A DNA stretch of 64,000 nucleotides from Alphaproteobacteria bacterium (GTDB taxonomy: Bacteria; Pseudomonadota; Alphaproteobacteria; JAAXGF01): NCBI GenBank assembly GCA_963555825.3, contig CAUVXB020000002.1, forward strand, positions 64,001 to 128,000. The letters run 5' to 3'. How positions within the stretch are numbered: position 1 is the first letter of the stretch; every line of letters starts with the position of its first letter. The position numbers and the translations under genes were made by a program. Positions 1 through 64,000 of this stretch are shown piece after piece. The notes beneath the pieces are model-generated. The model was not told the origin of the DNA, ran no database searches, and was given only the letters and a program-made list of their open reading frames with translations.

Positions 1-37
1 CGTTTCACGCCATCGCTCCCCTAAGGAATCGCACCCC

Positions 38-216
38 ATGAACGCCACTGAAATTGCCGCTGCGTTAAGCACACGGGCCGAAGACGTATGCCGCCGCTAC
101 CTTCCCCGCGGACGCAGGCAGGGCAGATACTGGACCATCGGCGACACAAGCGGCGCCAAGGGGCGCTCGCTCTTCGTGCGCCTGGCGCCCCCCGGCATAC
201 CCGGAAAATGGACCGA
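38..216 (+). pseudogene. 5' part of a toprim/primase-like gene, interrupted by the RIT element
   Basis: MNATEIAAALSTRAEDVCRRYLPRGRRQGRYW...GKWT closely parallels the N-terminus of ORF 396..1490. Similarity stops at 211-216 and resumes at 4816 (TDA..TNEHGDLLDL). Confidence 0.8.
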
Positions 217-242
217 ATATGTTGCGGTGTTGGTTATGTTGC
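211..242 (+). repeat. RIT left inverted repeat (two TATGTTGC boxes)
   Basis: gaccgaatatgttgcggtgttggttatgttgc is the reverse complement of 4764-4795 with 3 mismatches. A third, inverted box lies at 289-296. Confidence 0.85.
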
Positions 243-395
243 GTATTCGCGATTGGGTGCATTCCCACAGACGATCGACGTCTTCTAAGCAACATAACGT
301 CAGCGCATTCGTCCTGAATGAACTGGCCGAGTCCCGAGCATCACCGCTCACCGACGCCATGACCGACCGGCTCAAGGCGGACGGGCGGGGGATGT

Positions 396-1490
396 ATGAT
401 GCCCCGTGACGCTTCCGAGCTGGCGCATCGTCTCGCCCGTGATGCCGAGGCGGTTTGCCGTCGCTACCTGTCCAACGGGCGGCGCCAGGGGCGCTACTGG
501 ATGGTGGGCGACGTTCGCAATACGCCCGGCCGGTCGATGTTCGTCCGGCTCAGCGGACCGGATTCCGGTCCCGGTGCTGCCGGGCATTGGACCGATGCCG
601 CAACGACCGAGTATGGCGACCTCCTCGACGTGGTCCGTGAGAGCTGCGGATTCATTGACTTTCGCGACGTCGCCGATGAGGCACGACGCTTCCTGTGTCT
701 GCCGCGCGCTGAACCGCGGCGTACCCCAAGACCTGCTCGCACACCTGTCCCGGCCGGGTCACGAGAGGCCGCGCAGCGGCTGATCGCCATGTCGCAGCCG
801 ATCCGCCGGACGCTCGTCGAGACTTATCTGCACAATCGCGGCATCAAGGCTGTTCATGATGCGGGCGCACTGCGGTTTCATCCACGCTGCTACTATCGCC
901 GGGACGGCAGTCCGCCGACTGAGACCCGACCGGCGATGATCGCTGCCGTTACGGATCTCTCCGGCGCCATCACCGGCGCGCATCGCACTTGGCTCGCGCC
1001 GGACGGCTTCGGCAAGGCGCCCGTCGACACGCCGCGACGAGCCATGGGTAATCTCCTCGGCCATGCCGTCCGCTTTGGCGCGGCCGGCGACGTCCTCGCA
1101 GTCGGCGAAGGCATCGAGACGATGCTGACGCTACGCTTTGCGCTGCCTGCCATGCCGATGGCTGCCGCGCTCTCGGCCAACCACCTTGCCGCCGTTCTGC
1201 TCCCTCTGACGCTGCGTCGACTCTACATCGCCCGCGACGCCGATCCCGCGGGTGACATGGCGCTCGCGGCATTGACCGAACGCGCCGAAGCAGCGGGCAT
1301 TGAGGCGCTAGCCCTCTCTCCGCGGATAAGCGACTTTAACGATGACCTGCGTGCATTCGACCTCGACGCGCTTCGGGCGGCACTGCGCATCCAGCTCGCG
1401 CCGCAGGATATCGTTCACTTCATGCGCTGGGGAACCGCCAGGACGCCGCGATGTAACTCCAGCCTCACAAGGATTTCAGAAAGGCCATGA
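396..1490 (+). CDS. Toprim-domain DNA primase-like protein (plasmid/ICE type)
   Basis: 364-aa ORF with YLHNRGI, LRFHP, GAHRTWL, toprim VGEGIET, IARDAD and DFNDDL motifs. Confidence 0.85.
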   Translation: MMPRDASELAHRLARDAEAVCRRYLSNGRRQGRYWMVGDVRNTPGRSMFVRLSGPDSGPGAAGHWTDAATTEYGDLLDVVRESCGFIDFRDVADEARRFLCLPRAEPRRTPRPARTPVPAGSREAAQRLIAMSQPIRRTLVETYLHNRGIKAVHDAGALRFHPRCYYRRDGSPPTETRPAMIAAVTDLSGAITGAHRTWLAPDGFGKAPVDTPRRAMGNLLGHAVRFGAAGDVLAVGEGIETMLTLRFALPAMPMAAALSANHLAAVLLPLTLRRLYIARDADPAGDMALAALTERAEAAGIEALALSPRISDFNDDLRAFDLDALRAALRIQLAPQDIVHFMRWGTARTPRCNSSLTRISERP

Positions 1491-2460
1491 GATCCTTGTC
1501 CTCCTTCCATGAGCGACCGGGTTTTGGCTGACCGACTTCGCAAAGAGCTACAGCGTTGGCTTTCAGCGTGAGGTCTATTTCGGCATAGATGTTGGTGGTG
1601 CTGATCGAGACATGGCCGAGCCAGGCGCGGATGGTATTGATGTCCACGCCGGCGAGAACCAGGTGGCAGGCCGTCGTATGCCGGATCACATGAGGGGTTA
1701 TCGTTCTGCCCGCCAGGGCCGGCACCCGGACCGCGTAACGTTCGACAAGGCGATAAACCCCGAAGCGGGTAAAGGGTGTTCCGAGCCTGCTGACGAACAC
1801 GGCGTCCTCGGCTGCCCGGCCCATGACCTCGTCTGCCAGAACTCGTTCGGTTTCCGGCCACAGCGGGCACTGGCGCGTCTTGCCGCCTTTCCCATGCAGC
1901 GTGGCAAGATCGTGACCACCATTCCCGCACCCGATCTGCAGATCGCGCACCTTCAGTTGCGTGACCTCGGAGACACGCGCCCCGGTGTTGTAGAGAAAGA
2001 GCAGAAGTGCGTATTCGCTGCGCCCCCGCTTGGTCTTGCGGTCGGGCACGGCGAGCATGGCCTCCATGTCCGCCCTGGTCAGCCATCCGACCGGTGGCGA
2101 CACGGACTTCTTCGATGCGATGGCCCGGATATGGCCGCACCATTCGACATGAGCCGGGTCCCGGCTGCCGACGAAGCGGGCAAACGCCCGGATCGCTGCA
2201 AGCCGCTGATTGCGAGTTCGAACGGAACAGCCGCGCTCTTCCTCAAGATGCGCGAGGAACTGTAGCACCAGTTGAGATGTGAGATCTCTCACGGCCAGCC
2301 GGTCCACGGGCTTGCGCAGCTTGCGGCTGACGAACGGCAGGAGCAGGCTGAAGGTGTCGCGATAGCTCGCGCGAGTGTTCCGGGCCAGATTGCGTTCGGT
2401 GACAATGTATTCGACCAGGAAGCGTCGAAGCCAGGGGCCAAGGGTTACGAGTTCACCCAT
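1465..2460 (-). CDS. Tyrosine recombinase, third RIT gene
   Basis: TGARVSE, HGKGGKTR, HVIRH, LGH and TTNIY catalytic motifs. Start overlaps the stop of the upstream recombinase. Confidence 0.92.
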   Translation of the reverse strand: MGELVTLGPWLRRFLVEYIVTERNLARNTRASYRDTFSLLLPFVSRKLRKPVDRLAVRDLTSQLVLQFLAHLEEERGCSVRTRNQRLAAIRAFARFVGSRDPAHVEWCGHIRAIASKKSVSPPVGWLTRADMEAMLAVPDRKTKRGRSEYALLLFLYNTGARVSEVTQLKVRDLQIGCGNGGHDLATLHGKGGKTRQCPLWPETERVLADEVMGRAAEDAVFVSRLGTPFTRFGVYRLVERYAVRVPALAGRTITPHVIRHTTACHLVLAGVDINTIRAWLGHVSISTTNIYAEIDLTLKANAVALCEVGQPKPGRSWKEDKDLMAFLKSL

Positions 2461-3403
2461 CCTGGCCTCCTCCCGCATAGTGCGCAAAACGCAGCGATGC
2501 CTGCTGCAGAAGCTCCGGCGTCATCGACAGATAGATCTTCGTACCTTCCAGATCGGAGTGGCCGAGATAGGTGGCAAGCACCGGCAGCAGCCGCTGCACA
2601 TCCGCCCCCTCGCGATACCAGGCGGTCAGCCTGTGAACCGCGAAGGAGTGCCTGAGATCATGCATACGAGGAACCCGGCAGCCGCTTCTTCTGCCGTGGA
2701 CCCCGGCGATGCGCCGCAGCGCATCGAATGCGGCCTGAACGGTGCTGCTGGCGAGCTGCGTGCCGTCACGGTTCGCCAGAAGGAAGGCAGTCTCGTCCTG
2801 CGCAGGCCCGCCGCGCCGCTGCAGAAGCATGTAGTCCGCCAGCACCATTGCGAGTTGCGGTCCGACAGGGACCAACCGGCTCTTGTAGAACTTCGTGACG
2901 CGTATGGTCAGGATGGCTTCCGCCAGATCGACATCCGCCAGCGTGAGCCGCGTGGCTTCGCTGAAGCGCAACCCTGCTCCGTACAATAGAAGAAGCAGGG
3001 TGCGGAATGTGACCGCGTCGAGTTGCACGGCGCCGCGCCGACTGGTCTCAATGATCGCGGGGTCAAGAAGCCGCCGCAGCTCGTCGCGCGAGTAGATGTA
3101 GGGCGGCGCACGCACGGGCGACCTCGGCTCGTTGTCCGGTAGTGGCGAGCGGGTCGCATGGCCACGGCTGATCGCATGACGCCAGAAGCCGGCAAGGCTG
3201 TAATACTTGTTCTCGCGGTGCCGGGTCAGCGGTCCCGCGCCCGCCAGAAAGGCCAAAACCTGCGCTGTGCTGACCGCGTCACATTCGGCGTCCCCATCGG
3301 CATGTCGGAGGAGTTGACGCAGCAGGTTCGCCCCGCTCGTGAACTTGGCGCCATGGGCCTTTCGCCAAAGGATGTATCGCTCGATCGCCTCGCGCAGCGT
3401 CAT
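2453..3403 (-). CDS. Tyrosine recombinase, second RIT gene
   Basis: Start MTLREAIERY at 3403 (ATGA overlap); GLRFSEA, TKFYKSR, HDLRHSFA, LGH and TKIY motifs. Confidence 0.92.
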   Translation of the reverse strand: MTLREAIERYILWRKAHGAKFTSGANLLRQLLRHADGDAECDAVSTAQVLAFLAGAGPLTRHRENKYYSLAGFWRHAISRGHATRSPLPDNEPRSPVRAPPYIYSRDELRRLLDPAIIETSRRGAVQLDAVTFRTLLLLLYGAGLRFSEATRLTLADVDLAEAILTIRVTKFYKSRLVPVGPQLAMVLADYMLLQRRGGPAQDETAFLLANRDGTQLASSTVQAAFDALRRIAGVHGRRSGCRVPRMHDLRHSFAVHRLTAWYREGADVQRLLPVLATYLGHSDLEGTKIYLSMTPELLQQASLRFAHYAGGGQDG

Positions 3404-4650
3404 GCCAGGCCCTCCAAGTCGAGGGCCGCAACCTCGCGGAGGGCAGCGAGATTGACCTTGGCGTAAATCGCGGTGGAGGACGGGTCGCGGTGCCCGAGAA
3501 AGTCCCCGATCACCTTCATGGACATGCCCTGATCCAGAAGATGCTGGGCCGCGGCATGGCGCAAGGCATGTGTGCCGCGGCGACCTGTAACGATACCGAT
3601 GCCTGCGAGACGATCGCGGACGATCTTGCACAGGGTCTTTCTGCCAACCGGTCGGATGGGCGCGTGCGATGTGTAGAAGAGGCTGCGCCCGAGGCCGGTC
3701 GGGCGGCCTTCCCGTATGTAGCGCAGAATGGCATTGCCGACGTCCGGCGAGAGAGGCCAGACATGGGTCCGGCCCGTCTTCGGGCAGCGAACCCGAATGA
3801 TCTCGTTCTCCCAGTCCAGATCGTCCAGTCGCAGGCCGACGACTTCCCCGGCCCGCAGCCCGTAAGCAACAAAGAGCATGAGGATCGCGCAGTCGCGCTT
3901 GTCGACCGGGCGATCCCCCTGAACTGAAGCCAGCAGACGCACAACATCTTCGCGCCTGACGCCCTTCGGCACGGTCTCGTCTGCCATGAACCGGGGCCCA
4001 ATGATCCCTCTGGCAAGACCCACCCGACACAACCCGTGCGCCTCTGCGAAGAGGAAGAACGCCCTCAGTCGCTGCGCGTAATCGTGTATCGTCCTCCGGC
4101 TCCAGGCTCCCCGCCTGTGCTCTGCCGAAACTGCATCGTCGATGTCGCCCATCTGGACGGCGTCCAGCGATGTGCCTCTCTCTGCGAGCCAAAAGAAGAA
4201 AAGGTCGGCGGCGCGGCAATAGTCTTGTATCGTCGCATCGGACAGGCCGCGCTCCCGGCGCATCCATTCCTCAAAGATCGTGACCTCGGCGTGATGCGGA
4301 TGGCGCTCGCGTTCAGGTTCGTCGAGCCAGCCCAGAAAACGCAGCCACTGGACTCCGCTGCTGGCAAACTGTTTGCGCGCCTTGGTGGAAGCCGCCCGGT
4401 CGCATCTGCGCCCTCTCGGTCGTGCCCAGATCGCCGCTGCAGCCTCGATCCGGGGAATGCTGACCCTGTCGCCCTCTTGTAAATCCAGAATCCGGACAAG
4501 GTTGAGCTGGGCGTTGGCCCATTTGCGCAGGGTGCTTCGACAAGAGCCGACTTCCCTGAGATGGTGAAGGTATCGCTTCCGCTGCTCGGCCAGCGGCGCG
4601 GCCTCGTACTTGGTGATGAATGCGGGAAGGATGAAGAGTTCGTCGAACAT
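3400..4650 (-). CDS. Tyrosine recombinase, first RIT gene
   Basis: 416 aa; YGLRAGE, HALRH, LGH and TAIYAK motifs; GGAGG RBS upstream. Confidence 0.92.
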   Translation of the reverse strand: MFDELFILPAFITKYEAAPLAEQRKRYLHHLREVGSCRSTLRKWANAQLNLVRILDLQEGDRVSIPRIEAAAAIWARPRGRRCDRAASTKARKQFASSGVQWLRFLGWLDEPERERHPHHAEVTIFEEWMRRERGLSDATIQDYCRAADLFFFWLAERGTSLDAVQMGDIDDAVSAEHRRGAWSRRTIHDYAQRLRAFFLFAEAHGLCRVGLARGIIGPRFMADETVPKGVRREDVVRLLASVQGDRPVDKRDCAILMLFVAYGLRAGEVVGLRLDDLDWENEIIRVRCPKTGRTHVWPLSPDVGNAILRYIREGRPTGLGRSLFYTSHAPIRPVGRKTLCKIVRDRLAGIGIVTGRRGTHALRHAAAQHLLDQGMSMKVIGDFLGHRDPSSTAIYAKVNLAALREVAALDLEGLA

Positions 4651-4763
4651 GATCGTACCTCCGTAAAGATGGAGTTCCGATCATGCCAGCGGCGCCGCGT
4701 CGTACCATTATGTTGCGGTGATTGTGACGCCTGCCAGACCGGATGGGTCCGGCACGAGCCACA

Positions 4764-4821
4764 GCAACATAATGAGCACCGCAACATATTCGGTCTTATG
4801 TGCAATTCAACATAAGACCGA
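4764..4821. repeat. RIT right inverted repeat plus recombinase core-like palindrome
   Basis: IR at 4764-4795. Perfect 12-bp arms tcggtcttatgt (4790-4801) and acataagaccga (4810-4821) flank an 8-bp spacer. Confidence 0.8.
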
Positions 4822-5679
4822 CGCGCGACCAACGAGCATGGCGATCTGCTCGATCTCATCCGTCTGCACACCGGCGGAGCATCGCTGCGGCACGCCATGG
4901 AGGAGGCCCTCGCATTCCTCTCATTGCCGCGATCCGCTCCCGCAAATGCCGGAGATCACGCCGGCGGCTATGACCGTGAAGAAGCAGCACGCCGCCTCTG
5001 GCGCCGCTGCCGGCCCATCGATGGCACCCATGCGGAAGCCTACCTGCACGCCCGCGCCATCGGCCATTGCCGCTTCCCGGCCCTGCGGTTTCATCCCGAT
5101 CTCATCCATCGCGACGATGATGGCATCCACCGCCTCCCGGCACTGGTCGCCGCCGTCACCGGCGATGACGGCGCCGTCGAGGGTGTTCAGCGTACCTGGC
5201 TCGACCCCAAGCGTCCCGCAAAAGCCAACCTCGCCCGCCCGCGCAAGGCGCTCGGGCGCGTCCACGGCCGGGCCGTGCGCTTCGGCGGGTCCGCCTCGGG
5301 CGCGACCCTGCTTGCCGGCGAAGGCATCGAAACCGTTCTTTCATTAGTAACCGCCGTCCCCGGCATTCATGCCGCGGCGGCTCTATCGGCGGGCAGCCTC
5401 GGCGCCTTCGAACCGCCCCAAGACCTCGCCCTGTTGGTCATCGCCCGCGATAAAGACGTGGAGGGCGGGCACGCCGCGAACCGTCTTCAGCGCCGTTGCG
5501 TGGAACGTGGCATTCCCTCAATCGTGATCGTTCCCGAATGCTCTGATTTTAATGACGACCTCGTTGCCTTCGGAGAAGAAACCCTTGCGGCCCGGATCGC
5601 GCCCCTTATTGCAAGCTCCAAGTCCGCGGCAACGGTGGAAGAGAGGCGTGGGAGTGGGAGAATAATTAACCCGTCATGA
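4816..5679 (+). pseudogene. 3' part of the interrupted toprim/primase-like gene
   Basis: Continues the 38..216 N-terminus (1-nt slip near 4825) into ORF 4897..5679, which has LRFHP, QRTWL, AGEGIET and DFNDDL. Confidence 0.8.
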
Positions 5680-5966
5680 TGTCTCATTGTCCCACACGTT
5701 CTCACTGCGCCAACCCCTGCGGGGTCCTCCACTCCGCTTCGCTCCGTTACGGCGATAGCGCGCAATGCCACGCCGCTGCGCGGCTAGCGCCGGTGGAATA
5801 CGCGACCGTGGCTCAGTCGCTGCGCTCCCTGCGCCCGCACCACTCGCGCATCCCCCCGGCGCAGGCATTCCGGCCATCGTGGCTCCGCTGCGAGCGCGTG
5901 ACCCAAAGAGTCATCACGACGGGGCAGCCCGCCTCGGAGGATAGCAACATTGCAGTGGAGAGAATC

Positions 5967-6900
5967 ATGCAAGACTTCATCAGCACCGAAACGTCGTCAC
6001 AGACCGCAATGGCTTGCGAACAGGCCGCCCTGTTCGGCGCGACCCCTGGTCCCGAAGAGTTCGACAATCGCGAGATCTGGAACGAGGACGAGGCGCTTGC
6101 CGGGATCGAGGAAGCGATCCACATTCTGGCCGGCGCCGTCGCACCGGACGGCACGCAGCTCGCCGACGAACGCGAGAGCCTGCTCTGGGGCTTCGTCAAT
6201 ACGCTGCACGCCCAGGTCCAGCGCCTCGACCGCGGCATCGACAAGATCGCGCCCGAGATGAAAGACCTCGGCCAGGAACAGGACGGCTCCGAGATCAAGT
6301 CGCGCGAACTGGAACTCCTCACCGACCGGGTCCAGAACCTCGGCGACCGCCGCGACGCCTTCGAGGCCATGCGCGACCTCGCCGCCGAGGGATACCGCGC
6401 CGAGACCGGCGACACCTGGCGCCCGCGCAACGGATCGCACAGCAGCCAGACCGGCAAACTCACCTCAGCCGCCATCGACGCCCGCGACTACCTGCGCGCC
6501 CGTGAACACCGCGAGACCTCCGCGCATCTGCCCGAGGGCACCCTGGTCGCCTTCACCGGCGGCAAGGACTTCGGCGACGTCACCGCCATCTGGCGCTCGC
6601 TGGACAGCATCAAGATCAAGTACGACGATATGGTCCTGCTGCACGGCGGCGGACCCGGCGCGGAGAAGATCGCGGCAAGCTGGGCGGAGAAGAACGGCGT
6701 GCACCAGGTCGTCTGCAAGCCGAACTGGGACCGGGACGGCAAGGCCGCGCCCTTCCGGCGCAACGACGTCCTGCTGAACTTCCTGCCGAAGGGCCTCCTC
6801 GCCTTCCCCCGGGAACAATATGATCTCGGGCATCACGAATAACTTAATGATCGACAAGGCACGCAAGATCGGAATCCCCGTCCTTCTCGCCGCCGCGTAA
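5967..6900 (+). CDS. DUF2493 / YspA-SLOG-like protein (apparent frameshift at the C-run near 6806-6810)
   Basis: VAFTGG, LLHGG, GAEKIA, WAEKNGV, APFRRND and AFP motifs. The expected tail G..SGITNNL..DKARKIGIPV continues in another frame to TAA at 6900. GGAG RBS precedes ATG 5967. Confidence 0.75.
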
Positions 6901-7072
6901 CGGTACCCTTCAGGGCCGGCCCCCGCCATCATCCGGCCCACGGCGGAGGACCGGCCCCTTTTTTATGCCGTGGTGCATAAAGTCACGGCCCTACTCGGCA
7001 TTATTCTCGCCGCCGCGTAGCGACACCCTTCCGGTCCCCCACTCGGCGCGGGACCGGTCCCTTTTTTTGCCG
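6884..7072 (+). repeat. Imperfect direct duplication of gene end plus intrinsic terminator
   Basis: ttctcgccgccgcgta..acccttc at 6884 and at 7004, each followed by a GC hairpin, ggaccggYccc, a T-run and tgccg. Confidence 0.7.
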
Positions 7073-7332
7073 GTTTGCTAAAGACGAAGTCCGCGGGGCA
7101 ACCGTGCGAGCTTACGCTCGCTGGCGGCTCCTCGTTCTTCGAACGATGCATCGCCGCCTATCGGCTCGGCGCTTCGCGCCATCGCCGTACGCGGGCGCTG
7201 AAGCGCCACGCTAGCGCCCGGCCATCCCCCATTGCAACTTCATTATTCGCACCCCGAAAACCGCCATGACGGACCGCCGTTCTTCGAACGCCGCTTCCTT
7301 GCTTTGCGAACCCATATGCGCCGTCATTCGGT

Positions 7333-7635
7333 TCAGAACGGATCACTGCCTTCTTCCGACACCATGGCCCTGGCGGCCTCGGCAACCTTCCTTCCCGGCA
7401 ACACGCCCTTGGTCAGAAACGTCCGCAGACTGCGCTCCGTGATATCGATGCCGCCCGATTTCAACACCTCATGCATCTGAGCCACCGTAACCCCCTTGGC
7501 CTGTTGCTCGACCAGCCGCTTCCGCAAACGGTCCAGCACATCCGTCAGGCTCAGCTTCGGCGGCACAAGTTTCGCCAATTCCCCATCTATGGCATCGAAG
7601 TCGATATCCGCTTCGTTGAAGCGTTTCGCCGGCAT
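7333..7635 (-). CDS. Small putative relaxosome-accessory or stability DNA-binding protein
   Basis: 100 aa, divergent from the relaxase, with a helical HTH-like segment (GVTVAQMHEVLKSGGIDITERSLRTFL) and GGAG RBS. Function is inferred from position. Confidence 0.55.
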   Translation of the reverse strand: MPAKRFNEADIDFDAIDGELAKLVPPKLSLTDVLDRLRKRLVEQQAKGVTVAQMHEVLKSGGIDITERSLRTFLTKGVLPGRKVAEAARAMVSEEGSDPF

Positions 7636-7639
7636 CGTC

Positions 7640-8037
7640 CATCTCCCCGCTGTTTCCAGAATTCGCAATCAGGCCCGGATTCTGCCATTGGCCCGACAGC
7701 CGGTCAATTCCGCCATTCGACGGCCATTTCAAGTGTGCCGCCCCGTTCCAAGGCAGGGCCAAATTCCCCTTGATCTCCGATCATGCAGTCTATATCCTCT
7801 CGCGGAAACATCAGAGAGAGTATAAGCCTTCTCACACCTCTGCACCATTGGTGCTTTGATCTCGATAAATGTAGTTAACTTTCCCCTGATTTGTAAAGAT
7901 CGCACGGCCATTTCGTTAAACCTCTGTAAAATACAGGAATTCCCAAGGCTGGAATCATGAGATACAACAGTCATATTCCGGCTGTACTCCGGCCAGGTTG
8001 TATCCCTATCCGGCAACGTCGTTACCGGGCTGGCGTC
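7640..8037. other. Candidate oriT / divergent promoter region
   Basis: AT-rich intergenic region between a small gene and the relaxase, the usual oriT position. No nic site was identified. Confidence 0.45.
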
Positions 8038-11000
8038 ATGGTAGCCACTCTGGCCCAGGCCGCATCGGCCGCGTATTACCTGGAGAGCCAGCGCTCCTTT
8101 CGTCATCCCAATGAGTACTACACAGCGGGTGAAGAACCGGATGGCGTCTGGTTCAATCCGAAGGGCCTGTTCGGTCTTGCCGACGGCGGCAAGGTCGACA
8201 GCAGCGACTTCCACCGGCTGTATAACGGCTTCGCACCGAACACCGGAGGCAAGCTCACACAAAACGCGGGCAGCGAGCGGCGCTCGGCGGGTCTCGACAT
8301 GACCTTCAGCGCCGACAAGAGCGTCTCGGCCTTGTGGGCCGTCGCCGATCCGGAACTGCGTTCGGAGATCGAGCGGGCGCATAACGATGCGGCTCGGGTA
8401 GCGCTGGAGGAAACAGTGCTGAGGCATTGCGCCTATACCCGTATCCGTAACCGGGACGGCGAGATCGAGGTGCTGCCCGCCGATATATCAGCGGCGATGT
8501 TCCAGCATGGAACCAGCCGGGACAACGACCCGCAGCTGCATACCCACTGCGTGATCTTCAATGCCGCCCGGACACACCGGGACGGCAAGTACCGGGCGCT
8601 GCATCAACACCCGGTCTACACCTGGATGAAGGCGGCGGGGGCGGTCTACCGCAATACGCTCGCCTGGAGCCTGCAAGAACGCCTCGGCATCCGCATGGAA
8701 CAGTACGGCAAGGATGGAGAGTTCACGCGCATCGCAGGCATACCCGAGGACCTGATCGGACACTGGTCGAAGCGCCGGGCGGCGATTATCGAAGCGGCCC
8801 GGGAGATGGGCTTTACGGTCGAGGGCAACGCGCCGCGGGCAGCGGCGGCGAACAAGATCACACGGGCCGGCAAGTCGCCGGATAACGACCCGGAGATCCG
8901 GCACGCGCGCTGGCGCGGCGAAGCGGACGGCTTTATCGAACGCGAGGCGCTGATCGCCTCGCTTCTTGGGTAAGTCGGAAGAGATTACCCAAGAGCAGAT
9001 CCGGGCTCTAACAGAGGTGCTGGAAGAACTGCCGTACCGTCTTACCCGAGAGGAAGCGGTATTCCGCCTGCCGGATATCGTGGAGCGGGTGGGCAATGCT
9101 ACCGCAGGGCTGTTGAACCATGAGGCGGTAGCAACAAGCATCGAACGTGTGCTTCTAAGCCCGGAGGTCGTGCGCCTGACCCGCCCGCCACGGGCGGCCG
9201 AGGGCCGGGCCGATATGGCGCACACCAGGCTCTATTCAACCCGTCACAACCTCCAAATGGAGCTTGAAGTCCGTGACATGGCGGCCGGAATGGCCGCAGA
9301 TACGGGACATTCCTTGTCCGCCCAGGCAATCGAGAACAAGGTGACGGGGCTTCTGGCGGCGGGTTATCCGTTGAGCGAAGAACAGATCACGGCAATACGG
9401 ACGGTCACGTCTTCCGGGGGCCGGGTCGCCATCATCGAAGGAGCAGCGGGCTCAGGCAAGACCACGACGCTGCGGCCCATCGCCGATCTCTACCGCGAAC
9501 ACGGACAGAGCATCATCGCCACGGCCGTGGCTTGGCGCACCGCCGTGGCGCTGGGTAACGATGTCGATGCGCGGCCGTTCTGCGTCGACAAGCTGCTGCG
9601 CCTTGCCGCGCGGGGCGGTATCGAGATCGATGGAGACACCACCATCATCGTCGACGAGGCGGGGATGCTGTCGACCCGCCAGGCGCATCATATTCTCCAA
9701 CTCTCAGAACGCCATGGGGCGAAGATCGTCTTCGCGGGCGACACGCAGCAGCAGCAACCGGTGGAAGCGGGACCGGGGTTGAGGTTGGTGCGCGACGCTG
9801 TGGGCAGCGTTAGGGTTGACAGAATCCGCCGCCAGAAGGCCGACCTGGAAGATATTCTGGTCCATGTCCATGGGGAGAATCCGGAGGCTGCGCGGCTCCG
9901 TACGGGGATGATGGGGGAGCAGGAACGCACCCGCATTGTTGCTGAATACGAGGCGATGGAGGATAAGCCTGTATTCACACCGTGGCAGGTGGCGGCATCG
10001 GAAGCGCTGCGCGATGGCGACGCGGCATCGGCCATAGCGGCTCACCACGCCGGGCCGGTTCCATATCGGGTACGACGAAGAAAAGACGTTGACCGGTCTG
10101 GTCGATGACTGGGACCGCTACCAGCGGGAACATCCCGACAAATCCAGCGTGGTGCTGGCGCGCACACGAGCCGAAGTGCGGGCGCTGTCGTACCTGATGC
10201 GGGAGCGTCGTTTCGCCGCCCTGCCGGATGGGGAACGGCCCGATACGGACCGGGTGACGGTGATCGTAAGCCGGGGGACGGAAGACGAGCGAACAACCTC
10301 TCCACTGGAGATCGTGCGCGGCGACCGGCTGCGCATTGGCGCCACTCACTGGGAGAAGCAGCTGTTCAACGGCACCGTGGTCACGGTCGACGACTTCAAG
10401 GTTCAAAGAGGCGAGGCCGGTACGGAGCCGGGTGTTCTGATATCGGCGCGCACCGAGGACGGACGAAAGGTCATTTTCCGTCACGATGAGATCCGCGACT
10501 GGTACGGCAATATCCGCCTCGATCACGGCTATGCGCTCACCATCACATCAGCCCAGGGGTTGACCGTGGACCGGACGTTCCTGCTGGCCGATGCACGGCC
10601 GGCACGTGAGACGATCTATCCCGCCGCGACACGCCATCGCGAGGGGCTCGACATCTACGTCAACCGGGCGCCGCTCGTTCTCGATATCGCCGACAGGCGA
10701 GCGGACAACGACCGGGAAATTGCGGTGACGGACACCGAGATCCGGGCGTATCTGGCCGAACGCTGGTCGCGCTCGCAGCCGAAGGAGGCGGCGCTCGACT
10801 ACATGGCCAATGGTATATGGGAGGACCGCCGTGAGAATGTCCGGGAGGACAGAAGCCGATCCTCCGGCGAAACCCAGGGCGGGGCCGGTGATATCCGTGC
10901 CGCAGCCAACGACAACGCGCTGGCCCGCATCGCGCGGGATATCCGGCGTACCGCCTTCGGCTGGCGCCATGCCCAGGCAGTCTCCACCTTCGCCGCTGGC

Positions 11001-12218
11001 CGCGCGGAAATTCTGGCGGCATACGACGATCTGCGCGAGCGCACCCGCACGCAAGGCGATACCGTGGCGCTTGGGCCTGCTTACCAGGAGACGCTCACCC
11101 GTCACTCGGCACTGCTCAAACAGGCCGCGGCCTTCCGCGCCCGGCCGGACGACTTCGCCTCCCTGCTGGCCCAGCGCGGCGGCATCGGGCGCAAGGACCT
11201 CGACGCCTTCGAGGAACTCCATGCCCGCGCACGTCGGCACCGGCGAGCGGCCACGATGCGGCACGTGCATCGGATCAAGCGGGAGGCGGAACAACAGGGG
11301 GTTGAGCCGGAGATGCGGCAGGGAGAAACCGCGTCCGTCACACCAGCCGAGCGCATCCAACCGGTCCGGCCGCGCCACGACCGCACGCAATCCCGGGCTC
11401 ATCCCGAAACGGCGAACACACCACCCGTTGCTGCGGCCGTAAGAGACGCGGAACCCGTAAAGCCGTACTGGTATGCGCCTTACATGGCATTGCGCCAGGA
11501 CTGGAACACCTTCATCGAAGGCGCCCGGCAAGCCGGTATCCTTATATTTTACGCCAAGGGGTATGCGGACATGATCCCGCGCATTCGGGCGCTGGCGGAG
11601 AACCCGGATGTCCCGGCCGTAACACGGGCGCCCATGATGCAGGTTCTGGAGAATCACCAGCGTTACCTCTCGACGCGTAAACATATCGACGATTACCTGG
11701 ACCAGGTGGACCGGCATATAGAAGAACACGACTCCATGGAAAGCCTGGCCGAAGAGCTCGACATGAAAGTGGCCGAGATTTCGGATTATCCTGACTGGCG
11801 CCGGGAGAACGACCACCTGACGACGGCGGGCGAGGCCATCCTCTCGGACATGGAGACCCACGGTCCCCATCTCGATCACATCCTGATCGGCGAGACACGC
11901 ATGAAATGGGCGCTCTTGAACATGAGCCGCGCCATCCGCCGCGACGACGAGGCCATCAGCGAGGAAGCCATCGCGGCCGAAAAGCTGCTTGCCCAACCGG
12001 AAACGTCCGAGGAGCGGGAGCAGCGGGCCGAACTGGAGGCTCTCAAATTCCGTCGGCTCCAGTCGGCTGTGGACGATGCAGCCACACAAGAGGAGCGCGA
12101 GGCGGCGCAAAAGGAATTCGACGACTATGTCGAGCGCCACTCCGGAAAGTACGATTCGCCCAGCGAAGAGGAGCACGAGGGCCGCTCAATATCCAGGAGC
12201 TGGAGCATCCGCCTGTAA
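8038..12218 (+). CDS. trwC: MOB-F (TrwC/TraI-like) relaxase-helicase, split by apparent frameshifts near 8966 and 10046
   Basis: N-terminal YY...YY, DMTFSADKSVS, HGTSRDNDPQLHTH; helicase motifs GAAGSGKTT, VDEAGM, GDTQQ, HGYALTITSAQGLT. Spread over ORFs ending at 8973, 10108 and 12218. Confidence 0.88.
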
Positions 12219-12537
12219 CTGCAACCCGTTTGGCCACATCCGCGCCCTTTCCCGTGACCTCGTGGCATGGATGCCGCCAATCACCGAACAGGTAATGCTC
12301 GACTTACAGGCACAGAACCCCACCGTATTTTCAGCTTGACGCGGGTTTTAGATCGAACAACATCTTACCTCCCGTCCTATTGAGACGGGCTCACAAAACG
12401 GGCACGGGGTTCGGTCGGCCTTCGATCAGAAATCCGTCAATAAGCCTCCGCCACGAGGCGGAAGATCAGATCGTCCAGCCAGCCCGTCAACGGATTGTCG
12501 ACAACCGTTTCCTCCGCAAGCAGACTCTCGGGCTCGG

Positions 12538-12986
12538 TGGACCCTGCTGACGAAAGTGGAGACGTCCTGCGATAGGATTTTGATCGCAGGAGGTGCACAT
12601 GTCGAAGCAGAATGGGAACAAGGGCCGGCGGTTTGATCGGGCCTTCAAGGAAGAAGCCGTCCGTCTTTTACAGCCGAGCGGGCGCAGGCAGCGGCAGATA
12701 GCAGGAGATCTTGGGATCAGCGTCAGCGCGCTCGGCCGCTGGGTCACAGAATTGCGTGAGGAGGATTTGCTTTCCGGTCCGCATGAGGATGCAGCGAAGG
12801 AGATTACCCGCCTACGCCGAGAGCGTGATCTGGCCCGTCAGGAACGTGATCTGCTAAAAAAAGCGCTGGCCTTCTTCGCCAGGGAAAGTCGATGAGGTTC
12901 CGGTTCATCGACGCGGAGAGGGCCGGGTTGGCGATGCCGATATTCCGCCTGTGCAGACTGCTGCAGGTCAGCGTCTCAGGCTTCTA
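12538..12986 (+). mobile_element. IS3-family element, left part (IRL, orfA, start of orfB)
   Basis: IRL tggaccctgctgacgaaagtggagacg at 12538 pairs with IRR at 54066-54098. 12771-12986 matches 51716-51931. Confidence 0.88.
12599..12895 (+). CDS. IS3-family transposase OrfA
   Basis: RRFDRAFKEEAVRL, HTH IAGDLGISVSALGRW, ending LLKKALAFFARE with an A7G frameshift window. Confidence 0.88.
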   Translation: MSKQNGNKGRRFDRAFKEEAVRLLQPSGRRQRQIAGDLGISVSALGRWVTELREEDLLSGPHEDAAKEITRLRRERDLARQERDLLKKALAFFARESR

Positions 12987-13565
12987 TCCCCGTGCTCGAG
13001 GTGACCGGGCCGGACCCAGCCAGCCGAAGAGCCAAGGGCAAGGACGACGCCCTGGATGCGATCTCCGCGGCCGAGGCGGCGCGCACAAGACGCCGGGTCC
13101 AGGTGGCCAAAGACCGTTCCGGCACCGTGGAAGCCCTGCGGGTGCTGCGAACAACGCGAAAGACGGCAATCAAGTGCCGCCGCGCGGCCCTGCAGCAACT
13201 CCACAACACCATCGTTGCCGCACCGGAGGAAGTGCGTGACCAGGTCCGCAACCTCACCCGCATGCAGCGCCTGCGTACCTGTGCGGCCTGGAGGCCGGAC
13301 ACGGTCGGCTATCGAGACCCGGTGGTCGCGACCAAGCTCTCCCTGAAGTCCCTCGCCCGCAGAATCCTCGACATCAACGACGAGATCGCTGAACTCGACC
13401 GGTTCATCGTCCCCTTGGTCGAGGAGCTCGCCCCCAGTCTGCTTGAGCTCGAAGGCGTGGGCACCGAGAACGCAGGCGCAGTAATGGTCGCCGTTGGGGA
13501 TAACCCGGATCGGCTCCGCTCCGAGGCGAGCTTCGCCATGATGTGCGGCGTCTGCCCGATCCCCG
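12985..13565 (+). pseudogene. Internal fragment of IS110 transposase
   Basis: Matches ~52955-53535 of the complete IS110 copy. Truncated on the right by IS256. Confidence 0.9.
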
Positions 13566-15014
13566 GGGATGTCCCGGTCGATGTTGAAAAGTTGAGGTAG
13601 GTGTCGCTCTCCTGGAGCCGTTAGGCTCCGGGTGCTGCAAACCCAAAAGGGAGAACGACACCATGGGAAAGAATATCCGTAGTTCCAGCCGCCCGAAAGC
13701 CCTTGCCCCCTCGATTCCTATGCCGCCGCTGGCGGACGCGATGGACGCAGTCCATCTCAGCGTGGATCGGTTTTGTCTTCTGGCCGGGGTCGAGGCCTTG
13801 GCCGAGATGATGGAGGAGGACGCCACGACCGTGTGCGGGGCCCGACATCGCCGCCATGGGGACCGTCGAGGTTATCGCTGGGGCAGGACACATAGCGAGA
13901 TCGGCTACCACGGCGGCAAAGTGAAGGTGGCCCGGCCACGGGTTCGTGACCGGGCGGGCAAAGAGGTGAGCTTGGAGAGCTGGCAGGTGCTGCGCGACGG
14001 CAACCTGTTGCTCGAGTGGGCGCTCAACCTGATGGTGCTGAACGTGTCGACCCGCAAGTACCACCGCGCGGTCCGTCTGCCCGAGGGCGACCTGGCGAAA
14101 GCGCGTGGCGACGGCACCTCGAAGTCGGCCGTTTCCCGGCGCTTTGTGGCGCTGTCGCGCAAGAAGATGAAGGCCTGGCTCGCCTCGGACCTCTCGGAGC
14201 TCGACCTGCTGGTCATCCAGATCGACGGTCTGCATGTCGGCGACCATGTCTTGGTGGCGGCGATCGGCGTCGATGGCAACGGCGACAAGCATGTCCTGGC
14301 CGTGGTCGAGGGGGCGACGGAGAACACTGTCGTCGTCCAGGCCTTGCTCGACAATCTCCTCGCCAGGGGGCTCGATCCGACGCTGCCCCGGCTGTTCATC
14401 GTCGATGGCGCGAAGGCGCTCAGCAAAGCGATCCGCAACACCTTCGGTGTGGCCGCCGCCATCCAGCGCTGCCAGGTCCACAAGGGCCGTAACATCATCG
14501 AGCGCCTGCCCCAACATTTGCACGCGAGCGTCAAGAAGGCGCTCCGTCAGGCCTGGGACCAGGACGACGCAAACAAGGCCGAGCGGCTCTTGCGCAACCT
14601 GGTCCGGCGTCTGGAGCATGAGGAACCGGGCGTCTCGGGCAGCATCCTGGAGGGGCTGGACGAGATCCTCACCGTCATCCGCCTCGGCCTGCCGCACGAA
14701 CTCCGGCGCTCGCTCGCCTGCACCAACATCGTCGAGAACGCGCTCGGCACGGTGCGCCAGGTCACCCGCAACGTCAAACGCTGGAGACACGCCGAGATGG
14801 CGCTCAGATGGACCGCCGCCGGCCTGCTGGAGGCCCAGAAAACCTTCCGTCGCCTCAAGGCCTATCGCCAGCTGCCCATCCTCCGAAATGCTCTCCAGGA
14901 ACACTTGAGAAAGGCTCAGGCCGACAGTGCCATTGAAACCATCATGAAGGCAGCATAGCATCATCAACCAGCGACGCCTGCCCCACGAATTTCAACAGAG
15001 ATAGGGACATCGCC
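13565..15014 (+). mobile_element. IS256-family insertion sequence
   Basis: Imperfect ~25-bp IRs ggggatgtcccggtcgatgttgaaa and (reverse complement) ggcgatgtccctatctctgttgaaa. No matching target duplication. Confidence 0.88.
13663..14958 (+). CDS. IS256-family (mutator-type) transposase
   Basis: VSTRKY, SKSAVSR, IQIDG, IVDGAKAL, QRCQVHK and TNIVE motifs. Confidence 0.93.
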   Translation: MGKNIRSSSRPKALAPSIPMPPLADAMDAVHLSVDRFCLLAGVEALAEMMEEDATTVCGARHRRHGDRRGYRWGRTHSEIGYHGGKVKVARPRVRDRAGKEVSLESWQVLRDGNLLLEWALNLMVLNVSTRKYHRAVRLPEGDLAKARGDGTSKSAVSRRFVALSRKKMKAWLASDLSELDLLVIQIDGLHVGDHVLVAAIGVDGNGDKHVLAVVEGATENTVVVQALLDNLLARGLDPTLPRLFIVDGAKALSKAIRNTFGVAAAIQRCQVHKGRNIIERLPQHLHASVKKALRQAWDQDDANKAERLLRNLVRRLEHEEPGVSGSILEGLDEILTVIRLGLPHELRRSLACTNIVENALGTVRQVTRNVKRWRHAEMALRWTAAGLLEAQKTFRRLKAYRQLPILRNALQEHLRKAQADSAIETIMKAA

Positions 15015-15589
15015 GGCAGTTCTAGCCAAGACGCTCAGCCGGCCATGGCTGGCAGTTTGACATTAATCGAACGGTCGGCGTGATGTCGGCGCCAAGGCCA
15101 GCGGCGATGCGATGTCCCGTCCGAAACCAGTGGCGCTCTCCCCGGGCAGCGCTCGCCGCACTCGCGTCCCCACCGGTGCGGACGCGAGTGCACGGGCTGC
15201 CGCGGAGACTGCCGGCGGCATGGCCGGCACGAGACGGCCCGCGGTTGTGCCTGCGCCGCTGTACGCGATGCCGGACACGACTCGTTCGTTCCTGAAGCTC
15301 ACGGTGCGCGCCGATCCGTGCAGTCCCGCCGGCATGTCGCCGATCGGGACCACCCACAGAGGCCATGCCTCGGCTGCTTCGCGTCGGCACCATCGCGAGG
15401 GTGTCGAATCACCGCTTAAACACCTGTCTGATTTTCCGGGGCCACCTCAGTCCGCGTCTTAATGCGGCATGGAGCAGACCGGCCGAGGAACGGAAGTCAC
15501 GCGCCGGGCGAAGCCCTGGGACGCGGTGGTTATGTTCAGGGCGATCGTTTATTGCGCGCTTTACAAATCTCTCGGACAACAGTGGTGAG

Positions 15590-15822
15590 GTAACGGAAAT
15601 GGCCAGTCTCTGCGCCGCATCGAACACGAAGGCGCGGACAGCGTCGGGGTCGCCGAGCAAGGCGTCCGTGGCTTCAAGTTCCTGGTGGACGTCGGCGTCC
15701 AGTGTGGGCGGCGCCTTCGCCGAGCGGCCACGGACTTGGCGCTCGCGTTCCTTGACTTTCCTGGCTGGTTCCAATTCTGGCCGCTCGGATGGCGACGGGT
15801 AGTTGCAAGCGACCACGGTCAC
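15590..15822 (-). pseudogene. Probable fragment of an SNF2-like helicase C-terminal region
   Basis: VHQELEATDALLGDPDAVRAFVFDAAQRL resembles, from recall only, segments of defence-island SNF2 helicases. Short and degenerate. Confidence 0.3.
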
Positions 15823-17088
15823 GCATTCTGCGTCGAGTCCTTGGCCGCTGCAGCGTCTACAACTTCAAAGAGCTTTGTGAGCGTTTTTTCACCGACTCGT
15901 GCCCTTCGCATCAACTGCTTCAACTCTTCCATCAGTGCGGGATCGGCAAGATCCTCGATTGCCACGTCCTTGTATACGACGGTGTGGTGAGGATCGCCAA
16001 AGGCCACGGCTTTGTCGAACAGCTGATCGGCCTCGCGTTCCAAGTCGGTTCTGTATGACTGTTCGTCCATGTCATCACGCATGCGCAAATGCGCTGGTGG
16101 CTGTTCCTTCCAAAGATCGACAAATTCGGTGACGAATTGTTCGCGAAAAGTCTTCCTACTCTCATCGATTGTCCCTTGAAGAACGCAGTGATATGCCTTG
16201 ATGATTCCAATCAGACGATCCAACTGCTTGCCCGCTTGTTCCTTGTCTTTTCGCAGAATCACCTTTCCACGCGCCTTCCAGTCATGGAAAAACACGCGCT
16301 CAAGCTGTTGGCGCTCACGTACGATGTACTTCTCGTTCACCATCAACGTCTCGCGACCTGCGCCGAAACCAATCGATATTTCCAACTCGGTCTCAAGATC
16401 GATGGGCATCTTGAGTGTCGAGGAAATACGGGATCGCAAGTCCATGTCCTTAAGCTTTTGAAACTGGGCAGGCAGCTGGATCTTGCGCGAACGAAATGTC
16501 ATTCGTCATCTTCAGCTCAACGAATTGTACTTCGCTCCTGAAGACTCTCAGTTTTCTGCTCAGATCGAAGGGCTGCGGTGGATCCGCGTTCAGGTTCGCG
16601 ACCATTTGATCGACCCGCTCGGATGTCAGTGCGGTCTGCCCGACTTCCGTCTGGGCTCCCGCGAGCGCAGTTGCAAGGGCCAATGTGTCCGCGGCTTCAC
16701 CCTCGATCACAAGTGCGTTCGGCTTCTCGACGCTCGTTGAGCCGGCCTCGACATTGCGTGGTACGGGTGAGTAAACCATGGCCCGATGGTCAGAAACGAT
16801 GACACCGATGCGAACGCCTGGTTGCTCGCGGAGCTCGAACAGCTCCTGGGAGCTGGCTCGGCGGATGTTTTCCAGGGCCTGCATATCACCATAACCCATG
16901 CGATAGACTTCCGGATCGGTGTCGAGAATAACCGTCAACGATTGTGCCGAGAGGGTTCCAATACAGTGTCCAAGCGCCTCGGCGACCGGAGTGGTCAAGC
17001 CGGGGGCGACGATGATCAGGCGGTGTACCGCGGACTGGATCAATTCGATCAGCTTGTCGTCGGTGGCCGTGGTGAATGTACGGTTCAT
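15819..17088 (-). CDS. Hypothetical protein with PLD-like N-terminal fold (apparent frameshift near 16502)
   Basis: LIQSAVHRLIIVAPG, LTVILD and RIGVIVSDHRAMVYSP suggest a PLD-nuclease-like layout without HKD. ORFs ending at 16450 and 15819 join at VELKM/TFRSRK. Lower GC than flanks; GGAG RBS. Confidence 0.6.
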
Positions 17089-17464
17089 TTCATCTTCTCC
17101 TCTCGTCGCCCATTCTCGTCGACTCCGCGCGTGAGGCAGCCAAACGCTGACCATCTGAAGGCCGCGCCTTCTTCTACACCTGCACTCGGCCTGCCACATC
17201 GAAATAAGTGTCTACCGCTTAGCAGCCTGTTGAAAAAGTTGGTGGCGCATCTGGGGTCGGCTCCCACCCTGAAACTCAAACCTGGCGCTGCAACGCGCTG
17301 GCCGGGCTGCTGCTGGAAATCCACGCAAGCGACTCCGCAAATGGCTACCCGAGGCGAGTCGTGGTAAATGTCGCTGCTTCAGGGCGGTGCCCCGCCTGAA
17401 GAACTACCGCATTGGCCCAGCTCTGCCCGGTGGCATTGTTCGATGCGTCGCCGGTGTCTCGCCG

Positions 17465-18178
17465 TCAAAGCCTGTGAACGTCGAACGAACACTTCACCCC
17501 CCGGTTCGTTTTCGTCGCTTGCCTGGCACAATCAGCTACCTGGTTGCCGTAGTTATCCCAGATATAGCCGCGCCACCCTCCGGTCGGATCGTCGAGGGGG
17601 ATGATCGCGAACTGTTGTTCGACCAGTACGCCGAGCAGGAAGAAGGCCGGCACGGCCACGGCCAGCGCGAGCCCCGGCCACGTCCAGCGGCGGCGGCCAT
17701 GGCTGGCCGCGCGGCGCAAATCAGCCGCGTAGTCCACGATTGCCTCCTCAAGGCGGTCCGCCACCGCCTGGGCTTCCTGCTGCCGCGCACCTGCAGCCGA
17801 GAGTCCGTCGAGGAGTGATCGGGTCTCATCGGCGTGCGCCGTCAGTTTCCGCGTGATCTCCAGGAGTTTGCGGGTGCCGGCGTTCAACCGGGCTCCGTCT
17901 TCCTTCTCCTCTCGTACATTCTGCGTAGAAAGGCGCTGCACCAGACCGAACACATCCTTGAGTGTTGGGTTTTCCACGGCTGCATCTGTTTCCGGTCTAC
18001 CGCCGGTCTCCGGCGCCGTTTCAACGCTCCGTTCCAGCGGGACAGTTTTATCCGGCTCGCCGCGATCCTCTTCGATTGGCGGAATATCGAACCCCGGCGG
18101 GTCCGCGGGCGCTGCCGTCCCGGGCGCCTCGTCCACTCGGCTCGCGGTGTTTTCCAATAACTCGTGTTGTTCCGTCAT
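17465..18178 (-). CDS. Hypothetical coiled-coil membrane protein, last gene of the transfer train
   Basis: ATGA overlap with the coupling-protein gene; acidic N-terminus, coiled coil, one TM segment and a C-terminal Cys pair. Confidence 0.65.
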   Translation of the reverse strand: MTEQHELLENTASRVDEAPGTAAPADPPGFDIPPIEEDRGEPDKTVPLERSVETAPETGGRPETDAAVENPTLKDVFGLVQRLSTQNVREEKEDGARLNAGTRKLLEITRKLTAHADETRSLLDGLSAAGARQQEAQAVADRLEEAIVDYAADLRRAASHGRRRWTWPGLALAVAVPAFFLLGVLVEQQFAIIPLDDPTGGWRGYIWDNYGNQVADCARQATKTNRGVKCSFDVHRL

Positions 18179-20154
18179 GATGTTTTTCCTCCAAACGGTA
18201 GTTTGAATCGTGGCCACGCCCACGTTTCACCGGAATCCGCGGCGCTGTCCTTGCGGATGACGAACGGGTTGGGATCGGCAAGATCGCGGGAGTCCCAGCG
18301 GCGCCAGTAGCGCGCGTGATGGAGATGCAGCGCATCGCGCGGCATGTCCTTGGGCGAGGCGATGACGTATTGGCGGTCGGGCCCAAGCGTCATGAGTTCG
18401 TCGGGGGTGATCAGGCGCTCGCGCACCAGGGCGCGGGAATCGCCGGCCTGCCATTGCGTGTTGGCGGTGACGATGCGGTTCTCGGCAATGGTGCCGGAAC
18501 GGTTTTCGGTCCGGGCCTCGAAGGTGGCGGTGCCGATGGCCCTGGAGAGTTCCTCCGCGCCCTCGGCGTCGGTGCGCGGGAAGCCCAGAATCTGGACCAG
18601 TTCGGCGAGATGCAGGAGGGTCTTGCGGTGCTCCTTGCCCCAGGTCGAATCGAGCGCCGAGATCGACTGGGCGAAGCACCAGAAGTGGACGCCCTTGCCG
18701 GCGGCCATGGTGTAGCCGTCCATGACCGGCTTGAGGTAGCCGAGGCGCGGCATCTCATCGATGACGATAAGAAGATCGCGCTCAAGCGGTTTGATACCGG
18801 CGACGGCGTTGGGGATGGCGACCCACAGGCGCAGCCAGCCCTTGACGTGCTCGATGGTCTCCTCGGGAGCAACGACGAACAAGTCGGTATCGCCCTCCGC
18901 CAGATCCAAGGGATCGAAGCTGGAGGTTTGCGTATGGGCGAGCAATTCAGGGTAGTTCAGGAAGGCGAGCTGGTTGGCGATGGTGGTGAAGTTGCTCCCA
19001 CCCTCTTCCTTGCCGACCTGGGCCTGCCGCTGGACCGCGATATGGGTGAGCCCGCCGGCAAAAGGCTTCTTGGACCTGACATGTTTCGCAAAGGCCTCCC
19101 TTTGCTTCGGCAGCATCGATAGCATTTGATAAAGGGTGGCGAGGGTGCGTTTCCGTTTCGGTTCGCGAAAACGCACCCAGGCCATGTAACCGGCGACGAT
19201 GGCGCGGGCGGATTCGTAGAAATGGCGGCTGCTTTCGTGCGAACCCGGGCGCGGCGGCGTGAGCAGGGCGTCGAGCAGGACATTGATGTCGCGCACGGCG
19301 AGACTTTCATCGTCTCGAATGAAGTCGAGCGGGTTGTAGAACGCGCTTCTGACATTCGGCAGGTGGGTTTTTTCCTCGAACTGTTCCTTGTGCTTGGCCA
19401 CCACACCGAAAGGATCGATCAACAATGCCCGGCGGCCCAGCTCGCGCCTGCGCCGGGCAGCGATACACCAGAGTTCGCCGCGCGGGTCAATAGTGACCGT
19501 CGATCCCTGGAACCCCCGGTCGCCGGGCGACAGCAGGTTAAGGGCGATGAGAGCGCCCTTGCCGACGCGGGGCGGGGCCACGGTGATGGCGGAGCCTTCC
19601 AGGGACCAGCCGATCAGCTTGGCGTTGCGGCCCGCGCCCCACTGGCCGAGCAGGATGCCCCGGCGTTTGGCGAGGCGGCGCAGAAACCTTCGGCCGAGCA
19701 GCTTCGACTTGCCATAAAGATCGGACTCGGCCCGCTGCCGCCGCTTGCCGCTCTCCAGGTATTTGAAGCTGTCGATCAGGACCTCGAACCACAGCATGAA
19801 AGAAATCGCGAAGCCCGGTGGCGGCACGGCGATCAAGGCCAGTTCATAGCCGCTCAGACGCGTGAGCCGGTCGACGAAGCCCGGGAAGGATGAGGCCTCG
19901 AGCACGGGACGGACGATCTCCATCCAGATCGACGCGGCGCAGATCATCATTGCGGCCCCGTAGAGCCCGAAACGGACCCAGGCGCCCTTCTCCTGGCGGC
20001 CGGTGGCAAAGTAGGCCAGCAGTACCAGGGTAAGAACGGCGCCGAGAATGGCGAGGCTGATATGGGAGGAGCGGAGACGCTCCAGCAGGTAGGCTGAACA
20101 GCCGGCGCCCGCGGCAAGCAGCAGCACGGAGATGTAAACGGGTAAGAATCGCAT
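18175..20154 (-). CDS. virD4: Type IV coupling protein, VirD4/TraG family
   Basis: N-terminal TM helices; TVAPPRVGKG (Walker A), TIDPRGEL, FYNPLDFI, IDEMPRLG (Walker B), FAQSISAL and ERLITPDEL. Confidence 0.9.
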   Translation of the reverse strand: MRFLPVYISVLLLAAGAGCSAYLLERLRSSHISLAILGAVLTLVLLAYFATGRQEKGAWVRFGLYGAAMMICAASIWMEIVRPVLEASSFPGFVDRLTRLSGYELALIAVPPPGFAISFMLWFEVLIDSFKYLESGKRRQRAESDLYGKSKLLGRRFLRRLAKRRGILLGQWGAGRNAKLIGWSLEGSAITVAPPRVGKGALIALNLLSPGDRGFQGSTVTIDPRGELWCIAARRRRELGRRALLIDPFGVVAKHKEQFEEKTHLPNVRSAFYNPLDFIRDDESLAVRDINVLLDALLTPPRPGSHESSRHFYESARAIVAGYMAWVRFREPKRKRTLATLYQMLSMLPKQREAFAKHVRSKKPFAGGLTHIAVQRQAQVGKEEGGSNFTTIANQLAFLNYPELLAHTQTSSFDPLDLAEGDTDLFVVAPEETIEHVKGWLRLWVAIPNAVAGIKPLERDLLIVIDEMPRLGYLKPVMDGYTMAAGKGVHFWCFAQSISALDSTWGKEHRKTLLHLAELVQILGFPRTDAEGAEELSRAIGTATFEARTENRSGTIAENRIVTANTQWQAGDSRALVRERLITPDELMTLGPDRQYVIASPKDMPRDALHLHHARYWRRWDSRDLADPNPFVIRKDSAADSGETWAWPRFKLPFGGKTS

Positions 20155-20213
20155 TAGTTTTCAAATTCCTTAGTTTGCGTTTGCGGACGCGTTGCGAATA
20201 TTCGGGGCGTGAA

Positions 20214-22533
20214 TCATCCGCGGCTCCCGGCAATGCCGCCGCCGCCACGCCGCGGCCCCGCGCCGATCCGCAAGCCGCCCACCCGCGAGATGGCGCCGGC
20301 GGCAGCACCTCCGACCCGCTCGCCGCCGTCCTCCCCCGTACTGCCTCTGCCGCCGATCCAGTCGAGGACGGCCGAGGGCAGCAGGTCGATGAGCTTGAAC
20401 GAGGCGTTCATCAGCCCGTAGGCGATCATCACGTAGAGCGTGAGCATGGCGAGGAAGCCGATGGGTCCGAGCCCGCCAGAGGCGCCCGCGTCGCGCATCT
20501 GCGGCAGCCAGACCTCGTTGAACAGGCCGATCCCGGCCAGGAACACGAAATACCCCACGATCAGGCCGAACAGCATCAGCGGCGGGCGCAGGATCAGCCC
20601 GGGCAGGAACAGCCAGCCCAGCCGGGTGGCCTGTGTCGCGAGCCGGTTGCCGTCGCCCCGCGTCACATGGGCGGCGGCGAACACGGTGACGGCCAGCACC
20701 GCCACAACGACGGTCACGATCCAGCCGAGAATGGCGAACAGGAAGCGGATGAAGGGCAGTGCCGGCAGCAGGTAGGCGAGCACCGCGCCGGCCATCAGCA
20801 GGAGCCCGAGCACGGTGGAGACGAAGCCGTCGGCGACCTGCCAGACGGATTCGAACATGTCGAGGCCCTTGCCAACGAAGGGCACGGATTCGAGCAGCCC
20901 CGATCCGGCGGCCGCGCCCATCAATGCCGTCATGGCGGCCAGCGCCGCGTTCATCAGGCCGTGTCCGAGGGAAGCGAGATCGGCAATGGGATTGCCGCTG
21001 TCGGCGACAATCACGCTGTCGAGGTCGATGAACTCCATGAGACCCGCCGCCATGGCGCCGCCACCGCCCGGCGCGGGCAACGCGGCGGCGCTTCACTGGC
21101 AGCAGCGGAAAACAGCATGGGCTGGTAGCCGCGCGACTGGACCAGGGCAGTCGTCAGTCCCTTGACGGCGGCATCGGCGGCGGGCGCCCATTGCCCCAGG
21201 CTCGGCGGCGGCAGGCTGACGCCCGGAATATTGTGGGCGGCGGCCTGAAACAGGCCGGTGCGGTGGGCGATGGTGTTGAAGAAGCTCGCGGCCGACATCC
21301 AGCTTGCCGCCTTGGCATCCTCGGCCACCACACGGGCAAGCTCCGCGCGTTCCTCGGAAGCGGCGCGGGCAAGCGCCGTATCGAGCACGCCCGCATAACG
21401 CTCGGCCAGGCCCCGGCCCTCGAGCAGCGCATCGAGATCGGGCAAGGGCCGGCCGTAGACGGGCGATCCGGTCACATAATGGCCGGCGAGATCGGCCGCG
21501 ACGGCGCGGATCTCCGGCAGCAGCCCGGCCAGCGCGTTACGGTGCCCCTCGGCGGCGATGCCGCGTGCGCCTTCGGCCGCGAGACCGGCGAAGCGGATCG
21601 CGCCGCACAGGTCGCCCGGCATGCCGCGCCCGGCGCCGTCGTAATGCAGGATCCTCGCATCGATGCGCCGGACCCGGGTGGTGCCAGGGCTTTTGTAGGC
21701 CTCGTCGGACTCTCGGAGTTCTATATAGGGTGCATCCCCTGCGCGGGCGGCGCTGCCGTTGGCCGCATACCGGCAGGCTTCCAGGATCAGGGTTCGGGCG
21801 ATGGCGGCGCGCCAGACAGCCTCGCGGGGCCGGGGCGCGATGGGTTCGCCTTCGCCGAGCGCCTCTTCCGAGAACGGCTCCCAGACGGCGTTGGCGAAAT
21901 CCCCTCCGAGATGGGCGAGGCCCACGACAGCGTGCTGGGCGCCGTTCATGCCGCCCGGCAGCGGCGCCATCAGGGCAACGGCGGCAACGATGCGCACGAT
22001 CTCCCAGGCGCCGAAGCCGAAGCGGCCCTCGCGGGCGGTATCGAGGGTGCCGGCCACCGTGTGCCAGACCAGCAGGAACCCCGCCAGCGCCAGCACACCG
22101 CCGTTGAAGACGAACAGCATGTCGCCGAGCACGGAGCTGCGGCCCGCGCCGATATCGCCGAGAAAGGCCAGCACGTCCCGCGTCGCTTGGTCGGCATCGG
22201 CGAACAGGCCCCGATCGATGGTCTGCGCCGCCGCCGGTTCGCCAGCAGCAGCCCCGCGATACCCAGGCCGATAAATACCGCTCCAGCGAGCAGGATCAGA
22301 AGGCCGATACAGGAAAGGGCTCGCTTCCTCTCCGATAACCGCAACCTGTTTGCTTTTGGTGTGTTGGCTACCGCGTCGTCTTTCCCCGTCTCATGCGTCA
22401 CGTTCGGTGCAGAATTGGCCGGCACCGGGAGCCGAAACGGCCGCATCCTCCGGACCAGCTCGGCCGAAGACCGCACCGCATCCGTGAGCGGGCGGGTCAA
22501 TTCCGGGGCGAACAGGAAGCGGAGCGCGCTCAT
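20214..22533 (-). CDS. dotA: DotA/TraY-like inner-membrane T4BSS protein (apparent frameshifts near 22235 and 21090)
   Basis: MLFVFNGGVL, TLDTAREG, LAYLLPALPFIRF, LILRPPLMLFG and FKLIDLLPSAVLDWIG, spread over three consecutive frames. Confidence 0.85.
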
Positions 22534-22538
22534 GGCGG

Positions 22539-23690
22539 TCAGTTCGCTCCGGCAGCCGGGTTGGCGAGGCCGGGCAGAAGGCGCATGCCTTCGGCAGCCA
22601 ACGCCAGCCCAGTGGCGCCGATGGCGCCGCGCCGTTCGTCGAGCCGGTAACGGCGCCAGTCGAGCATCAGCGAGACCGCTTGCAGGGTGACCAGCTCGCG
22701 CAGCAGGTTCTCCTGGCTCATCGCTTGCAGATCGACGAACCAGCCGGGGTTCTCGAACCGGCGGCTGGCGAGCAGCTCCAGAAGCTCATAGCGGCTGACC
22801 GGCGTTGCCGCATTGCGTCCCGGCGCGGCCTGGGCGGCCCAGGCTCCGAGCGCGGCGCCCGGTGCGCGCAACGCGCGGGCATGGGCGAAGTAGTCGCCGG
22901 CCAGCGCGGCGCGGGCGTCGGCGGAGCGGGCGAGCAGGATGCGGCGGCGCTCCTGATCGGTCTCGGCGGAGGCCAGCGCAGGCGGATCGTGCACCACGGG
23001 GCCGGCGAGATTGCGCGACAGCTCGACCGCCGTGCGCAGTTCCGCTTCGTTCGCGAAGGTGCGCCGGTCGAACAGGTTGCCGGCTTTGAGATCGGCGGCG
23101 TGGAGCGCATCCCCGCCCCGGCAGAGCGCGGCATCCTCCCCGGCGCGGGCGCCGTTGCAATAGGTACTCGTCAGGCTCTCGAAGCGGGCCGCGTTGCCGG
23201 CGGCGGCGCCGGCATCGGGAACGGCGGCGCGGTCGCCCGCGATACGCCCCGTCTCAGCGTCCGCGGCTCGCCCATAGGCGCTTTCGGCCGCTTGCCGTGC
23301 CGCGGCAAGCCCGGCCAGGCCGGTGATGGCGGCGCAGCCGCTGTCCGTCGGCCGGCGGGCGCGCATGGCCCTGGTTTCCTCGACCTCGCGGGCGATCTGC
23401 GCCTGAAGCTTGGTCTGGGCGTCGAGCGCGCCGGTCACCGCCTTGGCGCTTTGCGCCGCATAACCCGAGAGCTGGCCCGTTTGCAGGCGCAGAGCCTCGA
23501 CGATGGTGGCTTCCATGACGTCGATTTCGCGGGTGAGACCAGCGAGCACGCGGCTCGCCTCGGCCCGGTCGTTGTCGGTCGGATCGCACGGCGAATGGGC
23601 GCGGGCGGGCGGAACCGCCAACGTTGCGGTCAGCGCCGTGGCAAGGATCACGGCATGGAAGACCGTGCGGCAACGAACGGGGGTACTCAT
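22539..23690 (-). CDS. Exported TraW/IcmX-like conjugation protein
   Basis: Signal peptide; C-terminal RRFENPGWFVDLQAMSQENLLREL; lies directly upstream of dotA/traY as in IncI plasmids. Confidence 0.65.
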   Translation of the reverse strand: MSTPVRCRTVFHAVILATALTATLAVPPARAHSPCDPTDNDRAEASRVLAGLTREIDVMEATIVEALRLQTGQLSGYAAQSAKAVTGALDAQTKLQAQIAREVEETRAMRARRPTDSGCAAITGLAGLAAARQAAESAYGRAADAETGRIAGDRAAVPDAGAAAGNAARFESLTSTYCNGARAGEDAALCRGGDALHAADLKAGNLFDRRTFANEAELRTAVELSRNLAGPVVHDPPALASAETDQERRRILLARSADARAALAGDYFAHARALRAPGAALGAWAAQAAPGRNAATPVSRYELLELLASRRFENPGWFVDLQAMSQENLLRELVTLQAVSLMLDWRRYRLDERRGAIGATGLALAAEGMRLLPGLANPAAGAN

Positions 23691-24226
23691 TGCCCACCTC
23701 CCAGGATGCCGCGGAAGCGTTCGGCGTTGACCCCGCTGTCTTGCAGGATGTTGCCGTTCCGGGCGTCGGTATCGAGCCCCGGCAGGCGGTGCAGTCCCGG
23801 TAGCCGGGGCAGCCGGGAGGTATAGACCGAGGCGTCCAGCGTGCGGCCGACATAGCCGCGGTAGGTGTTCCGCGCGATCTCGCAGACCCGGCGCTGCGCG
23901 AGACCGAGGATTTCCTCGAGCGCACGGCCGGGATCGAACAGCACGTTGAAGGCCCGGTAGTTGAAGAGGTCCTCCAGGCAGGAGAAGTCGAGGATCGAGT
24001 CCGGATCGCGGATACCCTGATCGGGATTGCGGATAACGGCGAGATCCTGCTCGACGCCCCGCGCGGCGCTCGCCGCCAGCGCCTCGCGGATCCCGGGATC
24101 GCAGCCCGCTTCAAGTGCGGCGGGCGGCGGGGCCTGGGCCAGGGCCGGCGAGACTCCGGGAACGGGGGCGAGCACCGGCGCCAGAAGCGCCAGTGCCGCG
24201 AGCGCGAGACCCGCGCGCCCGTTCAT
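23687..24226 (-). CDS. Exported Cys-containing hypothetical conjugation protein
   Basis: Signal peptide MNGRAGLALAALALL..ALA; coupled to neighbouring genes. Confidence 0.65.
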   Translation of the reverse strand: MNGRAGLALAALALLAPVLAPVPGVSPALAQAPPPAALEAGCDPGIREALAASAARGVEQDLAVIRNPDQGIRDPDSILDFSCLEDLFNYRAFNVLFDPGRALEEILGLAQRRVCEIARNTYRGYVGRTLDASVYTSRLPRLPGLHRLPGLDTDARNGNILQDSGVNAERFRGILGGGQ

Positions 24227-24705
24227 CACTGCCCCCCGACCCGGGAGGGGCCGTCCGGCGCCGCGCCATCGGCCTCCCCGGTTGGCGCGCGCATCGATGG
24301 TCCCGCCAGGATCGCCGGTTCCCTCCGCCTCGCCCCGCCCTCTTCCGCGCGGCCGTCGTCCCGGCGCGGGGACAGCACGTTGACGCGGCCTTGCGGTCCC
24401 GCGACGACGATTTCCGTAACCCGGCGGCTTTCGCCCTTCTTGTCCTGATATTCGTGGCTGGTAATGCGCCCTTCGATCAGCAGCGCGGCGCCCTTGCGGA
24501 CCAGCTTTTCGACTGCCGCGACGGCGGCGCCGAACACAACGATCCGGTGCCACTCGGTGGCCTCACCCGTCCCGCCGTCCTGGCGCCGCCATTTATCGGT
24601 GGTGGCCAGACTGAAGGTGGCGGTCTTCTCGCCGCTCTTCATCGTGCGGATCTCGGGGTCGCGCCCCGCATGGCCCAGCAACGTCACCCGGTTCATGTTC
24701 AACAT
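24226..24705 (-). CDS. ssb: Single-stranded DNA-binding protein
   Basis: NRVTLLGHAGRDPEIR, FSLATT and TEWHRIVVFG. Lacks the acidic DDIPF tail. Confidence 0.93.
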   Translation of the reverse strand: MLNMNRVTLLGHAGRDPEIRTMKSGEKTATFSLATTDKWRRQDGGTGEATEWHRIVVFGAAVAAVEKLVRKGAALLIEGRITSHEYQDKKGESRRVTEIVVAGPQGRVNVLSPRRDDGRAEEGGARRREPAILAGPSMRAPTGEADGAAPDGPSRVGGQ

Positions 24706-24708
24706 CGT

Positions 24709-27700
24709 TTATTCCTCCGTTTCGGTTGGTTGGCTGGCCGGTACGGACCGGCCGGTGGAAACCGCCGCGGCCGGATCATCACCGGCGGGATTGAAGGCGG
24801 ATTGGGTGGTTTCGGCTGCCAGCACGAGCTCCTCCGCGAGGCGGTCGAGCACGTCTTCCTCGGTGGCGCCGGCACGGATGCCCGCCGCCGCGAGGCGGCC
24901 AAGCTCGGCGTCGATGCGGGCACGCGCGGTGCCCGTGGGGAAGGCCCGGGCCAGGACGGCCCGCGCGACGGCCGGGGCCAGCCGCGCCTGAAGACGCGAC
25001 CGCAGCGCCACATCGGCGGGGCTGGTGGTCAGCGCCCAAAGTTCGGCCGGTCCCGGCGTGTTGACGACCAGTTGCTCGAAACGCCCGCGCGCGTCGCTGG
25101 CGATCAGCAGTGCCGGCGCGCCGTCCTTGCCGGGTCCCGGCAGGCGGTAGCGGATGGCGTCCTGGAGGGTCTCGCTCAGTGCGAATATCCCGGACAGCGC
25201 CTCGATCTCGCGGGCCTTGCCGCCCGCGCCGAGGATCCAGTAGCGGTTGGCAAGCTCGGTCAGCGCGCCGCCGAAATCCTCCAGCCGCTGCGAGGCCAGG
25301 GAAAGACGCACCCTGAGCTTGCGGGCCTCGCGCACATCGCGCTCGACCTGGGCGCGCACGGCGGGCGCGCCGGCGGTGCGGTGGAACTCGTCGTACGCAA
25401 GCCGTTTGGGCGCCTCGCGGATATCGCGCAGGCGGTGCCCGTGCCAGGCCCGGTAGGGCGCGGGGATATCGGCGAGCGAATCCTCGCCGATCCACCAGTG
25501 CCGGGTCAACGCGTGACGGGCCAGCAGGTAGAAGGCAGCGGTCTGGCGCCCCGCCTCGGGCGAGCCCTGGGGCGCCACATCGCCAAGATCGATGGCGGCG
25601 ATACGCACATGCCCGATATCGAAGGCGGTGGGCGCGAACATGATCGGCCAGTCGCCCGAGAGCGCGGTCAGGATGCGGATAAAGGCCTGGGTCACCGTCT
25701 CGCCGCCGGCGCCGTAGGCGGTATCGCCGACCAGCCCCTGGACGGCGGGCTCGCGCACCGCCGCCAGCAGGTCGCCCAGCACCGGCACGGCGTAGAGCTG
25801 CGCCCGCGCGGCCGCTGCGTGGGCGCCGGCCTCGAACAACAGGTCGACGATCTCCCACCACAATGGGGCCTCTGGCGGATCGATCCCGGCGGCGGCCAGC
25901 GCCGCGTCGACCGCCCCGTCGCGCCCGGACGTATAAGCATGCGGCTCGGCGCCGGCGATCTTGTCCGAACGCAGCGCATAGACCGCCGTGATCGCCGGGC
26001 CGATCAGCTCGCGCATGCCGTCGGGGACGCCCTCGGCGCCAGCCGGGGTCATCATCAGACCCAGCAGGTTGACCAGGAAGGCGCGCTCGGCGGGCAGCGG
26101 CGCGCGGCAGCCGAGCTGGGTGTCGCACGGGTTGATCGCGTGTTCGCGGGTCATCCGCAGCGCGAACCAACCGGCCTCGTGGCGGCGCTCCGGCGGCAGG
26201 GCCTCGCGAATCAGCGAGATCAGTCCGGCCGAGGACGGCCCGATATCGATGGTCGCGGATAGTGGCAGCCGGGCCTGGCCGCCTTGCAGGCTGAAGGCGA
26301 GGCCGAGGCTGTTCATCAGCACCGACTTGCCGCGCCCGGGGACGCCGTAGATCAGCTCGAAACCGTAATCCTCGCCGTCCTCCCAGGCGAACGGCAGGGG
26401 CTTGCCGTCGATTGAGCGGAACAGATGCCCCGCGCCGCTGTTCGACAAGGGCGCGGGCCTCCCGGCCGGCAGCAGGCGCAGCGCTTCCGTGAGCGGCGCG
26501 AGCGCGGGCTCGGCGGTGGCGCCGCAACAGAACCCCGGCACAGACGCGGCGAGGCTTTCCAGGGGATCGCCGACCAACGGCGTGAACACCGTCTCGCCCC
26601 AGCCCTCGGCAAGCTGCTGCAGGCGGCTCAGGCGGCGGCGCAGTGCATCTTCACCGTCTTCCGGCGCGACCCAGGTCAGCAGACCGAGGCGCAGCCGGAC
26701 GATCGCATGGGCGTCCGCGCCGAGCGCGGTCAGGTCGCGCATGGCGTTGCGCACCAGCAAACTGTCGTCCGACGAGAACGCCAGGAACGCCGCCGCGACG
26801 TTTGTCATGGCAGAATCCAGGCCGGCAAGGCCGCCGCCCTCGATCAGCAGCGAGAAACGGCAGGGCAATCCGGCATCGGCCAGGCGCTCCATCAGTTCGG
26901 AGAACGGACGTGCCCGGCGCGGTCCGAGCGCCATGTCGAGGGCGCCGTAGAGCCGCTCGCCGATGCGGATTCCGCCCGCTGTCCGCTCGGGATCGCGGAT
27001 CAATAGTTGCGGCCCCAGCGGCGGCGGGAACGCGCCATCCTCGGGCGGCGCGGTCAGGCGCGCGGGCGCGTCGTTGGCGACCGTCACCGGACGCCAATCC
27101 GGTGCGGTCGAGTCCGAGCCGTTCAGCGACCGGCGCAGGGTGGCGCACGCGGCGTCGCCGCCAAGCAACTCGGCCATGATCCCAGCCTCGGCGAACAGCG
27201 CCGCGAGGGTATCGAGGAAGGCCTCGTGCCGGGGCGGGAGGCCATCGGGGGCCAGATACGGGCATTGTGAGGAGTCGGCGTCCGGCAGCCATTGGCGCAG
27301 CCGTCGCCTGAGCCGCTTGCTGTCGCGTTTCAACTGGTCGGGCGGCAACACGGCCGGGCGGGTCCAGGCGGCGATAACGAAACTCTCGGCTGCCATCAGC
27401 GGCGCCAGGCGGCGGCCGCGCTCGGCGATCACGTCGCCCAGCGCGAGCCCGAGCCGCTCGCATTGCCGCAGCGTCTGCTCGCCTGCCGCCGCGACCAGCC
27501 GTGCCGCCTCGTCCGGGGCGCGCTCGAAGACCGCGTGCAGCGCGTGGCCGGGACCGGTAAAGACGCTGTTGAGGCGGCGCGCGCCGAGTTCGACGAAGCC
27601 GTCGAGTTCCCGGGCGCCCATCATCGAACGCGCGCCGTCGAGCCGGAACAGCGAGACCAGCGAGCCGTCGCGGCAGACCAGCACGCCGGCCCCGCCGGGC

Positions 27701-27831
27701 AGGGCAAACGCCGCCGCGGGCAGCAGGAAACTCTCCAGCGGCTTCTTGCGGACCGCCCAGCTCAGCCGCAGCGCATCCTCGATCGCGCCATACATTGAAA
27801 ATGGCAGCGGGAAAGACATCGAAACGGGCAT
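24709..27831 (-). CDS. icmB: IcmB/DotO/TraU ATPase (VirB4 equivalent of MPF-I)
   Basis: 1040 aa; GVPGRGKS, IDIGPSS, INPCDTQLGCR, YDEFHRT, REARK and WALTT motifs. Confidence 0.92.
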   Translation of the reverse strand: MPVSMSFPLPFSMYGAIEDALRLSWAVRKKPLESFLLPAAAFALPGGAGVLVCRDGSLVSLFRLDGARSMMGARELDGFVELGARRLNSVFTGPGHALHAVFERAPDEAARLVAAAGEQTLRQCERLGLALGDVIAERGRRLAPLMAAESFVIAAWTRPAVLPPDQLKRDSKRLRRRLRQWLPDADSSQCPYLAPDGLPPRHEAFLDTLAALFAEAGIMAELLGGDAACATLRRSLNGSDSTAPDWRPVTVANDAPARLTAPPEDGAFPPPLGPQLLIRDPERTAGGIRIGERLYGALDMALGPRRARPFSELMERLADAGLPCRFSLLIEGGGLAGLDSAMTNVAAAFLAFSSDDSLLVRNAMRDLTALGADAHAIVRLRLGLLTWVAPEDGEDALRRRLSRLQQLAEGWGETVFTPLVGDPLESLAASVPGFCCGATAEPALAPLTEALRLLPAGRPAPLSNSGAGHLFRSIDGKPLPFAWEDGEDYGFELIYGVPGRGKSVLMNSLGLAFSLQGGQARLPLSATIDIGPSSAGLISLIREALPPERRHEAGWFALRMTREHAINPCDTQLGCRAPLPAERAFLVNLLGLMMTPAGAEGVPDGMRELIGPAITAVYALRSDKIAGAEPHAYTSGRDGAVDAALAAAGIDPPEAPLWWEIVDLLFEAGAHAAAARAQLYAVPVLGDLLAAVREPAVQGLVGDTAYGAGGETVTQAFIRILTALSGDWPIMFAPTAFDIGHVRIAAIDLGDVAPQGSPEAGRQTAAFYLLARHALTRHWWIGEDSLADIPAPYRAWHGHRLRDIREAPKRLAYDEFHRTAGAPAVRAQVERDVREARKLRVRLSLASQRLEDFGGALTELANRYWILGAGGKAREIEALSGIFALSETLQDAIRYRLPGPGKDGAPALLIASDARGRFEQLVVNTPGPAELWALTTSPADVALRSRLQARLAPAVARAVLARAFPTGTARARIDAELGRLAAAGIRAGATEEDVLDRLAEELVLAAETTQSAFNPAGDDPAAAVSTGRSVPASQPTETEE

Positions 27832-27844
27832 TGCCTGCGCCTTC

Positions 27845-28238
27845 CTAAAGCCGGGGCTTGATCACGGTGTGGCTGCCGCCGCTCAGCCCTAAGGTGTCGC
27901 CCAGCGCGTTGATCACCGCCGGGGCCGCGATCAGCGAGACCCCGATCAGGATGGCGATCAGGCCGCTGCCGATGGTGGTCTGCTGCGGGTGATCGACATG
28001 GCGTTTCAGTTTGAGCAGGCCGAAGCCGACGATGGCGGCGCCGATGATGTAGAAGGCCACCGCCAGCAGGGCCGGCACCGACTCCAGGTCGTCCGCCGCC
28101 TCCTTCGCCATGTCGCCGAGCGAAACCGCCAACGCCGGTCCCGGCCGCTCCCGCCCACGAGACGGCGGAGATAACGGCGCCAAACAGGCCCGCGGCCCAT
28201 TCGAGGGAATGCCGTTTCAAGGGGTTTGCAATAGTCAT
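27845..28238 (-). CDS. IcmD/TraR-like small pilin-like membrane protein (apparent frameshift near 28150)
   Basis: Signal-like N-terminus followed by two TM helices (VAFYIIGAAIVGFGLLKLK and GLIAILIGVSLIAAP); AAGGA RBS. Confidence 0.65.
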
Positions 28239-28249
28239 CGGGTTTCCTT

Positions 28250-28789
28250 TCATCGGATGTTCAGGACAGCGATGCCGAGGCTGGTTTGCACCGCCTCGAT
28301 CACCGCGACGATGTGCCAGGCGGCGATGCCGCCGGCCATGTGGGCGAAGGCCTTGGGTCCGCTCGCGCCGGGCTTGCCGTCGGCGGCGGCGCGCAGCGTG
28401 AAGGCGCCCCGGATGAAGGCAAACAGCCCAACCAGGCTGACCAGGGTGAAGACGGCCGCCAGCAGCGCGTCGTAATTGGCGCCGCGCGCGCCATAACCCA
28501 GGCTCGCCGCGGCAGGCCGTGCCCCGGAGCCGAACAGGCTTTCGCCCGCCGCCGAGAGCCACGACGGCAACGCCGCCATGACGATGCAGATCAGGAAGCT
28601 CAATGCCGTGCCGCCGCCGGAGGGCGCGTGGAACTTGTCCTCCGAGGTCTTCAGCAGCCGCAGCAGGCCCTGCGCGAAGGCGAACAGCGCCAGCACGTAG
28701 CAAAGCGCCGAGACCAACAGCAGCAAGCCGGGCTCGAGATCCCGGACCAGCGAGATCATTGCCTGGCCAATATCGTTGCGTTCAGCCAC
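28250..28789 (-). CDS. IcmC/DotE/TraQ-like membrane protein
   Basis: Four TM helices, VGLFAFIRG and AFAHMAGG; lies between dotG and icmB. Confidence 0.7.
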   Translation of the reverse strand: MAERNDIGQAMISLVRDLEPGLLLLVSALCYVLALFAFAQGLLRLLKTSEDKFHAPSGGGTALSFLICIVMAALPSWLSAAGESLFGSGARPAAASLGYGARGANYDALLAAVFTLVSLVGLFAFIRGAFTLRAAADGKPGASGPKAFAHMAGGIAAWHIVAVIEAVQTSLGIAVLNIR

Positions 28790-29957
28790 CGCCGCCCCCG
28801 CCTCCGGCCGGCCCGTTCTCCGGCGTTGTCCCCGGAAGGCGTGCGAACATGACGATGAGTTCGGTATCGCGGGGAATACGCACCGTCGGACGCTTCGGCG
28901 CGTTTTCCAGCAGGATATCGCCGGCCGAGCGCGCCGCCGTCCCGAGGCCGCTATGGACGGCCTCTCGCGTCGAGCCCTGGCGCCGTTCATAGCGCACATC
29001 GCCGCTCCCCAGCGTGAGGCTCTCGGCGGGCCGGCCCATCGCCGTCAGGAAGCCCTCCGCGAAACGCACCGCGGCGGGCAGCAGGACGCGCTGGAAGAAA
29101 TGGCTGTCGACCTCGCCGGCGATGCCGTAACAGGCACAATCGAGACCGACCGCCCAGCCGTCGGTTGCCCTGCGCCGGCCGCGGTATTCCAGGCTGGTGA
29201 GCCGCAGCACCATGCGCTCGCCGGAAAGGGTGAAGGCGCCCGTTGCCACGGCGCCGGCGAGCGGCGGTCCCAGCAGTTCGATCAGCACCGGTCCCGGATA
29301 GTCCGAGTTGACCGCATAAATCGTGCGCGCATAGATCCCCTCACCCGCCGGCGGCAGGGGGATGGACGGTTCGGGAGGTGTGCCGGAAGTGGCGGGCGCA
29401 GCCGTTTCGGGCTTGGCGGGCGGATAGCGGATGCGGACGATCCGCGGCGGTTTGCTCCAGTTCTGCAGCAGCACGCCGATCAGATCCGATATGCGGTCTT
29501 CGGGCCGGCCGGGCGGGCTGCCCTCTTGCCGCGGCGGGCTGTAGGCTTCGTAGGTGGGCCGCGGTGTCACGCGGCCTCCGTACTGGTGCTGCAACGCAGG
29601 CGGTGATTCGGTTACGGACCGTGTGGATCCCACGCCACCGGCCGGCTGTGTGTAACCGGGCGCCTGGCCACGGCCAGAAAAGATCGGCACGAAGGAGTCG
29701 CCTTGTTGCCGTGCCGCGTCGAGCCGAACCCGGTCGCGCTCGTCCAGCGTGTCGAGATAGGCCGGCGGAACGCTGTCTTCAGGGTTGAGTTTGACGCCCC
29801 GGTTGTCCGGCATCTGAGCCCAGGCCGAACCGGGCCAACCCGAAGACGCGGCGAGCAGAGCGCATATAAGAAGACGGCATACCGCGGGCGCATGGAGACG
29901 GTGTATCGCCATAGGCCGGTTTCGCGGCGTTTCAGCGATCGATCTATCGTTCATCAT
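28782..29957 (-). CDS. dotG: DotG/IcmE/TraO (VirB10-like) core protein, short form
   Basis: GEGIYARTIYAVNSDYPGPV, GEVDSHFFQR and PTVRIP motifs; synteny. Confidence 0.85.
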   Translation of the reverse strand: MMNDRSIAETPRNRPMAIHRLHAPAVCRLLICALLAASSGWPGSAWAQMPDNRGVKLNPEDSVPPAYLDTLDERDRVRLDAARQQGDSFVPIFSGRGQAPGYTQPAGGVGSTRSVTESPPALQHQYGGRVTPRPTYEAYSPPRQEGSPPGRPEDRISDLIGVLLQNWSKPPRIVRIRYPPAKPETAAPATSGTPPEPSIPLPPAGEGIYARTIYAVNSDYPGPVLIELLGPPLAGAVATGAFTLSGERMVLRLTSLEYRGRRRATDGWAVGLDCACYGIAGEVDSHFFQRVLLPAAVRFAEGFLTAMGRPAESLTLGSGDVRYERRQGSTREAVHSGLGTAARSAGDILLENAPKRPTVRIPRDTELIVMFARLPGTTPENGPAGGGGGGG

Positions 29958-30896
29958 CGATGTCCTGTAATTGCGTTGTGATTTCCATTGAGCGGAACGA
30001 GAGCCGCATCTCGCGGCCCCGGGCGCTTACGAGCGCCTGCGGGGTGTCCGGCAAGCGGTAGGCCCAGCGGCCGCCGGGGCCGCGTTCGGCTGCCCAGGGG
30101 CCGGGCGAAAGCAGATATGCGCGGGTGACCAGCAGCAGATCGCCGCCCTGCCTCCAGGCGCGGCCTTCGTGGCCGCCGCCCTCGATGGCAAGCCGTTCGG
30201 CGTCCGGCGGCACGGCGCCGCCGAGCAGGCCGAGCAGCACCGGATCGCCGGCGTGGAACCCTTCGGGCTGCGCCAGCAAGGCCGGATCTGCGTTCGGTCC
30301 TGGCATGGCAAGGCGGATATCGACCCGGAAGTCGGCAGCACCACCGGTGCCGCGCAGGGCGACCACCAACGGCTCGGCGAGACCAGCCAGCGTCACCACC
30401 GCGTTGCCGTCGAGATAGGCCTGTTGGGGCGCCAGATAGAGCAGATGGCCGGCGCCGGGATTGGCCGCTTCCGGCGCGGCCTCCTGGCCCGGCGGCAGGA
30501 AGCGGCTGTCGAGCACGGTCTCGGCGATCGGCCAGGGCGCGCCGGTCATGCCGGTGAAGGAGAGCACCGTGGTGTAGCCGCGCCTTAGCGCGATCACCGG
30601 GATTTGCCCATCGCCCGGCCCATCGAGACGGATCCGCCGGATACGGCCTTGCGGCGGCGCCCCCGCGCCCCGCGCGCTCGCCCGCTGGGTCTGGCGCAAC
30701 AGCCGGCCCAGGGTCTCGATCTGCCCTTGCGTGAACGGCAAGGCGGACCGGCCCTGCCGGGCGGCGTCGCCATCCGGCACGGCATGATCGGGCCAGACGT
30801 CAGGTTCGGCTGCCGGGTTGGCGGGTTCGGCCGCGGCCGCCAACGACGGCGGCAGCAGAGAATCAGCGAGAGAAGCGCAAGGGTCCTGACGATCAT
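29944..30896 (-). CDS. dotH: DotH/IcmK/TraN outer-membrane core protein (apparent frameshift near 30843)
   Basis: LPFTQGQI, GYTTVLSF..TGAPWPI, GNAVVTL, DFRVDIR..GPNA and LLSPG motifs. Confidence 0.85.
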
Positions 30897-31534
30897 GAGC
30901 CGCCTCCTTTGCTGGCGATCAATTGCTCGATGCCGATCCCGGCGGGGCGTTCCTCCAGCGGCACGCGCATGACCAGCACCTGGGCCAGCAGGTCCTGGCT
31001 GATGCGCCGCGATCCGGCCTCGAAGGTGACCAGAAGGGGAAACTCGATGGCCCAGCCGATGCGCCCCGCGAAATGCCGCGTATCGGTAATCACCGGCGCG
31101 CCCCGGGCCACCGCCGAGGCGACCTGGAGGTTGTCGCGCAGCCGGTCGAGGAACAGGCTGTCGTCGAGCCCGGCCAGAAACGATTCGTAGCCGCTATCGG
31201 TGAACTTGCCGCGGATGCCCGCAAGGCGCAGGCGCCAGTCGTGATGACCGAGCGTGAAGGCTTCGGTGACCGCCGCAACGGTCCAGTTGCGCAGCGCCGC
31301 ATCCGACATGATCGGCTCGTCGAGCCGCGTCAGCGGCACCAGCCGTCCATCGGGGGTCGCGGCGACGGTGATGTAGACCGTGGAATGAAAAAACACGTAA
31401 CCCGCGAAGGCCGCCGCCGTGAGCGCGTTGGTCACCAACAGCCAGGACGCGGCGCGGCGCCAGCCATGATGCTGGTCGCGCTGGAAGGCGAACTGCCGCG
31501 CCGCCTCGGCGATGGCCTGAACCCGGCTACTCAT
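30893..31534 (-). CDS. dotI: DotI/IcmL/TraM (VirB8-like)
   Basis: TM helix, ATPDGRLVPL, FTDSGYESF and GIGIEQL motifs. Confidence 0.9.
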   Translation of the reverse strand: MSSRVQAIAEAARQFAFQRDQHHGWRRAASWLLVTNALTAAAFAGYVFFHSTVYITVAATPDGRLVPLTRLDEPIMSDAALRNWTVAAVTEAFTLGHHDWRLRLAGIRGKFTDSGYESFLAGLDDSLFLDRLRDNLQVASAVARGAPVITDTRHFAGRIGWAIEFPLLVTFEAGSRRISQDLLAQVLVMRVPLEERPAGIGIEQLIASKGGGS

Positions 31535-32408
31535 CGCCGAGTTCCCGCAGCCAGGCGCCGAGATCGGCGATATCGCCGACGCGGTGCGCGATACCGCCTT
31601 GCATGGCGCGGTATGCGATCAGCGGCACGGAACGCTCGCCCCAGGCATCGAAAAGGGCATTGTTGCCCGCGATACGCTCCCGGGCCTGCACGCCGGATGG
31701 ACCATCTGTCCGTGCGAACCAGGCTTGCGCCGGATTGGAACTTGCGGCGATCCCCGCCGCGCGGTGCGCCGAAGCCGCGCCCAACAGCGCCACCGGCACG
31801 ACATGCAGCCGCAGCTTGCCGGCCATCGCCTCGCGGCCGATCCGCGCCACGGCCGAGCGCGACCACGGGCACAGGGGATCGCCGAACAGGACGACCAACG
31901 GTCCGCGCTCGCCAAGGGTGAAACCGAAAGCGGACGCCGAACGCTCGAACAGAGCCGCCCGTGATACGCCGGTAGCCGTATCGGGCGTTACCGTCTCAGT
32001 GGAGGCGCCGGAATCCCGCACCACGGCACCCTCTACATTCGCCGCGGGATTAGGCGCACCCGATGCCGAGCTCGGCGCGGCGCCTGCCAGACGGTTTTCG
32101 CCACGCACGGCGGCGAGTTGCCCGCCGGTGAGCAGCGCCCCGTCCGGGCCGTAGAGCAGACCGGCGACGCCATGGCCGTCGTTGGTTACATAAAGGCTGT
32201 AACCGGCGCCGCCCACCGGGGTCACGAGATAGCCCGCAAGCCCGCCGCGCGCACCGAGCGGCATGATTTGCGCGCCCTGGTCCCGGAGCGCGCTCACAAG
32301 GTCGGGCTCGGCGGCCCGGGCTGCCGGAATTGCAACCACGGCAACCGATACGGCCGCCATTATCGTCGTAATATTTTGTCGCAATTTGGTGATCGGTCCC
32401 GAGTTCAT
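31527..32408 (-). CDS. DsbG/DsbC-like periplasmic thioredoxin-fold protein with CPWS site
   Basis: Signal peptide, LYVTNDGH..AGLL, FGDPLCPWS, VPVALLG and cis-Pro VP motif. Confidence 0.75.
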   Translation of the reverse strand: MNSGPITKLRQNITTIMAAVSVAVVAIPAARAAEPDLVSALRDQGAQIMPLGARGGLAGYLVTPVGGAGYSLYVTNDGHGVAGLLYGPDGALLTGGQLAAVRGENRLAGAAPSSASGAPNPAANVEGAVVRDSGASTETVTPDTATGVSRAALFERSASAFGFTLGERGPLVVLFGDPLCPWSRSAVARIGREAMAGKLRLHVVPVALLGAASAHRAAGIAASSNPAQAWFARTDGPSGVQARERIAGNNALFDAWGERSVPLIAYRAMQGGIAHRVGDIADLGAWLRELGDE

Positions 32409-33028
32409 GGTTTGCCTCCGTTTGGGGGTATTTGCGGCGCGCGATGGGTCACCGCGAGCGACTTGCCGCCGGCCGTGAATTCCCCGGCGGGCGGGTGCGG
32501 CAGATGAGAAAGCGCGAAGAACAGGGTCCGCACGGCGTCGATGAAGGCGCCTTCGAACGCCTGGCCGCGGTGCAGGCGGTAGCGCCGGTCGGTGAGAAAC
32601 AGCACTTCGACTCCGGCCCGCGTGCCCCAGCGCTCCAGCACGGCCCGCAGGGTGTCGCCGGCTTCGACGCGCCACACGCCATGGCCGCGATCGGCGGCGG
32701 CGAGCTCGACCGCGCCCGGCGGCAAGCCGGCCGGGCGGATATGGAGTTCGCCGCCGCGGCGAACCGCCGCGAGCCCTTCGCCGAACAGCAGGCTCTGCCA
32801 GTCGGGATACGCGTCCACGACCGCCTTGGCGGCATCGACCCGGCGGTCGTAGCGCAGGCGGAGCGAGGGCGGCGCCAGGCGTTTCAGGGTTTGCGCAAGC
32901 GTTGCGCCATTGCGCTCGCCGCGGCCGCCGGCCTCGTCCGGCACGGTGACCCCGGCGCGCGCGGTGGACGGCGCCACATAGCGAAACTCGGCCGAAGCGG
33001 CGGACGGCATGAGGGCCGATCCCGCCAT
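32405..33028 (-). CDS. TcpQ/PilL-like domain protein
   Basis: WRVEAGDTLRAVLERWGTRAG and FEGAFIDAVRTLF; TGATG overlap with icmT. Confidence 0.7.
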   Translation of the reverse strand: MAGSALMPSAASAEFRYVAPSTARAGVTVPDEAGGRGERNGATLAQTLKRLAPPSLRLRYDRRVDAAKAVVDAYPDWQSLLFGEGLAAVRRGGELHIRPAGLPPGAVELAAADRGHGVWRVEAGDTLRAVLERWGTRAGVEVLFLTDRRYRLHRGQAFEGAFIDAVRTLFFALSHLPHPPAGEFTAGGKSLAVTHRAPQIPPNGGKP

Positions 33029-33300
33029 CAGCCAAAATCCACAAAGCGCCGCAACCGCGCCGCGTGAAGGGCGCGGCGGCGGCCAGCGCTTGCGGTGCGG
33101 AGCGCCCGGAGCCCGGCCCGGAAACGGTAGCCGCGCGCCTCGGCGATGCGGAACGCCGCGATCGCCAGCAAGACGGCCGCCGTCGTCCACCAGGCCGGCA
33201 CGAACAGCCACACCGTCAGCAGGACCAGCAGGCGCGCGTCGATCATGTAGAACCGCACCGGACGCATGGTGTCGCGCCAGGGCACTTCGGAAGGGTCCAT
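33028..33300 (-). CDS. icmT: IcmT/TraK
   Basis: WRDTMRPVRFYMIDAR followed by TM helices. Confidence 0.88.
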   Translation of the reverse strand: MDPSEVPWRDTMRPVRFYMIDARLLVLLTVWLFVPAWWTTAAVLLAIAAFRIAEARGYRFRAGLRALRTASAGRRRALHAARLRRFVDFG

Positions 33301-33312
33301 GGAATCGTCTCC

Positions 33313-34536
33313 TCAACATGTGCCGGGATCCCCCGATCGGGGTTCGAACTCGCAACCCCCAGCCCTGTCGGCGTTGCCGCCGTCACCTGCGCCGTCCGCG
33401 GCAGCCGCGCGGTAGCGCCGGTGCACGTCCGGTCCGATCCGGCCCTCGGCGAAGGCGCGCCCGGCCGCGGCGGCAAGATTGTTGCCGGTCGCCGCGAGCG
33501 CGGCCTCGATCCGCGCCGGCCAGCCGGTTTGCGGCAGCTCCAGCAGTTCGGCCTTGAGGCGGTCGTCGAAGACCAGCCATTCGCGCAGCGCCGTGCGCCC
33601 GCCCCGTTCCGAGGTGCTTCGGTCCGATCCGGCTGGGTTCGGCGCCAGCACCTGGGTGACCGCGAGGTTCATGGCGTCGATCAGCGCGGCGCCGCGCTCG
33701 GCGCGCTCGCCGGCCGGGAACTCCGCCAGCAGGCGGCGGATGGTGGCTGCAACGCCGATGGTGTGAGCGGTTGAATAGACCGCGATGCCATAATCGGCGG
33801 CGCGGACCACGGCCTCGACGGTCTCGCGGTCGCGCGCCTCGCCGACGATCACCGCGGCGGGGCGGCGGCGCAGGGAAGAACGCAGGCCGTCGGCAAAACT
33901 TTGGAAGTGACGGGGGATCTCGGAAGACGACATCAGCGCGCCGTCCCCTTCGATATGATCGAACACGAACTCGATGGGCGCCTCGTAGGACTGGATGCGC
34001 CCGGCGCCGTGCTCCAGCAGCCGCCGCGTGCCGGCGGCGAGCAAGGTGGACTTGCCCGAGCCCGGCACGCCGGTCACCAGGGTCAGGCCGCGCCGCAGGT
34101 CCCAGGCCTCGACGATCTCGTCCTCGATGCCGAGTTCCTCGAAGCTCGGCGGCGCGCCGGGTAGAACCCGGAGCGTGATGTTGACCGCGAAACCGCCCGC
34201 GGCCTGCACCGGAGCGAGATTGCAACGGAAGCGGCGGAAGACGCCGCGCGCCTCGGCGACGGCGTGGGAACAATCGATGGCCCGGCCGCCGCGCAGGATG
34301 CCTTCGCCGGTGGCGTCGAAAATGCGTGCGCACAAGGTGCCGAGCGCGACCCCGTCGAGCGCCGCGCCGGTCGCCCGCGCCAGCCTGCCGTCGACCTCGA
34401 TGAAGGCGGGCGCGCCGGTCTGGAAGGAGATGTCGGAGGCGCCGAGCTTCGCGGCCCATAGCAGGAAGGCGTCGAACCGTTCGACCGGAAACACATGCCT
34501 CGCCTCGGGCCAATATGCGTTGGTGGACACGGTCAT
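33313..34536 (-). CDS. dotB: DotB/TraJ PilT-like ATPase
   Basis: GASDISFQ, TGVPGSGKSTL, YEAPIEF, GEARDRET, YSTAH and RTALREWL motifs. Confidence 0.9.
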   Translation of the reverse strand: MTVSTNAYWPEARHVFPVERFDAFLLWAAKLGASDISFQTGAPAFIEVDGRLARATGAALDGVALGTLCARIFDATGEGILRGGRAIDCSHAVAEARGVFRRFRCNLAPVQAAGGFAVNITLRVLPGAPPSFEELGIEDEIVEAWDLRRGLTLVTGVPGSGKSTLLAAGTRRLLEHGAGRIQSYEAPIEFVFDHIEGDGALMSSSEIPRHFQSFADGLRSSLRRRPAAVIVGEARDRETVEAVVRAADYGIAVYSTAHTIGVAATIRRLLAEFPAGERAERGAALIDAMNLAVTQVLAPNPAGSDRSTSERGGRTALREWLVFDDRLKAELLELPQTGWPARIEAALAATGNNLAAAAGRAFAEGRIGPDVHRRYRAAAADGAGDGGNADRAGGCEFEPRSGDPGTC

Positions 34537-35339
34537 CGGAAGTCCCCGCCATCGGTGACACGCCATGCCCTTGTGTCGAGATTGAAGGCCGCCCGCCTGT
34601 CGAGCCGCACGCTTGTCTCGCCGATCCGCAGCAGGCGCTCGTGGCCGGCGGCGGCGGTGTAGATGGTGCTCAGTCCGGGGGCCGAGACCATCTCGACGAG
34701 ATGCAGGCGGTGCCAGAGGACGACGCCCTCGAAAGTCCGGTTCAGCCGGTCCAGATCGGCGGCGAAGATATCGTCGCCGAGCGCCGTACCGTGCGCCCAG
34801 CCCTCGGCCAGCCATTGCCGCCACAGCGTGGTCTCGGGACCAGTTCGGGGAAACAGCACCGCGGCCGGCGGGGCGGGCGTCCGCCACGAGCGGACCAGGT
34901 AGTCGCGCCAGTGCGGCGGGGCGCTCACGATCCGCTCGGGCTCGACGATGCGGAGCACACGCCGCGCGCTCGCGGCGCGATCCTGTCCCAGTCCCAGCCG
35001 GAAGGCCTGGCGGGTCTCGGCCAGCACCGGCGGCAACACCGTGAAGCCCTGCTCGGTCAGCATCAGATCGCCGAACCGGTAGATCGCGGAAAGCGGCGCC
35101 GACAACCGCTCCAGCATGACGCCGATCTCCCAGCTCCGGCGCGCGAGACCGGCCCGCGCACCGAACCCGAGTGCCGTCAGGCGCATCGCCGAATGGCGTT
35201 TTTCCTCGGCGAACGGGATCGCCGCACCTGGTGCCGGCCCGAACTCGTAAAGCGCCTTCAGATCGGGCGGGGGATCGGCGGCCCGGACGGGCACAGCCAT
35301 AAGAAGGAGGAGAACAACAACGGCGCCCGTTCGCATCAC
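34533..35339 (-). CDS. dotC: DotC/TraI
   Basis: GFGARAGL, VLPPVL, PPHWRDYL and RLNRTFEG motifs. Confidence 0.88.
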   Translation of the reverse strand: MMRTGAVVVLLLLMAVPVRAADPPPDLKALYEFGPAPGAAIPFAEEKRHSAMRLTALGFGARAGLARRSWEIGVMLERLSAPLSAIYRFGDLMLTEQGFTVLPPVLAETRQAFRLGLGQDRAASARRVLRIVEPERIVSAPPHWRDYLVRSWRTPAPPAAVLFPRTGPETTLWRQWLAEGWAHGTALGDDIFAADLDRLNRTFEGVVLWHRLHLVEMVSAPGLSTIYTAAAGHERLLRIGETSVRLDRRAAFNLDTRAWRVTDGGDFR

Positions 35340-35861
35340 GAGCCCTCCTTGCCTGTCTTCCCGATCCGGATTTCATCCGGCGCGGCCCAGTCGAGGCGCA
35401 CGATCCGCCGGTCCGCGTCCACCGTCAGCACGGCGGCCTGTCCGGCCTGGATACCGGCATCGCGCAGGACGGCGATCAGCGGCGCATCCCTGGTCTTGAC
35501 GGCGACGATCGCCGGGCGGGCCGGGACAGGTCCGGCGGCGAAAAAGCGATACCCGGCGCGCCGGGCGAGCTCCTCGGCGAGGGTCTCGACCGGGCCGGTC
35601 CAGTCCAGCGTCACCGTGGTCAGAAGTGCCGCCGGGACGATGCGTGGCAGCGGCGTATCGGCGAGCGGGTTCTCCGCCGAGCGCGCTCGGGCCAGCGCCA
35701 CGAACGCCCGCTCGGCGCGCAGGGCGGCCTCGGTCAGAAGCGTCTCCGCCCGGTCCGGCCCGATCTGCTTGACGGCGACCGCCGCATCCGGGGCGAACGA
35801 GGCGCAAGCCGAGAGCGCTGCCAGTCAACGGGATAACGGTGAGGGCCATGACGCTTCTCAT
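35336..35861 (-). CDS. dotD: DotD/TraH lipoprotein (apparent frameshift in signal region near 35825)
   Basis: Lipobox LSAC in the main frame; VTLDWTGPVE, AGYRF and LRDAGIQAG motifs. Confidence 0.82.
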
Positions 35862-37128
35862 CGTCCGGCGGCTCCGGCGTCCTCGATCACCAGATGGCGG
35901 TTCGCCTTGTAGGCGAGCGCCGACAAAGTGCGGCGGGTCGTATCCCCGGCCAGCAACTGATCGACCGCCTCCAGAAACCCACCGCGAAATACAGCGACTT
36001 GATCCGGCCTGCTCCGGACTCGATCCCACGGCGTAATCGCGACCGGCGTTCCAGACCAGCGTCCAACCCGCCTGGCGCGCCCAGTTCTCGAGCACGCCGC
36101 GCAAGGTTTTGTGCGCCCCCGCCTCGACCATCCATTCAGTGCCGGCCGCCGCTTCATCGGACTGGCCGTCCCGGCCGGCCGGGCCGGAAGTGGGCGGAAA
36201 ACCAGCGGCCGCGGCGCGTTGTTCGATATCCCAATAGCGGTAGAAAACGACCGTTCCTTCACGCCAGCTCCAGTCGTAGCCGCTCAGCGCGGCGAGGCGG
36301 TCGAGCAGGCCGGAAAGAGCGCCCCGCCAGGCGAGGCGGATCGGCGGCGCATCGGGCAGGATCGCAGTCCCGCCGGCGATCCGCGCCGGGCGCTCCTCGA
36401 TCGCCGTCGCGATCCCCGACAGGGAGGACAGGCGACGGAGCGCCGCCGGGAAGGAAACGGCTTCGTGTTGCCCGAACACCAGTTCCCGTGTGGCGATTGA
36501 TTCGGGCAGTCCGGTGCTGACCGGGGCCAGTTCCGTCGCCGGGAGCGGCGCCCCTCCGGGCGCGATATCCGGCAAGGGGGAAACCGTTACCGCGGCCGCC
36601 GTTCCCGTGCCGGCCGGCACGCGATGCGGCGGCGGTTCGCCGGCAGCGAAGGCAACGCCGAAATTGACGCACAGGAACACCACGGCCGCACCGGCGGTCA
36701 TGCCCGGGCCGAGCGGCACGAGGCCTTTTCGGATATGGCCGGCCGCGCTGTCGCTGAACCCAAACCCGATAGGCGAGCGAGAACGCCGATCCGAGCAGCA
36801 TCGTCCAGGCGAGACCGATCGGACCGAGCAGGAAACCGAAAGCCCCCAGCATCATTGCGTCGCCCGGATAGAGCGGCCAGCGCCGGCCACGCAACTGGGC
36901 GACGATGATCGGCAGCGCGACGGCGGCGATACCGAGCGCCATCCCCGTCCAGGGCGTCCACGGGCTATCGCCGTCCGGGCTCAGATAACGCCATACGGCC
37001 GCGGCGGCGAGCAAGGCCAGCACCAGGCGCGGATCGACGACCGCCCGGCGCGCGTCCAGGACGGCCATAGCCGCCATCGCGGCCAGCACCAGGCCCGAGC
37101 TAAGGCCGGCAATCATCAAATCGGTCAT
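35858..37128 (-). CDS. A24 prepilin peptidase (PilU-like), apparently fused to a periplasmic TcpQ/PilL-like region (frameshifts near 36735 and 36010)
   Basis: Two catalytic Asp motifs (AVLDARR, YPGDAMM). The last peptidase helix VPLGPGMTAGAAVV continues in frame into LSGYDWSW and TLRGVLENWARQAGWTLVW. Confidence 0.65.
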
Positions 37129-37663
37129 TGCAATTCATCCTTCGTTGGTTTCCGGGTTTCGGCGGGGTGTTTTCAGCCGCGGGAGCCGGGTGGCGGTCGT
37201 TCTGGCGGTGGACATGGCGGTCGACCGGCGGCGGCCCGGCGAGCACACCGAAAGTCGCCGGCAGCAACGGGCACCAGGCGGCGAGCGCCACCTCACGGCA
37301 GAGGCGCGCCGGCAGGAGGGCAGGCGCCCTTCCGGTCTTGATCCGTTCGCGGTTCCACTGAAGCAGTTCCCGTTGCGCGTCGCGCAGGCCGCCCAGCACC
37401 ACGATCCCGGCGCGCAGCCGTTCCATCCCGGCGAAGGCGCGTTCCCTGTCCCAGGCCATGCCAGGGTCGCGATGGGCGGCTTCGCCGGCCCCCGCTATTT
37501 GCCGTGCCGCGTCTTCGCTTGCGCGGATTTCCAGCGCCTCGAACAGGGCACTGCGGGGTTGGCCTTCCTTTCCGGCCGCCAGTTCCTGGGCGGCAGCCGG
37601 CCGCAATCCGGCCAACAGGAGAGACGTCCCTATAAGAAGAGTGAGCGCGAATAAGGGTTTCAT
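37100..37663 (-). CDS. Exported hypothetical protein in the pilus cluster
   Basis: Signal peptide MKPLFALTLL..AAA, a Cys pair, and ATGA coupling with the upstream gene. Confidence 0.6.
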   Translation of the reverse strand: MKPLFALTLLIGTSLLLAGLRPAAAQELAAGKEGQPRSALFEALEIRASEDAARQIAGAGEAAHRDPGMAWDRERAFAGMERLRAGIVVLGGLRDAQRELLQWNRERIKTGRAPALLPARLCREVALAAWCPLLPATFGVLAGPPPVDRHVHRQNDRHPAPAAENTPPKPGNQRRMNCNDRFDDCRP

Positions 37664-38801
37664 GGGCCGCACCCCGTGCATCGGCCAACGATGAGGGTGC
37701 TGAACCCGGCCGTGGATGCGTCGAGTCGTCCGTTCACGCGGATGCCCGCGGCCCTGACCGAAGCGGCGGAGAGCGTGCCGGCGGCCACCGTGCGGGCCGA
37801 CACCGTGTTGGCGGTAAGACGCTCGAGATTGGCGCTACCGGCGGTGACCGTCCCTGTCGCCGCGACCGAACCTGCCGTGACGGCGCCGGCCGACGAGATA
37901 TTTGCGGCCCGGAGCGTGCCGTTAACCCTCAGCGACCCGCTCGACACCACCCCCGCGAAGGAAGCCGTATCGCCACTGATTGCGCCCGCGGCCTCCACCG
38001 TCCCGGCGACCCGCACGGCCTGTCCGACCGTCAGATCGCCGCTAACGCAATATCGCCGCCCGCTTGCAGGTCGCCGACCAGCGCGAGGCTTGCAGCGGAG
38101 AGCCGGCCGGCGCCGGTAATGGCGTTGCCGCCCATGTCGAGATCGGTCTCCATCCGGTTGGCTTCCGGGAAGCCCGGCACAGCGAGCCGCTGGAGCCTGC
38201 CGCCGTAGACGGCCTGGTGATCGAAGCGGCGCAGCGCCGCCAGCGCACCCACGGCCGGGGCGCCGCCAAAGGCCGCCTGGAAGGCACTCACGTCATAATC
38301 GAGGGTGGGTCCGGCCAGCCGGGACGGGGCATCGGGCGCGACCAGGCCGACGCGCGCCTCGCCGGCCGCCTCCAACAACGCGGCCGATGGCGGGACCGTA
38401 TCGCCCGCCCCGACCGCCTCGGCCGCCAGGACGTCGATGGCGTCCGCACCGGCGGCGAGGATCAGCACCCGGTAGCCGCGCCCGAGCGCGTCCACCGCTG
38501 AAAAATCCGCCGGCAGCGATCCGGCGCCCTTGAGTTGCGCGAGGGTGATCTCCACGGGGCCGCCCCGTGCGGCCGCCAGGAGTTCCGGAAACCGGCCGTG
38601 CACATGGCTTGCACTTGCATCGGCCAGCACGGTCAATTGCTGCACGGCGATGCGGGCGCGGCGTTCGGCCGCCAGGGTCTCGAAGAAGGTGGAAGCGGCA
38701 AGGACGATCATGCCCAGCAGCGCGAGTGCCAGAAGCGCGCCGAACAGGCTCAACCCGCGGCAGAACACGGTTCGCCGTTGTCCCGGCATCTGCAGCAACA
38801 T
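37660..38801 (-). CDS. pilV: PilV-like minor pilin/adhesin 2 (apparent frameshift near 38045)
   Basis: RG|LSLFGALL pilin N-terminus, ITLAQLK..GSLP and NRMETDLDMGGNAI (PilV constant region); repetitive tail ending CTGCGP. Confidence 0.75.
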
Positions 38802-39940
38802 CAACATCCGCCGCAACTCCCGACAGTCATCAGGCCGTCGATGCGGGCTTGGGGACCGTGCGCGGCCCGGGCGGCGATACCCCCCGCCTGGAGAGCACCG
38901 CTCACACGCGTTTCCTCGCCATCGAACGTCCCCGTGACCGCCGCTTCTCCGGCGACCGCCACCGCGGTAGCCGCGGAGAGTGTCCGCGCACTCAGTGTGC
39001 CCGCCGTGCTCAAGCCTCCCGCGTCGAGCCTCCCGGCGACTTTCACGGAGGCGGCGGACACCACGCCTGTCACGGCATGGCCGACAACCAGATCGGCGGA
39101 GACGGTCAGCGCCGCGCCGCCGAGCTCCCGCGCGGAGAGGTCCGCCGTGGCGAGCCGCCCAGCCATGACGGAATCATCCACCACGGCATTGCCGCCGATT
39201 TCGGCAGCGCCGCTCAAATCTGCCGCGCGCGCCGTCACCGCGCCGGCCGCAACGATATTCCGGCCCGCCGGATTGGCCGGGTCGGCGGAACTCATGTCGA
39301 GGCCGGTTTCCAGCCGGTTCAGATACGCCCGGCCGGGCTGCGCGCGGCGGTAGAGCGCCTGCTCCAGATATCGAAGGCCGTGATCTCCCGTGACAAAGAG
39401 CGCGCCGGGTCCGAGCGAACGGCCGAGCGCCGCCTCGATCGCCGGCAGATGCGGCGCCATCAGAGCGCCACTGCCAACTGAATCCAGGCCGGCGAGGCCG
39501 GAGCCAAGCGCACCCTCACGAATCGCTACCCCGTGCGCGGCTCCCCCGTCCAGGGAAGGTTCGAGGACGCCGAAAGCCATGGGAATGCCGCGCCTCGTGC
39601 CGTCGGCGATGACGCCGAACGCGAACGTGGCGTTCCGGCCCGGCGCATCGGGCAGTCCCGGCGGCGCCGTGCCGAGCGCGCGCAATCGCGCCGGCGTCAG
39701 GACAATAGTGTGCCCGCCCGCGAGGGTTGTTTCGAAAGCCGCCGCGTGCTCCTGGCTTGCCCGGTGGGCGGCCTGGAACCAGGCCGCGAAGATACGCCCG
39801 GCGGCGCGGTCGAGCGCCTCGCCGCGGGCCAGTCCGCGCGCCTCGTAATGCAGCGTCAGCGCGGTTCCCGCGAATGCCGCCAGCAGCAGCACGCCAAGCA
39901 GCGCGCCCGCGCCGCATGTATATCTGTGCCCGCGCGTCAT
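38801..39940 (-). CDS. PilV-like minor pilin/adhesin 1
   Basis: Hydrophobic pilin-like N-terminus, LYRRAQPG..LNRLETGLDM, and repetitive tail ending CGGC. Confidence 0.7.
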   Translation of the reverse strand: MTRGHRYTCGAGALLGVLLLAAFAGTALTLHYEARGLARGEALDRAAGRIFAAWFQAAHRASQEHAAAFETTLAGGHTIVLTPARLRALGTAPPGLPDAPGRNATFAFGVIADGTRRGIPMAFGVLEPSLDGGAAHGVAIREGALGSGLAGLDSVGSGALMAPHLPAIEAALGRSLGPGALFVTGDHGLRYLEQALYRRAQPGRAYLNRLETGLDMSSADPANPAGRNIVAAGAVTARAADLSGAAEIGGNAVVDDSVMAGRLATADLSARELGGAALTVSADLVVGHAVTGVVSAASVKVAGRLDAGGLSTAGTLSARTLSAATAVAVAGEAAVTGTFDGEETRVSGALQAGGIAARAAHGPQARIDGLMTVGSCGGC

Positions 39941-40560
39941 CCGAAGATGAACCCGATATCGTTCGCGCCGTCGCCGTCGTCGCAAGCGGCGGTGATCTGG
40001 GCTGCCGTGACGGGCGAGGTGAGAGCGGCGGCGTTGATCGTGATCGAGATCACCCCGGCCCGGGCCCGGCTGCGCCCGGCATAGGCATCGCCCAGCGCCG
40101 CGCAGATCTCGTTATCGACATCGGCGAACTGGATGCTGAAGCGGTTGCTAATGCCGCCCGGCCCGCCGATAACGGTCACCAGCCCGCCGAAGGGATGGCG
40201 AATCTCGACCTTCTTGCCCTTGCCGATCGTCCGGGCGCTGTCGGGAATGCCGCCCCGGCGATCGAGTGCGGCAACCAGATCGGCCTTGTTCCCGTAGCTC
40301 GGCGCACCGGCGAAGGCGGCCTCGATATTGGCGCGGATCCGGTTCAGCAGCACCAGGGCCTCGGACCGGTTGGCCACCTCACGGGCAGCGTTGTAGGTGC
40401 CGACGGCGCCGACGATGACCACCGCCGCGAGGCCGAGACCGAGCAGAACCCCGAACAGGCTGAAACCACGCCGGTACCTGCGCGCCCGGTAGCGTTTGAT
40501 GAGCGCCGCTATACCCGTCTTCGCAGAAATCCGGGTTGCCGCTATTTTCATTGCCGTCAT
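39937..40560 (-). CDS. pilS: Type IVb major prepilin (PilS-like)
   Basis: Long basic leader, RRG|FSLFGVLLGLG, HPFGGLV and a C-terminal Cys pair; AAGGA RBS. Confidence 0.82.
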   Translation of the reverse strand: MTAMKIAATRISAKTGIAALIKRYRARRYRRGFSLFGVLLGLGLAAVVIVGAVGTYNAAREVANRSEALVLLNRIRANIEAAFAGAPSYGNKADLVAALDRRGGIPDSARTIGKGKKVEIRHPFGGLVTVIGGPGGISNRFSIQFADVDNEICAALGDAYAGRSRARAGVISITINAAALTSPVTAAQITAACDDGDGANDIGFIFG

Positions 40561-40704
40561 CTTTTTTCCTTTCATCGATGCTTCATTCATCCACTTGCAG
40601 TTCCGATGGCCGTTCCCGTGGCTGTCCCTGTAGCCGCCGGGTCCGCCGTGCATGCGGGGAGCGCCATGCTTTCCCGCCCTGGTTCGTTTTCCCCTGGTCA
40701 TCGC

Positions 40705-41772
40705 TCATGACCGCCCGGCCTGTTGCAGCACCGAAAACATCGCGTCGATGCCGGCCGCCATGGCCAGCGTCACGACGATCAGGAGGGCGCCGTTCAGCGC
40801 CGCGGCACGGGACTTGAGCAGGTCTTCGGAGCGGCCCACCCAGCGCTCGACGAAGCGGGCGAGCTTGTCCTCCCAGCCGGGCGCGCCATCGAGCGCGACG
40901 GCAACGGGAACCAAGGCCGGATCGGGAAACCCGTGCCCGGCCAGCGCCATGGCGCGGCCCAAACCGGCGCCCCGGGCCATGCCGCGCTGGATCGCGCCGA
41001 TGCGATGGCGCGCATAGGGCGAGGCATGCCGCTTCAGATCCTCGAAAGCGCGGTCGTTGAGATCGAGACCGGCGGCGAGGAACTCGAGCGCCACGAACAG
41101 GAAGGCCGAGCCGGTGATCGTGCGGTAGAGCGAGAACGGGGCGATCCGGTCGAGCACGGTCCGGCCGGGACCGGTCCAATGGACCATCGCCGTGCCTATT
41201 GCGGCCACGATGGAGGCGCAGATGGCGCAAAATACAAGCGGTTCGGCATGGAGCCAGACCGAGGCGGCGCGGAACAAACCGGCGGCCGGTCCCCAGCGTT
41301 CGGGCGGCACGACGCTTTCCAGTACCGGCACGAAATACCCCCCCGCCGCCCACAGCATGACGGCGAGACCGGCGGCCAACGTCAGCGGCATGGCCAGCGC
41401 CTTGCGGACCGCCGAGATCTGCCGGTCGCGCAAATCCGCGACCCGCGCCGCGGCGGCGAACAGGAGGGCGGCCTCGATACGCCCGTAGGCCTGGAAGATC
41501 ATCGCCTCGGCCGGCGGCGCGGAGGCCGCCATCGCCTCGGCGAAACGGTTCTCGATCAGCGCCCGGCGCCAGCCTTCCAGCAGGCCGGCGCGCAAGGACG
41601 GACCCTGGCCGCGTTGCGCCCGCACCGTGACGTCGAGCGCGCGTTCGAGCTCGAAGCCCGATTCCAGCAGGTCGGCGACGGTGCGGAAGCAATCCACCCG
41701 CGCCTTGCGCCCGAGCACCAACGCGGCGAATGCCCGCCTCCAGAAGACGCCCATGCGGAACGGGCCCATCAT
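40705..41772 (-). CDS. pilR: PilR/GspF-like platform protein
   Basis: LLESG, PFSLYRTITGSAFL, LGRAM..GHGFPD and three TM helices. Confidence 0.85.
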   Translation of the reverse strand: MMGPFRMGVFWRRAFAALVLGRKARVDCFRTVADLLESGFELERALDVTVRAQRGQGPSLRAGLLEGWRRALIENRFAEAMAASAPPAEAMIFQAYGRIEAALLFAAAARVADLRDRQISAVRKALAMPLTLAAGLAVMLWAAGGYFVPVLESVVPPERWGPAAGLFRAASVWLHAEPLVFCAICASIVAAIGTAMVHWTGPGRTVLDRIAPFSLYRTITGSAFLFVALEFLAAGLDLNDRAFEDLKRHASPYARHRIGAIQRGMARGAGLGRAMALAGHGFPDPALVPVAVALDGAPGWEDKLARFVERWVGRSEDLLKSRAAALNGALLIVVTLAMAAGIDAMFSVLQQAGRS

Positions 41773-43445
41773 CGGACCGCCTCCGCGACCACGGTGAGGC
41801 TCGCCGCCGCCTCGTGCTCGGTGCCGGCACCCTTGAGCAGGGCGTCGAACGGATCGACCGCGCCCTCGGCCACCAGCTTCCAGATCTTGCCGCCGATCGG
41901 CGCGCCGTCCATCTCCTGGCGCCAGTAGGCCCAGGCGCCCAAGGGATCGCAGTCGCGCACGAAGGCGAGATAACCAGCATCGGGCCGGATGGTCTCGGCG
42001 ATCGCCGTTTGCTCGATATAGCCGTTCCAGGCCCGCGCCGCGACGGCGCCGCCGTCCTCGCGCCGGCACCGGGGACAGCCCTTCGGGTTGCGGTAGCGCA
42101 CCGCACCGTTGCCGCGCAGGCGAGCGGCCAGATTTTCCGGGGCAACGCGTCCCTCGGCGTGCCGCTCGAGGGCGCAATCCGGACACAGGAGCGGCAACAG
42201 GGTCTGCTTCATCAGCAGCGCGACATTGCCGGGCTTGGTCACCTCGGCCACGCCGACGCCCATGTCGATCAGCCGGAACAGGATGGCGTTGGCCGAATGG
42301 ACGTGGATCGTGGTCCATACCTGATGGCCGGTATCGATGAACTGCATCACCTGGCGGGCCGCATCGGCGTCGCGGATCTCGGAAACCATGCCGCTGGCCG
42401 GGTGGATCCGGCAGAAATGCATCAGCGCTTCCTTGAAATGCCCGGCCCGCTCATCGCCCAGGCCCGAGGTCGGCACCGCGATCTGGACGGCGCCCGGAAT
42501 GCGGTATTCGACCGGGTCCTCGATGGTCACCAGATTGAGCTGGCCGTCGAACTCGGCCATCTGCAGGGCGAGATTGACGGCCAGTGTGGTCGACTTGCCG
42601 TCGCCCGCGGTGCCGCCGATGAAGACGCCGCCATGGGGCGCCATGCGGATCCCGGCAAACAGGGCTGCTTCGGTTGCCGAGAAACCGAGCCGCTCCAGGG
42701 TCATGCCGGCATCGAGCCGGTCGGCATAGAACATGCGCGCGAACAGGTGATCGCCGTCGGGCTCGTGCGGGCCGCGCTGGCAGCGCAGCGCCGAGATGCC
42801 CGCCGGCAGCGGCACCTGGCCGCCGGCGCGGATCGAGAAGCCCTGGAAGGAGCCCCGCCGGTAGCTCGTCTGGGACGAGCCCTCGTCCTTGCAATGGAAC
42901 AGGAAACCGGCGGCCTCGCGGCCCTCCTCGGCCGTCATCGGCTCGGCCAGCTGCAGCTTGCGGTCGTTGACGATGGCGAAGACATGACAGGCGCCGCCGC
43001 CGGTCTGGAACACCACATCGCTCGCCCGCGCCGCCGCCGCATCCTCGAACAGGCGTTTGATCCGGCGAGCCGCCGCTTCGCCCGCCGCCGGTGAGGACGC
43101 GGCGCCCGCTGCCCGCCAGCATTCGGCGATCTCTTCGAGGGTTGCGGGTTCTTCGGCAACCGCGCTCGGGATGGCGCCGCTCTGGCGCAGCGCCAGTAGC
43201 GCGGAGCGCAACCGGGCGTCAGCCTCATAGCCACGCGCGATCAGGCAACGCCCGCCGGCGAACACCGCGCAGATGCGCCGGAACCGGACGTCCATCGCGG
43301 GGACGCGGAGCAATCGGTTGGCGTCCGGGATATCCGTCGGGGGGACGCCGTTGCGCCTGCCGGGCCGGGCAAAAAAGCGCGCGAAGGCCTTGGCCATGGT
43401 CTTGGCGGTGGTGTCGGGACGGGTGCTTGCCGGTTGCCGGGTCAT
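41769..43445 (-). CDS. pilQ: PilQ/GspE-like assembly ATPase
   Basis: ASDV, GTAGDGKSTT, TIEDPVEY, SEIRD, TGHQVWTTIH and two CxxC motifs. Confidence 0.9.
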   Translation of the reverse strand: MTRQPASTRPDTTAKTMAKAFARFFARPGRRNGVPPTDIPDANRLLRVPAMDVRFRRICAVFAGGRCLIARGYEADARLRSALLALRQSGAIPSAVAEEPATLEEIAECWRAAGAASSPAAGEAAARRIKRLFEDAAAARASDVVFQTGGGACHVFAIVNDRKLQLAEPMTAEEGREAAGFLFHCKDEGSSQTSYRRGSFQGFSIRAGGQVPLPAGISALRCQRGPHEPDGDHLFARMFYADRLDAGMTLERLGFSATEAALFAGIRMAPHGGVFIGGTAGDGKSTTLAVNLALQMAEFDGQLNLVTIEDPVEYRIPGAVQIAVPTSGLGDERAGHFKEALMHFCRIHPASGMVSEIRDADAARQVMQFIDTGHQVWTTIHVHSANAILFRLIDMGVGVAEVTKPGNVALLMKQTLLPLLCPDCALERHAEGRVAPENLAARLRGNGAVRYRNPKGCPRCRREDGGAVAARAWNGYIEQTAIAETIRPDAGYLAFVRDCDPLGAWAYWRQEMDGAPIGGKIWKLVAEGAVDPFDALLKGAGTEHEAAASLTVVAEAVR

Positions 43446-44320
43446 GAGCCGTCTCCGGGCCGCGCTTGGTAGGGCAACGCGCGATCGTCGGAACCCTCGA
43501 TTTGCACGCCGGGCGGGCGCGCGGCGATCCGGCCGATCCGGACATCGCCGGGGAGCGGATCGCCCTCGCGCACGAACCAGACCCGCCGCCCATCGGTGAC
43601 GCCGGCGCGCAGATCGCCCGCCATCCCGAGAATTGAGAACCAGCCATAGCGCGGCGCTGCCGGCGCGGCTTTCGCCGGCTTTTGCGCAGTCGTGGAGGGC
43701 GGCAGCTTTGCGGGGACCGTGTTCAATTGCGGCATGACCGAAGGAACGGTGGCGGCCACCGCCGGGGATCGATTTGCGGCGGCCGGTTCCGCCGGCGCGC
43801 GGAGCGCCCGCAACTGGGCCTCGGTCTCGAATATCCCGGTCACGATCAGCTGGCGCTCATGGCATAGCTTCAGGGTCTCGTGCTCGATCGCCAGGGCGGA
43901 CAGCGCGTCTTGCCTTTCCGCCACACCCGCGAGCAGCCGGGTCAGCAGATCGCGCGGACAGCCCGCGATGACGGATGCAGCCATCGGCGGTATCGGGATG
44001 GCGAAATTCGGGGCGGGTGCGGCTGGAGTCCCGGCTTCTTTGTCCGGGCCTGCCGGTTGCGGTTGCCCGGCCGCCCTGCGGTCCAGCACGCGAAGCAGAC
44101 GGCTGCGGCCCGCGGCATTCGCAGCGCCCGTGGATGGCGCCATTGGCGGGACGGAAAGCCCCGGCTTTGAATTCATCGCGGCGGAACCGGCCGCCGCCGG
44201 CTCGGGTGATTGCGATCCCGGCGCGGGCGGTGAAACCGCGTCCAGCGCGGAGGCACCCGGTGCCGCCACCATCGCCACGAGGCAGGCGCCAAGAGTGCGA
44301 AGATGTGCCGCGGCGGTCAT
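43442..44320 (-). CDS. PilP-like exported pilus biogenesis protein
   Basis: Signal peptide, coiled coil, and C-terminal SILG..LRA..VREGDPLPG..I motif; lies upstream of pilQ. Confidence 0.6.
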   Translation of the reverse strand: MTAAAHLRTLGACLVAMVAAPGASALDAVSPPAPGSQSPEPAAAGSAAMNSKPGLSVPPMAPSTGAANAAGRSRLLRVLDRRAAGQPQPAGPDKEAGTPAAPAPNFAIPIPPMAASVIAGCPRDLLTRLLAGVAERQDALSALAIEHETLKLCHERQLIVTGIFETEAQLRALRAPAEPAAANRSPAVAATVPSVMPQLNTVPAKLPPSTTAQKPAKAAPAAPRYGWFSILGMAGDLRAGVTDGRRVWFVREGDPLPGDVRIGRIAARPPGVQIEGSDDRALPYQARPGDGS

Positions 44321-45539
44321 TCGGGCGTCCACCCGAGATGGGCGGCGAGCGCGCGCCAGGGATAGCTGTTGGCCGCCGCCGCGCCATCGAGGGTCACGAT
44401 CAGTTCGCCGCGCGACCAGCGCCACGCACCGGGCGTCCCGCGACTGCCGTTGCCGTCTCCCAATACCGCGGTAAGAGTTCCGTCCGCCCGGAAGCGGAAG
44501 GCGGAATCCTTGGCCTCCATGAAGGGCAGCGTGACCGGGCCGCTCTGCGCCGCCAGCCAATCGGTCAGCCGCATCGCGGCGTAGCGTTCTCCGGTGGGCA
44601 GCAGCGGCAGCGCGTCGCCGACCCGGAAACGCGGACGCAACGGAAGGCGTTCATAGTGCAGCGCGATCTCCGCGCCGCCCGCCGCCGGCACGAGATGGCC
44701 GGTATCGGCGATGCCGCCGGTACCGCCGCTGCCGTCGAGCAGCCACAACTCGTCGCGGTCCCGGCCGAGCACCAGAACGTGGCGCGCACCGGCATTGTCG
44801 ACCAGCACCCGGCCGTCGTTATCTTCGAGGAAGCGCTTGAGCGCCGCCGCCGGCAGGGTTGCATGGCCCCCCGACGCCGCGATGCCGGTGGCTCCCGGTC
44901 CGCGCAGTTCGGAGCCCGGAAAGCCGCGCAGCGGCGCGTCCGTATCCTGCGCCATCATCTTGTCGAACGCGGTCGAGGTCTGCTTCTCGTTGACCGGCAG
45001 GTCCGCCGGCAACGCCACGTCCGGGCAGGCGTCCTTCATCGCCCGCGGCCAGCTTTCCTGAACCCAGCCGCGCGAAGCCACCGCCCAGACACCGGACGCG
45101 GCTCCCAACGCCTCGTTGTGCAGCACGCCCGTGGCGGGATCGTAAAAGACCGGGGTGTGGCCGCGCCGCTGCCCGGGATCCGGCGCCACGCCCGGCTCGG
45201 TGAAATTGTAGAGCGCGCGGAACTCGCGGGACGGCACCACCCGCCAGCGCGCGGTTCCGGGCGCATAGGCGCCGCCGAGATGGGCGCAGGCGCGAAGCGT
45301 GCCGTCCGGGCCGTGATAATGCGCCCAGACGGTATTGCGGTCTCCAGCGCGCCGCGAGTTCGGCCGCTCCAGGATCCAGACGCGGCCTTCGAGCAGGCCG
45401 GTGAAGAAGCCGGCGGCGTGGGAGCTGTAGTTCGGTGAGGCGGGCGCGGCTTGCGCTGCCGCGTTATCCGCCATGAGAGCGGTCGCCATCATTGCGGCTA
45501 GCGGCCAGCGACAGGGGTTGAATTCCGTGTCATCGTCAT
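44317..45539 (-). CDS. Exported hypothetical protein (apparent frameshift near 45505)
   Basis: AAGGAG RBS and ATGA overlap at 45539; signal peptide ending AAA|Q; ~400-aa body. Confidence 0.6.
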
Positions 45540-47155
45540 GCTCCTTTGGTGGTGTTTGCGCCGGCGGCCATGCGGCCTGGCCGGTTCCGCCCAGCGCGCG
45601 GCGAGACGGCGCACCATGGCGGCATAGATCCCGAACGCGCCGTCCTCGTCGCCCGCGGCGATAGCCGCGATGGCCGCGTCGATGCGGCCGCCGATCCAGT
45701 CCCAGTCCGAATGCCCTTGGGGAATCGCGGCGGCGATGCGGGGCGCGATTCGTAATATTCGGCAACCAGCGCCCGGCGTTTGGGCGTTTTCATCATGTAG
45801 CCGTCGCGGAAACGCCGCAGCGCGGTCAGGGTCGGCCCGCCGTCCGCTTCGATGCCGCGCCGCTCGACAATCGCCGTGGTCAGGAAGCAGTCGCCACCAT
45901 CTCCACCTCCGTCGCCACCACAAGAGTCCTCGTCGGCGCCCAAATCTCCGTCCAGGTCGCAGGAATCGCCGCCCACGCCGCCCGCCCCGCCATCGCCTTC
46001 GCCGCCGCCGCCATCGCCGCCCCAGTCCGGCGGGATCACGGCCCGGCAGCTGTCCGTCTCCAGAATCCAGGGGCCATGGGAGATCCGTACGACGGGCTCC
46101 GCGTCCCACGGGAACTGGGTCGCCCGCCGGGTCGCGGTGCGCCGGTAGTCCTGACTTCCCGTGTAGCCGGACGGGCAGCCATCGGTCATGGCTTCGGTTT
46201 GCGCGGTCTCCGTCACCACCGCCTTCGGCGGCACGGGAACCTTGCCGGTCCAGCAGCTCGTCGAGACGAACTCGGGCGGACCCAGCGTCTCGCCCTCCGC
46301 CGTCACGCTCTTCAGCCGGCGCCAGATCTCGCGGCCTTCCATGCGCCGGTTGTGCGGCGGCCCGGCGTCCCAGTGGCAGACCAGCGTGTAGTTCTCCCAG
46401 GCCGTGTAATCGGCCCGGCATTCGTCGATCAGAAGCTGCCAGGGGCCATGGACCGGATCGCCCACCGGGTTGCCGCGTTCGTCATGGGTTTGGGCGGCCT
46501 CGCGCACACTTGTGCGGCCCTGGCCGTGCTCACCGGCGGCACAATCCTCGACCCGGCGTTCGCGGCTCACGCGCTCGTTGGTGTGGGCGTAGGGATCGCG
46601 CACCGTGCCGGCGAGCGCGGCGCGGCCCGAGGGCAGCGGCCCGCCGAAAGCGGTATCGGACAGGCAGGCGGGGAGCGTCACCGAAGGGCGGCCCGCCGCG
46701 CCCGTGGCCCGGCCTGCCTCCAGCCAGTGCAGCACCGGCGCCTGGCCATTCGCTCCGCCGCCGGCGTAGGCATGGGGCGCTGCCTGGACCGCGCGGTGAT
46801 CGCGGCCGACGCCCTTGAGGCGCTCCGGGCGCGAGATAGACCAGCAGCGTGTCTTCGCAATAACGCGCCCGCACGCCACGCAGCGTCCAATCGGCAAGCC
46901 AGCCGCTGCCGGCCGGCGGGACCGCGCCGCTCCAGCCCGAGACGCTTGCGCCATCCGGATCGGGTGAGCCGGCGGAGCCCTCGAGAATATAGCTCTCCAG
47001 GCGGCGCCAGGCCGTGGTCACCGCGCGGGCGTGGGCCAGCGCTTCCTGACGGTAGACACGTTCGTTCGCGGATTGCTGCGCACCGCCGGGGCGGCACTGA
47101 GAAGCGCGCACAGGCTGACCCCGGCCAGCATGGTGGCGCGGAATGTTCTACTCAT
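45536..47155 (-). CDS. Exported Cys-rich protein with C-terminal CFI-box-like domain (several apparent frameshifts)
   Basis: GGAGG RBS, signal peptide, Cys-rich repeats, G/D-rich linker, then GGDCFLTTA...LRRFRD...VAEYY. Confidence 0.6.
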
Positions 47156-48468
47156 GGGTTGCCTCCTCGTTTGGAAACTGTTCGGAATTGCTTGCCGGGG
47201 CGCGGGCCGGCTCACGGAATCCCGCACGCGTCATCGCCTCCGGCGCCACGGGGCGGCCATGCAGGCGCCATCCCCCGTCAGCACCGAGATCCAGCGCGGT
47301 GATCTCGAGACCAGCGAGGCCGCCGGAAACGCGGAATTGATCGGCAAGGCGCGGCAACGGGCCGGGATGGCCGATCCGGACGGTCCAGCCGCCTTGTGGG
47401 CCGCGTGCGTAGTCGATCCGCGCCCCACGAAGGCCAAGTTCACGGTCGACAGCACGGCGAAACGCCAGGAATAGGGGCGGCGCGGTCTCGACGATGCGCA
47501 GCACGGGGGCCAGCGGGAGGACCGCCCAGGCGCTCGCATCGACCACGGACGCGGCGTACCAGCGCGACAGGTGTTGCTCGGCGAGTTGCCGGTGCAGGGG
47601 CTCGGCGTGGCCGGGCGCCAGCCGCCAGCGCGCCAGCATGACCGCGCGGCCCGCCAGTTCGGGGCGGAGCGCGGCAAGTTCGGGATCGGAAAAGCGGGCG
47701 GCGCAGGTAAGGCTCTCGATCCGCCAGGCCGGCAGCCAGGGCGGATAATCGATCAATGCCCGCCGGCAGGCTTCTATCAGGGCGGCGCTATCGACCGCGA
47801 CCGCGAGATCCGGCTCGGCCGGCGGCGCGATGGCAGTCACGGGTTCCGGCCCGCCGCCGATCCAATCCAGGAGCGCATCGCGCTGCAGCCAGGCGGCCGA
47901 CCCGCCGGCAAAAATAGCGGGACAACAGCAGGGCCAGCGCCAGGTGGGCGCGCCCAAGTCTCGTAAACGGCGCGCGGCGGAGCACATTCTCCGGCGCGGC
48001 GGCGAGACTCGAAACATCGAGTTCAGTGACTTCGCGGTCCGCGCCGCCGGCGAGCAGGCCGGGCGTCGCGTAAAGGTCCCAGCCCAGCGTCCGCGCGCGG
48101 GTGAAAGCTTCGACGGCGGCATCCCGGTTGCTGAATACTTCGTCGCCATCGGCAAGCACGGCGCCGTCGCGAACTTTTGTCAGCGCGAAACGCCCGCTGC
48201 CGCCGCTATCGCCCGGAGCCGCATCGCCCGCGACCAGAGCCATCCAGAACTCGCTCTCGATCGAATCGACCAACGCCAACGCCAGCGCCGGAAGCCCCTC
48301 CGTTGCATCGTCTTCGGTGCCGCCGGCATAGCCGGTCTGACCCGCCCGGTGGACGCACCAGGGCCGCGCGAAGCGGCGCGCGGCGCGTGCCGTGGCGGCC
48401 GGACCGGACCGCTCGAGCCAGTAGAGCCCGGCCGCGAAGGGACGTCCGTTAATGAGAATGGTGCTCAA
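47148..48468 (-). CDS. PilO-like pilus accessory protein (apparent frameshift near 47910)
   Basis: INGRPFAAGLYW N-terminus, central TM helix, and position directly after the secretin gene. Confidence 0.7.
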
Positions 48469-50150
48469 AACGCCATCCCCCGGACTTCCGCGATGCCCAG
48501 CGGCTCGCCGATGTCCGCGGTTATCAGAAGCACCTGTTCGATACGCGCCGTGGACGCCTTGCGCCCGCCGTCGGGCAGCGGCAGATCGGCGTCGAAGGTG
48601 CCGGAACGCTGGGCGCTTGCGCTGCGGTCGGAAAATCCGGTCACCATCAGCGTCTCGCCACGGCCGATCTTCTGCGTCACCTGAATGGCGCGGCTGGCAT
48701 AGGCCGGGAGCTGGATCGTCTGATTGTTCGAAGTGAACGCAGTGAAAGACGGGCGGTCGCGCAGGCTCGCGAACAGCCGCACCAGCACCTCGCCGGGACC
48801 GGTGATGCGGGGCAGGTAGCTCACCGCGAAGCCTGACGAGACCGTGCCCGGCACGAGTTCGGTCTGGGCGATGCCATCGCCCGCCGTGGTGCGCAGTTCG
48901 CGCAGATAGGCTTCCTGGAAGAGCTCGAAGAACTGCGCCGGCTTGCCGTTCAGCGACGGAATATCGGCCGACAGCACCCGCGAGACCGCGCCCGCGCTGT
49001 TCAATGCCCGCACCGTCGCCGACAGCGTATCGCCGCTCTCGCCGCCGGGAGAGGGCTTGATCAGCGCCACCGCGTTGGACCCCACGCTGACGCGCAGCGC
49101 CTCGCCGAGCAGCCGGGCGATCGAGAAGCTGAGGCCGAGATCGTAGTCCGCCTCGCGCTCGACCCGCACCGAATAGACGTGCACCGACAGGGTGACGGGC
49201 CGCAGCACCTCGCGGTTGAGATAGCCGAGGTACGCGCGCGCCCGGGCGATATCGCGGGGCGTGCCGCTCACCGTCACCGAGGCGCTCGACGGCGCAACCG
49301 ACAGCCGGGTTCCCGGATCGAGCAGCCCTTTTAACTGGCCTTCGATCTCGGGCCACGGGTCGTAATCCGTCTCGGTCGATATGGTCTGGCTGGTGAGGTT
49401 GCCCCCGCCGCTGCCCTCGCCATCACCGCCCGCGGCGCTGTCCTGGGTCGAGGACGACACGGTGTAGCGCTGTTTGCCGGCCAGCGCGTGAATCTGAAAG
49501 ATCGCGGAACGGCGGCGCACGATCTCGATGGCCTGCCGGTCCGCATCGTAACGCCACTCGTAACCGGAGGGTTCAGTCCACGAATCAAGCAGTGCGTCGA
49601 GCGGGCCGGTCCAGATGCCCCCGTCCGGCGACAGCCCATCACGGACAGCCTCGCCAAATACATTCACGGACGGATCGCCGTCCGTGCCGTTGCCCGTCCG
49701 GCGCGGGGGGCCGGTAAACCGCACGGCAAGGCCGGTTGCCGCCTCGATACGTCCCGCCAGCGTTGCCGGCGCGCCGATACCCGCAAGCGGCAGGGTCACT
49801 GCGTCCGCGCGGCGGTAGCGCGCCGGCAAATCCGCGCGCGGGTCGGGCTCGATGGGTGTCAATCCAACATAGGGACGGCGCTCTATAAGGCGCACCGTGG
49901 ACAGGCGCGGCCCGGCTTGCGGGGCTCCCGGAGCCGAAGCCCCCGATCCCCTGAGGGCCGAGACCTGCCGCGCGACATCTCCGGTTTCCATCCGCGCGCG
50001 CTCGACCTCCGCCAGGCCGCAGCCGGAAAGCGTGGCGAGCATTATTGCGAAACAACCGGATCGGGTTGAATGGGTCCGTAATCCGGGGTTCCGGAGCGCA
50101 CAAAGGCGGTGAACGGCCATTTGCCTTGCTTCCCGTGCAAGGCGCTTCAT
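48465..50150 (-). CDS. pilN: PilN/BfpB-like lipoprotein secretin
   Basis: Lipobox LSGC, DPWPEIE, VTVSGTP, LNGKPA, PGTVSSGF, TIQLP and GETLMVTGF motifs. Confidence 0.88.
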   Translation of the reverse strand: MKRLAREARQMAVHRLCALRNPGLRTHSTRSGCFAIMLATLSGCGLAEVERARMETGDVARQVSALRGSGASAPGAPQAGPRLSTVRLIERRPYVGLTPIEPDPRADLPARYRRADAVTLPLAGIGAPATLAGRIEAATGLAVRFTGPPRRTGNGTDGDPSVNVFGEAVRDGLSPDGGIWTGPLDALLDSWTEPSGYEWRYDADRQAIEIVRRRSAIFQIHALAGKQRYTVSSSTQDSAAGGDGEGSGGGNLTSQTISTETDYDPWPEIEGQLKGLLDPGTRLSVAPSSASVTVSGTPRDIARARAYLGYLNREVLRPVTLSVHVYSVRVEREADYDLGLSFSIARLLGEALRVSVGSNAVALIKPSPGGESGDTLSATVRALNSAGAVSRVLSADIPSLNGKPAQFFELFQEAYLRELRTTAGDGIAQTELVPGTVSSGFAVSYLPRITGPGEVLVRLFASLRDRPSFTAFTSNNQTIQLPAYASRAIQVTQKIGRGETLMVTGFSDRSASAQRSGTFDADLPLPDGGRKASTARIEQVLLITADIGEPLGIAEVRGMAF

Positions 50151-50227
50151 GATCCCCGCCTTACCCGGCGAACCGGCGGAGATAGCTCCCCGGCTTGTCC
50201 TTGATCCGGCGCACCCCGGGCCGTCCA

Positions 50228-50902
50228 TCACGCCGTCCGCCGGGCCGAACCGCCCACGTCGGAGGTCGAGCTGTAGCGGCGTTCCGCCGCCCACGCCTCG
50301 ACATCGGCGCGGGCGTAGCGCACCCGGTTGCCGAACTTGTGAAACTTGGGACCCCCGCCGCTGACCCGGTAGCGGTCCAGCGTGCGTGGGCTCAGGCCCA
50401 GAAAGGCCGCCAACTCGCGCGTGCCCATGTAAATCGCGTCGTCGTCCATCCCGGCCTCCCATTGCTTGGCGCAGTCGACGGGAACGGCCGGAACGTCGTC
50501 CTCGACCGCCGCGCGTACCGCCAGGCGCTCGGCCTCGCTCGACTGGCTTTCCATCCAGGCGCTCACCCGGTCGCAGGTATCGAGGCGCGGCGAGGCGCCC
50601 TGGCGCAGCCGCCTGACGAAGCACGGATCCCCCACCGCCTCCTGGCCAAGCAGAGAAGCCTTGGTGCGGGTTATGGCGATGAACGCCTCGACCTCGCGCC
50701 GGAAAGCCGGGCCGAACGGTTCCTCGCCCATGTAGGCGAGTATCCGGTCGGCGCTGCCGAGCCTGATCACGCGGCCCGCGGCGATGCGCGCCACCAACGA
50801 GGGGTTGCCGGCGGTTTCCAGGCCGAACCGGCCGCGGCTCATGCCGCGGCGGGCGAGGAAACCATCGATGCTGTTCTTGAGAATTGTGTTCCGGCTTGTC
50901 AT
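50228..50902 (-). CDS. Regulator with two Cro-like repeats plus AlpA/excisionase-type HTH
   Basis: Internal repeat (FG.ETAGNPSLVARIAAGR / LG.EAVGDPCFVRRLRQGA), then TRELAAFLGLSPRTLDRYR..GPKF..VRY...VEAW. Confidence 0.8.
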   Translation of the reverse strand: MTSRNTILKNSIDGFLARRGMSRGRFGLETAGNPSLVARIAAGRVIRLGSADRILAYMGEEPFGPAFRREVEAFIAITRTKASLLGQEAVGDPCFVRRLRQGASPRLDTCDRVSAWMESQSSEAERLAVRAAVEDDVPAVPVDCAKQWEAGMDDDAIYMGTRELAAFLGLSPRTLDRYRVSGGGPKFHKFGNRVRYARADVEAWAAERRYSSTSDVGGSARRTA

Positions 50903-50904
50903 GA

Positions 50905-50965
50905 ACCAGAACCTAAGAGGAACATTTATCGTTGACAATAGGTTTCAATAGGATATAAGCTACAA
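50905..50965. promoter_or_regulatory. Overlapping divergent sigma70-like promoters and operator repeats
   Basis: Plus strand TTGACA(50932)-16-TATAAG; minus strand TTGTCA-17-TAGGTT; CAATAGG repeated at 50936 and 50946. Confidence 0.6.
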
Positions 50966-50968
50966 AAC

Positions 50969-51685
50969 ATGACAGACATGCGCGGAGCTACGATGGAACG
51001 CGACCCGGTACGGCAAAAACTCAAAGATTTGTTGTGGAAACGCGGCCTCACCATGGCCGCCGCCTCGCTTGCGCTGGGCAGAAACCGGGCCTATCTGCAC
51101 CAGTATCTTGAGCGCGGCCTGCCCAAGGTGCTGAACTACCCCGACAGCGTGACCCTTGGCGTACTGCTCGATTGCGACCCGGCCGAGCTGCGCCACGATA
51201 CGGTGCCGAAACGCAAGCCGGCGAACAGGACGCGGCGCATCCCCCCGGCCGGCATTCCCGGAGCCCCTCTATCCGCGATCTCCGAGATGGAAGTCGAAGC
51301 CGCCGCCGGTCCAGGAGCTTTGAACGAGGAGTTCGCCACCGAGAAGGCGCGCTGGTATCTGCCCGAGGGCATGATCCGCCACGAGGCCGATGCGAACCCC
51401 GAGGGCCTGCGCATCCTGCGCCTACGCGGCAACTCGATGGAGCCCGAGATGAGCGCGGGCGACCGGCTCGTCGTCGACACCGCCCGGCGTATCCCCGCAA
51501 CCGGCGAGATGGCCGTGCTGTGGGACGGTAATGGCCTCGTGGTCAAGCGGATCGAGACGGTGCGTGAGCCCGGGCCGCCCCGATTGCGTCTGATCTCCAC
51601 CAACCCGGACTATGCGCCCTATACCTGCCTTGCCCAGGAGGCGCACATCGTCGGCAGGGTGCTGTGGTCCATCAGGCGGGTGTGA
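50969..51685 (+). CDS. CI/LexA-like repressor with S24 autopeptidase domain
   Basis: N-terminal HTH (ASLALGRNRAYLHQY), AG cleavage site (AAAGPG), catalytic GNSMEP and VVKRI. Confidence 0.9.
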   Translation: MTDMRGATMERDPVRQKLKDLLWKRGLTMAAASLALGRNRAYLHQYLERGLPKVLNYPDSVTLGVLLDCDPAELRHDTVPKRKPANRTRRIPPAGIPGAPLSAISEMEVEAAAGPGALNEEFATEKARWYLPEGMIRHEADANPEGLRILRLRGNSMEPEMSAGDRLVVDTARRIPATGEMAVLWDGNGLVVKRIETVREPGPPRLRLISTNPDYAPYTCLAQEAHIVGRVLWSIRRV

Positions 51686-52420
51686 ACGGCGGCGGCACCT
51701 GCCGGCAGGAAAGGGTTTCCGGTCCGCATGAGGATGCAGCGAAGGAGATTACCCGCCTACGCCGAGAGCGTGATCTGGCCCGTCAGGAACGTGATCTGCT
51801 AAAAAAAGCGCTGGCCTTCTTCGCCAGGGAAAGTCGATGAGGTTCCGGTTCATCGACGCGGAGAGGGCCGGGTTGGCGATGCCGATATTCCGCCTGTGCA
51901 GACTGCTGCAGGTCAGCGTCTCAGGCTTCTACGCTTGGCGCAATCGCGGCCCAAGCCAGCGACAGCTCGATGACATGGTTCTACTCGCCCATGTCCGGGC
52001 AGCCTTTCGGCGCAGCCGCGAGAGCTACGGTGCAGAGCGGGTCCATCACGAGCTTGCCGGGATGGGATCGAGGTTGGACGCCATAGGGTGGCTCGGCTGA
52101 TGCGGGGAAATGGGTTGTCTCCAAAACGGAAACAGAAGTTCAAAAAGACGACGGACAGCCAGCACAACAAGGCCGTCGCATCGAACCTTCTCGACCAGAA
52201 CTTCTCCGCCGAGGCACCCAACGAGAAATGGGCTGCCGACATCAGCTATATCTGGACGGCACAGGGCTGGCTGTACCTGGCCGTCATGCTCGACCTCTAC
52301 TCCCGGCGCGTCATCGGCTGGGCCGTGGGCGCTCGCATGACCAGCGACCTGCCGCTCAGGGCGCTTAACCGTGCTATCGGGCTGCGCCAACCTGGCGCCG
52401 GTGTGATCCACCATAGCGAT

Positions 52421-52700
52421 AGTGAGTATCTGCGGGCCGGTTCCCTCGGAGTGACCTGACCCGCACAGCGATAGACGCATCTAGACTGATAGGGCCGGCC
52501 GCCCTTGGGTGGCTTGACCCACACTCAGATCGACCGAGATGTCATTCCCCGGACATGTCGGCCACCCGGGGGCAACCGGTTGAGGTTCCGACCTCGACCG
52601 ACATCGTGACCTGATGAGAGCCCGGCCTTGGGCGCCCCGTCACTGTCGTGTCCGACATCGGCTGAGTTCGGAGCCAACCCCTCCACCCATCATAGACCAG
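52421..52700 (+). ncRNA. Predicted IS110 bridge RNA
   Basis: Non-coding left end contains segments matching both target flanks and both element ends (see finding). Confidence 0.65.
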
Positions 52701-52709
52701 GGGGCGGAC

Positions 52710-53765
52710 ATGGCGACTGCAACAGCCGACAACATCCAGATCATCGGTGGCGTCGACACCCACCAGGACCTGCACACCGCCGCCGTCGTGAGCCACGACG
52801 GAACGGTGCTTGGTACCGAATCGTTCTCCACCACCCGAGCCGGCTACCGGGCGATGCTTCGCTGGTTCCGCTCTCATGGCGAGCTGCTTCGTGTAGGAGT
52901 GGAATCCACCGGTACCTACGGAGCCGGCATCACCCGGCACCTGGCACTCTCGGGTATCCCCGTGCTCGAGGTGACCGGGCCGGACCCAGCCAGCCGAAGA
53001 GCCAAGGGCAAGGACGACGCCCTGGATGCGATCTCCGCGGCCGAGGCGGCGCGCACAAGACGCCGGGTCCAGGTGGCCAAAGACCGTTCCGGCACCGTGG
53101 AAGCCCTGCGGGTGCTGCGAACAACGCGAAAGACGGCAATCAAGTGCCGCCGCGCGGCCCTGCAGCAACTCCACAACACCATCGTTGCCGCACCGGAGGA
53201 AGTGCGTGACCAGGTCCGCAACCTCACCCGCATGCAGCGCCTGCGTACCTGTGCGGCCTGGAGGCCGGACACGGTCGGCTATCGAGACCCGGTGGTCGCG
53301 ACCAAGCTCTCCCTGAAGTCCCTCGCCCGCAGAATCCTCGACATCAACGACGAGATCGCTGAACTCGACCGGTTCATCGTCCCCTTGGTCGAGGAGCTCG
53401 CCCCCAGTCTGCTTGAGCTCGAAGGCGTGGGCACCGAGAACGCAGGCGCAGTAATGGTCGCCGTTGGGGATAACCCGGATCGGCTCCGCTCCGAGGCGAG
53501 CTTCGCCATGATGTGCGGCGTCTGCCCGATCCCCGCATCGAGTGGGAAGACGCAACGCCACCGTCTCAACCGCGGAGGCAACCGCCAAGCCAACTCCGCC
53601 CTGCACATGGTCGTCGTGTGCCGAATGCGAACCGACGAGCGGACCCGAGCCTATGTCGCTCGCAGGACCCTGGAGGGGCTGTCCAAACGCGAGATCATGC
53701 GCGGCCTGAAGCGTTACGTGGCCCGCGAGATCTACCGCGTACTCACCGCCCCATCGAGTGCTTGA
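52710..53765 (+). CDS. IS110-family DEDD recombinase
   Basis: GGVDTH, GVESTGTYG, KDDALDA, GVG, PIPASSG and NRGGNRQAN motifs. Confidence 0.93.
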   Translation: MATATADNIQIIGGVDTHQDLHTAAVVSHDGTVLGTESFSTTRAGYRAMLRWFRSHGELLRVGVESTGTYGAGITRHLALSGIPVLEVTGPDPASRRAKGKDDALDAISAAEAARTRRRVQVAKDRSGTVEALRVLRTTRKTAIKCRRAALQQLHNTIVAAPEEVRDQVRNLTRMQRLRTCAAWRPDTVGYRDPVVATKLSLKSLARRILDINDEIAELDRFIVPLVEELAPSLLELEGVGTENAGAVMVAVGDNPDRLRSEASFAMMCGVCPIPASSGKTQRHRLNRGGNRQANSALHMVVVCRMRTDERTRAYVARRTLEGLSKREIMRGLKRYVAREIYRVLTAPSSA

Positions 53766-54098
53766 CAAACATGAGAGCGTCCGGGGAAGCCAGTACTGCT
53801 CAGACGCATACCAGACGCGCCTCGGTGAACTCGGTTTCCTCGCCTCAATGAGCGGTAAGGGAAATTGCTATGATAACGCCGTCGTCGAGACCTTCTTCAA
53901 AACCATCAAGTCAGAACTGATCTGGAGGACTGTGTTCATGTCAAGAAGCCAAGCTGAAACTGCCATGGCCGGATACATCGATGGGTTCTATAATCCAGTC
54001 CGTCGGCACTCGACGCTGGACTTCACAAGCCCCGTCAAATTCGAGGCAGAAGCAATGCAAACGGTGTAGGGCGCCTCCACTTTTCCTGGATGGGTCCA

Positions 54099-55565
54099 GG
54101 CCGCAGCGCCCGCGCGATCGCCACCCACTGCGGCCTTGCGCGGCGCTCGGTGGCGCAGACCCTGGAGCGGTTCGCCGCCTCCGGGCTGAGCTGGCCGGAG
54201 GCCCGCGACCTGGACGAGGAGGTCCTGGAGGCGGCGCTCTATCGGAGGTCCCGGGCTTCGGATTGGCCGGAGGTGGACTGGGCGAAGGTCGAGAAAGACC
54301 TGTCCGGCCGCGGCATGACGCTGATGCTGCTGTGGGAGGAATGGCGCGAGACGCATCCCGACGGGATGAGCTATCCGACCTGGTGCCGCCGGTTCCGGGA
54401 ATGGCGGCCGCGCCGGGACGTGACGATGCGCCAGAACCGCCGTCCCGGAGAGCGGCTGTTCGTCGATTACGCCGGCATGACGATTGCGCTCCTGGTCGAG
54501 GGGGTCGAGCACGAGGCGCAGGTGTTCGTGGCCTCGATGGGGGTCTCGGGGCGGCTCTACGCCGAGGCGACGCTGACCCAGAAGATCGAGGACTGGTGCG
54601 CTTCGCACGTGCGCTGCTTCGAGGACATGGGCTGGGCGCCGCAGCTGGTGGTGCCCGACAACCTCAAGCCGGCAGTGACGCAGCCGTCGCGCTACGAGCC
54701 GGTCCTGAACGAGACCTACGCCGATCTGCTCGAACATTACGGCGTCCAGGGCCTGCCGGCGCGGGTCCGGCGCCCGCGCGACAAGGGACTCGTCGAACAA
54801 GGAGTGCTTCACGTTGAGCGCGGGGTCCTGGCGCCGCTGCGCAACCATATCTTCCATGATCTGGCGTCGCTGAACCGGGCGATCGCCGCCCGGGCCCGGA
54901 AGATCAACGAGCGCCCCTATGCCGATGGCACGGGCGAGAACCGCTACAGCCGTTTCGAGAGTGTCGATCTCCCCCACATGCGGCCCCTGCCGGACCGGCG
55001 CTGGCAGCGCACGCAGTGGCGCAAGAACACGGTCCACCGCGATTACCACATCGCCATCGACCGGCACTTCTACTCGGTGCCCTACCAGTACGTCGGCAAG
55101 GAGGTCGATGTCCGCCTGCGCGGATCGGTGATCGACGTCTTCCACCGAGGCCGGCAGATCGCCAGCCATCTCCGCAGCCAGGCCAGAGGCCGCGCCACCA
55201 CGCTCAGGGAACACCAGCCGCAGGCACATCAGCGCGCCGGCGTCGAGGACACCCGCGTCCGGCTGGAGGACAAGGCCCGGGATCTCGGCCCCCATGTCCA
55301 CGCCTTCGTCACGGCGGTCATGGAGCGCAATCCCAATCCGGAGTTCGGCTTCCGCTCGCGCTACGGCGTTCTGCGGCTCGCCAACGGCCACGAGCCGGCG
55401 CGCTTCGACGCCGCCTGCCGCTACCCGCTGGAGCTCGGCACCCGAACCTATCGCGGCCTCGACAACATCCTGCGCACCGGCGCCGATCGCGCCGCCGCCG
55501 AGCAGGAACCCGAGGCCCTGCCCCTCGATCATCCAAACATTAGAGGACCGGAGTATTACAGATGA
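54099..55565 (+). pseudogene. istA: IstA transposase lacking its native N-terminus
   Basis: LFVDYAG, VPDNLK, RPRDKGLVE, YSVPY and HPNIRGPEYY motifs. The ORF start lies within the IS3 IRR. Confidence 0.85.
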
Positions 55566-56323
55566 CCGATAACGCCGTATCCCACCCCCTGGCCGCGCGC
55601 ATAGCCAAGCTGCGCCTGCCCGGGATGCAGGCCGCCTTCCTCGAACAGATGGCGCGCCACGACCTCAATGACATGACCTTCGAGGACCGCCTCGCGCTGC
55701 TGATCGACCGAGAGATATCCGAGCGCCGATCCAGAGCCCTGCAGCGGCGGCTCAAGAAGGCCCAGCTCCGCCACCAGGACGCCTGCTTCGAGGACATCAA
55801 CCTGAGCCGCCCCCGCGGCCTCGACCGCAACGTCGTGCTCGGCCTCGGCGACTGCGTGTGGGTCCGCAACGGCGCCAATATCCTGATCACCGGCCCGTGC
55901 GGCACGGGCAAGTCCTGGATCGCGTGCGCCTTCGCCCACAAGGCCTGCCTCGAAGGGCACCAGGCCCAGTACCTGCGCGTGCCGCGGCTGCTCACCGATC
56001 TGCGGATCGCCCATGGCGAGGGCACCATACCGAAGCTCTACCGCGATCTCGCCCGCATCGAGGTGCTCATCCTCGACGACTGGGGCCTGGCGCCGATCGA
56101 CGGCGCGCGGGCACGCGACCTCCTCGAGATCCTCGATGATCGCTTCGGCCGGCGCTCGGTGGTCGCAACCAGCCAACTCCCGGTCGCCGACTGGCACCGG
56201 CAGCTCAACGATCCCACCCTCGCGGATGCAATCCTCGACCGCCTCGTCCACGGCGCGACCCGGATCGAGCTGCACGGCACGTCCATGCGCACCGATGATG
56301 CCGACGCTGCTACCAAGTCATGA
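55562..56323 (+). CDS. istB: IstB AAA+ ATPase
   Basis: GPCGTGKS, LILDDWG, ATSQLP and ADAILDRL motifs. Confidence 0.95.
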   Translation: MTDNAVSHPLAARIAKLRLPGMQAAFLEQMARHDLNDMTFEDRLALLIDREISERRSRALQRRLKKAQLRHQDACFEDINLSRPRGLDRNVVLGLGDCVWVRNGANILITGPCGTGKSWIACAFAHKACLEGHQAQYLRVPRLLTDLRIAHGEGTIPKLYRDLARIEVLILDDWGLAPIDGARARDLLEILDDRFGRRSVVATSQLPVADWHRQLNDPTLADAILDRLVHGATRIELHGTSMRTDDADAATKS

Positions 56324-56562
56324 ACGCGGCAGGGGGCCGCGCTTCGCGCGGCAGAATCGTCGCTCCGCTCCGGGACATCGGAGAAAACGGACGGATCGTG
56401 CGACAGCATGGTGCGCGCGCCGCTCCGACTCGTGAGGGGTCACGCGTCGCGCGCGCACCATGCCCCACCGCCTTGCCGCAGGGCCTTCGGCGGTGGTATC
56501 GCTGAACAGGAAATCGTCAAGGGGGAACTGCCGACAATAACGTGATCCCTCGCTCCGCTCGG

Positions 56563-56657
56563 GGGTGGCTACCATGGTGAGAATCGGTGGCTACCTTGAG
56601 TGAGAATCGCCGGCTACGTTGATTGAGAATGGCCGGCTACATTGGTGAGAATCCGCA
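56563..56657 (+). repeat. IS21 terminal tandem repeats (IstA binding sites)
   Basis: Four copies of ggctac...tgagaat with ~22-bp period and no unique spacers. Confidence 0.85.
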
Positions 56658-57000
56658 GGGGCTCCGCGTCCGGCTCAAGCACGCCTTCCGCCATCTTCGA
56701 TTGAACCCAGAAGGGCGACGCCGGTCCGTCCGCGTCGGGGTCCGCCCACGCCAGAAGATCGAACCGGGCGGCCTCCAGTTCCGCCGCCGTCTGGATGCGG
56801 ATCGGGAAGGGACCGGGCTCGAAGACCGGCTCGAGAGCGGGCAGGAGGGAGTGCACCCGCCACGCCGCCAGATAAGTCTCGATGTGTCTGAGAAACAGCC
56901 ACGCCCGAAACCCGTCAACGGTCTCCTTCGCGGCCCGTTTCCGGCCCCGGCGCGTCACTGCCCGGCTCCGGTTCCGCACTGCGCGGCCCGGGTCCGGCAC
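56658..57000 (-). pseudogene. DUF6499/DUF2285 (FseA-like) activator N-terminus, truncated by IS21
   Basis: AWLFLRHIETYLAAW, AARFDLLAWADP and PFW resemble the AWEFLRRN..Y..W family motif. The ORF runs into the IS21 end. Confidence 0.55.
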
Positions 57001-57186
57001 AGCTGCCGAACATCACCAGTGCCGCACGCCAATATCATTCAACGCCGCCGCCCAATGTCGCCCAAGGCAGTGCCGCAAGACCTGGCGCGGCGCAGCGATC
57101 CGCGCCGGCCGTTCGCAGACCGCCTTCCCGCGGGGGCCGAAGCCCCGCCCTGAAGCCGCAACCCGGTCCGTCCGCCCCCACCACGG

Positions 57187-57471
57187 CTACCCGGCCGTCC
57201 GGTTCACCGCGTCCCGGAGCCCCTTGCCGGCCCGGAACGACACCGACCGCGACGCCGGCACGGCGATGCTCGCGCCGGTCGCGGGATTGCGCGCCGTGCG
57301 CGCCGGGCGCGAGCGCACGCCGAACGCCCCGAACCCCACAAGCCGTACCGTCTCGCCCCGCGCCAGCGCGCCGGCGACCGCTCCGAGCGCGGCTTTCACC
57401 GCCGCATCCGCCGCCGCCGGGTCCAAGCCCGTTTGCATGGCCACCTGCCGGACCAGTTCCGATCGGTTCAT
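57187..57471 (-). CDS. hup: HU-family DNA-binding protein
   Basis: MNRSELV, VRLVGFGAF, RTARNPATG and FRAGKGLRDAV motifs. Confidence 0.93.
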   Translation of the reverse strand: MNRSELVRQVAMQTGLDPAAADAAVKAALGAVAGALARGETVRLVGFGAFGVRSRPARTARNPATGASIAVPASRSVSFRAGKGLRDAVNRTAG

Positions 57472-57623
57472 CCCATGTCTCCCGCTTGCTAATCCCGCTA
57501 CCAGCGCGCAGTCACCGTGAACACGATCCCGTGCTCGGGCGGGGTGTTGTCATTGGCTCTCTCGCGCCGGCGCGCCTCGAGCGAAAGCTCCAGAGACCCC
57601 GGCCCGGAACCGGACCGCGTCAG

Positions 57624-57952
57624 CCGCCGCTCGGTGACCGTCACCAGTCAGTCGCCCGACGCCGACTGGCACCGCCAGCTCAACGATCCCACCCTGGCAG
57701 ACGCCATCCTCGACCGTCTCGTTCATGGCGCCATACGCTTCGAGCTGCACGCCACGTCCATGCGCACCGATGAAGCCGGTGCTGGAGCCAAACAATGAAA
57801 GCGGGAGGGGGCCGCGCTTCGCGCGGTAGAACCGTCGCTCCGACTCGTGAAGGGTCACGCGCCGCGCGCGCACCATGCTTCCCCTCCTTGCCGCAGGGCC
57901 TTCGGCGGTGATATCGCTGAGGAAGAAATCGCGAAAGGAAAACTGCCGACAA
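57624..57952 (+). pseudogene. Diverged remnant of an IS21 istB 3' end and downstream region
   Basis: Similar to ~56150-56537 (DWHRQLNDPTLADAILDRLVHGA ... aactgccgacaa). Confidence 0.8.
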
Positions 57953-57969
57953 CACCCGCCCGGACCCCA

Positions 57970-60900
57970 TCAGAACCGCGCCGTGAGCCGCAGGCCGACC
58001 TCGTGCACCGGGTCCGTGTCGTCGTTGGCGCTCTCGTGCCGCCGCGCCTCGAAGGAGAGTTCGAGCGAGCCGCCATCGCTGCCGGATCCGCCCAGCACCA
58101 GGCGCCAGCCGAGGCTGTAGTCGCGCCCGGTGTCCGACAGGCCGACACCGGCCTCGGGCGTCCAGGTGAAACGGTCGCCGAAGGCCGACAGGCCGTAGCC
58201 GAACTTCAGCTCCAGCCGCCGGCTCTTCAGCTCGTCGTTGCCGCCCTCGCCGTTGTCGTTCGCCGCCAGCCCTTCCAGCGTGGTGCGCGACAGGAGCGCA
58301 TCGGCGCCGCCCGAGGACGACCCGCCGACCGTCTGGGTCAGCCTCAGCTTCGCCCCCCGGTCCGAGCCCGGATTCCCTTCCCAGGCGAGCGAACCCGAGA
58401 AGCCGAGGTCGCGGAAGCCCTTCGACTCGTGGGCGAGCAGCCCCCGCCCGCGCAGCTCCGCCTGCAGGCCGCGCTTCGGGTCGCTCAGCGCGAGCCCGCC
58501 GCCGAGGTCGAGGCCGAAGCCGGTCTCGGCGTCGCCGCCGTCGTGACGCACCCCGATCTCCAGGCTCGGCGTCAGCGCCGCCCCGCCGCCGAGCCGGATC
58601 GTCCGGGAGCCCTCCAGGCCGAGGCGCAGCCGGGACACCGTGGCCCGGGCCGGCGCGAGATTGCCGCCGTCGGCGCTGCGCCCGCGGCCCGAGGCCGTCT
58701 GCACGACCATCGCGTCGGTCTTGCCGGTGAGCTGGAAGCCGGACCCCGATTCGGGGTCGAGCAGCACGCCGCGCAGCCCCGCCGCCGCCATCCGGAGGTC
58801 GAGGTCGGTGCGGATCGCCGCGCCGTCTTCGTCCGTCCCCGGCTTCTTCGGCGTCACCGTGAGCTCGCCCTGGCCGTAGCCCGCCGCGCCCCAGGCTTCC
58901 AGCCGTTCGGAGAGGGCATGCCGCGCCCAGGGGAAGACCCCGGTGAGCGTCGCCTCGACCCTGCCGCCTGTCCCGGACCCCGATCCGGGGCCGCTGCCGG
59001 CGGCGGTGCCTGCCCCGTCCCCCGGGCCGTCCCCTGCGCCGGGCGCGCCGCTGTAGCCGCCCTCGGCGGCGCTGTGGGAGACGATCAGCCCGGCGGTCCA
59101 GCGCCCGCCGGTCCAGTCGGCGCCGAGCATGCCGGTCACGACCTCGCCGTCCAGCGTGAGCCTGCCCTCGCGCCCGTCGAAGCGCGAGACCGCGCCCCGG
59201 CCCCAGAGCGAGACCAGGTCCTTGCCGGCCGTCTCCGAGGTCAGCGCGAAGGAGGATCCTGTCTGCAGGTCGCGCGGCGTCACCGCCCGCGACCGGCGCT
59301 GCGCCTCCTCCGGGTCGGTCTCGCCGTGCAGCCAGTCGGCCAGCCGCTCCGCATCGCGCCGGGCCTCCTCCTCGCGCCGCGCGTCCCGTTCCGCCTCGCT
59401 GCCGGGCTCCGCATGCCCCCCGATCCGCTCGCCGGCGAGCGCGACCTCGACCCCGGGCGCCGGCGACGCCCGCATCCGCCCCTCGACCGCCACCAGCACC
59501 TGCTCCGCCACCGTGCGCCCGAAGCGCGCGATCCAGGCCTTCGGGATCGCGCCGTTGTTGCGGATCGTCCCCACCGCCTCGCCGTCGGCGATGCGCGCGC
59601 CCACCGGGTTCAAGAGCTTGAGCGTCAGCGTCTCCGACTCTTCGTCGTGCTCGTCGGCCAGCACCGGCACCGAGACGGTGTGCCTGGTCTCTCCAGGGCT
59701 GAAGCTCAGCGTGCCCGCGGTGTGCACGTAGTCGTCGCCGGCGACCGCCTCGCCGTTTACCGTGGCGTAGTCGACCCTCACCGGCGCGTGGCGCCTGCGG
59801 TCGAGGCTGACCACGAATTCCAGCACCGCTCCCGGCCCCTCCTGCACCTGCGCGTCGGCCACGGAGAGCGCCGCCGGGCCCGGCACCGTCACGCCGAGCG
59901 GCCCGCTCAGCACCGACCCACCGGCGGTGCACACCGTCTTCTCCTGCCCGCAGGGCGGGACGGCCTTCAAGGTCAGCGTCACCGCCTCGTCGGCGCTCGG
60001 CGTCACCTTCAGGACGAAGGCCTTGTTCGACGGCGGGCTCGCCCGCCGTGCCCCCCCGATCGTGCCGCCCTCCCTGGTGAACAGGCTGTCACGCACCGTC
60101 TTGTAGCTCAGCCCCTCGGGCTCTTCGTCGAAGGTGAGCGTGAGCGTGAACTCTGTCTCCCCGTCGTGCTCCTCCGGCACGCCCGAGAACGCGCCGGTGA
60201 ACGTGTCCGCACCGCCGCTCGCCGCGATCGTCCCGCTCGCCTCGGTAGTGGCGAGCGTCGCGCCCTCGGCGTTCGAGAGCCGCAGGGGGAGCGTCTCGGC
60301 CGGCTCCTCATCGCCGTCGCCGAGCGTCGCGACCGAGACCGTCTTCACCGTCTCGCCCGGCGCGAAGCTCACCGTCCCCGACACCGGCACGTAGTCGGCG
60401 CCTTCCTGCGCCGTGCCATCGGCGGTCTCGTAGTCGACGCTCACCGGCGTCTCCGACGCCTGCGAGAGCTCGAGGCGGAACTCGAGCGCCTCGCCCTCGC
60501 GCGCTTCGGCGTCGCTCGCCTCGATGCTCGGGAGCTCGGGCGCGGCGAAGCCCGCGCGTGCCGCCCCGGGGTGGGCGATGTCCGCAACCAGCCCGGCGGT
60601 GCTCTCGATGGCGCCCCGGTTCAGCGCGAGCGAGTCGCCTTCGACGATCACGGTCGGGGCGGGCGCCGCCCCGTCCTCCCGCGTAACCGCGAAGGTGAGG
60701 GTGTCGGTCCCCGTGCCGCTCGCGTAGGGGATCGCATAGGTGGCGGCGCCGACCCGTGCGCGCAGCGCCGGCGTCCCCGCTTCGGTGTCGACCGTCACGG
60801 GCTCCTCGAAGGTGACGGCGACCTCGACGGTCTCGCCCGCGTCCCAGGTGCCGTCGCCGCCGGGGGCCGCCCCGATGGCGAGCGACGCGATGCGCGGGTT

Positions 60901-63900
60901 CTCGCCGAAGTCGAGCACCGCGTCGTTGCCGTCCGCGTCGCGCACCGTCGCCCCGTTGAGCACCAGGCCGTTGGCGATCGCCCGTGCCGCGGCGGCGCCT
61001 TCGGCGCTCTTCGGCGCCTCGACCGCGAAGCGCAGCGTCGCGCTGCCCGAGCCCGAGACATAGGCCGCGTCGTGGCGCCGGCCCGCAAGCGCGATGGCGA
61101 GCGTCGGGCTGCCTTCGGTCTCGTCGACGATGACCACGGTGTCGAAGGCGACCTGCGCCTCGATCCTCTCTTCGGCCGCATAGGCGCCGTTGCGCTGCGG
61201 CGCGCTCACCGCCGGCGTGCCGACGATCGCCGGCGCGGCGCCTGCCCGGGCGGTCCCGATCGGGCGCACCGGCACCGTCGCGACTTCGAACACGCCGTCC
61301 ACGATGCGCGGCATGTAGATGCGGTGCACGAGCTTACCGGCTTCGTTCTCGAGCGTGACGTGCGTCGCATGCAGGGCGATCGTCATCGTGCGCCCCTCGG
61401 TCGGGCCCTCGTCGTCGGGCGGTGTCACCGAGGGCAGGACTTCAGTGTTCGAGCGGCGCCCCTCGGTGGCGCCGGGCTTGAACGTCACCACCCTGCCGCC
61501 CGGTCCGTTGTCGCTCCCCTCGTGGCGTCCGAGCGCCGGGGTCCCGGGGAAGGCGCTGTCGGTGATCCCCAACAGCACGTAAGTCTCCTCGTCGAGATCG
61601 CCGCTTCGGATGACCTTTCGCTTGACGCTGAACTCGTACATCTCGCCTTCGACGGCGTAGCCCTTGGCGTCGATCCGCAATTCGTGGAAGCCGCCGAAGA
61701 TCCTGGGCCCTTTGAACGGCTCGTCCTCGAACGAGCCGGCAACGAATTTGCGGCCGTCGCTGTCGACGATGTCTTTCCCCATGGACACGTCCAGCTTCGT
61801 CACCTTGATCCCTTCGAAGTCGTTGTCGCCTGTCGCCACCGGCCCCCAGGTGAAGGTGAGCGTCTTGCTGAGCGAGGTGCCCGATTCTCGGTTCCACGTG
61901 GCAGTCTTGGTCTCGCCCCACAGCTTGAACTTGAGGATGGGATCGCTCCCGGTCCCGGTCACCTTCACTGGGCGGTTGAACACGACCTCGAACGTGAGCC
62001 TGTCGCCCTCGTCGTGGGCCACCATCTTGTGGGCCTTGTACCGCCTCAGCCCGAGGACATTGCTCGAGAGATGCGCCTCGGTGTAGCCGTAGCGATCTGC
62101 GGGCACATCCGTCGGCATCAGCTCCGGCCCGAAGACGATGTCGTCCACCACCGGCCCCCGCAGCACCAGCACGCTGGTGAGCCCCGGCGCGGGGTTGCCC
62201 GCCGCGTCCCGCACCGGGTTCGACGCCGGCGCCGTGTAGCCCAGCGTCACCTCCGCGCCGTCGTCCGGCGCCGCGGAGAGCGTCAGCGTCACCGTGCTGC
62301 CCTCCACCGACACCATCGACACCGTCGGGTTCGACCCCACTGTCGCCGCTACCGTGTACGCGCTCGTCCCCGGCTCCGAGCTCCCGTCGAGCACCTCGTC
62401 GTAGACCAGCTCAAGCCTCGTCCCATCCAAGCTCGCCGACTCCACACCCGGCGGGTCGGCGTCCACCCGGTGCTCTCCAAGCCCTTCCCGCTCCGCGGGG
62501 TGCGCGAGCGCCGCGTCCTCCTCGACATTGGGATCGGTCGTGGTCAGCCGGACGGTCCCGCCGCCGAGCGCGAGCGCGTTCGCCTTCCACGAGATGCCGT
62601 CGGTATCGGTCTCGCCCGCCTGCACGGTGTAGGCGAACACCAGATCGGCCGTTTCCGAGCCGCTTGAATAGGCCGCCTCGCGCGTCTGGTCGCCCAGCAT
62701 GAACATGAACGTCGGCGTGCCGGTCACCGTCACCGGGGCGGTGAACCCGACGGTGAACCCGATCGTCTCGCCGCCGAGATAGGTGTTGCCCGCGGCCGGC
62801 GTCGAGGTCACCGTCACCGCCGTCACCGACAGGGTCTCGTCGTCGTCGATGACGATGTCGGTCGCGCATCTCCCCGCGCCGCCCAGGTCCCGGAGTCCGG
62901 CAGGGCACTCGAGCCCGAGCGGGGCCTGATTCGCCGCGGCGCTGACCTGCAGGCGGAACCGCTCGTCGCCCTCGAGCAGGCTGTCGTCCACCGTCTCGAC
63001 CGTTGCCGGAACCGACGCGGCGAACACGGCGCCGTCCGCCGTCCAGTCGCCCGGCCGCACCGTCAGCTCGCCGGAAACCGCCGTGTAGTCGTCGCCGGCC
63101 ACCGCGCTATCGTTCGTGGTGAACATCCTGACCTTGTAGTCCGCCCGCGGCTTCGGCATGCCCGCCGCCGTCTTCAGCGTCAGCGCGGCCGTCGCGTCCT
63201 TGCCCTCGGCCACCTCGTAGGCGTCCTCGGCCCACTGCGCGACGATCGGCGGGTCCACCACCACCACCTGCACCGTCGCCGCGTTGGCCGGCGCCGCCGC
63301 CGGCACGTAGAGGCGCCCGACGCCCGTGACCGTGGCGGCCAGGCCGCCCGACGCCAGGGTGTAGTCATCGGCAATCGGGAACGTCCCGGTTGCCGAGGTC
63401 TGGCCCGCCGGAATCGTGACGGTCTGCTCCGTGCTCGCGAGATACGCCCCCGCCTGCGCGATGGAGAGCGTGACCGCGAGGTCCGACGCCGGGGCCGGCG
63501 ACGCCGTCAGCCGGAACACCGCATCGGCCAGCAACGGCGCCGCCTTCGCATGCACCGCCGCGATCGACACCACCGGCAGCACCACCAGCACGAGCGTCTC
63601 GTTGGCCACCGGATGGTTCGTCAGCGCCCCCGCGGGGTTGCCGAAGAGGTCCCGCAGCGGGTTCGCCGCCGGCACCGTGTAGGTCAGCGTCACCGCCTGC
63701 CCGAACACCGCCGGCGTCGCCAGGGTCAGCGTCACCGTCGTCCCGTCCACCGCCACCGCGCTCACCGCCTGCGCCGTGCCGCCGTCCAGCGACACCTTGA
63801 ATTCGCCCTTCTCCGGCACCGAGCCCTCGTCGAGCGCCTCGTCGTAGACCAGCTCCAGCACCGTCCCCTGCATGCTCGCCGACTCCACACCCGGCGGGAC

Positions 63901-64000
63901 GGCGTCCACCCGGTGCTCCCTCTGTGCGTCCCCTTTCACGTGCCCGAGCGCCGCGTCCTCCTCGACATTGGGATCGGTCGTCGTCAGCCGCACGGTCCCG
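57970..64000 (-). CDS. Large repetitive surface adhesin, autotransporter-like (SwmB-like and Calx-beta repeats); 5' end outside window
   Basis: Open frame >2000 aa; LELVYDEALD repeats, VDYETADGTA..DY..GT..F.PGET Calx-beta motifs, and a beta-barrel-like C-terminus ending LRLTARF. Confidence 0.85.
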   Translation of the reverse strand, partial: GTVRLTTTDPNVEEDAALGHVKGDAQREHRVDAVPPGVESASMQGTVLELVYDEALDEGSVPEKGEFKVSLDGGTAQAVSAVAVDGTTVTLTLATPAVFGQAVTLTYTVPAANPLRDLFGNPAGALTNHPVANETLVLVVLPVVSIAAVHAKAAPLLADAVFRLTASPAPASDLAVTLSIAQAGAYLASTEQTVTIPAGQTSATGTFPIADDYTLASGGLAATVTGVGRLYVPAAAPANAATVQVVVVDPPIVAQWAEDAYEVAEGKDATAALTLKTAAGMPKPRADYKVRMFTTNDSAVAGDDYTAVSGELTVRPGDWTADGAVFAASVPATVETVDDSLLEGDERFRLQVSAAANQAPLGLECPAGLRDLGGAGRCATDIVIDDDETLSVTAVTVTSTPAAGNTYLGGETIGFTVGFTAPVTVTGTPTFMFMLGDQTREAAYSSGSETADLVFAYTVQAGETDTDGISWKANALALGGGTVRLTTTDPNVEEDAALAHPAEREGLGEHRVDADPPGVESASLDGTRLELVYDEVLDGSSEPGTSAYTVAATVGSNPTVSMVSVEGSTVTLTLSAAPDDGAEVTLGYTAPASNPVRDAAGNPAPGLTSVLVLRGPVVDDIVFGPELMPTDVPADRYGYTEAHLSSNVLGLRRYKAHKMVAHDEGDRLTFEVVFNRPVKVTGTGSDPILKFKLWGETKTATWNRESGTSLSKTLTFTWGPVATGDNDFEGIKVTKLDVSMGKDIVDSDGRKFVAGSFEDEPFKGPRIFGGFHELRIDAKGYAVEGEMYEFSVKRKVIRSGDLDEETYVLLGITDSAFPGTPALGRHEGSDNGPGGRVVTFKPGATEGRRSNTEVLPSVTPPDDEGPTEGRTMTIALHATHVTLENEAGKLVHRIYMPRIVDGVFEVATVPVRPIGTARAGAAPAIVGTPAVSAPQRNGAYAAEERIEAQVAFDTVVIVDETEGSPTLAIALAGRRHDAAYVSGSGSATLRFAVEAPKSAEGAAAARAIANGLVLNGATVRDADGNDAVLDFGENPRIASLAIGAAPGGDGTWDAGETVEVAVTFEEPVTVDTEAGTPALRARVGAATYAIPYASGTGTDTLTFAVTREDGAAPAPTVIVEGDSLALNRGAIESTAGLVADIAHPGAARAGFAAPELPSIEASDAEAREGEALEFRLELSQASETPVSVDYETADGTAQEGADYVPVSGTVSFAPGETVKTVSVATLGDGDEEPAETLPLRLSNAEGATLATTEASGTIAASGGADTFTGAFSGVPEEHDGETEFTLTLTFDEEPEGLSYKTVRDSLFTREGGTIGGARRASPPSNKAFVLKVTPSADEAVTLTLKAVPPCGQEKTVCTAGGSVLSGPLGVTVPGPAALSVADAQVQEGPGAVLEFVVSLDRRRHAPVRVDYATVNGEAVAGDDYVHTAGTLSFSPGETRHTVSVPVLADEHDEESETLTLKLLNPVGARIADGEAVGTIRNNGAIPKAWIARFGRTVAEQVLVAVEGRMRASPAPGVEVALAGERIGGHAEPGSEAERDARREEEARRDAERLADWLHGETDPEEAQRRSRAVTPRDLQTGSSFALTSETAGKDLVSLWGRGAVSRFDGREGRLTLDGEVVTGMLGADWTGGRWTAGLIVSHSAAEGGYSGAPGAGDGPGDGAGTAAGSGPGSGSGTGGRVEATLTGVFPWARHALSERLEAWGAAGYGQGELTVTPKKPGTDEDGAAIRTDLDLRMAAAGLRGVLLDPESGSGFQLTGKTDAMVVQTASGRGRSADGGNLAPARATVSRLRLGLEGSRTIRLGGGAALTPSLEIGVRHDGGDAETGFGLDLGGGLALSDPKRGLQAELRGRGLLAHESKGFRDLGFSGSLAWEGNPGSDRGAKLRLTQTVGGSSSGGADALLSRTTLEGLAANDNGEGGNDELKSRRLELKFGYGLSAFGDRFTWTPEAGVGLSDTGRDYSLGWRLVLGGSGSDGGSLELSFEARRHESANDDTDPVHEVGLRLTARF

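Follow-up and report, generated by a model that had tools for sequence, protein, structure and literature searches.

A RIT-type transposon that carries a complete toprim gene inside the toprim gene that it splits

Phages and ICEs that integrate in tRNA genes repair the gene that they enter, as do dusA-specific integrases, which supply it with a new 5' end. A different group of mobile DNA, the RIT (recombinase-in-trio) elements, was reportedly described by Van Houdt et al. 2009 and Ricker et al. 2013, and its RitA, RitB and RitC proteins belong to the recombinase families Famint1, 5 and 2, respectively. Described RITs measure about 3.5 kb, hold three genes and have repeats of 28 to 34 bases (Van Houdt et al. 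2012, PMC3414803; PMC10214605), and they insert inside genes of other mobile elements, such as a transposase gene and the radC gene of an ICE (PMC3414803). Tn554 and the strand-biased circularising elements (SEs), which like GInts are transposons with several tyrosine recombinases, carry over a 6-base footprint from the donor site (PMC10214605).

Here, we describe a RIT-kind element in a 64,000-nucleotide stretch of an alphaproteobacterial genome (the window), in which a whole toprim gene accompanies the recombinase trio. The reading that we favor, with a probability of roughly 0.72, is that of a site-specific transposon whose target is a single short sequence, the K-W-T-D codons with their core GACCGA. 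This sequence lies in a DnaG-like, primase-like toprim gene that conjugative elements carry, and the transposon would bring a complete spare of the gene along.

Architecture of the element and its insertion site

The element is 4.6 kb long, occupies positions 217-4815 of the window, and lies inside a DUF7146/Toprim gene that is split at its K-W-T-D codons. The features of the locus are as follows.

38..216, + strand: 5' part of the split host DUF7146/Toprim gene, covering codons 1-59 and two further bases (open reading frame list; tblastn match)
38..409, + strand: host read-through frame across core, repeat and leader, with its TGA stop at 407-409 in the first codons of the cargo gene
211..216, + strand: left core (attL), GACCGA (flank overlap in the unsplit paralogue)
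217..243, + strand: left terminal inverted repeat with two direct TATGTTGCG motifs (same repeat in relatives)
289..297, + strand: third motif copy, inverted (GCAACATAA), within the leader (read from the sequence)
396..1490, + strand: cargo toprim gene, complete, 364 aa, DUF7146 and Toprim_3 (Pfam; DnaG-like fold)
1465..2487, - strand: ritC, tyrosine recombinase, 340 aa (Pfam Phage_integrase, E 2.7e-27)
2453..3403, - strand: ritB, tyrosine recombinase, 316 aa (Pfam Phage_integrase, E 5.6e-24)
3400..4650, - strand: ritA, tyrosine recombinase, 416 aa (Pfam Phage_integrase, E 3.4e-27, and a SAM-like domain)
4651..4762, - strand: RitA-side leader with an inverted motif at 4706-4720 (joins ritA directly, with no toprim gene between)
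4763..4789, - strand: right terminal inverted repeat, two motifs, reverse complement of 217-243
4790..4795, + strand: internal core, reverse complement TCGGTC (motif arms on both sides make a complete recombinase-type site)
4796..4815, + strand: near-palindromic extension, 20 bases, part of the element
4816..4821, + strand: right core (attR), GACCGA
4822..5679, + strand: 3' fragment of the host toprim gene, without one C after 4823 (Pfam DUF7146 and Toprim_3; 94% identical to the paralogue)

Like described RITs, this element has three adjacent, overlapping tyrosine recombinase genes on one strand (the ritB start overlaps the ritA stop as ATGA), terminal inverted repeats of about 30 bases (here 32 nt), and a palindrome overlapping one end. 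All three recombinases match the Pfam catalytic domain over its full length, and each translation shows HxxR, the LGH histidine and the tyrosine in its C-terminal part. The sizes of 416, 316 and 340 aa fit the 315-410 aa of the archetype (PMC10214605), and RitC of the window is 85-92% identical to RitC of its relatives. The classical size and content are exceeded, and we file the element as a RIT variant because it measures 4.6 kb and holds a fourth gene. The window's family differs from described RITs in two respects: a leader and a whole toprim gene are added inside one or both ends, so that the ends reach about 1.1 kb, and there is a defined target codon block, with a stop/start overlap between the broken target gene and the cargo.

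An unsplit paralogue in the same genome (C2:708306-709507) maps the insertion to the base. There, window positions 1-216 (96% identity) run directly into 4816-5800 (94%), the two overlapping by 6 bases, and the same abutment is found at three places in a second genome, G018. The 6-base core GACCGA stands at both junctions (211-216 and 4816-4821), and the 5' fragment stops after K-W-T, two bases into the D codon. This is the split at GACCGA in a host primase gene that the original prediction had proposed, and the uninterrupted alleles that it led one to look for exist in the window's genome, in G018 and in one contig of sequencing run X19. Its picture of the insertion layout holds as well. The right end, however, is not symmetric to the left. 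The inverted-repeat arms (211-242 and 4764-4795, 32 nt, 91% complementary) end on the right at the reverse-complement core TCGGTC (4790-4795), and the 20-base near-palindrome at 4796-4815 intervenes between this and the right core. Nor do the two host halves rejoin in frame in the assembly of the window: a C is absent just after 4823, which leaves the halves out of frame. This C is present in the paralogue, in the G018 allele and in junction-spanning contigs from three public runs, so that its absence from the window is either strain specific or an assembly error.

The same end structures recur among relatives. The two-motif structure of the left repeat is found at 26 left junctions, the inverted motif is present in the relatives' leaders too, and the read-through peptides render the motif as Q-H-N. 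At all 17 right junctions there is a near-palindromic extension, always toward the 3' part of the host gene, and distant RITs also have one. We also looked for arms around the target (attB) that resemble the element's motif arms; comparison by eye gave little likeness. In 4 of 14 loci, the attL and attR cores differ. Tn554, SEs and GInts share with this family site-specific insertion and a 6-base junction sequence that can differ between ends (PMC10214605), and by analogy the core may be carried over here as well. These elements have other gene sets, whose TnpC, Tfp and Srap counterparts were not seen in the window element, and it is RITs that have terminal inverted repeats and a palindromic extension.

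The element is present in one copy in its genome, where the identical target in the paralogue is empty. In many genera, related elements are found within host toprim genes that have diverged from one another, an argument that the family has moved in the past. One contig of X19 joins 216 to 4824, and the three letters between restore the unsplit sequence; we did not accept it as an excision product, as it may be a never-occupied allele of another strain. The contigs showed no circular form, and no excision product distinguishable from such an allele.

The cargo gene and its link to the broken frame

The original prediction had placed a full, diverged primase gene, in the same orientation as the broken one, within the inverted repeats, and 396..1490 is such a gene, with matches to DUF7146 (E 2.7e-39) and Toprim_3 (E 1e-19). 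Judged against relatives, the ATG at 399 is the more likely start over 396. The gene overlaps the 3' end of ritC by 26 bases at its own 3' end. It is the only member of its family in the window's genome with one unbroken frame; the paralogous host gene is frameshifted by a 5-base tandem duplication. The host 5' fragment matches residues 3-67 of the cargo protein by tblastn, and cargo and host proteins of the window are only 43-45% identical.

The predicted structure of the cargo protein has pLDDT values of 85-96 over residues about 120-345 and below 50 over residues 1-74. Its fold is closest to that of DnaG primases, with E-values starting at 2.3e-8 (34 matches reach E <= 0.001), including the catalytic cores of the Aquifex, E. 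coli, S. aureus and T7 primases, with which it shares the Toprim domain. E238, E241, D281 and D283, in the EGxE and DxD segments, are invariant in 29 aligned sequences. Unlike DnaG-type primases, the protein has no detectable zinc-binding domain, and neither Pfam nor NCBIfam returned a zinc-ribbon family; a sequence search of solved structures gave 0 matches. Going by the model, the protein is DnaG-like and a putative primase. The gene is kept under purifying selection in the element: among 27 cargo genes (325 pairs) the median dN/dS is 0.22 (range, 0.14-0.39), and the window's copy gives 0.16-0.29 against 25 others.

A query with RitA retrieved 58 related loci, and family counts were taken over the 56 trios in which RitA is at least 60% identical. 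At least one toprim copy is present in 41 of these, from many genera. Where the ends can be assessed, toprim stands beside RitA in 34 of 42 and beside RitC in 30 of 33, and the usual form of the family has two toprim copies, one per end and inverted relative to each other. Four plasmid loci (L008-L011) are among the relatives; three are 63-82% identical to the window over toprim and trio, and the fourth covers 48% of the query. The window element is thus a one-copy variant, with toprim on the RitC side only. We read its single copy as a secondary loss beside RitA, and one relative (L055) has the same toprim-less RitA side. Toprim is missing from one side in some close relatives (8 of 42 sides for RitA and 3 of 33 for RitC), so the cargo is not indispensable to the element. 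The idea that toprim-less relatives carry a spare of some other target gene was discarded, since two of them (L052 and L053) hold unrelated genes beside ritA (GNAT, methyltransferase, sulfatase and an AraC-type regulator).

The target is shared as well. At all 26 left junctions, from 25 loci, the host flank reads GGCAA(A/G)T(G/T) and is followed by the core. No stop interrupts the broken host frame within the repeat or the leader at any of the 26 junctions. At 25 of them the frame terminates in a TGATG, where its stop overlaps the start of the cargo gene, with a GGAGG-like motif 8-10 bases upstream; in 23 of the 25, an open gene of 343-359 aa follows. The window is the sole exception: its overlap of 11-14 bases (cargo start 396/399) is longer than the canonical TGATG. 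On the RitA side of the window, the leader read in the same frame has an in-frame TAA.

These counts agree with most of what had been predicted from the window. The broken frame is open from 38 and runs over the cargo start to the TGA at 407-409, and the overlap that was thought capable of coupling translation is a trait of the family. Other copies do keep the cargo and do insert at the same codon of primase genes. The window does hold one cargo copy, as predicted; what was missed is that two inverted copies are the family's usual form.

Phylogeny of the toprim proteins places 38 element-borne copies in one group (SH-aLRT 87, below the starred level) and 7 further copies in a second clade (support 100), with zero host copies inside either. 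This distribution suggests that the cargo toprim is inherited with the element.

Explanations for the cargo gene

A site-specific RIT-kind transposon that brings its own spare could work as follows. A circular form of the element would contain two complete recombinase sites, arranged back to back. Either of these could pair with the target, so that the element could enter in either orientation, and with the module at both ends, as in most relatives, either orientation would work. The promoter of the host gene would drive transcription of the cargo, and its translation would be coupled to that of the host start, so that the conjugative element would keep a working toprim protein and the insertion would cost it little. 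A scan for sigma-70-like sites around the host start and leader found 0 (0.0 expected) and is uninformative for such an organism. In three metatranscriptome runs, no RNA contig bridges the left junction; contigs do cover parts of the cargo gene and of all three recombinase genes, with DNA carry-over possible, and they show neither strand nor level.

On this reading the cargo would replace the function of its target, though an identity of 43-45% makes functional equivalence uncertain here, and the window's copy, which does not have the canonical TGATG overlap, speaks against it too. The frameshifted paralogue suggests, moreover, that the host element may tolerate loss of its toprim gene, which would make complementation unnecessary.

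An unlikely alternative is that it is the transposon that needs the toprim protein; one such role could be to prime DNA synthesis on an intermediate that is circular, single-stranded or a hairpin. Toprim genes would then be hit only because the ends evolved from that family, or recognise it, and sparing the host would be a side effect. The DnaG-like fold, the purifying selection on the gene within the element and its inheritance with the element would all suit this explanation, as would the protected or hairpin intermediate proposed for RIT movement (PMC5737581, PMC10214605). Yet classical RITs move with three genes in about 3.5 kb and no toprim (PMC3414803), and close relatives of the window element lack the gene on one or both sides. 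The conserved stop/start overlap, too, ties expression of the cargo to the host gene instead of to the recombinase operon, whose genes lie downstream or on the opposite strand.

It is also improbable, in our estimate, that the trio is more than a transposase, namely a resident site-specific machine on conjugative elements. By flipping the element body between the left core and the internal inverted core, it would exchange one diverged primase allele for the other behind the host start. If such a primase-allele switch, carried by a transposon, were real, it might help the conjugative element to establish itself in different recipients or to evade host defences, and the one-copy form in the window would toggle between primase ON and recombinase-proximal states.

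We consider it quite unlikely that the element is chiefly an invertible switch, in which the left core recombines with the internal inverted core, so that the body is turned around and one of two diverged toprim alleles (in the window, toprim or ritA) comes to lie behind the host promoter. With respect to the host gene, the trio and the extension can each point either way, and the 15 informative right junctions show every one of the four pairings (4, 4, 4 and 3). Insertion in two orientations does not suffice to produce these; some kind of inversion, one or more, is needed as well. The end modules of two-copy elements, moreover, are only 74-87% identical in 13 of 16. In the other 3 of 16, however, the ends are 99.9-100% identical, so flipping changes nothing there. 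The public runs were compared as contigs, and a flip in the window would place an in-frame stop before ritA.

Chance capture of a neighbouring toprim gene, or an assembly artefact, has a close to negligible probability: all that speaks for capture is a first impression, based on the usual three-gene content of RITs, against the same module in 41 of 56 related trios from many genera. The window's exact arrangement recurs, at 0.86-0.88 of sampled words, in 16 public runs (7 studies), of which one may itself be the source sample, and the window's genome is assembled in 2 contigs.

A probable whole-gene spare for the broken gene

The transposon with a spare, our preferred explanation, resembles integrators of tRNA genes and dusA in that insertional damage would be neutralised by a replacement sequence that the element brings. 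Those integrators bring only the displaced fragment, fused in frame, whereas the window element brings a whole diverged gene with its own start. In its family, the spare would be coupled to the truncated host frame and is mostly duplicated, which would suit either orientation. No description of a RIT-type element with a primase or toprim spare was found in the literature searched, which did not take in Ricker et al. 2013.

If this explanation is correct, the transposon would offset its mutagenic cost with a whole spare gene wired to the translation start of the gene that it breaks, a strategy found in no paper searched. It would also be a case of one mobile element parasitising another, with the conjugative element as both target and vehicle and with the transposon's copy left as the only unbroken gene of the toprim family in the window's genome. 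The subfamily also lends itself to direct tests of the mechanism: its target and 6-base core are defined, its recombinase sites come as complete and as half sites, and nature has provided insertions by the dozen, in both orientations.

Structure of the element and precision of its insertion

The DUF7146/Toprim gene of the window is split by a 4.6-kb insert whose gene content, repeats, and palindrome agree with those of a RIT (recombinase-in-trio) element. It is unlike the RITs described earlier, which are about 3.5 kb long with three genes (PMC3414803; PMC10214605), in both size and gene number. The features of the locus are as follows.

Features of the split host gene and its insert (window positions)
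38-216 and 4822-5679 (within 38-5679): host DUF7146/Toprim_3 gene, in two pieces with the 4.6-kb insert between them
211-216 and 4816-4821: 6-base core, GACCGA
211-242 and 4764-4795: inverted arms of the insert, 32 nt, 91% complementary
Both arms: TATGTTGCG motif, two direct copies per arm, with a third, inverted copy further inward at either end
396-1490, same strand as host gene: complete cargo toprim gene (DUF7146, E 2.7e-39; Toprim_3, E 1e-19)
Opposite strand to cargo: three tyrosine-recombinase genes (416, 316, and 340 aa) with overlapping ends
4790-4795: reverse complement of the core, adjoining the right arm
4796-4815: 20-base near-palindrome (the extension), between the reverse core and the right core

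Catalytic residues are legible in all three recombinases. The host gene is flanked upstream by an SSB gene and downstream by a gene of the YAcAr/DUF2493 type and one for a TrwC relaxase, which places the host locus in a conjugative element. Within the gap behind the YAcAr-type gene, positions 6884-7067 hold two direct-repeat pairs (34 nt, 85%; 33 nt, 79%), about 103 to 120 bases apart and every one terminated by a T run.

The element is present in a single copy in this genome, which also holds an unsplit paralogue of its target (C2:708306-709507) in which window positions 1-216 (96%) and 4816-5800 (94%) adjoin with a 6-base overlap and the junction reads W-T-D-A-A-T-G-E-H-G. A genome of another family (G018) contains three unsplit equivalents at 91 to 95% identity, one of them reading W-T-D-A-A-T-N-E, and a fourth that is fragmented. 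One C just after position 4823 is missing from the window relative to the paralogue, the G018 allele, and right-junction contigs from public sequencing runs (X17, one contig, depth 3.82 of 3.82; X18, one contig, depth 2 of 2; X1, depth 346.7 of 1019.6). The rejoined host halves are therefore out of frame through a strain-specific change or an assembly error, and not through the insertion itself. The whole window arrangement was recovered at 0.86 to 0.88 of sampled words in 16 runs from 7 studies, one of which may be the source sample.

Toprim cargo in related elements

A megablast search against plasmids returned 10 records, 5 of which have a toprim gene and three recombinase genes under the match; 2 of these 5 are the same Mesorhizobium plasmid. 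In all four plasmid loci compared (Aminobacter, Sagittula, Rhodobacter, and Mesorhizobium), the gene order is one toprim(+), the trio(-), another full toprim(-), and finally a fragment of a toprim gene. The left end consists of a host 5' fragment, core, and repeat in 4/4 loci, and the right end of repeat, reverse core, extension, core, and host 3' fragment (4/4).

Using RitA as a query with one genome per species, we obtained 58 loci, which were mapped by tblastn. Altogether 63 loci were compared; the 56 with RitA at least 60% identical were used for counts, and 7 were set aside. At least one toprim copy accompanies 41 of the 56 related trios. On the RitA side, a copy is present in 34, absent in 8, and not callable in 14 where the contig ends; the corresponding numbers on the RitC side are 30 (3 with other genes before ritC), 3, and 23. 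A RitC-side copy lacking its RitA-side counterpart was demonstrated only for the window and one other locus, L055. Numerous contigs of 4.8 to 5.7 kb end on both sides at one same toprim residue in the tblastn mapping, as expected because of the long inverted repeats. Among the loci set aside, one with a decayed RitA (L063) has both toprim copies; the others are distant RITs with no toprim gene adjoining the trio. We found no published link between RITs and primase or toprim genes in the literature covered, outside which lies Ricker et al. 2013.

Among 16 two-copy elements, 3 have end modules with 99.9 to 100% identity across about 1.13 kb, and in the other 13 the identity is 74 to 87%. Passenger genes separate ritC from the RitC-side toprim gene at L008:4354-7020, L035, and L045, those of the Aminobacter plasmid (L008) encoding a potassium-channel protein and an SLC13 permease; the element is therefore able to carry further cargo. 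On the Mesorhizobium plasmid (L011:634-2725), the internal core is separated from the extension by an inserted IS91-family transposase gene and another tyrosine-recombinase gene. Whole and partial trios belonging to a second, distant RIT type, which has a palindromic extension of its own, are clustered beside the toprim-type trio at L012:3298-14085 and L043:8501-10830.

Target junctions, ends, and orientation

At all 26 left junctions (25 loci), the host flank GGCAA(A/G)T(G/T) is followed by the 6-base core and then the repeat; the core is GACCGA in 18/26, with variants GGTCGA, GGCCGA, GACGGA, TACGGA, and CACCGA. The broken host frame stays open across repeat and leader at every one of these junctions, for 37 to 39 codons in the relatives and 66 in the window. 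In 25/26 this read-through terminates at TGATG, whose ATG is the start of the cargo gene (M-P-R-D...), with a GGAGG-like motif 8 to 10 bases upstream; the cargo genes behind TGATG are open over 343 to 359 aa in 23/25 and broken in 2/25. Only the window departs from this pattern, with a leader about 80 bases longer and a host frame that ends 8 bases into the cargo gene, an overlap of 11 to 14 bases. In the same frame, the RitA-side leader of the window is stopped by the TAA of the inverted motif, so that openness is no general property of repeat plus leader. On a Mesorhizobium amorphae plasmid (L070:5723-7050), the read-through frame of a broken host gene is annotated as a "hypothetical protein" that stops at the toprim gene start; this looks like a decayed element, because only a single recombinase gene is annotated nearby.

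The target-equivalent site in the cargo reads G-(H/R)-W-T-D in all 42 genes located by script, with 5 further cargo genes outside the search pattern, whereas host targets all read G-K-(W/F)-x-D. The difference is consistent with the toprim genes of the element being poor targets, and it could equally reflect plain descent.

The extension is found at 17/17 right junctions, always adjoining the host 3' part, and at 0/26 left junctions. Distant RITs carry their own versions of it, and Van Houdt et al. 2012 mention a palindrome overlapping one end (PMC3414803). Motif arms flank the internal reverse core on both sides and each outer core on one side; the internal reverse core is a complete site. 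Were the right and left ends joined, another complete site would arise in back-to-back arrangement with this one; no circular form of the element was seen. Because the core is asymmetric, either complete site could pair with the target, and the extension would land on the 3' side both ways, which would explain its polarity.

Relative to the host gene, the trio is antiparallel at 10 right junctions and codirectional at 7. Across the 15 right junctions with an informative extension, trio and extension orientation are combined in all four ways (4, 4, 4, and 3), a distribution from which we infer that in-place inversion of at least one kind has happened repeatedly in the history of the family. Right and internal cores differ at 5/17 junctions, and left and right cores are unequal in 4/14 loci having both; such mismatches are reminiscent of the 6-base footprints that Tn554 and SEs carry over (PMC10214605). 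At L027:8611-14562, the element has a different host 5' fragment at each end, the two in inverted orientation, and no 3' fragment; two insertions in different toprim genes would leave this layout on recombining with each other.

Descent of the cargo and the toprim genes of the window's genome

In a quick IQ-TREE analysis of 63 toprim rows, which excluded matches that were shorter than 200 aa, contained stops, or fell short of the span of residues 70-305, one group (SH-aLRT 87) comprises 38 element-borne copies and a second clade (SH-aLRT 100) comprises 7 RitA-side copies, with no host copy inside either. RitA-side and RitC-side copies intermingle, which fits exchange between ends. The window's host gene and paralogue are set apart on a very long branch of their own, and their identity to the cargo is just 43 to 45%. 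For 27 cargo genes compared in pairs, the median dN/dS is 0.22 (range, 0.14 to 0.39; the 325 of 351 pairs that yielded a value).

A structure model of the cargo protein has a mean pLDDT of 72, with values of 85 to 96 across residues about 120-345 and under 50 in residues 1-74. Its best fold matches, among 34 at E <= 0.001, are DnaG-type primases: that of Aquifex first (E 2.3e-8), then the primase cores of E. coli, S. aureus, P. aeruginosa, and T7. The domain search found no zinc-binding domain, so that "primase" is a fold-level label for the modeled protein.

RitA of the window falls in a starred clade of 17 rows (97) with two-copy elements and copies without the RitA-side gene, and the leader near its ritA resembles that of a toprim-less Bradyrhizobium group. 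We read the one-copy state as probable secondary loss or exchange of the RitA-side end; L055 appears to have lost its RitA-side copy independently. Three equally scoring RitA matches elsewhere in the genome (G000:C2:601263-602117, 2329392-2330246, and 3600602-3601456; 34% identity over residues 120-409, open frame of 541 aa) probably belong to a different multicopy tyrosine-recombinase element.

The toprim family has three members in this genome: the cargo, the split host gene, and the paralogue (L002). In the paralogue, the target sequence is unoccupied, and a 5-base tandem duplication near codon 40 puts the N-terminal 40 codons out of frame. The sole unbroken toprim gene of the family in the window's genome is thus the transposon's own copy, and the cargo may act, along the lines of the original prediction, as a functional replacement of the toprim gene that the element targets.

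Follow-up and report, generated by a model that had tools for sequence, protein, structure and literature searches.

The window (the whole stretch of 64,000 nucleotides analyzed here) raises the question of whether a Dot/Icm-type machine can form a single conjugation system with a VirD4/TraG-type coupling protein (T4CP) and a TrwC relaxase. The locus is a chromosomal, partly decayed conjugative element of sponge-associated Alphaproteobacteria, in which an MPF-I (Dot/Icm, IncI-like) machine and a thin pilus are very probably joined to these two proteins. An earlier note on this DNA had arrived at the same overall interpretation (Dot/Icm and a type IVb pilus with VirD4 and MOB-F), which was supported by gene content, the type of T4CP, recurrence in relatives, and the DotL-type proteins of outside lineages.

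Extent of the element and its transfer train

The host genome (6.04 Mb) was 99.3% complete. In all likelihood, the transfer region belongs to an integrated conjugative element of approximately 72 kb, extending from position 43,646 of its own contig (C2) to position 51,697 of the window, and inserted IS and a recombinase trio most likely account for part of this length. Similarity to the relative G004 stopped at 51697 (blastn boundary), just past the S24 gene. Searches of the borders and the interior of the element in both G000 and G004 yielded no integrase, att repeat, or tRNA, and the term "integrative" therefore refers solely to the chromosomal location. Among the matches listed, the only tyrosine recombinases in the window were the trio at 1465-4650, outside the region described in the earlier note. 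The element was present as multiple partial copies per genome. The pilus genes occurred in their own genome only at this locus. Adhesin-like Calx-beta genes were found inside or adjoining the element.

The transfer train from pilN to the T4CP gene (18175-50150) lies entirely on the minus strand, and Pfam and NCBIfam confirmed the order previously read: pilN, pilV, peptidase, dotD-dotC-dotB-icmT, dotI-dotH-dotG, icmB, ssb, dotA, and virD4. The overlapping of start and stop codons was also borne out by many ATGA-type overlaps: dotD/dotC, dotC/dotB, pilQ/pilR, icmT/TcpQ-like, TcpQ-like/Dsb, ssb/next ORF, and pilS/next ORF. Several ORFs of the train had no family match. From the regulatory end, the features are as follows.

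50969..51685, plus: self-cleaving repressor of the S24 (LexA/CI) type, oriented away from the train (PF00717, 57 bits)
50228..50938, minus: HTH_17 (excisionase/AlpA-family) DNA-binding protein, first train gene (PF12728, 43.5 bits; 97% identical in G004)
48465..50150, minus: PilN lipoprotein secretin of a type IVb pilus (TIGR02520, 171.6 bits; Secretin Pfam domains)
43442..48460, minus: four pilus-region ORFs of no family, two frameshifted (frames in relatives)
41769..43445, minus: PilQ assembly ATPase, T2SSE (PF00437, 130 bits)
40705..41772, minus: PilR platform protein, GspF family, T2SSF (PF00482, weak; start by overlap)
39937..40701, minus: PilS-type type IVb major pilin (PF08805; Bundlin, PF05307)
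38031..38816, minus: PilV-like minor pilin, shufflon-protein constant region, Shufflon_N (PF04917, 49 bits; 53 bits for the G004 ORF)
35858..37128, minus: prepilin-peptidase (A24)-like and TcpQ-motif ORF, split (PF01478 and PF10671 in the 431-aa frame of G004)
35336..35701, minus: DotD/TraH (PF16816, 83.6 bits; NF033882)
34533..35339, minus: DotC/TraI lipoprotein (PF16932, 193.5 bits)
33313..34536, minus: DotB/TraJ ATPase (TIGR02524, 252 bits; TIGR02525, 191 bits; start overlaps the dotC stop)
33028..33300, minus: IcmT/TraK (NF038220, 61.5 bits, above the cut-off of 40)
32405..33028, minus: TcpQ-domain protein (PF10671, 36 bits)
31527..32408, minus: DsbG/DsbC-like thiol:disulfide interchange protein, presumably in the role of TrbB in R64 (NF008657, 70 bits; start by overlap)
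30893..31534, minus: DotI/IcmL/TraM (PF11393, 130 bits; NF038072, 124 bits)
29944..30843, minus: DotH/IcmK/TraN (PF12293, 147 bits)
28782..29957, minus: DotG/TraO, VirB10-like (NF033900, NF033884, PF03743, all weak)
27845-28141 and 28250-28999, minus: two TraQ/TraR-like small membrane protein genes (NF033883, 44.6 and 22.8 bits, below cut-off; DUF6750)
24709..27831, minus: IcmB/DotO/TraU-type ATPase, the VirB4 homologue of MPF-I, intact, 1040 aa (tblastn; weak VirB4 match)
24226..24705, minus: single-strand DNA-binding protein (SSB) within the train (PF00436, 103 bits)
23687..24226, minus: ORF without family assignment whose start overlaps the ssb stop (ATGA), conserved in relatives
22539..23690, minus: TraW-like ORF, conserved in relatives (NF033888, 25 bits, weak, below cut-off)
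20214..22174, minus: DotA/TraY gene, split (TIGR04346 matches both halves)
18175..20154, minus: VirD4/TraG-type T4CP, 659 aa, intact (PF02534, 131.6 bits; PF12696; PF10412)
17465..18223, minus: gene for a conserved bitopic membrane protein, next after the T4CP gene (found in 39 of 46 related loci)

Coupling protein, relaxase, and proposed mode of transfer

The co-oriented train closes with the T4CP gene, which dotA precedes by 59 nt. By sequence comparison, its product is of the VirD4/TraG type and not of the DotL/TrbC type, in agreement with the name VirD4 given to it before. NCBIfam matches were to TraG/VirD4, with none to TrbC_conju. In blastp, the E values were 2e-48 for the T4CP of a Sphingobium MPF_T plasmid, 5e-16 for VirD4, 3e-15 for TraG, and 2e-8 for TrwB, but only 0.31 for DotL, and TrbC gave no match. 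With PF02534, the controls DotL and TrbC gave 17 bits and no match, respectively, versus 131.6 bits for this protein. In a quick ML tree (long branches, 8 references, and a search short of completion), the T4CPs of the family fell inside the VirD4/TraG group (aLRT 95), with DotL/TrbC apart (aLRT 100). The membrane protein encoded just downstream had no family match in Pfam or NCBIfam; an alignment revealed a variable N-terminus, an RRxRRRW motif, one TM helix, and a 55-aa two-Cys C-terminal domain.

TrbC/DotL (NF041447) and DotM (NF033890) had no match in the whole genome in searches that included positive controls, and neither TrbA, NikB, nor a T4CP or relaxase of any other type was found there. 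No SLT domain (lytic transglycosylase) was present within the window. The claimed absences of DotL, DotM, and the transglycosylase thus stood. To our knowledge, IncI plasmids likewise lack DotN and IcmS/W, so that the lack of these proteins would say little. The description as a "minimal" T4BSS was only partly borne out: DotL, DotM, and the transglycosylase were undetected, but train ORFs of no family could be analogues of the missing parts.

The relaxase lies to the left of the train, together with the following features.

4897..5679, plus: DUF7146 and Toprim (primase-like) gene of the left arm (PF23639, PF13362)
5676..6842, plus: gene for a YAcAr protein (YspA-related SLOG), conserved alongside the relaxase gene (PF10686, 82.6 bits)
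7333..7668, minus: family-less ORF of 111 aa, oriented away from trwC (Pfam without a match at E<0.01)
7669..8073, no strand: orf7333-trwC intergenic region with a conserved small palindrome, GCACCA-T-TGGTGC (four-copy alignment; inverted repeats)
8074..12218, plus: MOB-F (TrwC-type) relaxase-helicase gene, broken (PF08751, 242 bits; NF041492 MobF, 225 bits)
12593..14958, plus: IS debris, comprising an IS3-type HTH ORF, an IS110 fragment, and a Mutator-family transposase (Pfam)
15022..17367, no strand: lower-GC block with four ORFs of no family (composition; no Pfam/NCBIfam match)

The TrwC-type relaxase-helicase that the earlier note had placed at 8038 is real and of the MOB-F class, but its gene is split over three frames (7957-8973, 8966-10108, and 10089-12218). 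It also matched the AAA_30 and TraA_Ti helicase profiles, and its YY..YY and HxDxxxHTH motifs aligned with those of TrwC of R388 and TraI of F. The Toprim gene was 88-92% identical to a single toprim gene in the relatives G004 and G001, and the YAcAr gene also occurred in G001, G002, G004, and several loci. The 111-aa ORF, conserved in relatives and in other copies within its own genome, is by its position a candidate relaxosome accessory protein. The intergenic region is a candidate oriT or operator; in G002, its palindrome keeps the symmetry with different letters. IS debris separates the relaxase from the train, as stated previously, and is followed by the lower-GC block (58.5% GC in the 16-18 kb bin), which occupies, as cargo, the slot that separates trwC from the T4CP end of the train and has a second copy, 99-100% identical, at C2:2771671-2774012.

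Judged by homology, a function of the element in DNA transfer is highly probable. The S24 repressor faces, and may regulate, a long operon headed by the HTH_17 protein. This operon would build a type IVb thin pilus (PilN, Q, R, S, and V, and the peptidase) and an MPF-I channel (DotC, D, H, G, and I; DotB; IcmT; IcmB; TraQ/R-like; TraW-like; DotA), and would end with the T4CP and the conserved small membrane protein. The relaxase-helicase, convergent with the operon across the cargo slot, would nick an oriT probably located within the orf7333-trwC intergenic region, and the T4CP would then pass the relaxase with its DNA on to the Dot/Icm-type channel, with no DotL/DotM complex involved. Establishment in the recipient is the probable role of SSB, the Toprim protein, and other genes of the left arm.

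Relatives and known systems

The element was complete and in frame in G004 (89-96% nucleotide identity), complete in G002 (approximately 50-80% protein identity), and present with a deletion in G001, and TrwC had the same place and orientation in all three of these fully retrieved relatives. Thirty related loci had a full-length T4CP and 9 kb or more of sequence upstream of it; dotA was directly upstream of the T4CP gene in 22 of these and missing there in 8, and icmB was within 10 kb in 18. T4CP identity correlated with IcmB identity across 19 non-independent loci (r = 0.98), the lowest values being 52% for the T4CP and 56% for IcmB. TrwC was within 10 kb of the T4CP gene in only 7 of the 29 loci having both flanks. 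The pairing of this T4CP with MPF-I and TrwC is stable and characteristic of the family rather than an accident of this locus, and the same gene order was recovered in other genomes. Protein copies 91-97% identical in three GTDB families indicated recent horizontal spread (91-92% for the T4CP among f1, f7, and f156), and the family appears, on these comparisons, to be mobile. Sponge metagenome runs contained near-identical DNA. There is a strong case that the family is distinct and that its carriers are uncultured, sponge-associated Alphaproteobacteria.

The nearest IcmB lineages outside the family use DotL-type proteins. DotL/TrbC-type T4CPs were present in all five such genomes tested, with approximately 40% IcmB identity (375-406 bits), and a PF02534 match was absent from four of the five; the swap is therefore specific to the family of the element. 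The "swapped DNA-processing module" of the earlier note held in that a non-DotL T4CP accompanies TrwC; however, since this T4CP is not TrwB-like, the phrase should not be taken to mean that TrwB and TrwC were imported as a pair. The combination was absent from the plasmid collection and the literature searched, and plasmid homologues were at most 39% identical, in keeping with a poorly described family.

The likeness to IncI1 R64/ColIb-P9 (here the IncI plasmid pC49-108, NC_025144.1) comprises the IcmB/TraU ATPase, TraI (DotC), TraJ (DotB), TraK (IcmT), TraM (DotI), TraN (DotH), TraO (DotG), TraY (DotA), TraQ-like and TraW-like proteins, a protein of the Dsb type, and PilN, Q, R, S, U, and V of a type IVb thin pilus; the R64 gene names agree with the literature. 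On the other hand, IncI plasmids couple via TrbC (DotL family) and TrbA (DotM family) with the MOB-P relaxase NikB, none of which was detectable here, whereas the element is chromosomal, its IcmB is less than 40% identical to any plasmid homologue, and neither an rci-type recombinase inside it nor a lytic transglycosylase was found. In tblastn, IcmB matched 3764 plasmid records, some annotated IcmB/DotO, the best with 35-39% identity. These nearest homologues, of the same class, were on Roseomonas mucosa pSKB0092-2, Bosea pBSY19_1, and the Methylorubrum extorquens AM1 megaplasmid. Such alphaproteobacterial MPF_I plasmids differ in having IcmO/DotL-family T4CPs (NF041447, 274 and 413 bits in Roseomonas and Bosea), and the Roseomonas plasmid, typed MOBP by MOB-suite, encodes a DotM-like protein and a lytic transglycosylase as well.

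The core of DotA, B, C, D, G, H, and I, IcmB, and IcmT is homologous to that of Legionella/Coxiella Dot/Icm. However, the coupling complex of Legionella, given as DotL, M, N, Y, and Z with IcmS/W in PMC12857230, had no detected counterpart among the profiles searched (DotL and DotM), and the element, with its relaxase, has the look of a system for DNA transfer. With R388 (IncW) TrwC-TrwB and F TraI-TraD it shares a MOB-F double-tyrosine and histidine-triad N-domain followed by a RecD-like helicase, but the relaxase is 28% identical to TrwC and at most 39% to any plasmid MobF, the T4CP lies outside the TrwB/TraD clade, and the apparatus is MPF-I, not MPF-T or MPF-F. The PAPI-1/pKLC102/ICEclc family, integrated conjugative elements with a T4SS and an R64-like type IVb pilus (PMC3548315), uses MPF-G and MOB-H relaxases (PMC3158045) and differs in this, by its published description, from the present MPF-I/MOB-F element.

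Alternative readings and damage to this copy

The locus may instead represent two adjoining elements, a relaxase-less Dot/Icm-type machine and a mobilizable T4CP-TrwC element, which we consider improbable. The parts are separable, since the T4CP (with the conserved downstream ORF) and TrwC occurred without MPF genes in 8 of the 30 full-length loci (e.g. L013 and L043), and here IS debris and cargo part trwC from the train. However, such loci are more simply deletion derivatives, the dotA-T4CP junction of 59 nt was kept in the other 22 down to 52% T4CP identity with IcmB identity co-varying tightly, and the genome offers the MPF-I genes no other type of T4CP or relaxase. Host association of the bacteria and the adhesin-like genes in or beside the element would also suit a symbiont secretion system delivering protein effectors to the host. 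This is very improbable given the relaxase-helicase, two ssb genes, primase-like gene, and T4CP; moreover, multiple partial copies per genome, near-identity across bacterial families, and presence in only 4 of 401 sampled species form the pattern expected of a mobile element, not of an organelle fixed for interaction with the host.

A single conjugative element thus being preferred, its copy in the window is damaged as judged from indels against G004: six frameshifts affect trwC (two), dotA, and three pilus genes (one each). In trwC (+1 near 8965, -2 near 10052), relatives and 5 other genomic copies have one frame (open frames of 1427-1869 aa). In dotA (+2 near 21092; N part 21011-22174, C part 20214-21080), G004 and two other copies of its own genome are unbroken (803-812 aa). 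The peptidase-like ORF (+1 near 36738) is a single 431-aa frame in G004 and the same frame in G002, and the two family-less pilus-region ORFs (+1 near 46824 and +1 near 47922) are each unbroken in G004 (560 and 450 aa), and likewise in G001 and G002. This copy is therefore probably not self-transmissible. That it is intact and self-transmissible, with all six frameshifts being consensus errors of the assembly, is unlikely, albeit less so than the two readings above. The extra base was missing from every contig in 2 of 4 public runs at 36738-36739, 3 of 4 at 46824-46825, and 4 of 4 at 47922 (runs that contain at most 0.68 of the window's words and are not the source reads), and the last frameshift could thus be an assembly error. 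On the other hand, some runs had no deletion relative to the window at 36739 and 46825, the indels are not within long homopolymers, and the same assembly has in-frame copies of trwC and dotA at other sites. Indels are not widespread in the assembly: rpoB and rpoC form unbroken frames of 1369 and 1409 aa, and IcmB (1040 aa) and a neighboring gene of more than 2007 aa are intact too. The locus also bears IS and recombinase insertions typical of decay. The frameshifts in trwC, dotA, and the pilus genes had gone unmentioned in the earlier note. The same contig carries intact paralogues of trwC, dotA, and the T4CP gene at other sites; these might, in principle, make good the loss of trwC and dotA, whereas the pilus genes have no second copy to complement them.

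Layout of the locus and its MPF-I and pilus genes

The source genome (G000) comprised 6.04 Mb on two contigs, with a GC content of 65% and 99.3% completeness; the window occupies positions 64001-128000 of the 3.63-Mb contig (C2). In the window, 66 candidate ORFs were scanned with Pfam and 43 with NCBIfam, and these searches bore out the content, order, and coordinates proposed in an earlier note: a train of pilus genes, Dot/Icm genes, ssb, and virD4, accompanied by a relaxase. ATGA-type overlaps were found at many junctions of the train, and the features of the locus were as follows.

Features of the conjugation locus (window coordinates)
50969-51685, facing the train: S24 LexA/CI-type repressor gene
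about 50,938 down to 17,465, minus strand: co-oriented train, in the order of the next seven lines
train start: HTH_17 protein; PilN secretin; four ORFs without a family
then: PilQ ATPase; PilR platform protein; PilS pilin; unassigned ORF; PilV-like minor pilin
then: two small ORFs without a family; A24-peptidase-like ORF
then: DotD; DotC/TraI; DotB/TraJ; IcmT/TraK; TcpQ-domain protein; DsbG-like protein
then: DotI; DotH; DotG/TraO; two TraQ/TraR-like proteins
then: IcmB/TraU; SSB; ORF without a family; TraW-like ORF; DotA/TraY
train end: coupling protein (T4CP; 18175-20154); 252-aa membrane protein
17465-18223, minus strand: the membrane ORF after the T4CP, bitopic, with a variable N-terminus, an RRxRRRW motif, and one TM helix
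15022-17367, between relaxase and train: lower-GC block with four ORFs without a family
12593-14958, between relaxase and train: IS remnants
about 8074-12218, plus strand: TrwC-type relaxase-helicase, preceded by Toprim, YAcAr-SLOG, and a divergent 111-aa ORF (orf7333)

The IS debris previously described as parting the relaxase from the train was recovered at 12593-14958, and the lower-GC block adds to this separation (GC 58.5% in the 16-18 kb bin versus about 70% in the train). This block was duplicated at C2:2771671-2774012 with 99-100% identity, adjoining a second, partial T4CP-dotA-traW copy. The membrane ORF after the T4CP matched no Pfam or NCBIfam family; its alignment revealed two invariant cysteines in a C-terminal domain of 55 residues. 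Relaxed Pfam searches (E up to 1) gave nothing usable for this ORF, orf7333, the TraW-like ORF, the four low-GC cargo ORFs, or two pilus ORFs.

The accessible text of PMC3158045 assigns a system to MPF-I when at least four type-specific genes are found among TraI, K, L, M, N, P, Q, R, W, and Y, and that of PMC4027160 describes MPF-I profiles based on R64. Scored with Pfam and NCBIfam models in place of the CONJScan profiles, five of these genes were above the curated cut-offs: TraI/DotC, TraK/IcmT, TraM/DotI, TraN/DotH, and TraY/DotA; the TraQ-like and TraW-like proteins matched under the cut-off. By this rule, the predicted MPF-I set is complete. A TraU/IcmB-type VirB4 homologue was also present: the 1040-aa ORF matched IcmB/DotO/TraU in 3764 plasmid records, IncI hosts included (best E, 1e-138). 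Relaxase, T4CP, VirB4-type ATPase, and MPF genes, a gene set expected of an ICE, were found at one chromosomal locus.

The type IVb pilus set (R64 thin-pilus type) formed one cluster with PilN, PilQ, PilR, PilS, a prepilin peptidase, and PilV, in which the peptidase-like ORF and two accessory ORFs were frameshifted in the window. The constant region of PilV was present. No rci or lytic transglycosylase had been recognised before; between 7333 and 51685 there was no tyrosine recombinase among the Pfam-scanned ORFs and the matches listed, and no SLT domain was found in the window.

Relaxase and coupling protein

MOB-F relaxases are recognised by a TrwC relaxase domain that bears two tyrosine pairs and an HxDxxxHxH motif. 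The window TrwC scored 242 bits with PF08751 and 225 bits with the MobF model NF041492 (cut-off, 100), and an alignment to R388 TrwC and F TraI showed the two tyrosine pairs and an HxDxxxHTH motif to be conserved; farther along, its middle and C-terminal portions matched AAA_30 and the TraA_Ti helicase. By profile scores and catalytic motifs, it is a TrwC-type MOB-F relaxase-helicase, as proposed, at low identity to known proteins: 28% to TrwC of R388 and at most 39% to any plasmid MobF. Relaxase and SF1B helicase were joined in one polypeptide in the relatives and in five further trwC copies on the same contig (open frames of 1427-1869 aa); the window copy is cut by two frameshifts into the relaxase, a Walker-A half, and a C-terminal half. 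Between orf7333 and trwC, the intergenic region, a candidate site for oriT, contained a small palindrome, which was kept with different letters in a distant copy.

The T4CP scored 131.6 bits with PF02534 (T4SS-DNA_transf; residues 171-619) and 74 bits with PF12696 (TraG-D_C), and matched the NCBIfam TraG and VirD4 models under their equivalog cut-offs. As controls for PF02534, IcmO/DotL of a Roseomonas plasmid scored 17 bits and IncI TrbC gave no match. With NF041447 (TrbC_conju), the same IcmO/DotL, IncI TrbC, and a Bosea homologue scored 274, 1043, and 413 bits, respectively, and the window T4CP gave no match. In blastp, the E-value was 2e-48 for the T4CP of a Sphingobium MPF_T/MOBQ plasmid, 5e-16 and 3e-15 for VirD4 and TraG of pTiC58, 2e-8 for TrwB of R388, 0.097 for TraD of F, and 0.31 for DotL; TrbC gave no match. 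In a quick ML tree, DotL/TrbC were set apart from all other sequences (aLRT 100), and the family of the window T4CP (12 rows, aLRT 100) fell within the VirD4/TraG group (aLRT 95), next to the TrwB/TraD group. Since the search was quick, with long branches and few references (8 of the 20 rows; an IncI plasmid found by tblastn stood in for R64, AP005147, and TraG of RP4, BN000925, was left out), this tree is supporting evidence only. As judged from Pfam, blastp, and the tree together, the window coupling protein is a VirD4/TraG-type T4CP, and the proposed pairing of a VirD4-type protein with a Dot/Icm train stands. The accessible text of PMC3548315 describes the T4CPs of MPF-I systems as a nearly monophyletic, DotL-type clade and thin pili as accompanying some of these systems only; the window T4CP lies outside that DotL/TrbC clade.

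The reported absence of DotL and DotM from the window extended to the whole of G000: neither NF041447 (TrbC/DotL) nor NF033890 (DotM) had a match, and tblastn revealed no match at E<0.01 for NikB (partial), TrbA, TrbB, or TrbC, and nothing relevant for DotL or a DotM-like protein. G000 therefore differed from the IncI1 type (R64), in which the MOB-P relaxase NikB acts with TrbA/TrbC. The nearest plasmid homologues of IcmB (35-39% identity; Methylorubrum, Roseomonas, Bosea, Komagataeibacter, and others) were adjoined by DotL-family T4CPs where examined. An even draw of 401 species from the class yielded 30 with an IcmB match (a count that takes in G000 and G044, a genome flagged unpublished); four were in the family at 96-100% identity, and the rest were 38-43% identical. 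Five genomes of the latter kind were tested, and all had a TrbC/DotL-family gene (375-406 bits), with a PF02534-type T4CP wholly absent in four. Where tested, the nearest outside IcmB lineages use DotL, whereas the relatives in the family use a VirD4/TraG T4CP: the earlier interpretation is supported, and the coupling-protein swap is specific to the family of the window.

Distribution and interpretation of the family

A T4CP scan of species-representative genomes returned 46 loci, all in uncultured Alphaproteobacteria-type MAGs except two short contigs binned elsewhere. The membrane ORF followed the T4CP at 39 of the 46. Thirty loci had a full-length T4CP and no less than 9 kb of upstream sequence: dotA was directly upstream in 22 of them and absent in eight, and icmB lay within 10 kb in 18; TrwC was found within 10 kb of the T4CP at 7 of the 29 loci with both flanks. 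Identities of T4CP and IcmB to the window proteins ranged from 92% and 96% down to 52% and about 57%, and were correlated (r = 0.98; 19 loci, not mutually independent).

Three relatives were compared along the element. G004 was 89-96% identical in DNA along the whole element (similarity from C2:43,646 to window position 51,697), with every gene examined in frame; G002 was complete at about 50-80% protein identity, with TrwC just 1.2 kb from the T4CP end; and G001 had a deletion from dotC to pilR. A search for the same gene order in other genomes had been proposed, and the order was common to all three: ssb, Toprim, YAcAr, orf7333, rightward TrwC, and a cargo slot; then the leftward membrane ORF, T4CP, and dotA through pilN to HTH_17, with the rightward S24 repressor last. 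The left arm held umuDC, a ParB-like protein, DUF2201, and a Strawberry-notch-type helicase. Together with the recurrent dotA-T4CP junction, this order establishes the combination of MPF-I, VirD4-type T4CP, and TrwC as a family trait and no local accident.

Only 4 of the 401 sampled species carried the family T4CP. At 91-92% identity, they were spread over three GTDB families, and it was missing from two further genera of the window's own GTDB family. Because so few, scattered species carry it and identity across three families is so high, the distribution points to recent horizontal transfer. Among public runs containing 0.32-0.68 of the sampled window words, five were labelled sponge metagenome; seawater runs held next to no sampled words, which is not evidence of absence.

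At eight loci (L010, L013-L017, L020, and L043), a T4CP of 66-77% identity was accompanied by the membrane ORF with no dotA or icmB upstream, and at two of them (L013 and L043) TrwC was on the other side of the T4CP. These MPF-less loci are probably mobilisable deletion derivatives of the family.

According to the accessible text of PMC3158045, few MPF-I systems are found on plasmids and fewer on chromosomes, and MOB/MPF combinations are many; that of PMC5587801 calls MPF-I ICEs extremely rare, with not one delimited. DotL is present in the Xanthomonas Icm/Dot system in the portion available of PMC10432156, and the corresponding portion of PMC12857230 treats the DotL coupling complex and calls the docking of T4CPs on T4SS channels still poorly understood. 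In full-text literature searches, no MPF-I system was found described that pairs a VirD4/TraG-type T4CP with a MOB-F relaxase (a co-occurrence may be tabulated in supplements), nor was the window's family in sponge symbionts, in line with the earlier view of a poorly described family.

The results support an MPF-I conjugative system in which the module for coupling and relaxase functions has been replaced. In such a system, the S24 repressor would permit SOS-type derepression of the transfer genes, and the T4CP would pass the TrwC-DNA complex on to the Dot/Icm-type channel with no need for DotL/DotM; the bitopic membrane protein, which is conserved, may have a role here. We lean, with some reserve, towards a broader reading: that this is the first recognisable family of MPF-I integrated elements, throughout which DotL-DotM gave way to a VirD4/TraG T4CP and a small membrane partner with MOB-F, and which is now spreading across sponge-symbiont families, in multiple copies per chromosome and with adhesin-like cargo. 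If this is true, the family is a natural experiment showing that docking onto a Dot/Icm-type channel is within reach of a type IVA-style substrate receptor. It is a testable case of which channel parts suffice for T4CP docking and of how easily modules for DNA processing and mating-pair formation are exchanged. It also suggests that sponge symbionts have an active, multi-copy vehicle of gene exchange, and bears on both T4SS modularity and symbiont gene flow.

Probable decay of the window copy, borders, and neighbouring genes

Frames were judged from DNA indels against G004 and from stop-to-stop frames; calling frames by tblastn against G002 was dropped since alternative-frame matches in GC-rich DNA were too noisy. 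Relative to G004, trwC carried +1 near 8965 and -2 near 10052, and dotA +2 near 21092; +1 indels were found near 36738 in the A24-peptidase and TcpQ ORF (a single 431-aa frame in G004), near 46824 (560 aa), and near 47922 (450 aa). G001 and G002 sided with G004 at these sites wherever the region was present.

The indel sites were not in long homopolymers, and rpoB and rpoC were intact. In contigs of four public runs, which may represent related strains or copies (no run exceeded 0.68 of the sampled words), the extra base at 47922 was absent in all four, that at 46825 in three (in one of the three only partly), and that at 36739 in two (in one of the two only partly). In-frame alleles are therefore common in nature, and the frameshift at 47922 may be an assembly error. 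The window's copy of the element is probably decaying in place, an illustration of the fate of such elements, and it is unlikely to transfer itself. Paralogues might conceivably complement trwC and dotA: the same contig has partial copies of the element, with, besides the trwC copies, two further dotA copies (open frames of 803 and 812 aa) and two further full-length T4CPs. Within G000, the pilus genes and dotB through dotI were found only in the window. The Strawberry-notch-type helicase (AAA_34 and Helicase_C_4; C2:58420-61595, L080 14420-17595) consisted of two overlapping ORFs in G000, perhaps because of yet another frameshift here.

Of the ORFs scanned in the shared region of G000 and G004, none encoded an integrase, a serine recombinase, or a DDE enzyme, and PF00589 was not among the matches listed for G004 C4:640-740 kb; no tRNA was found at or inside the borders, and no direct repeats of at least 11 nt at the similarity borders. 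The element is thus "integrated" by location only.

A trio of tyrosine recombinases (window 1465-4650, minus strand) was inserted between two Toprim genes and was absent from the G004 element. Further trios lay by other trwC/orf7333 copies (C2:601578-603959, 2326091-2329931, and 3600917-3603298), one of them flanked by inverted orf7333-trwC copies (599-609 kb). This placement suggests that the trios either favour this site as a target or travel together with the relaxase module. Two copies of the element's left end, with an ATPase-inhibitor zeta-like gene and umuD-umuC, were found about 10 kb apart (C2:32891-35184 and C2:43646-47234), with an IS inserted in the second copy. An IS cluster lay directly beyond the right border (window 51837-57798): IS3 fragments, an IS110-family transposase, an IS21 pair (Mu-transposase-like and IstB), and an IstB fragment; different IS elements were found at the same border in G004. 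To the right of this cluster was a gene for a giant Calx-beta/SWM-repeat surface protein (window 57970-63999, minus strand; >2007 aa, GC3 0.94). Similar Calx-beta genes (66-69% DNA identity over parts) were located at C4:670725-679448 of G004, in the cargo slot between trwC and T4CP, which also held a P450, a LuxR-type regulator, and a DsbA/ScsC pair.
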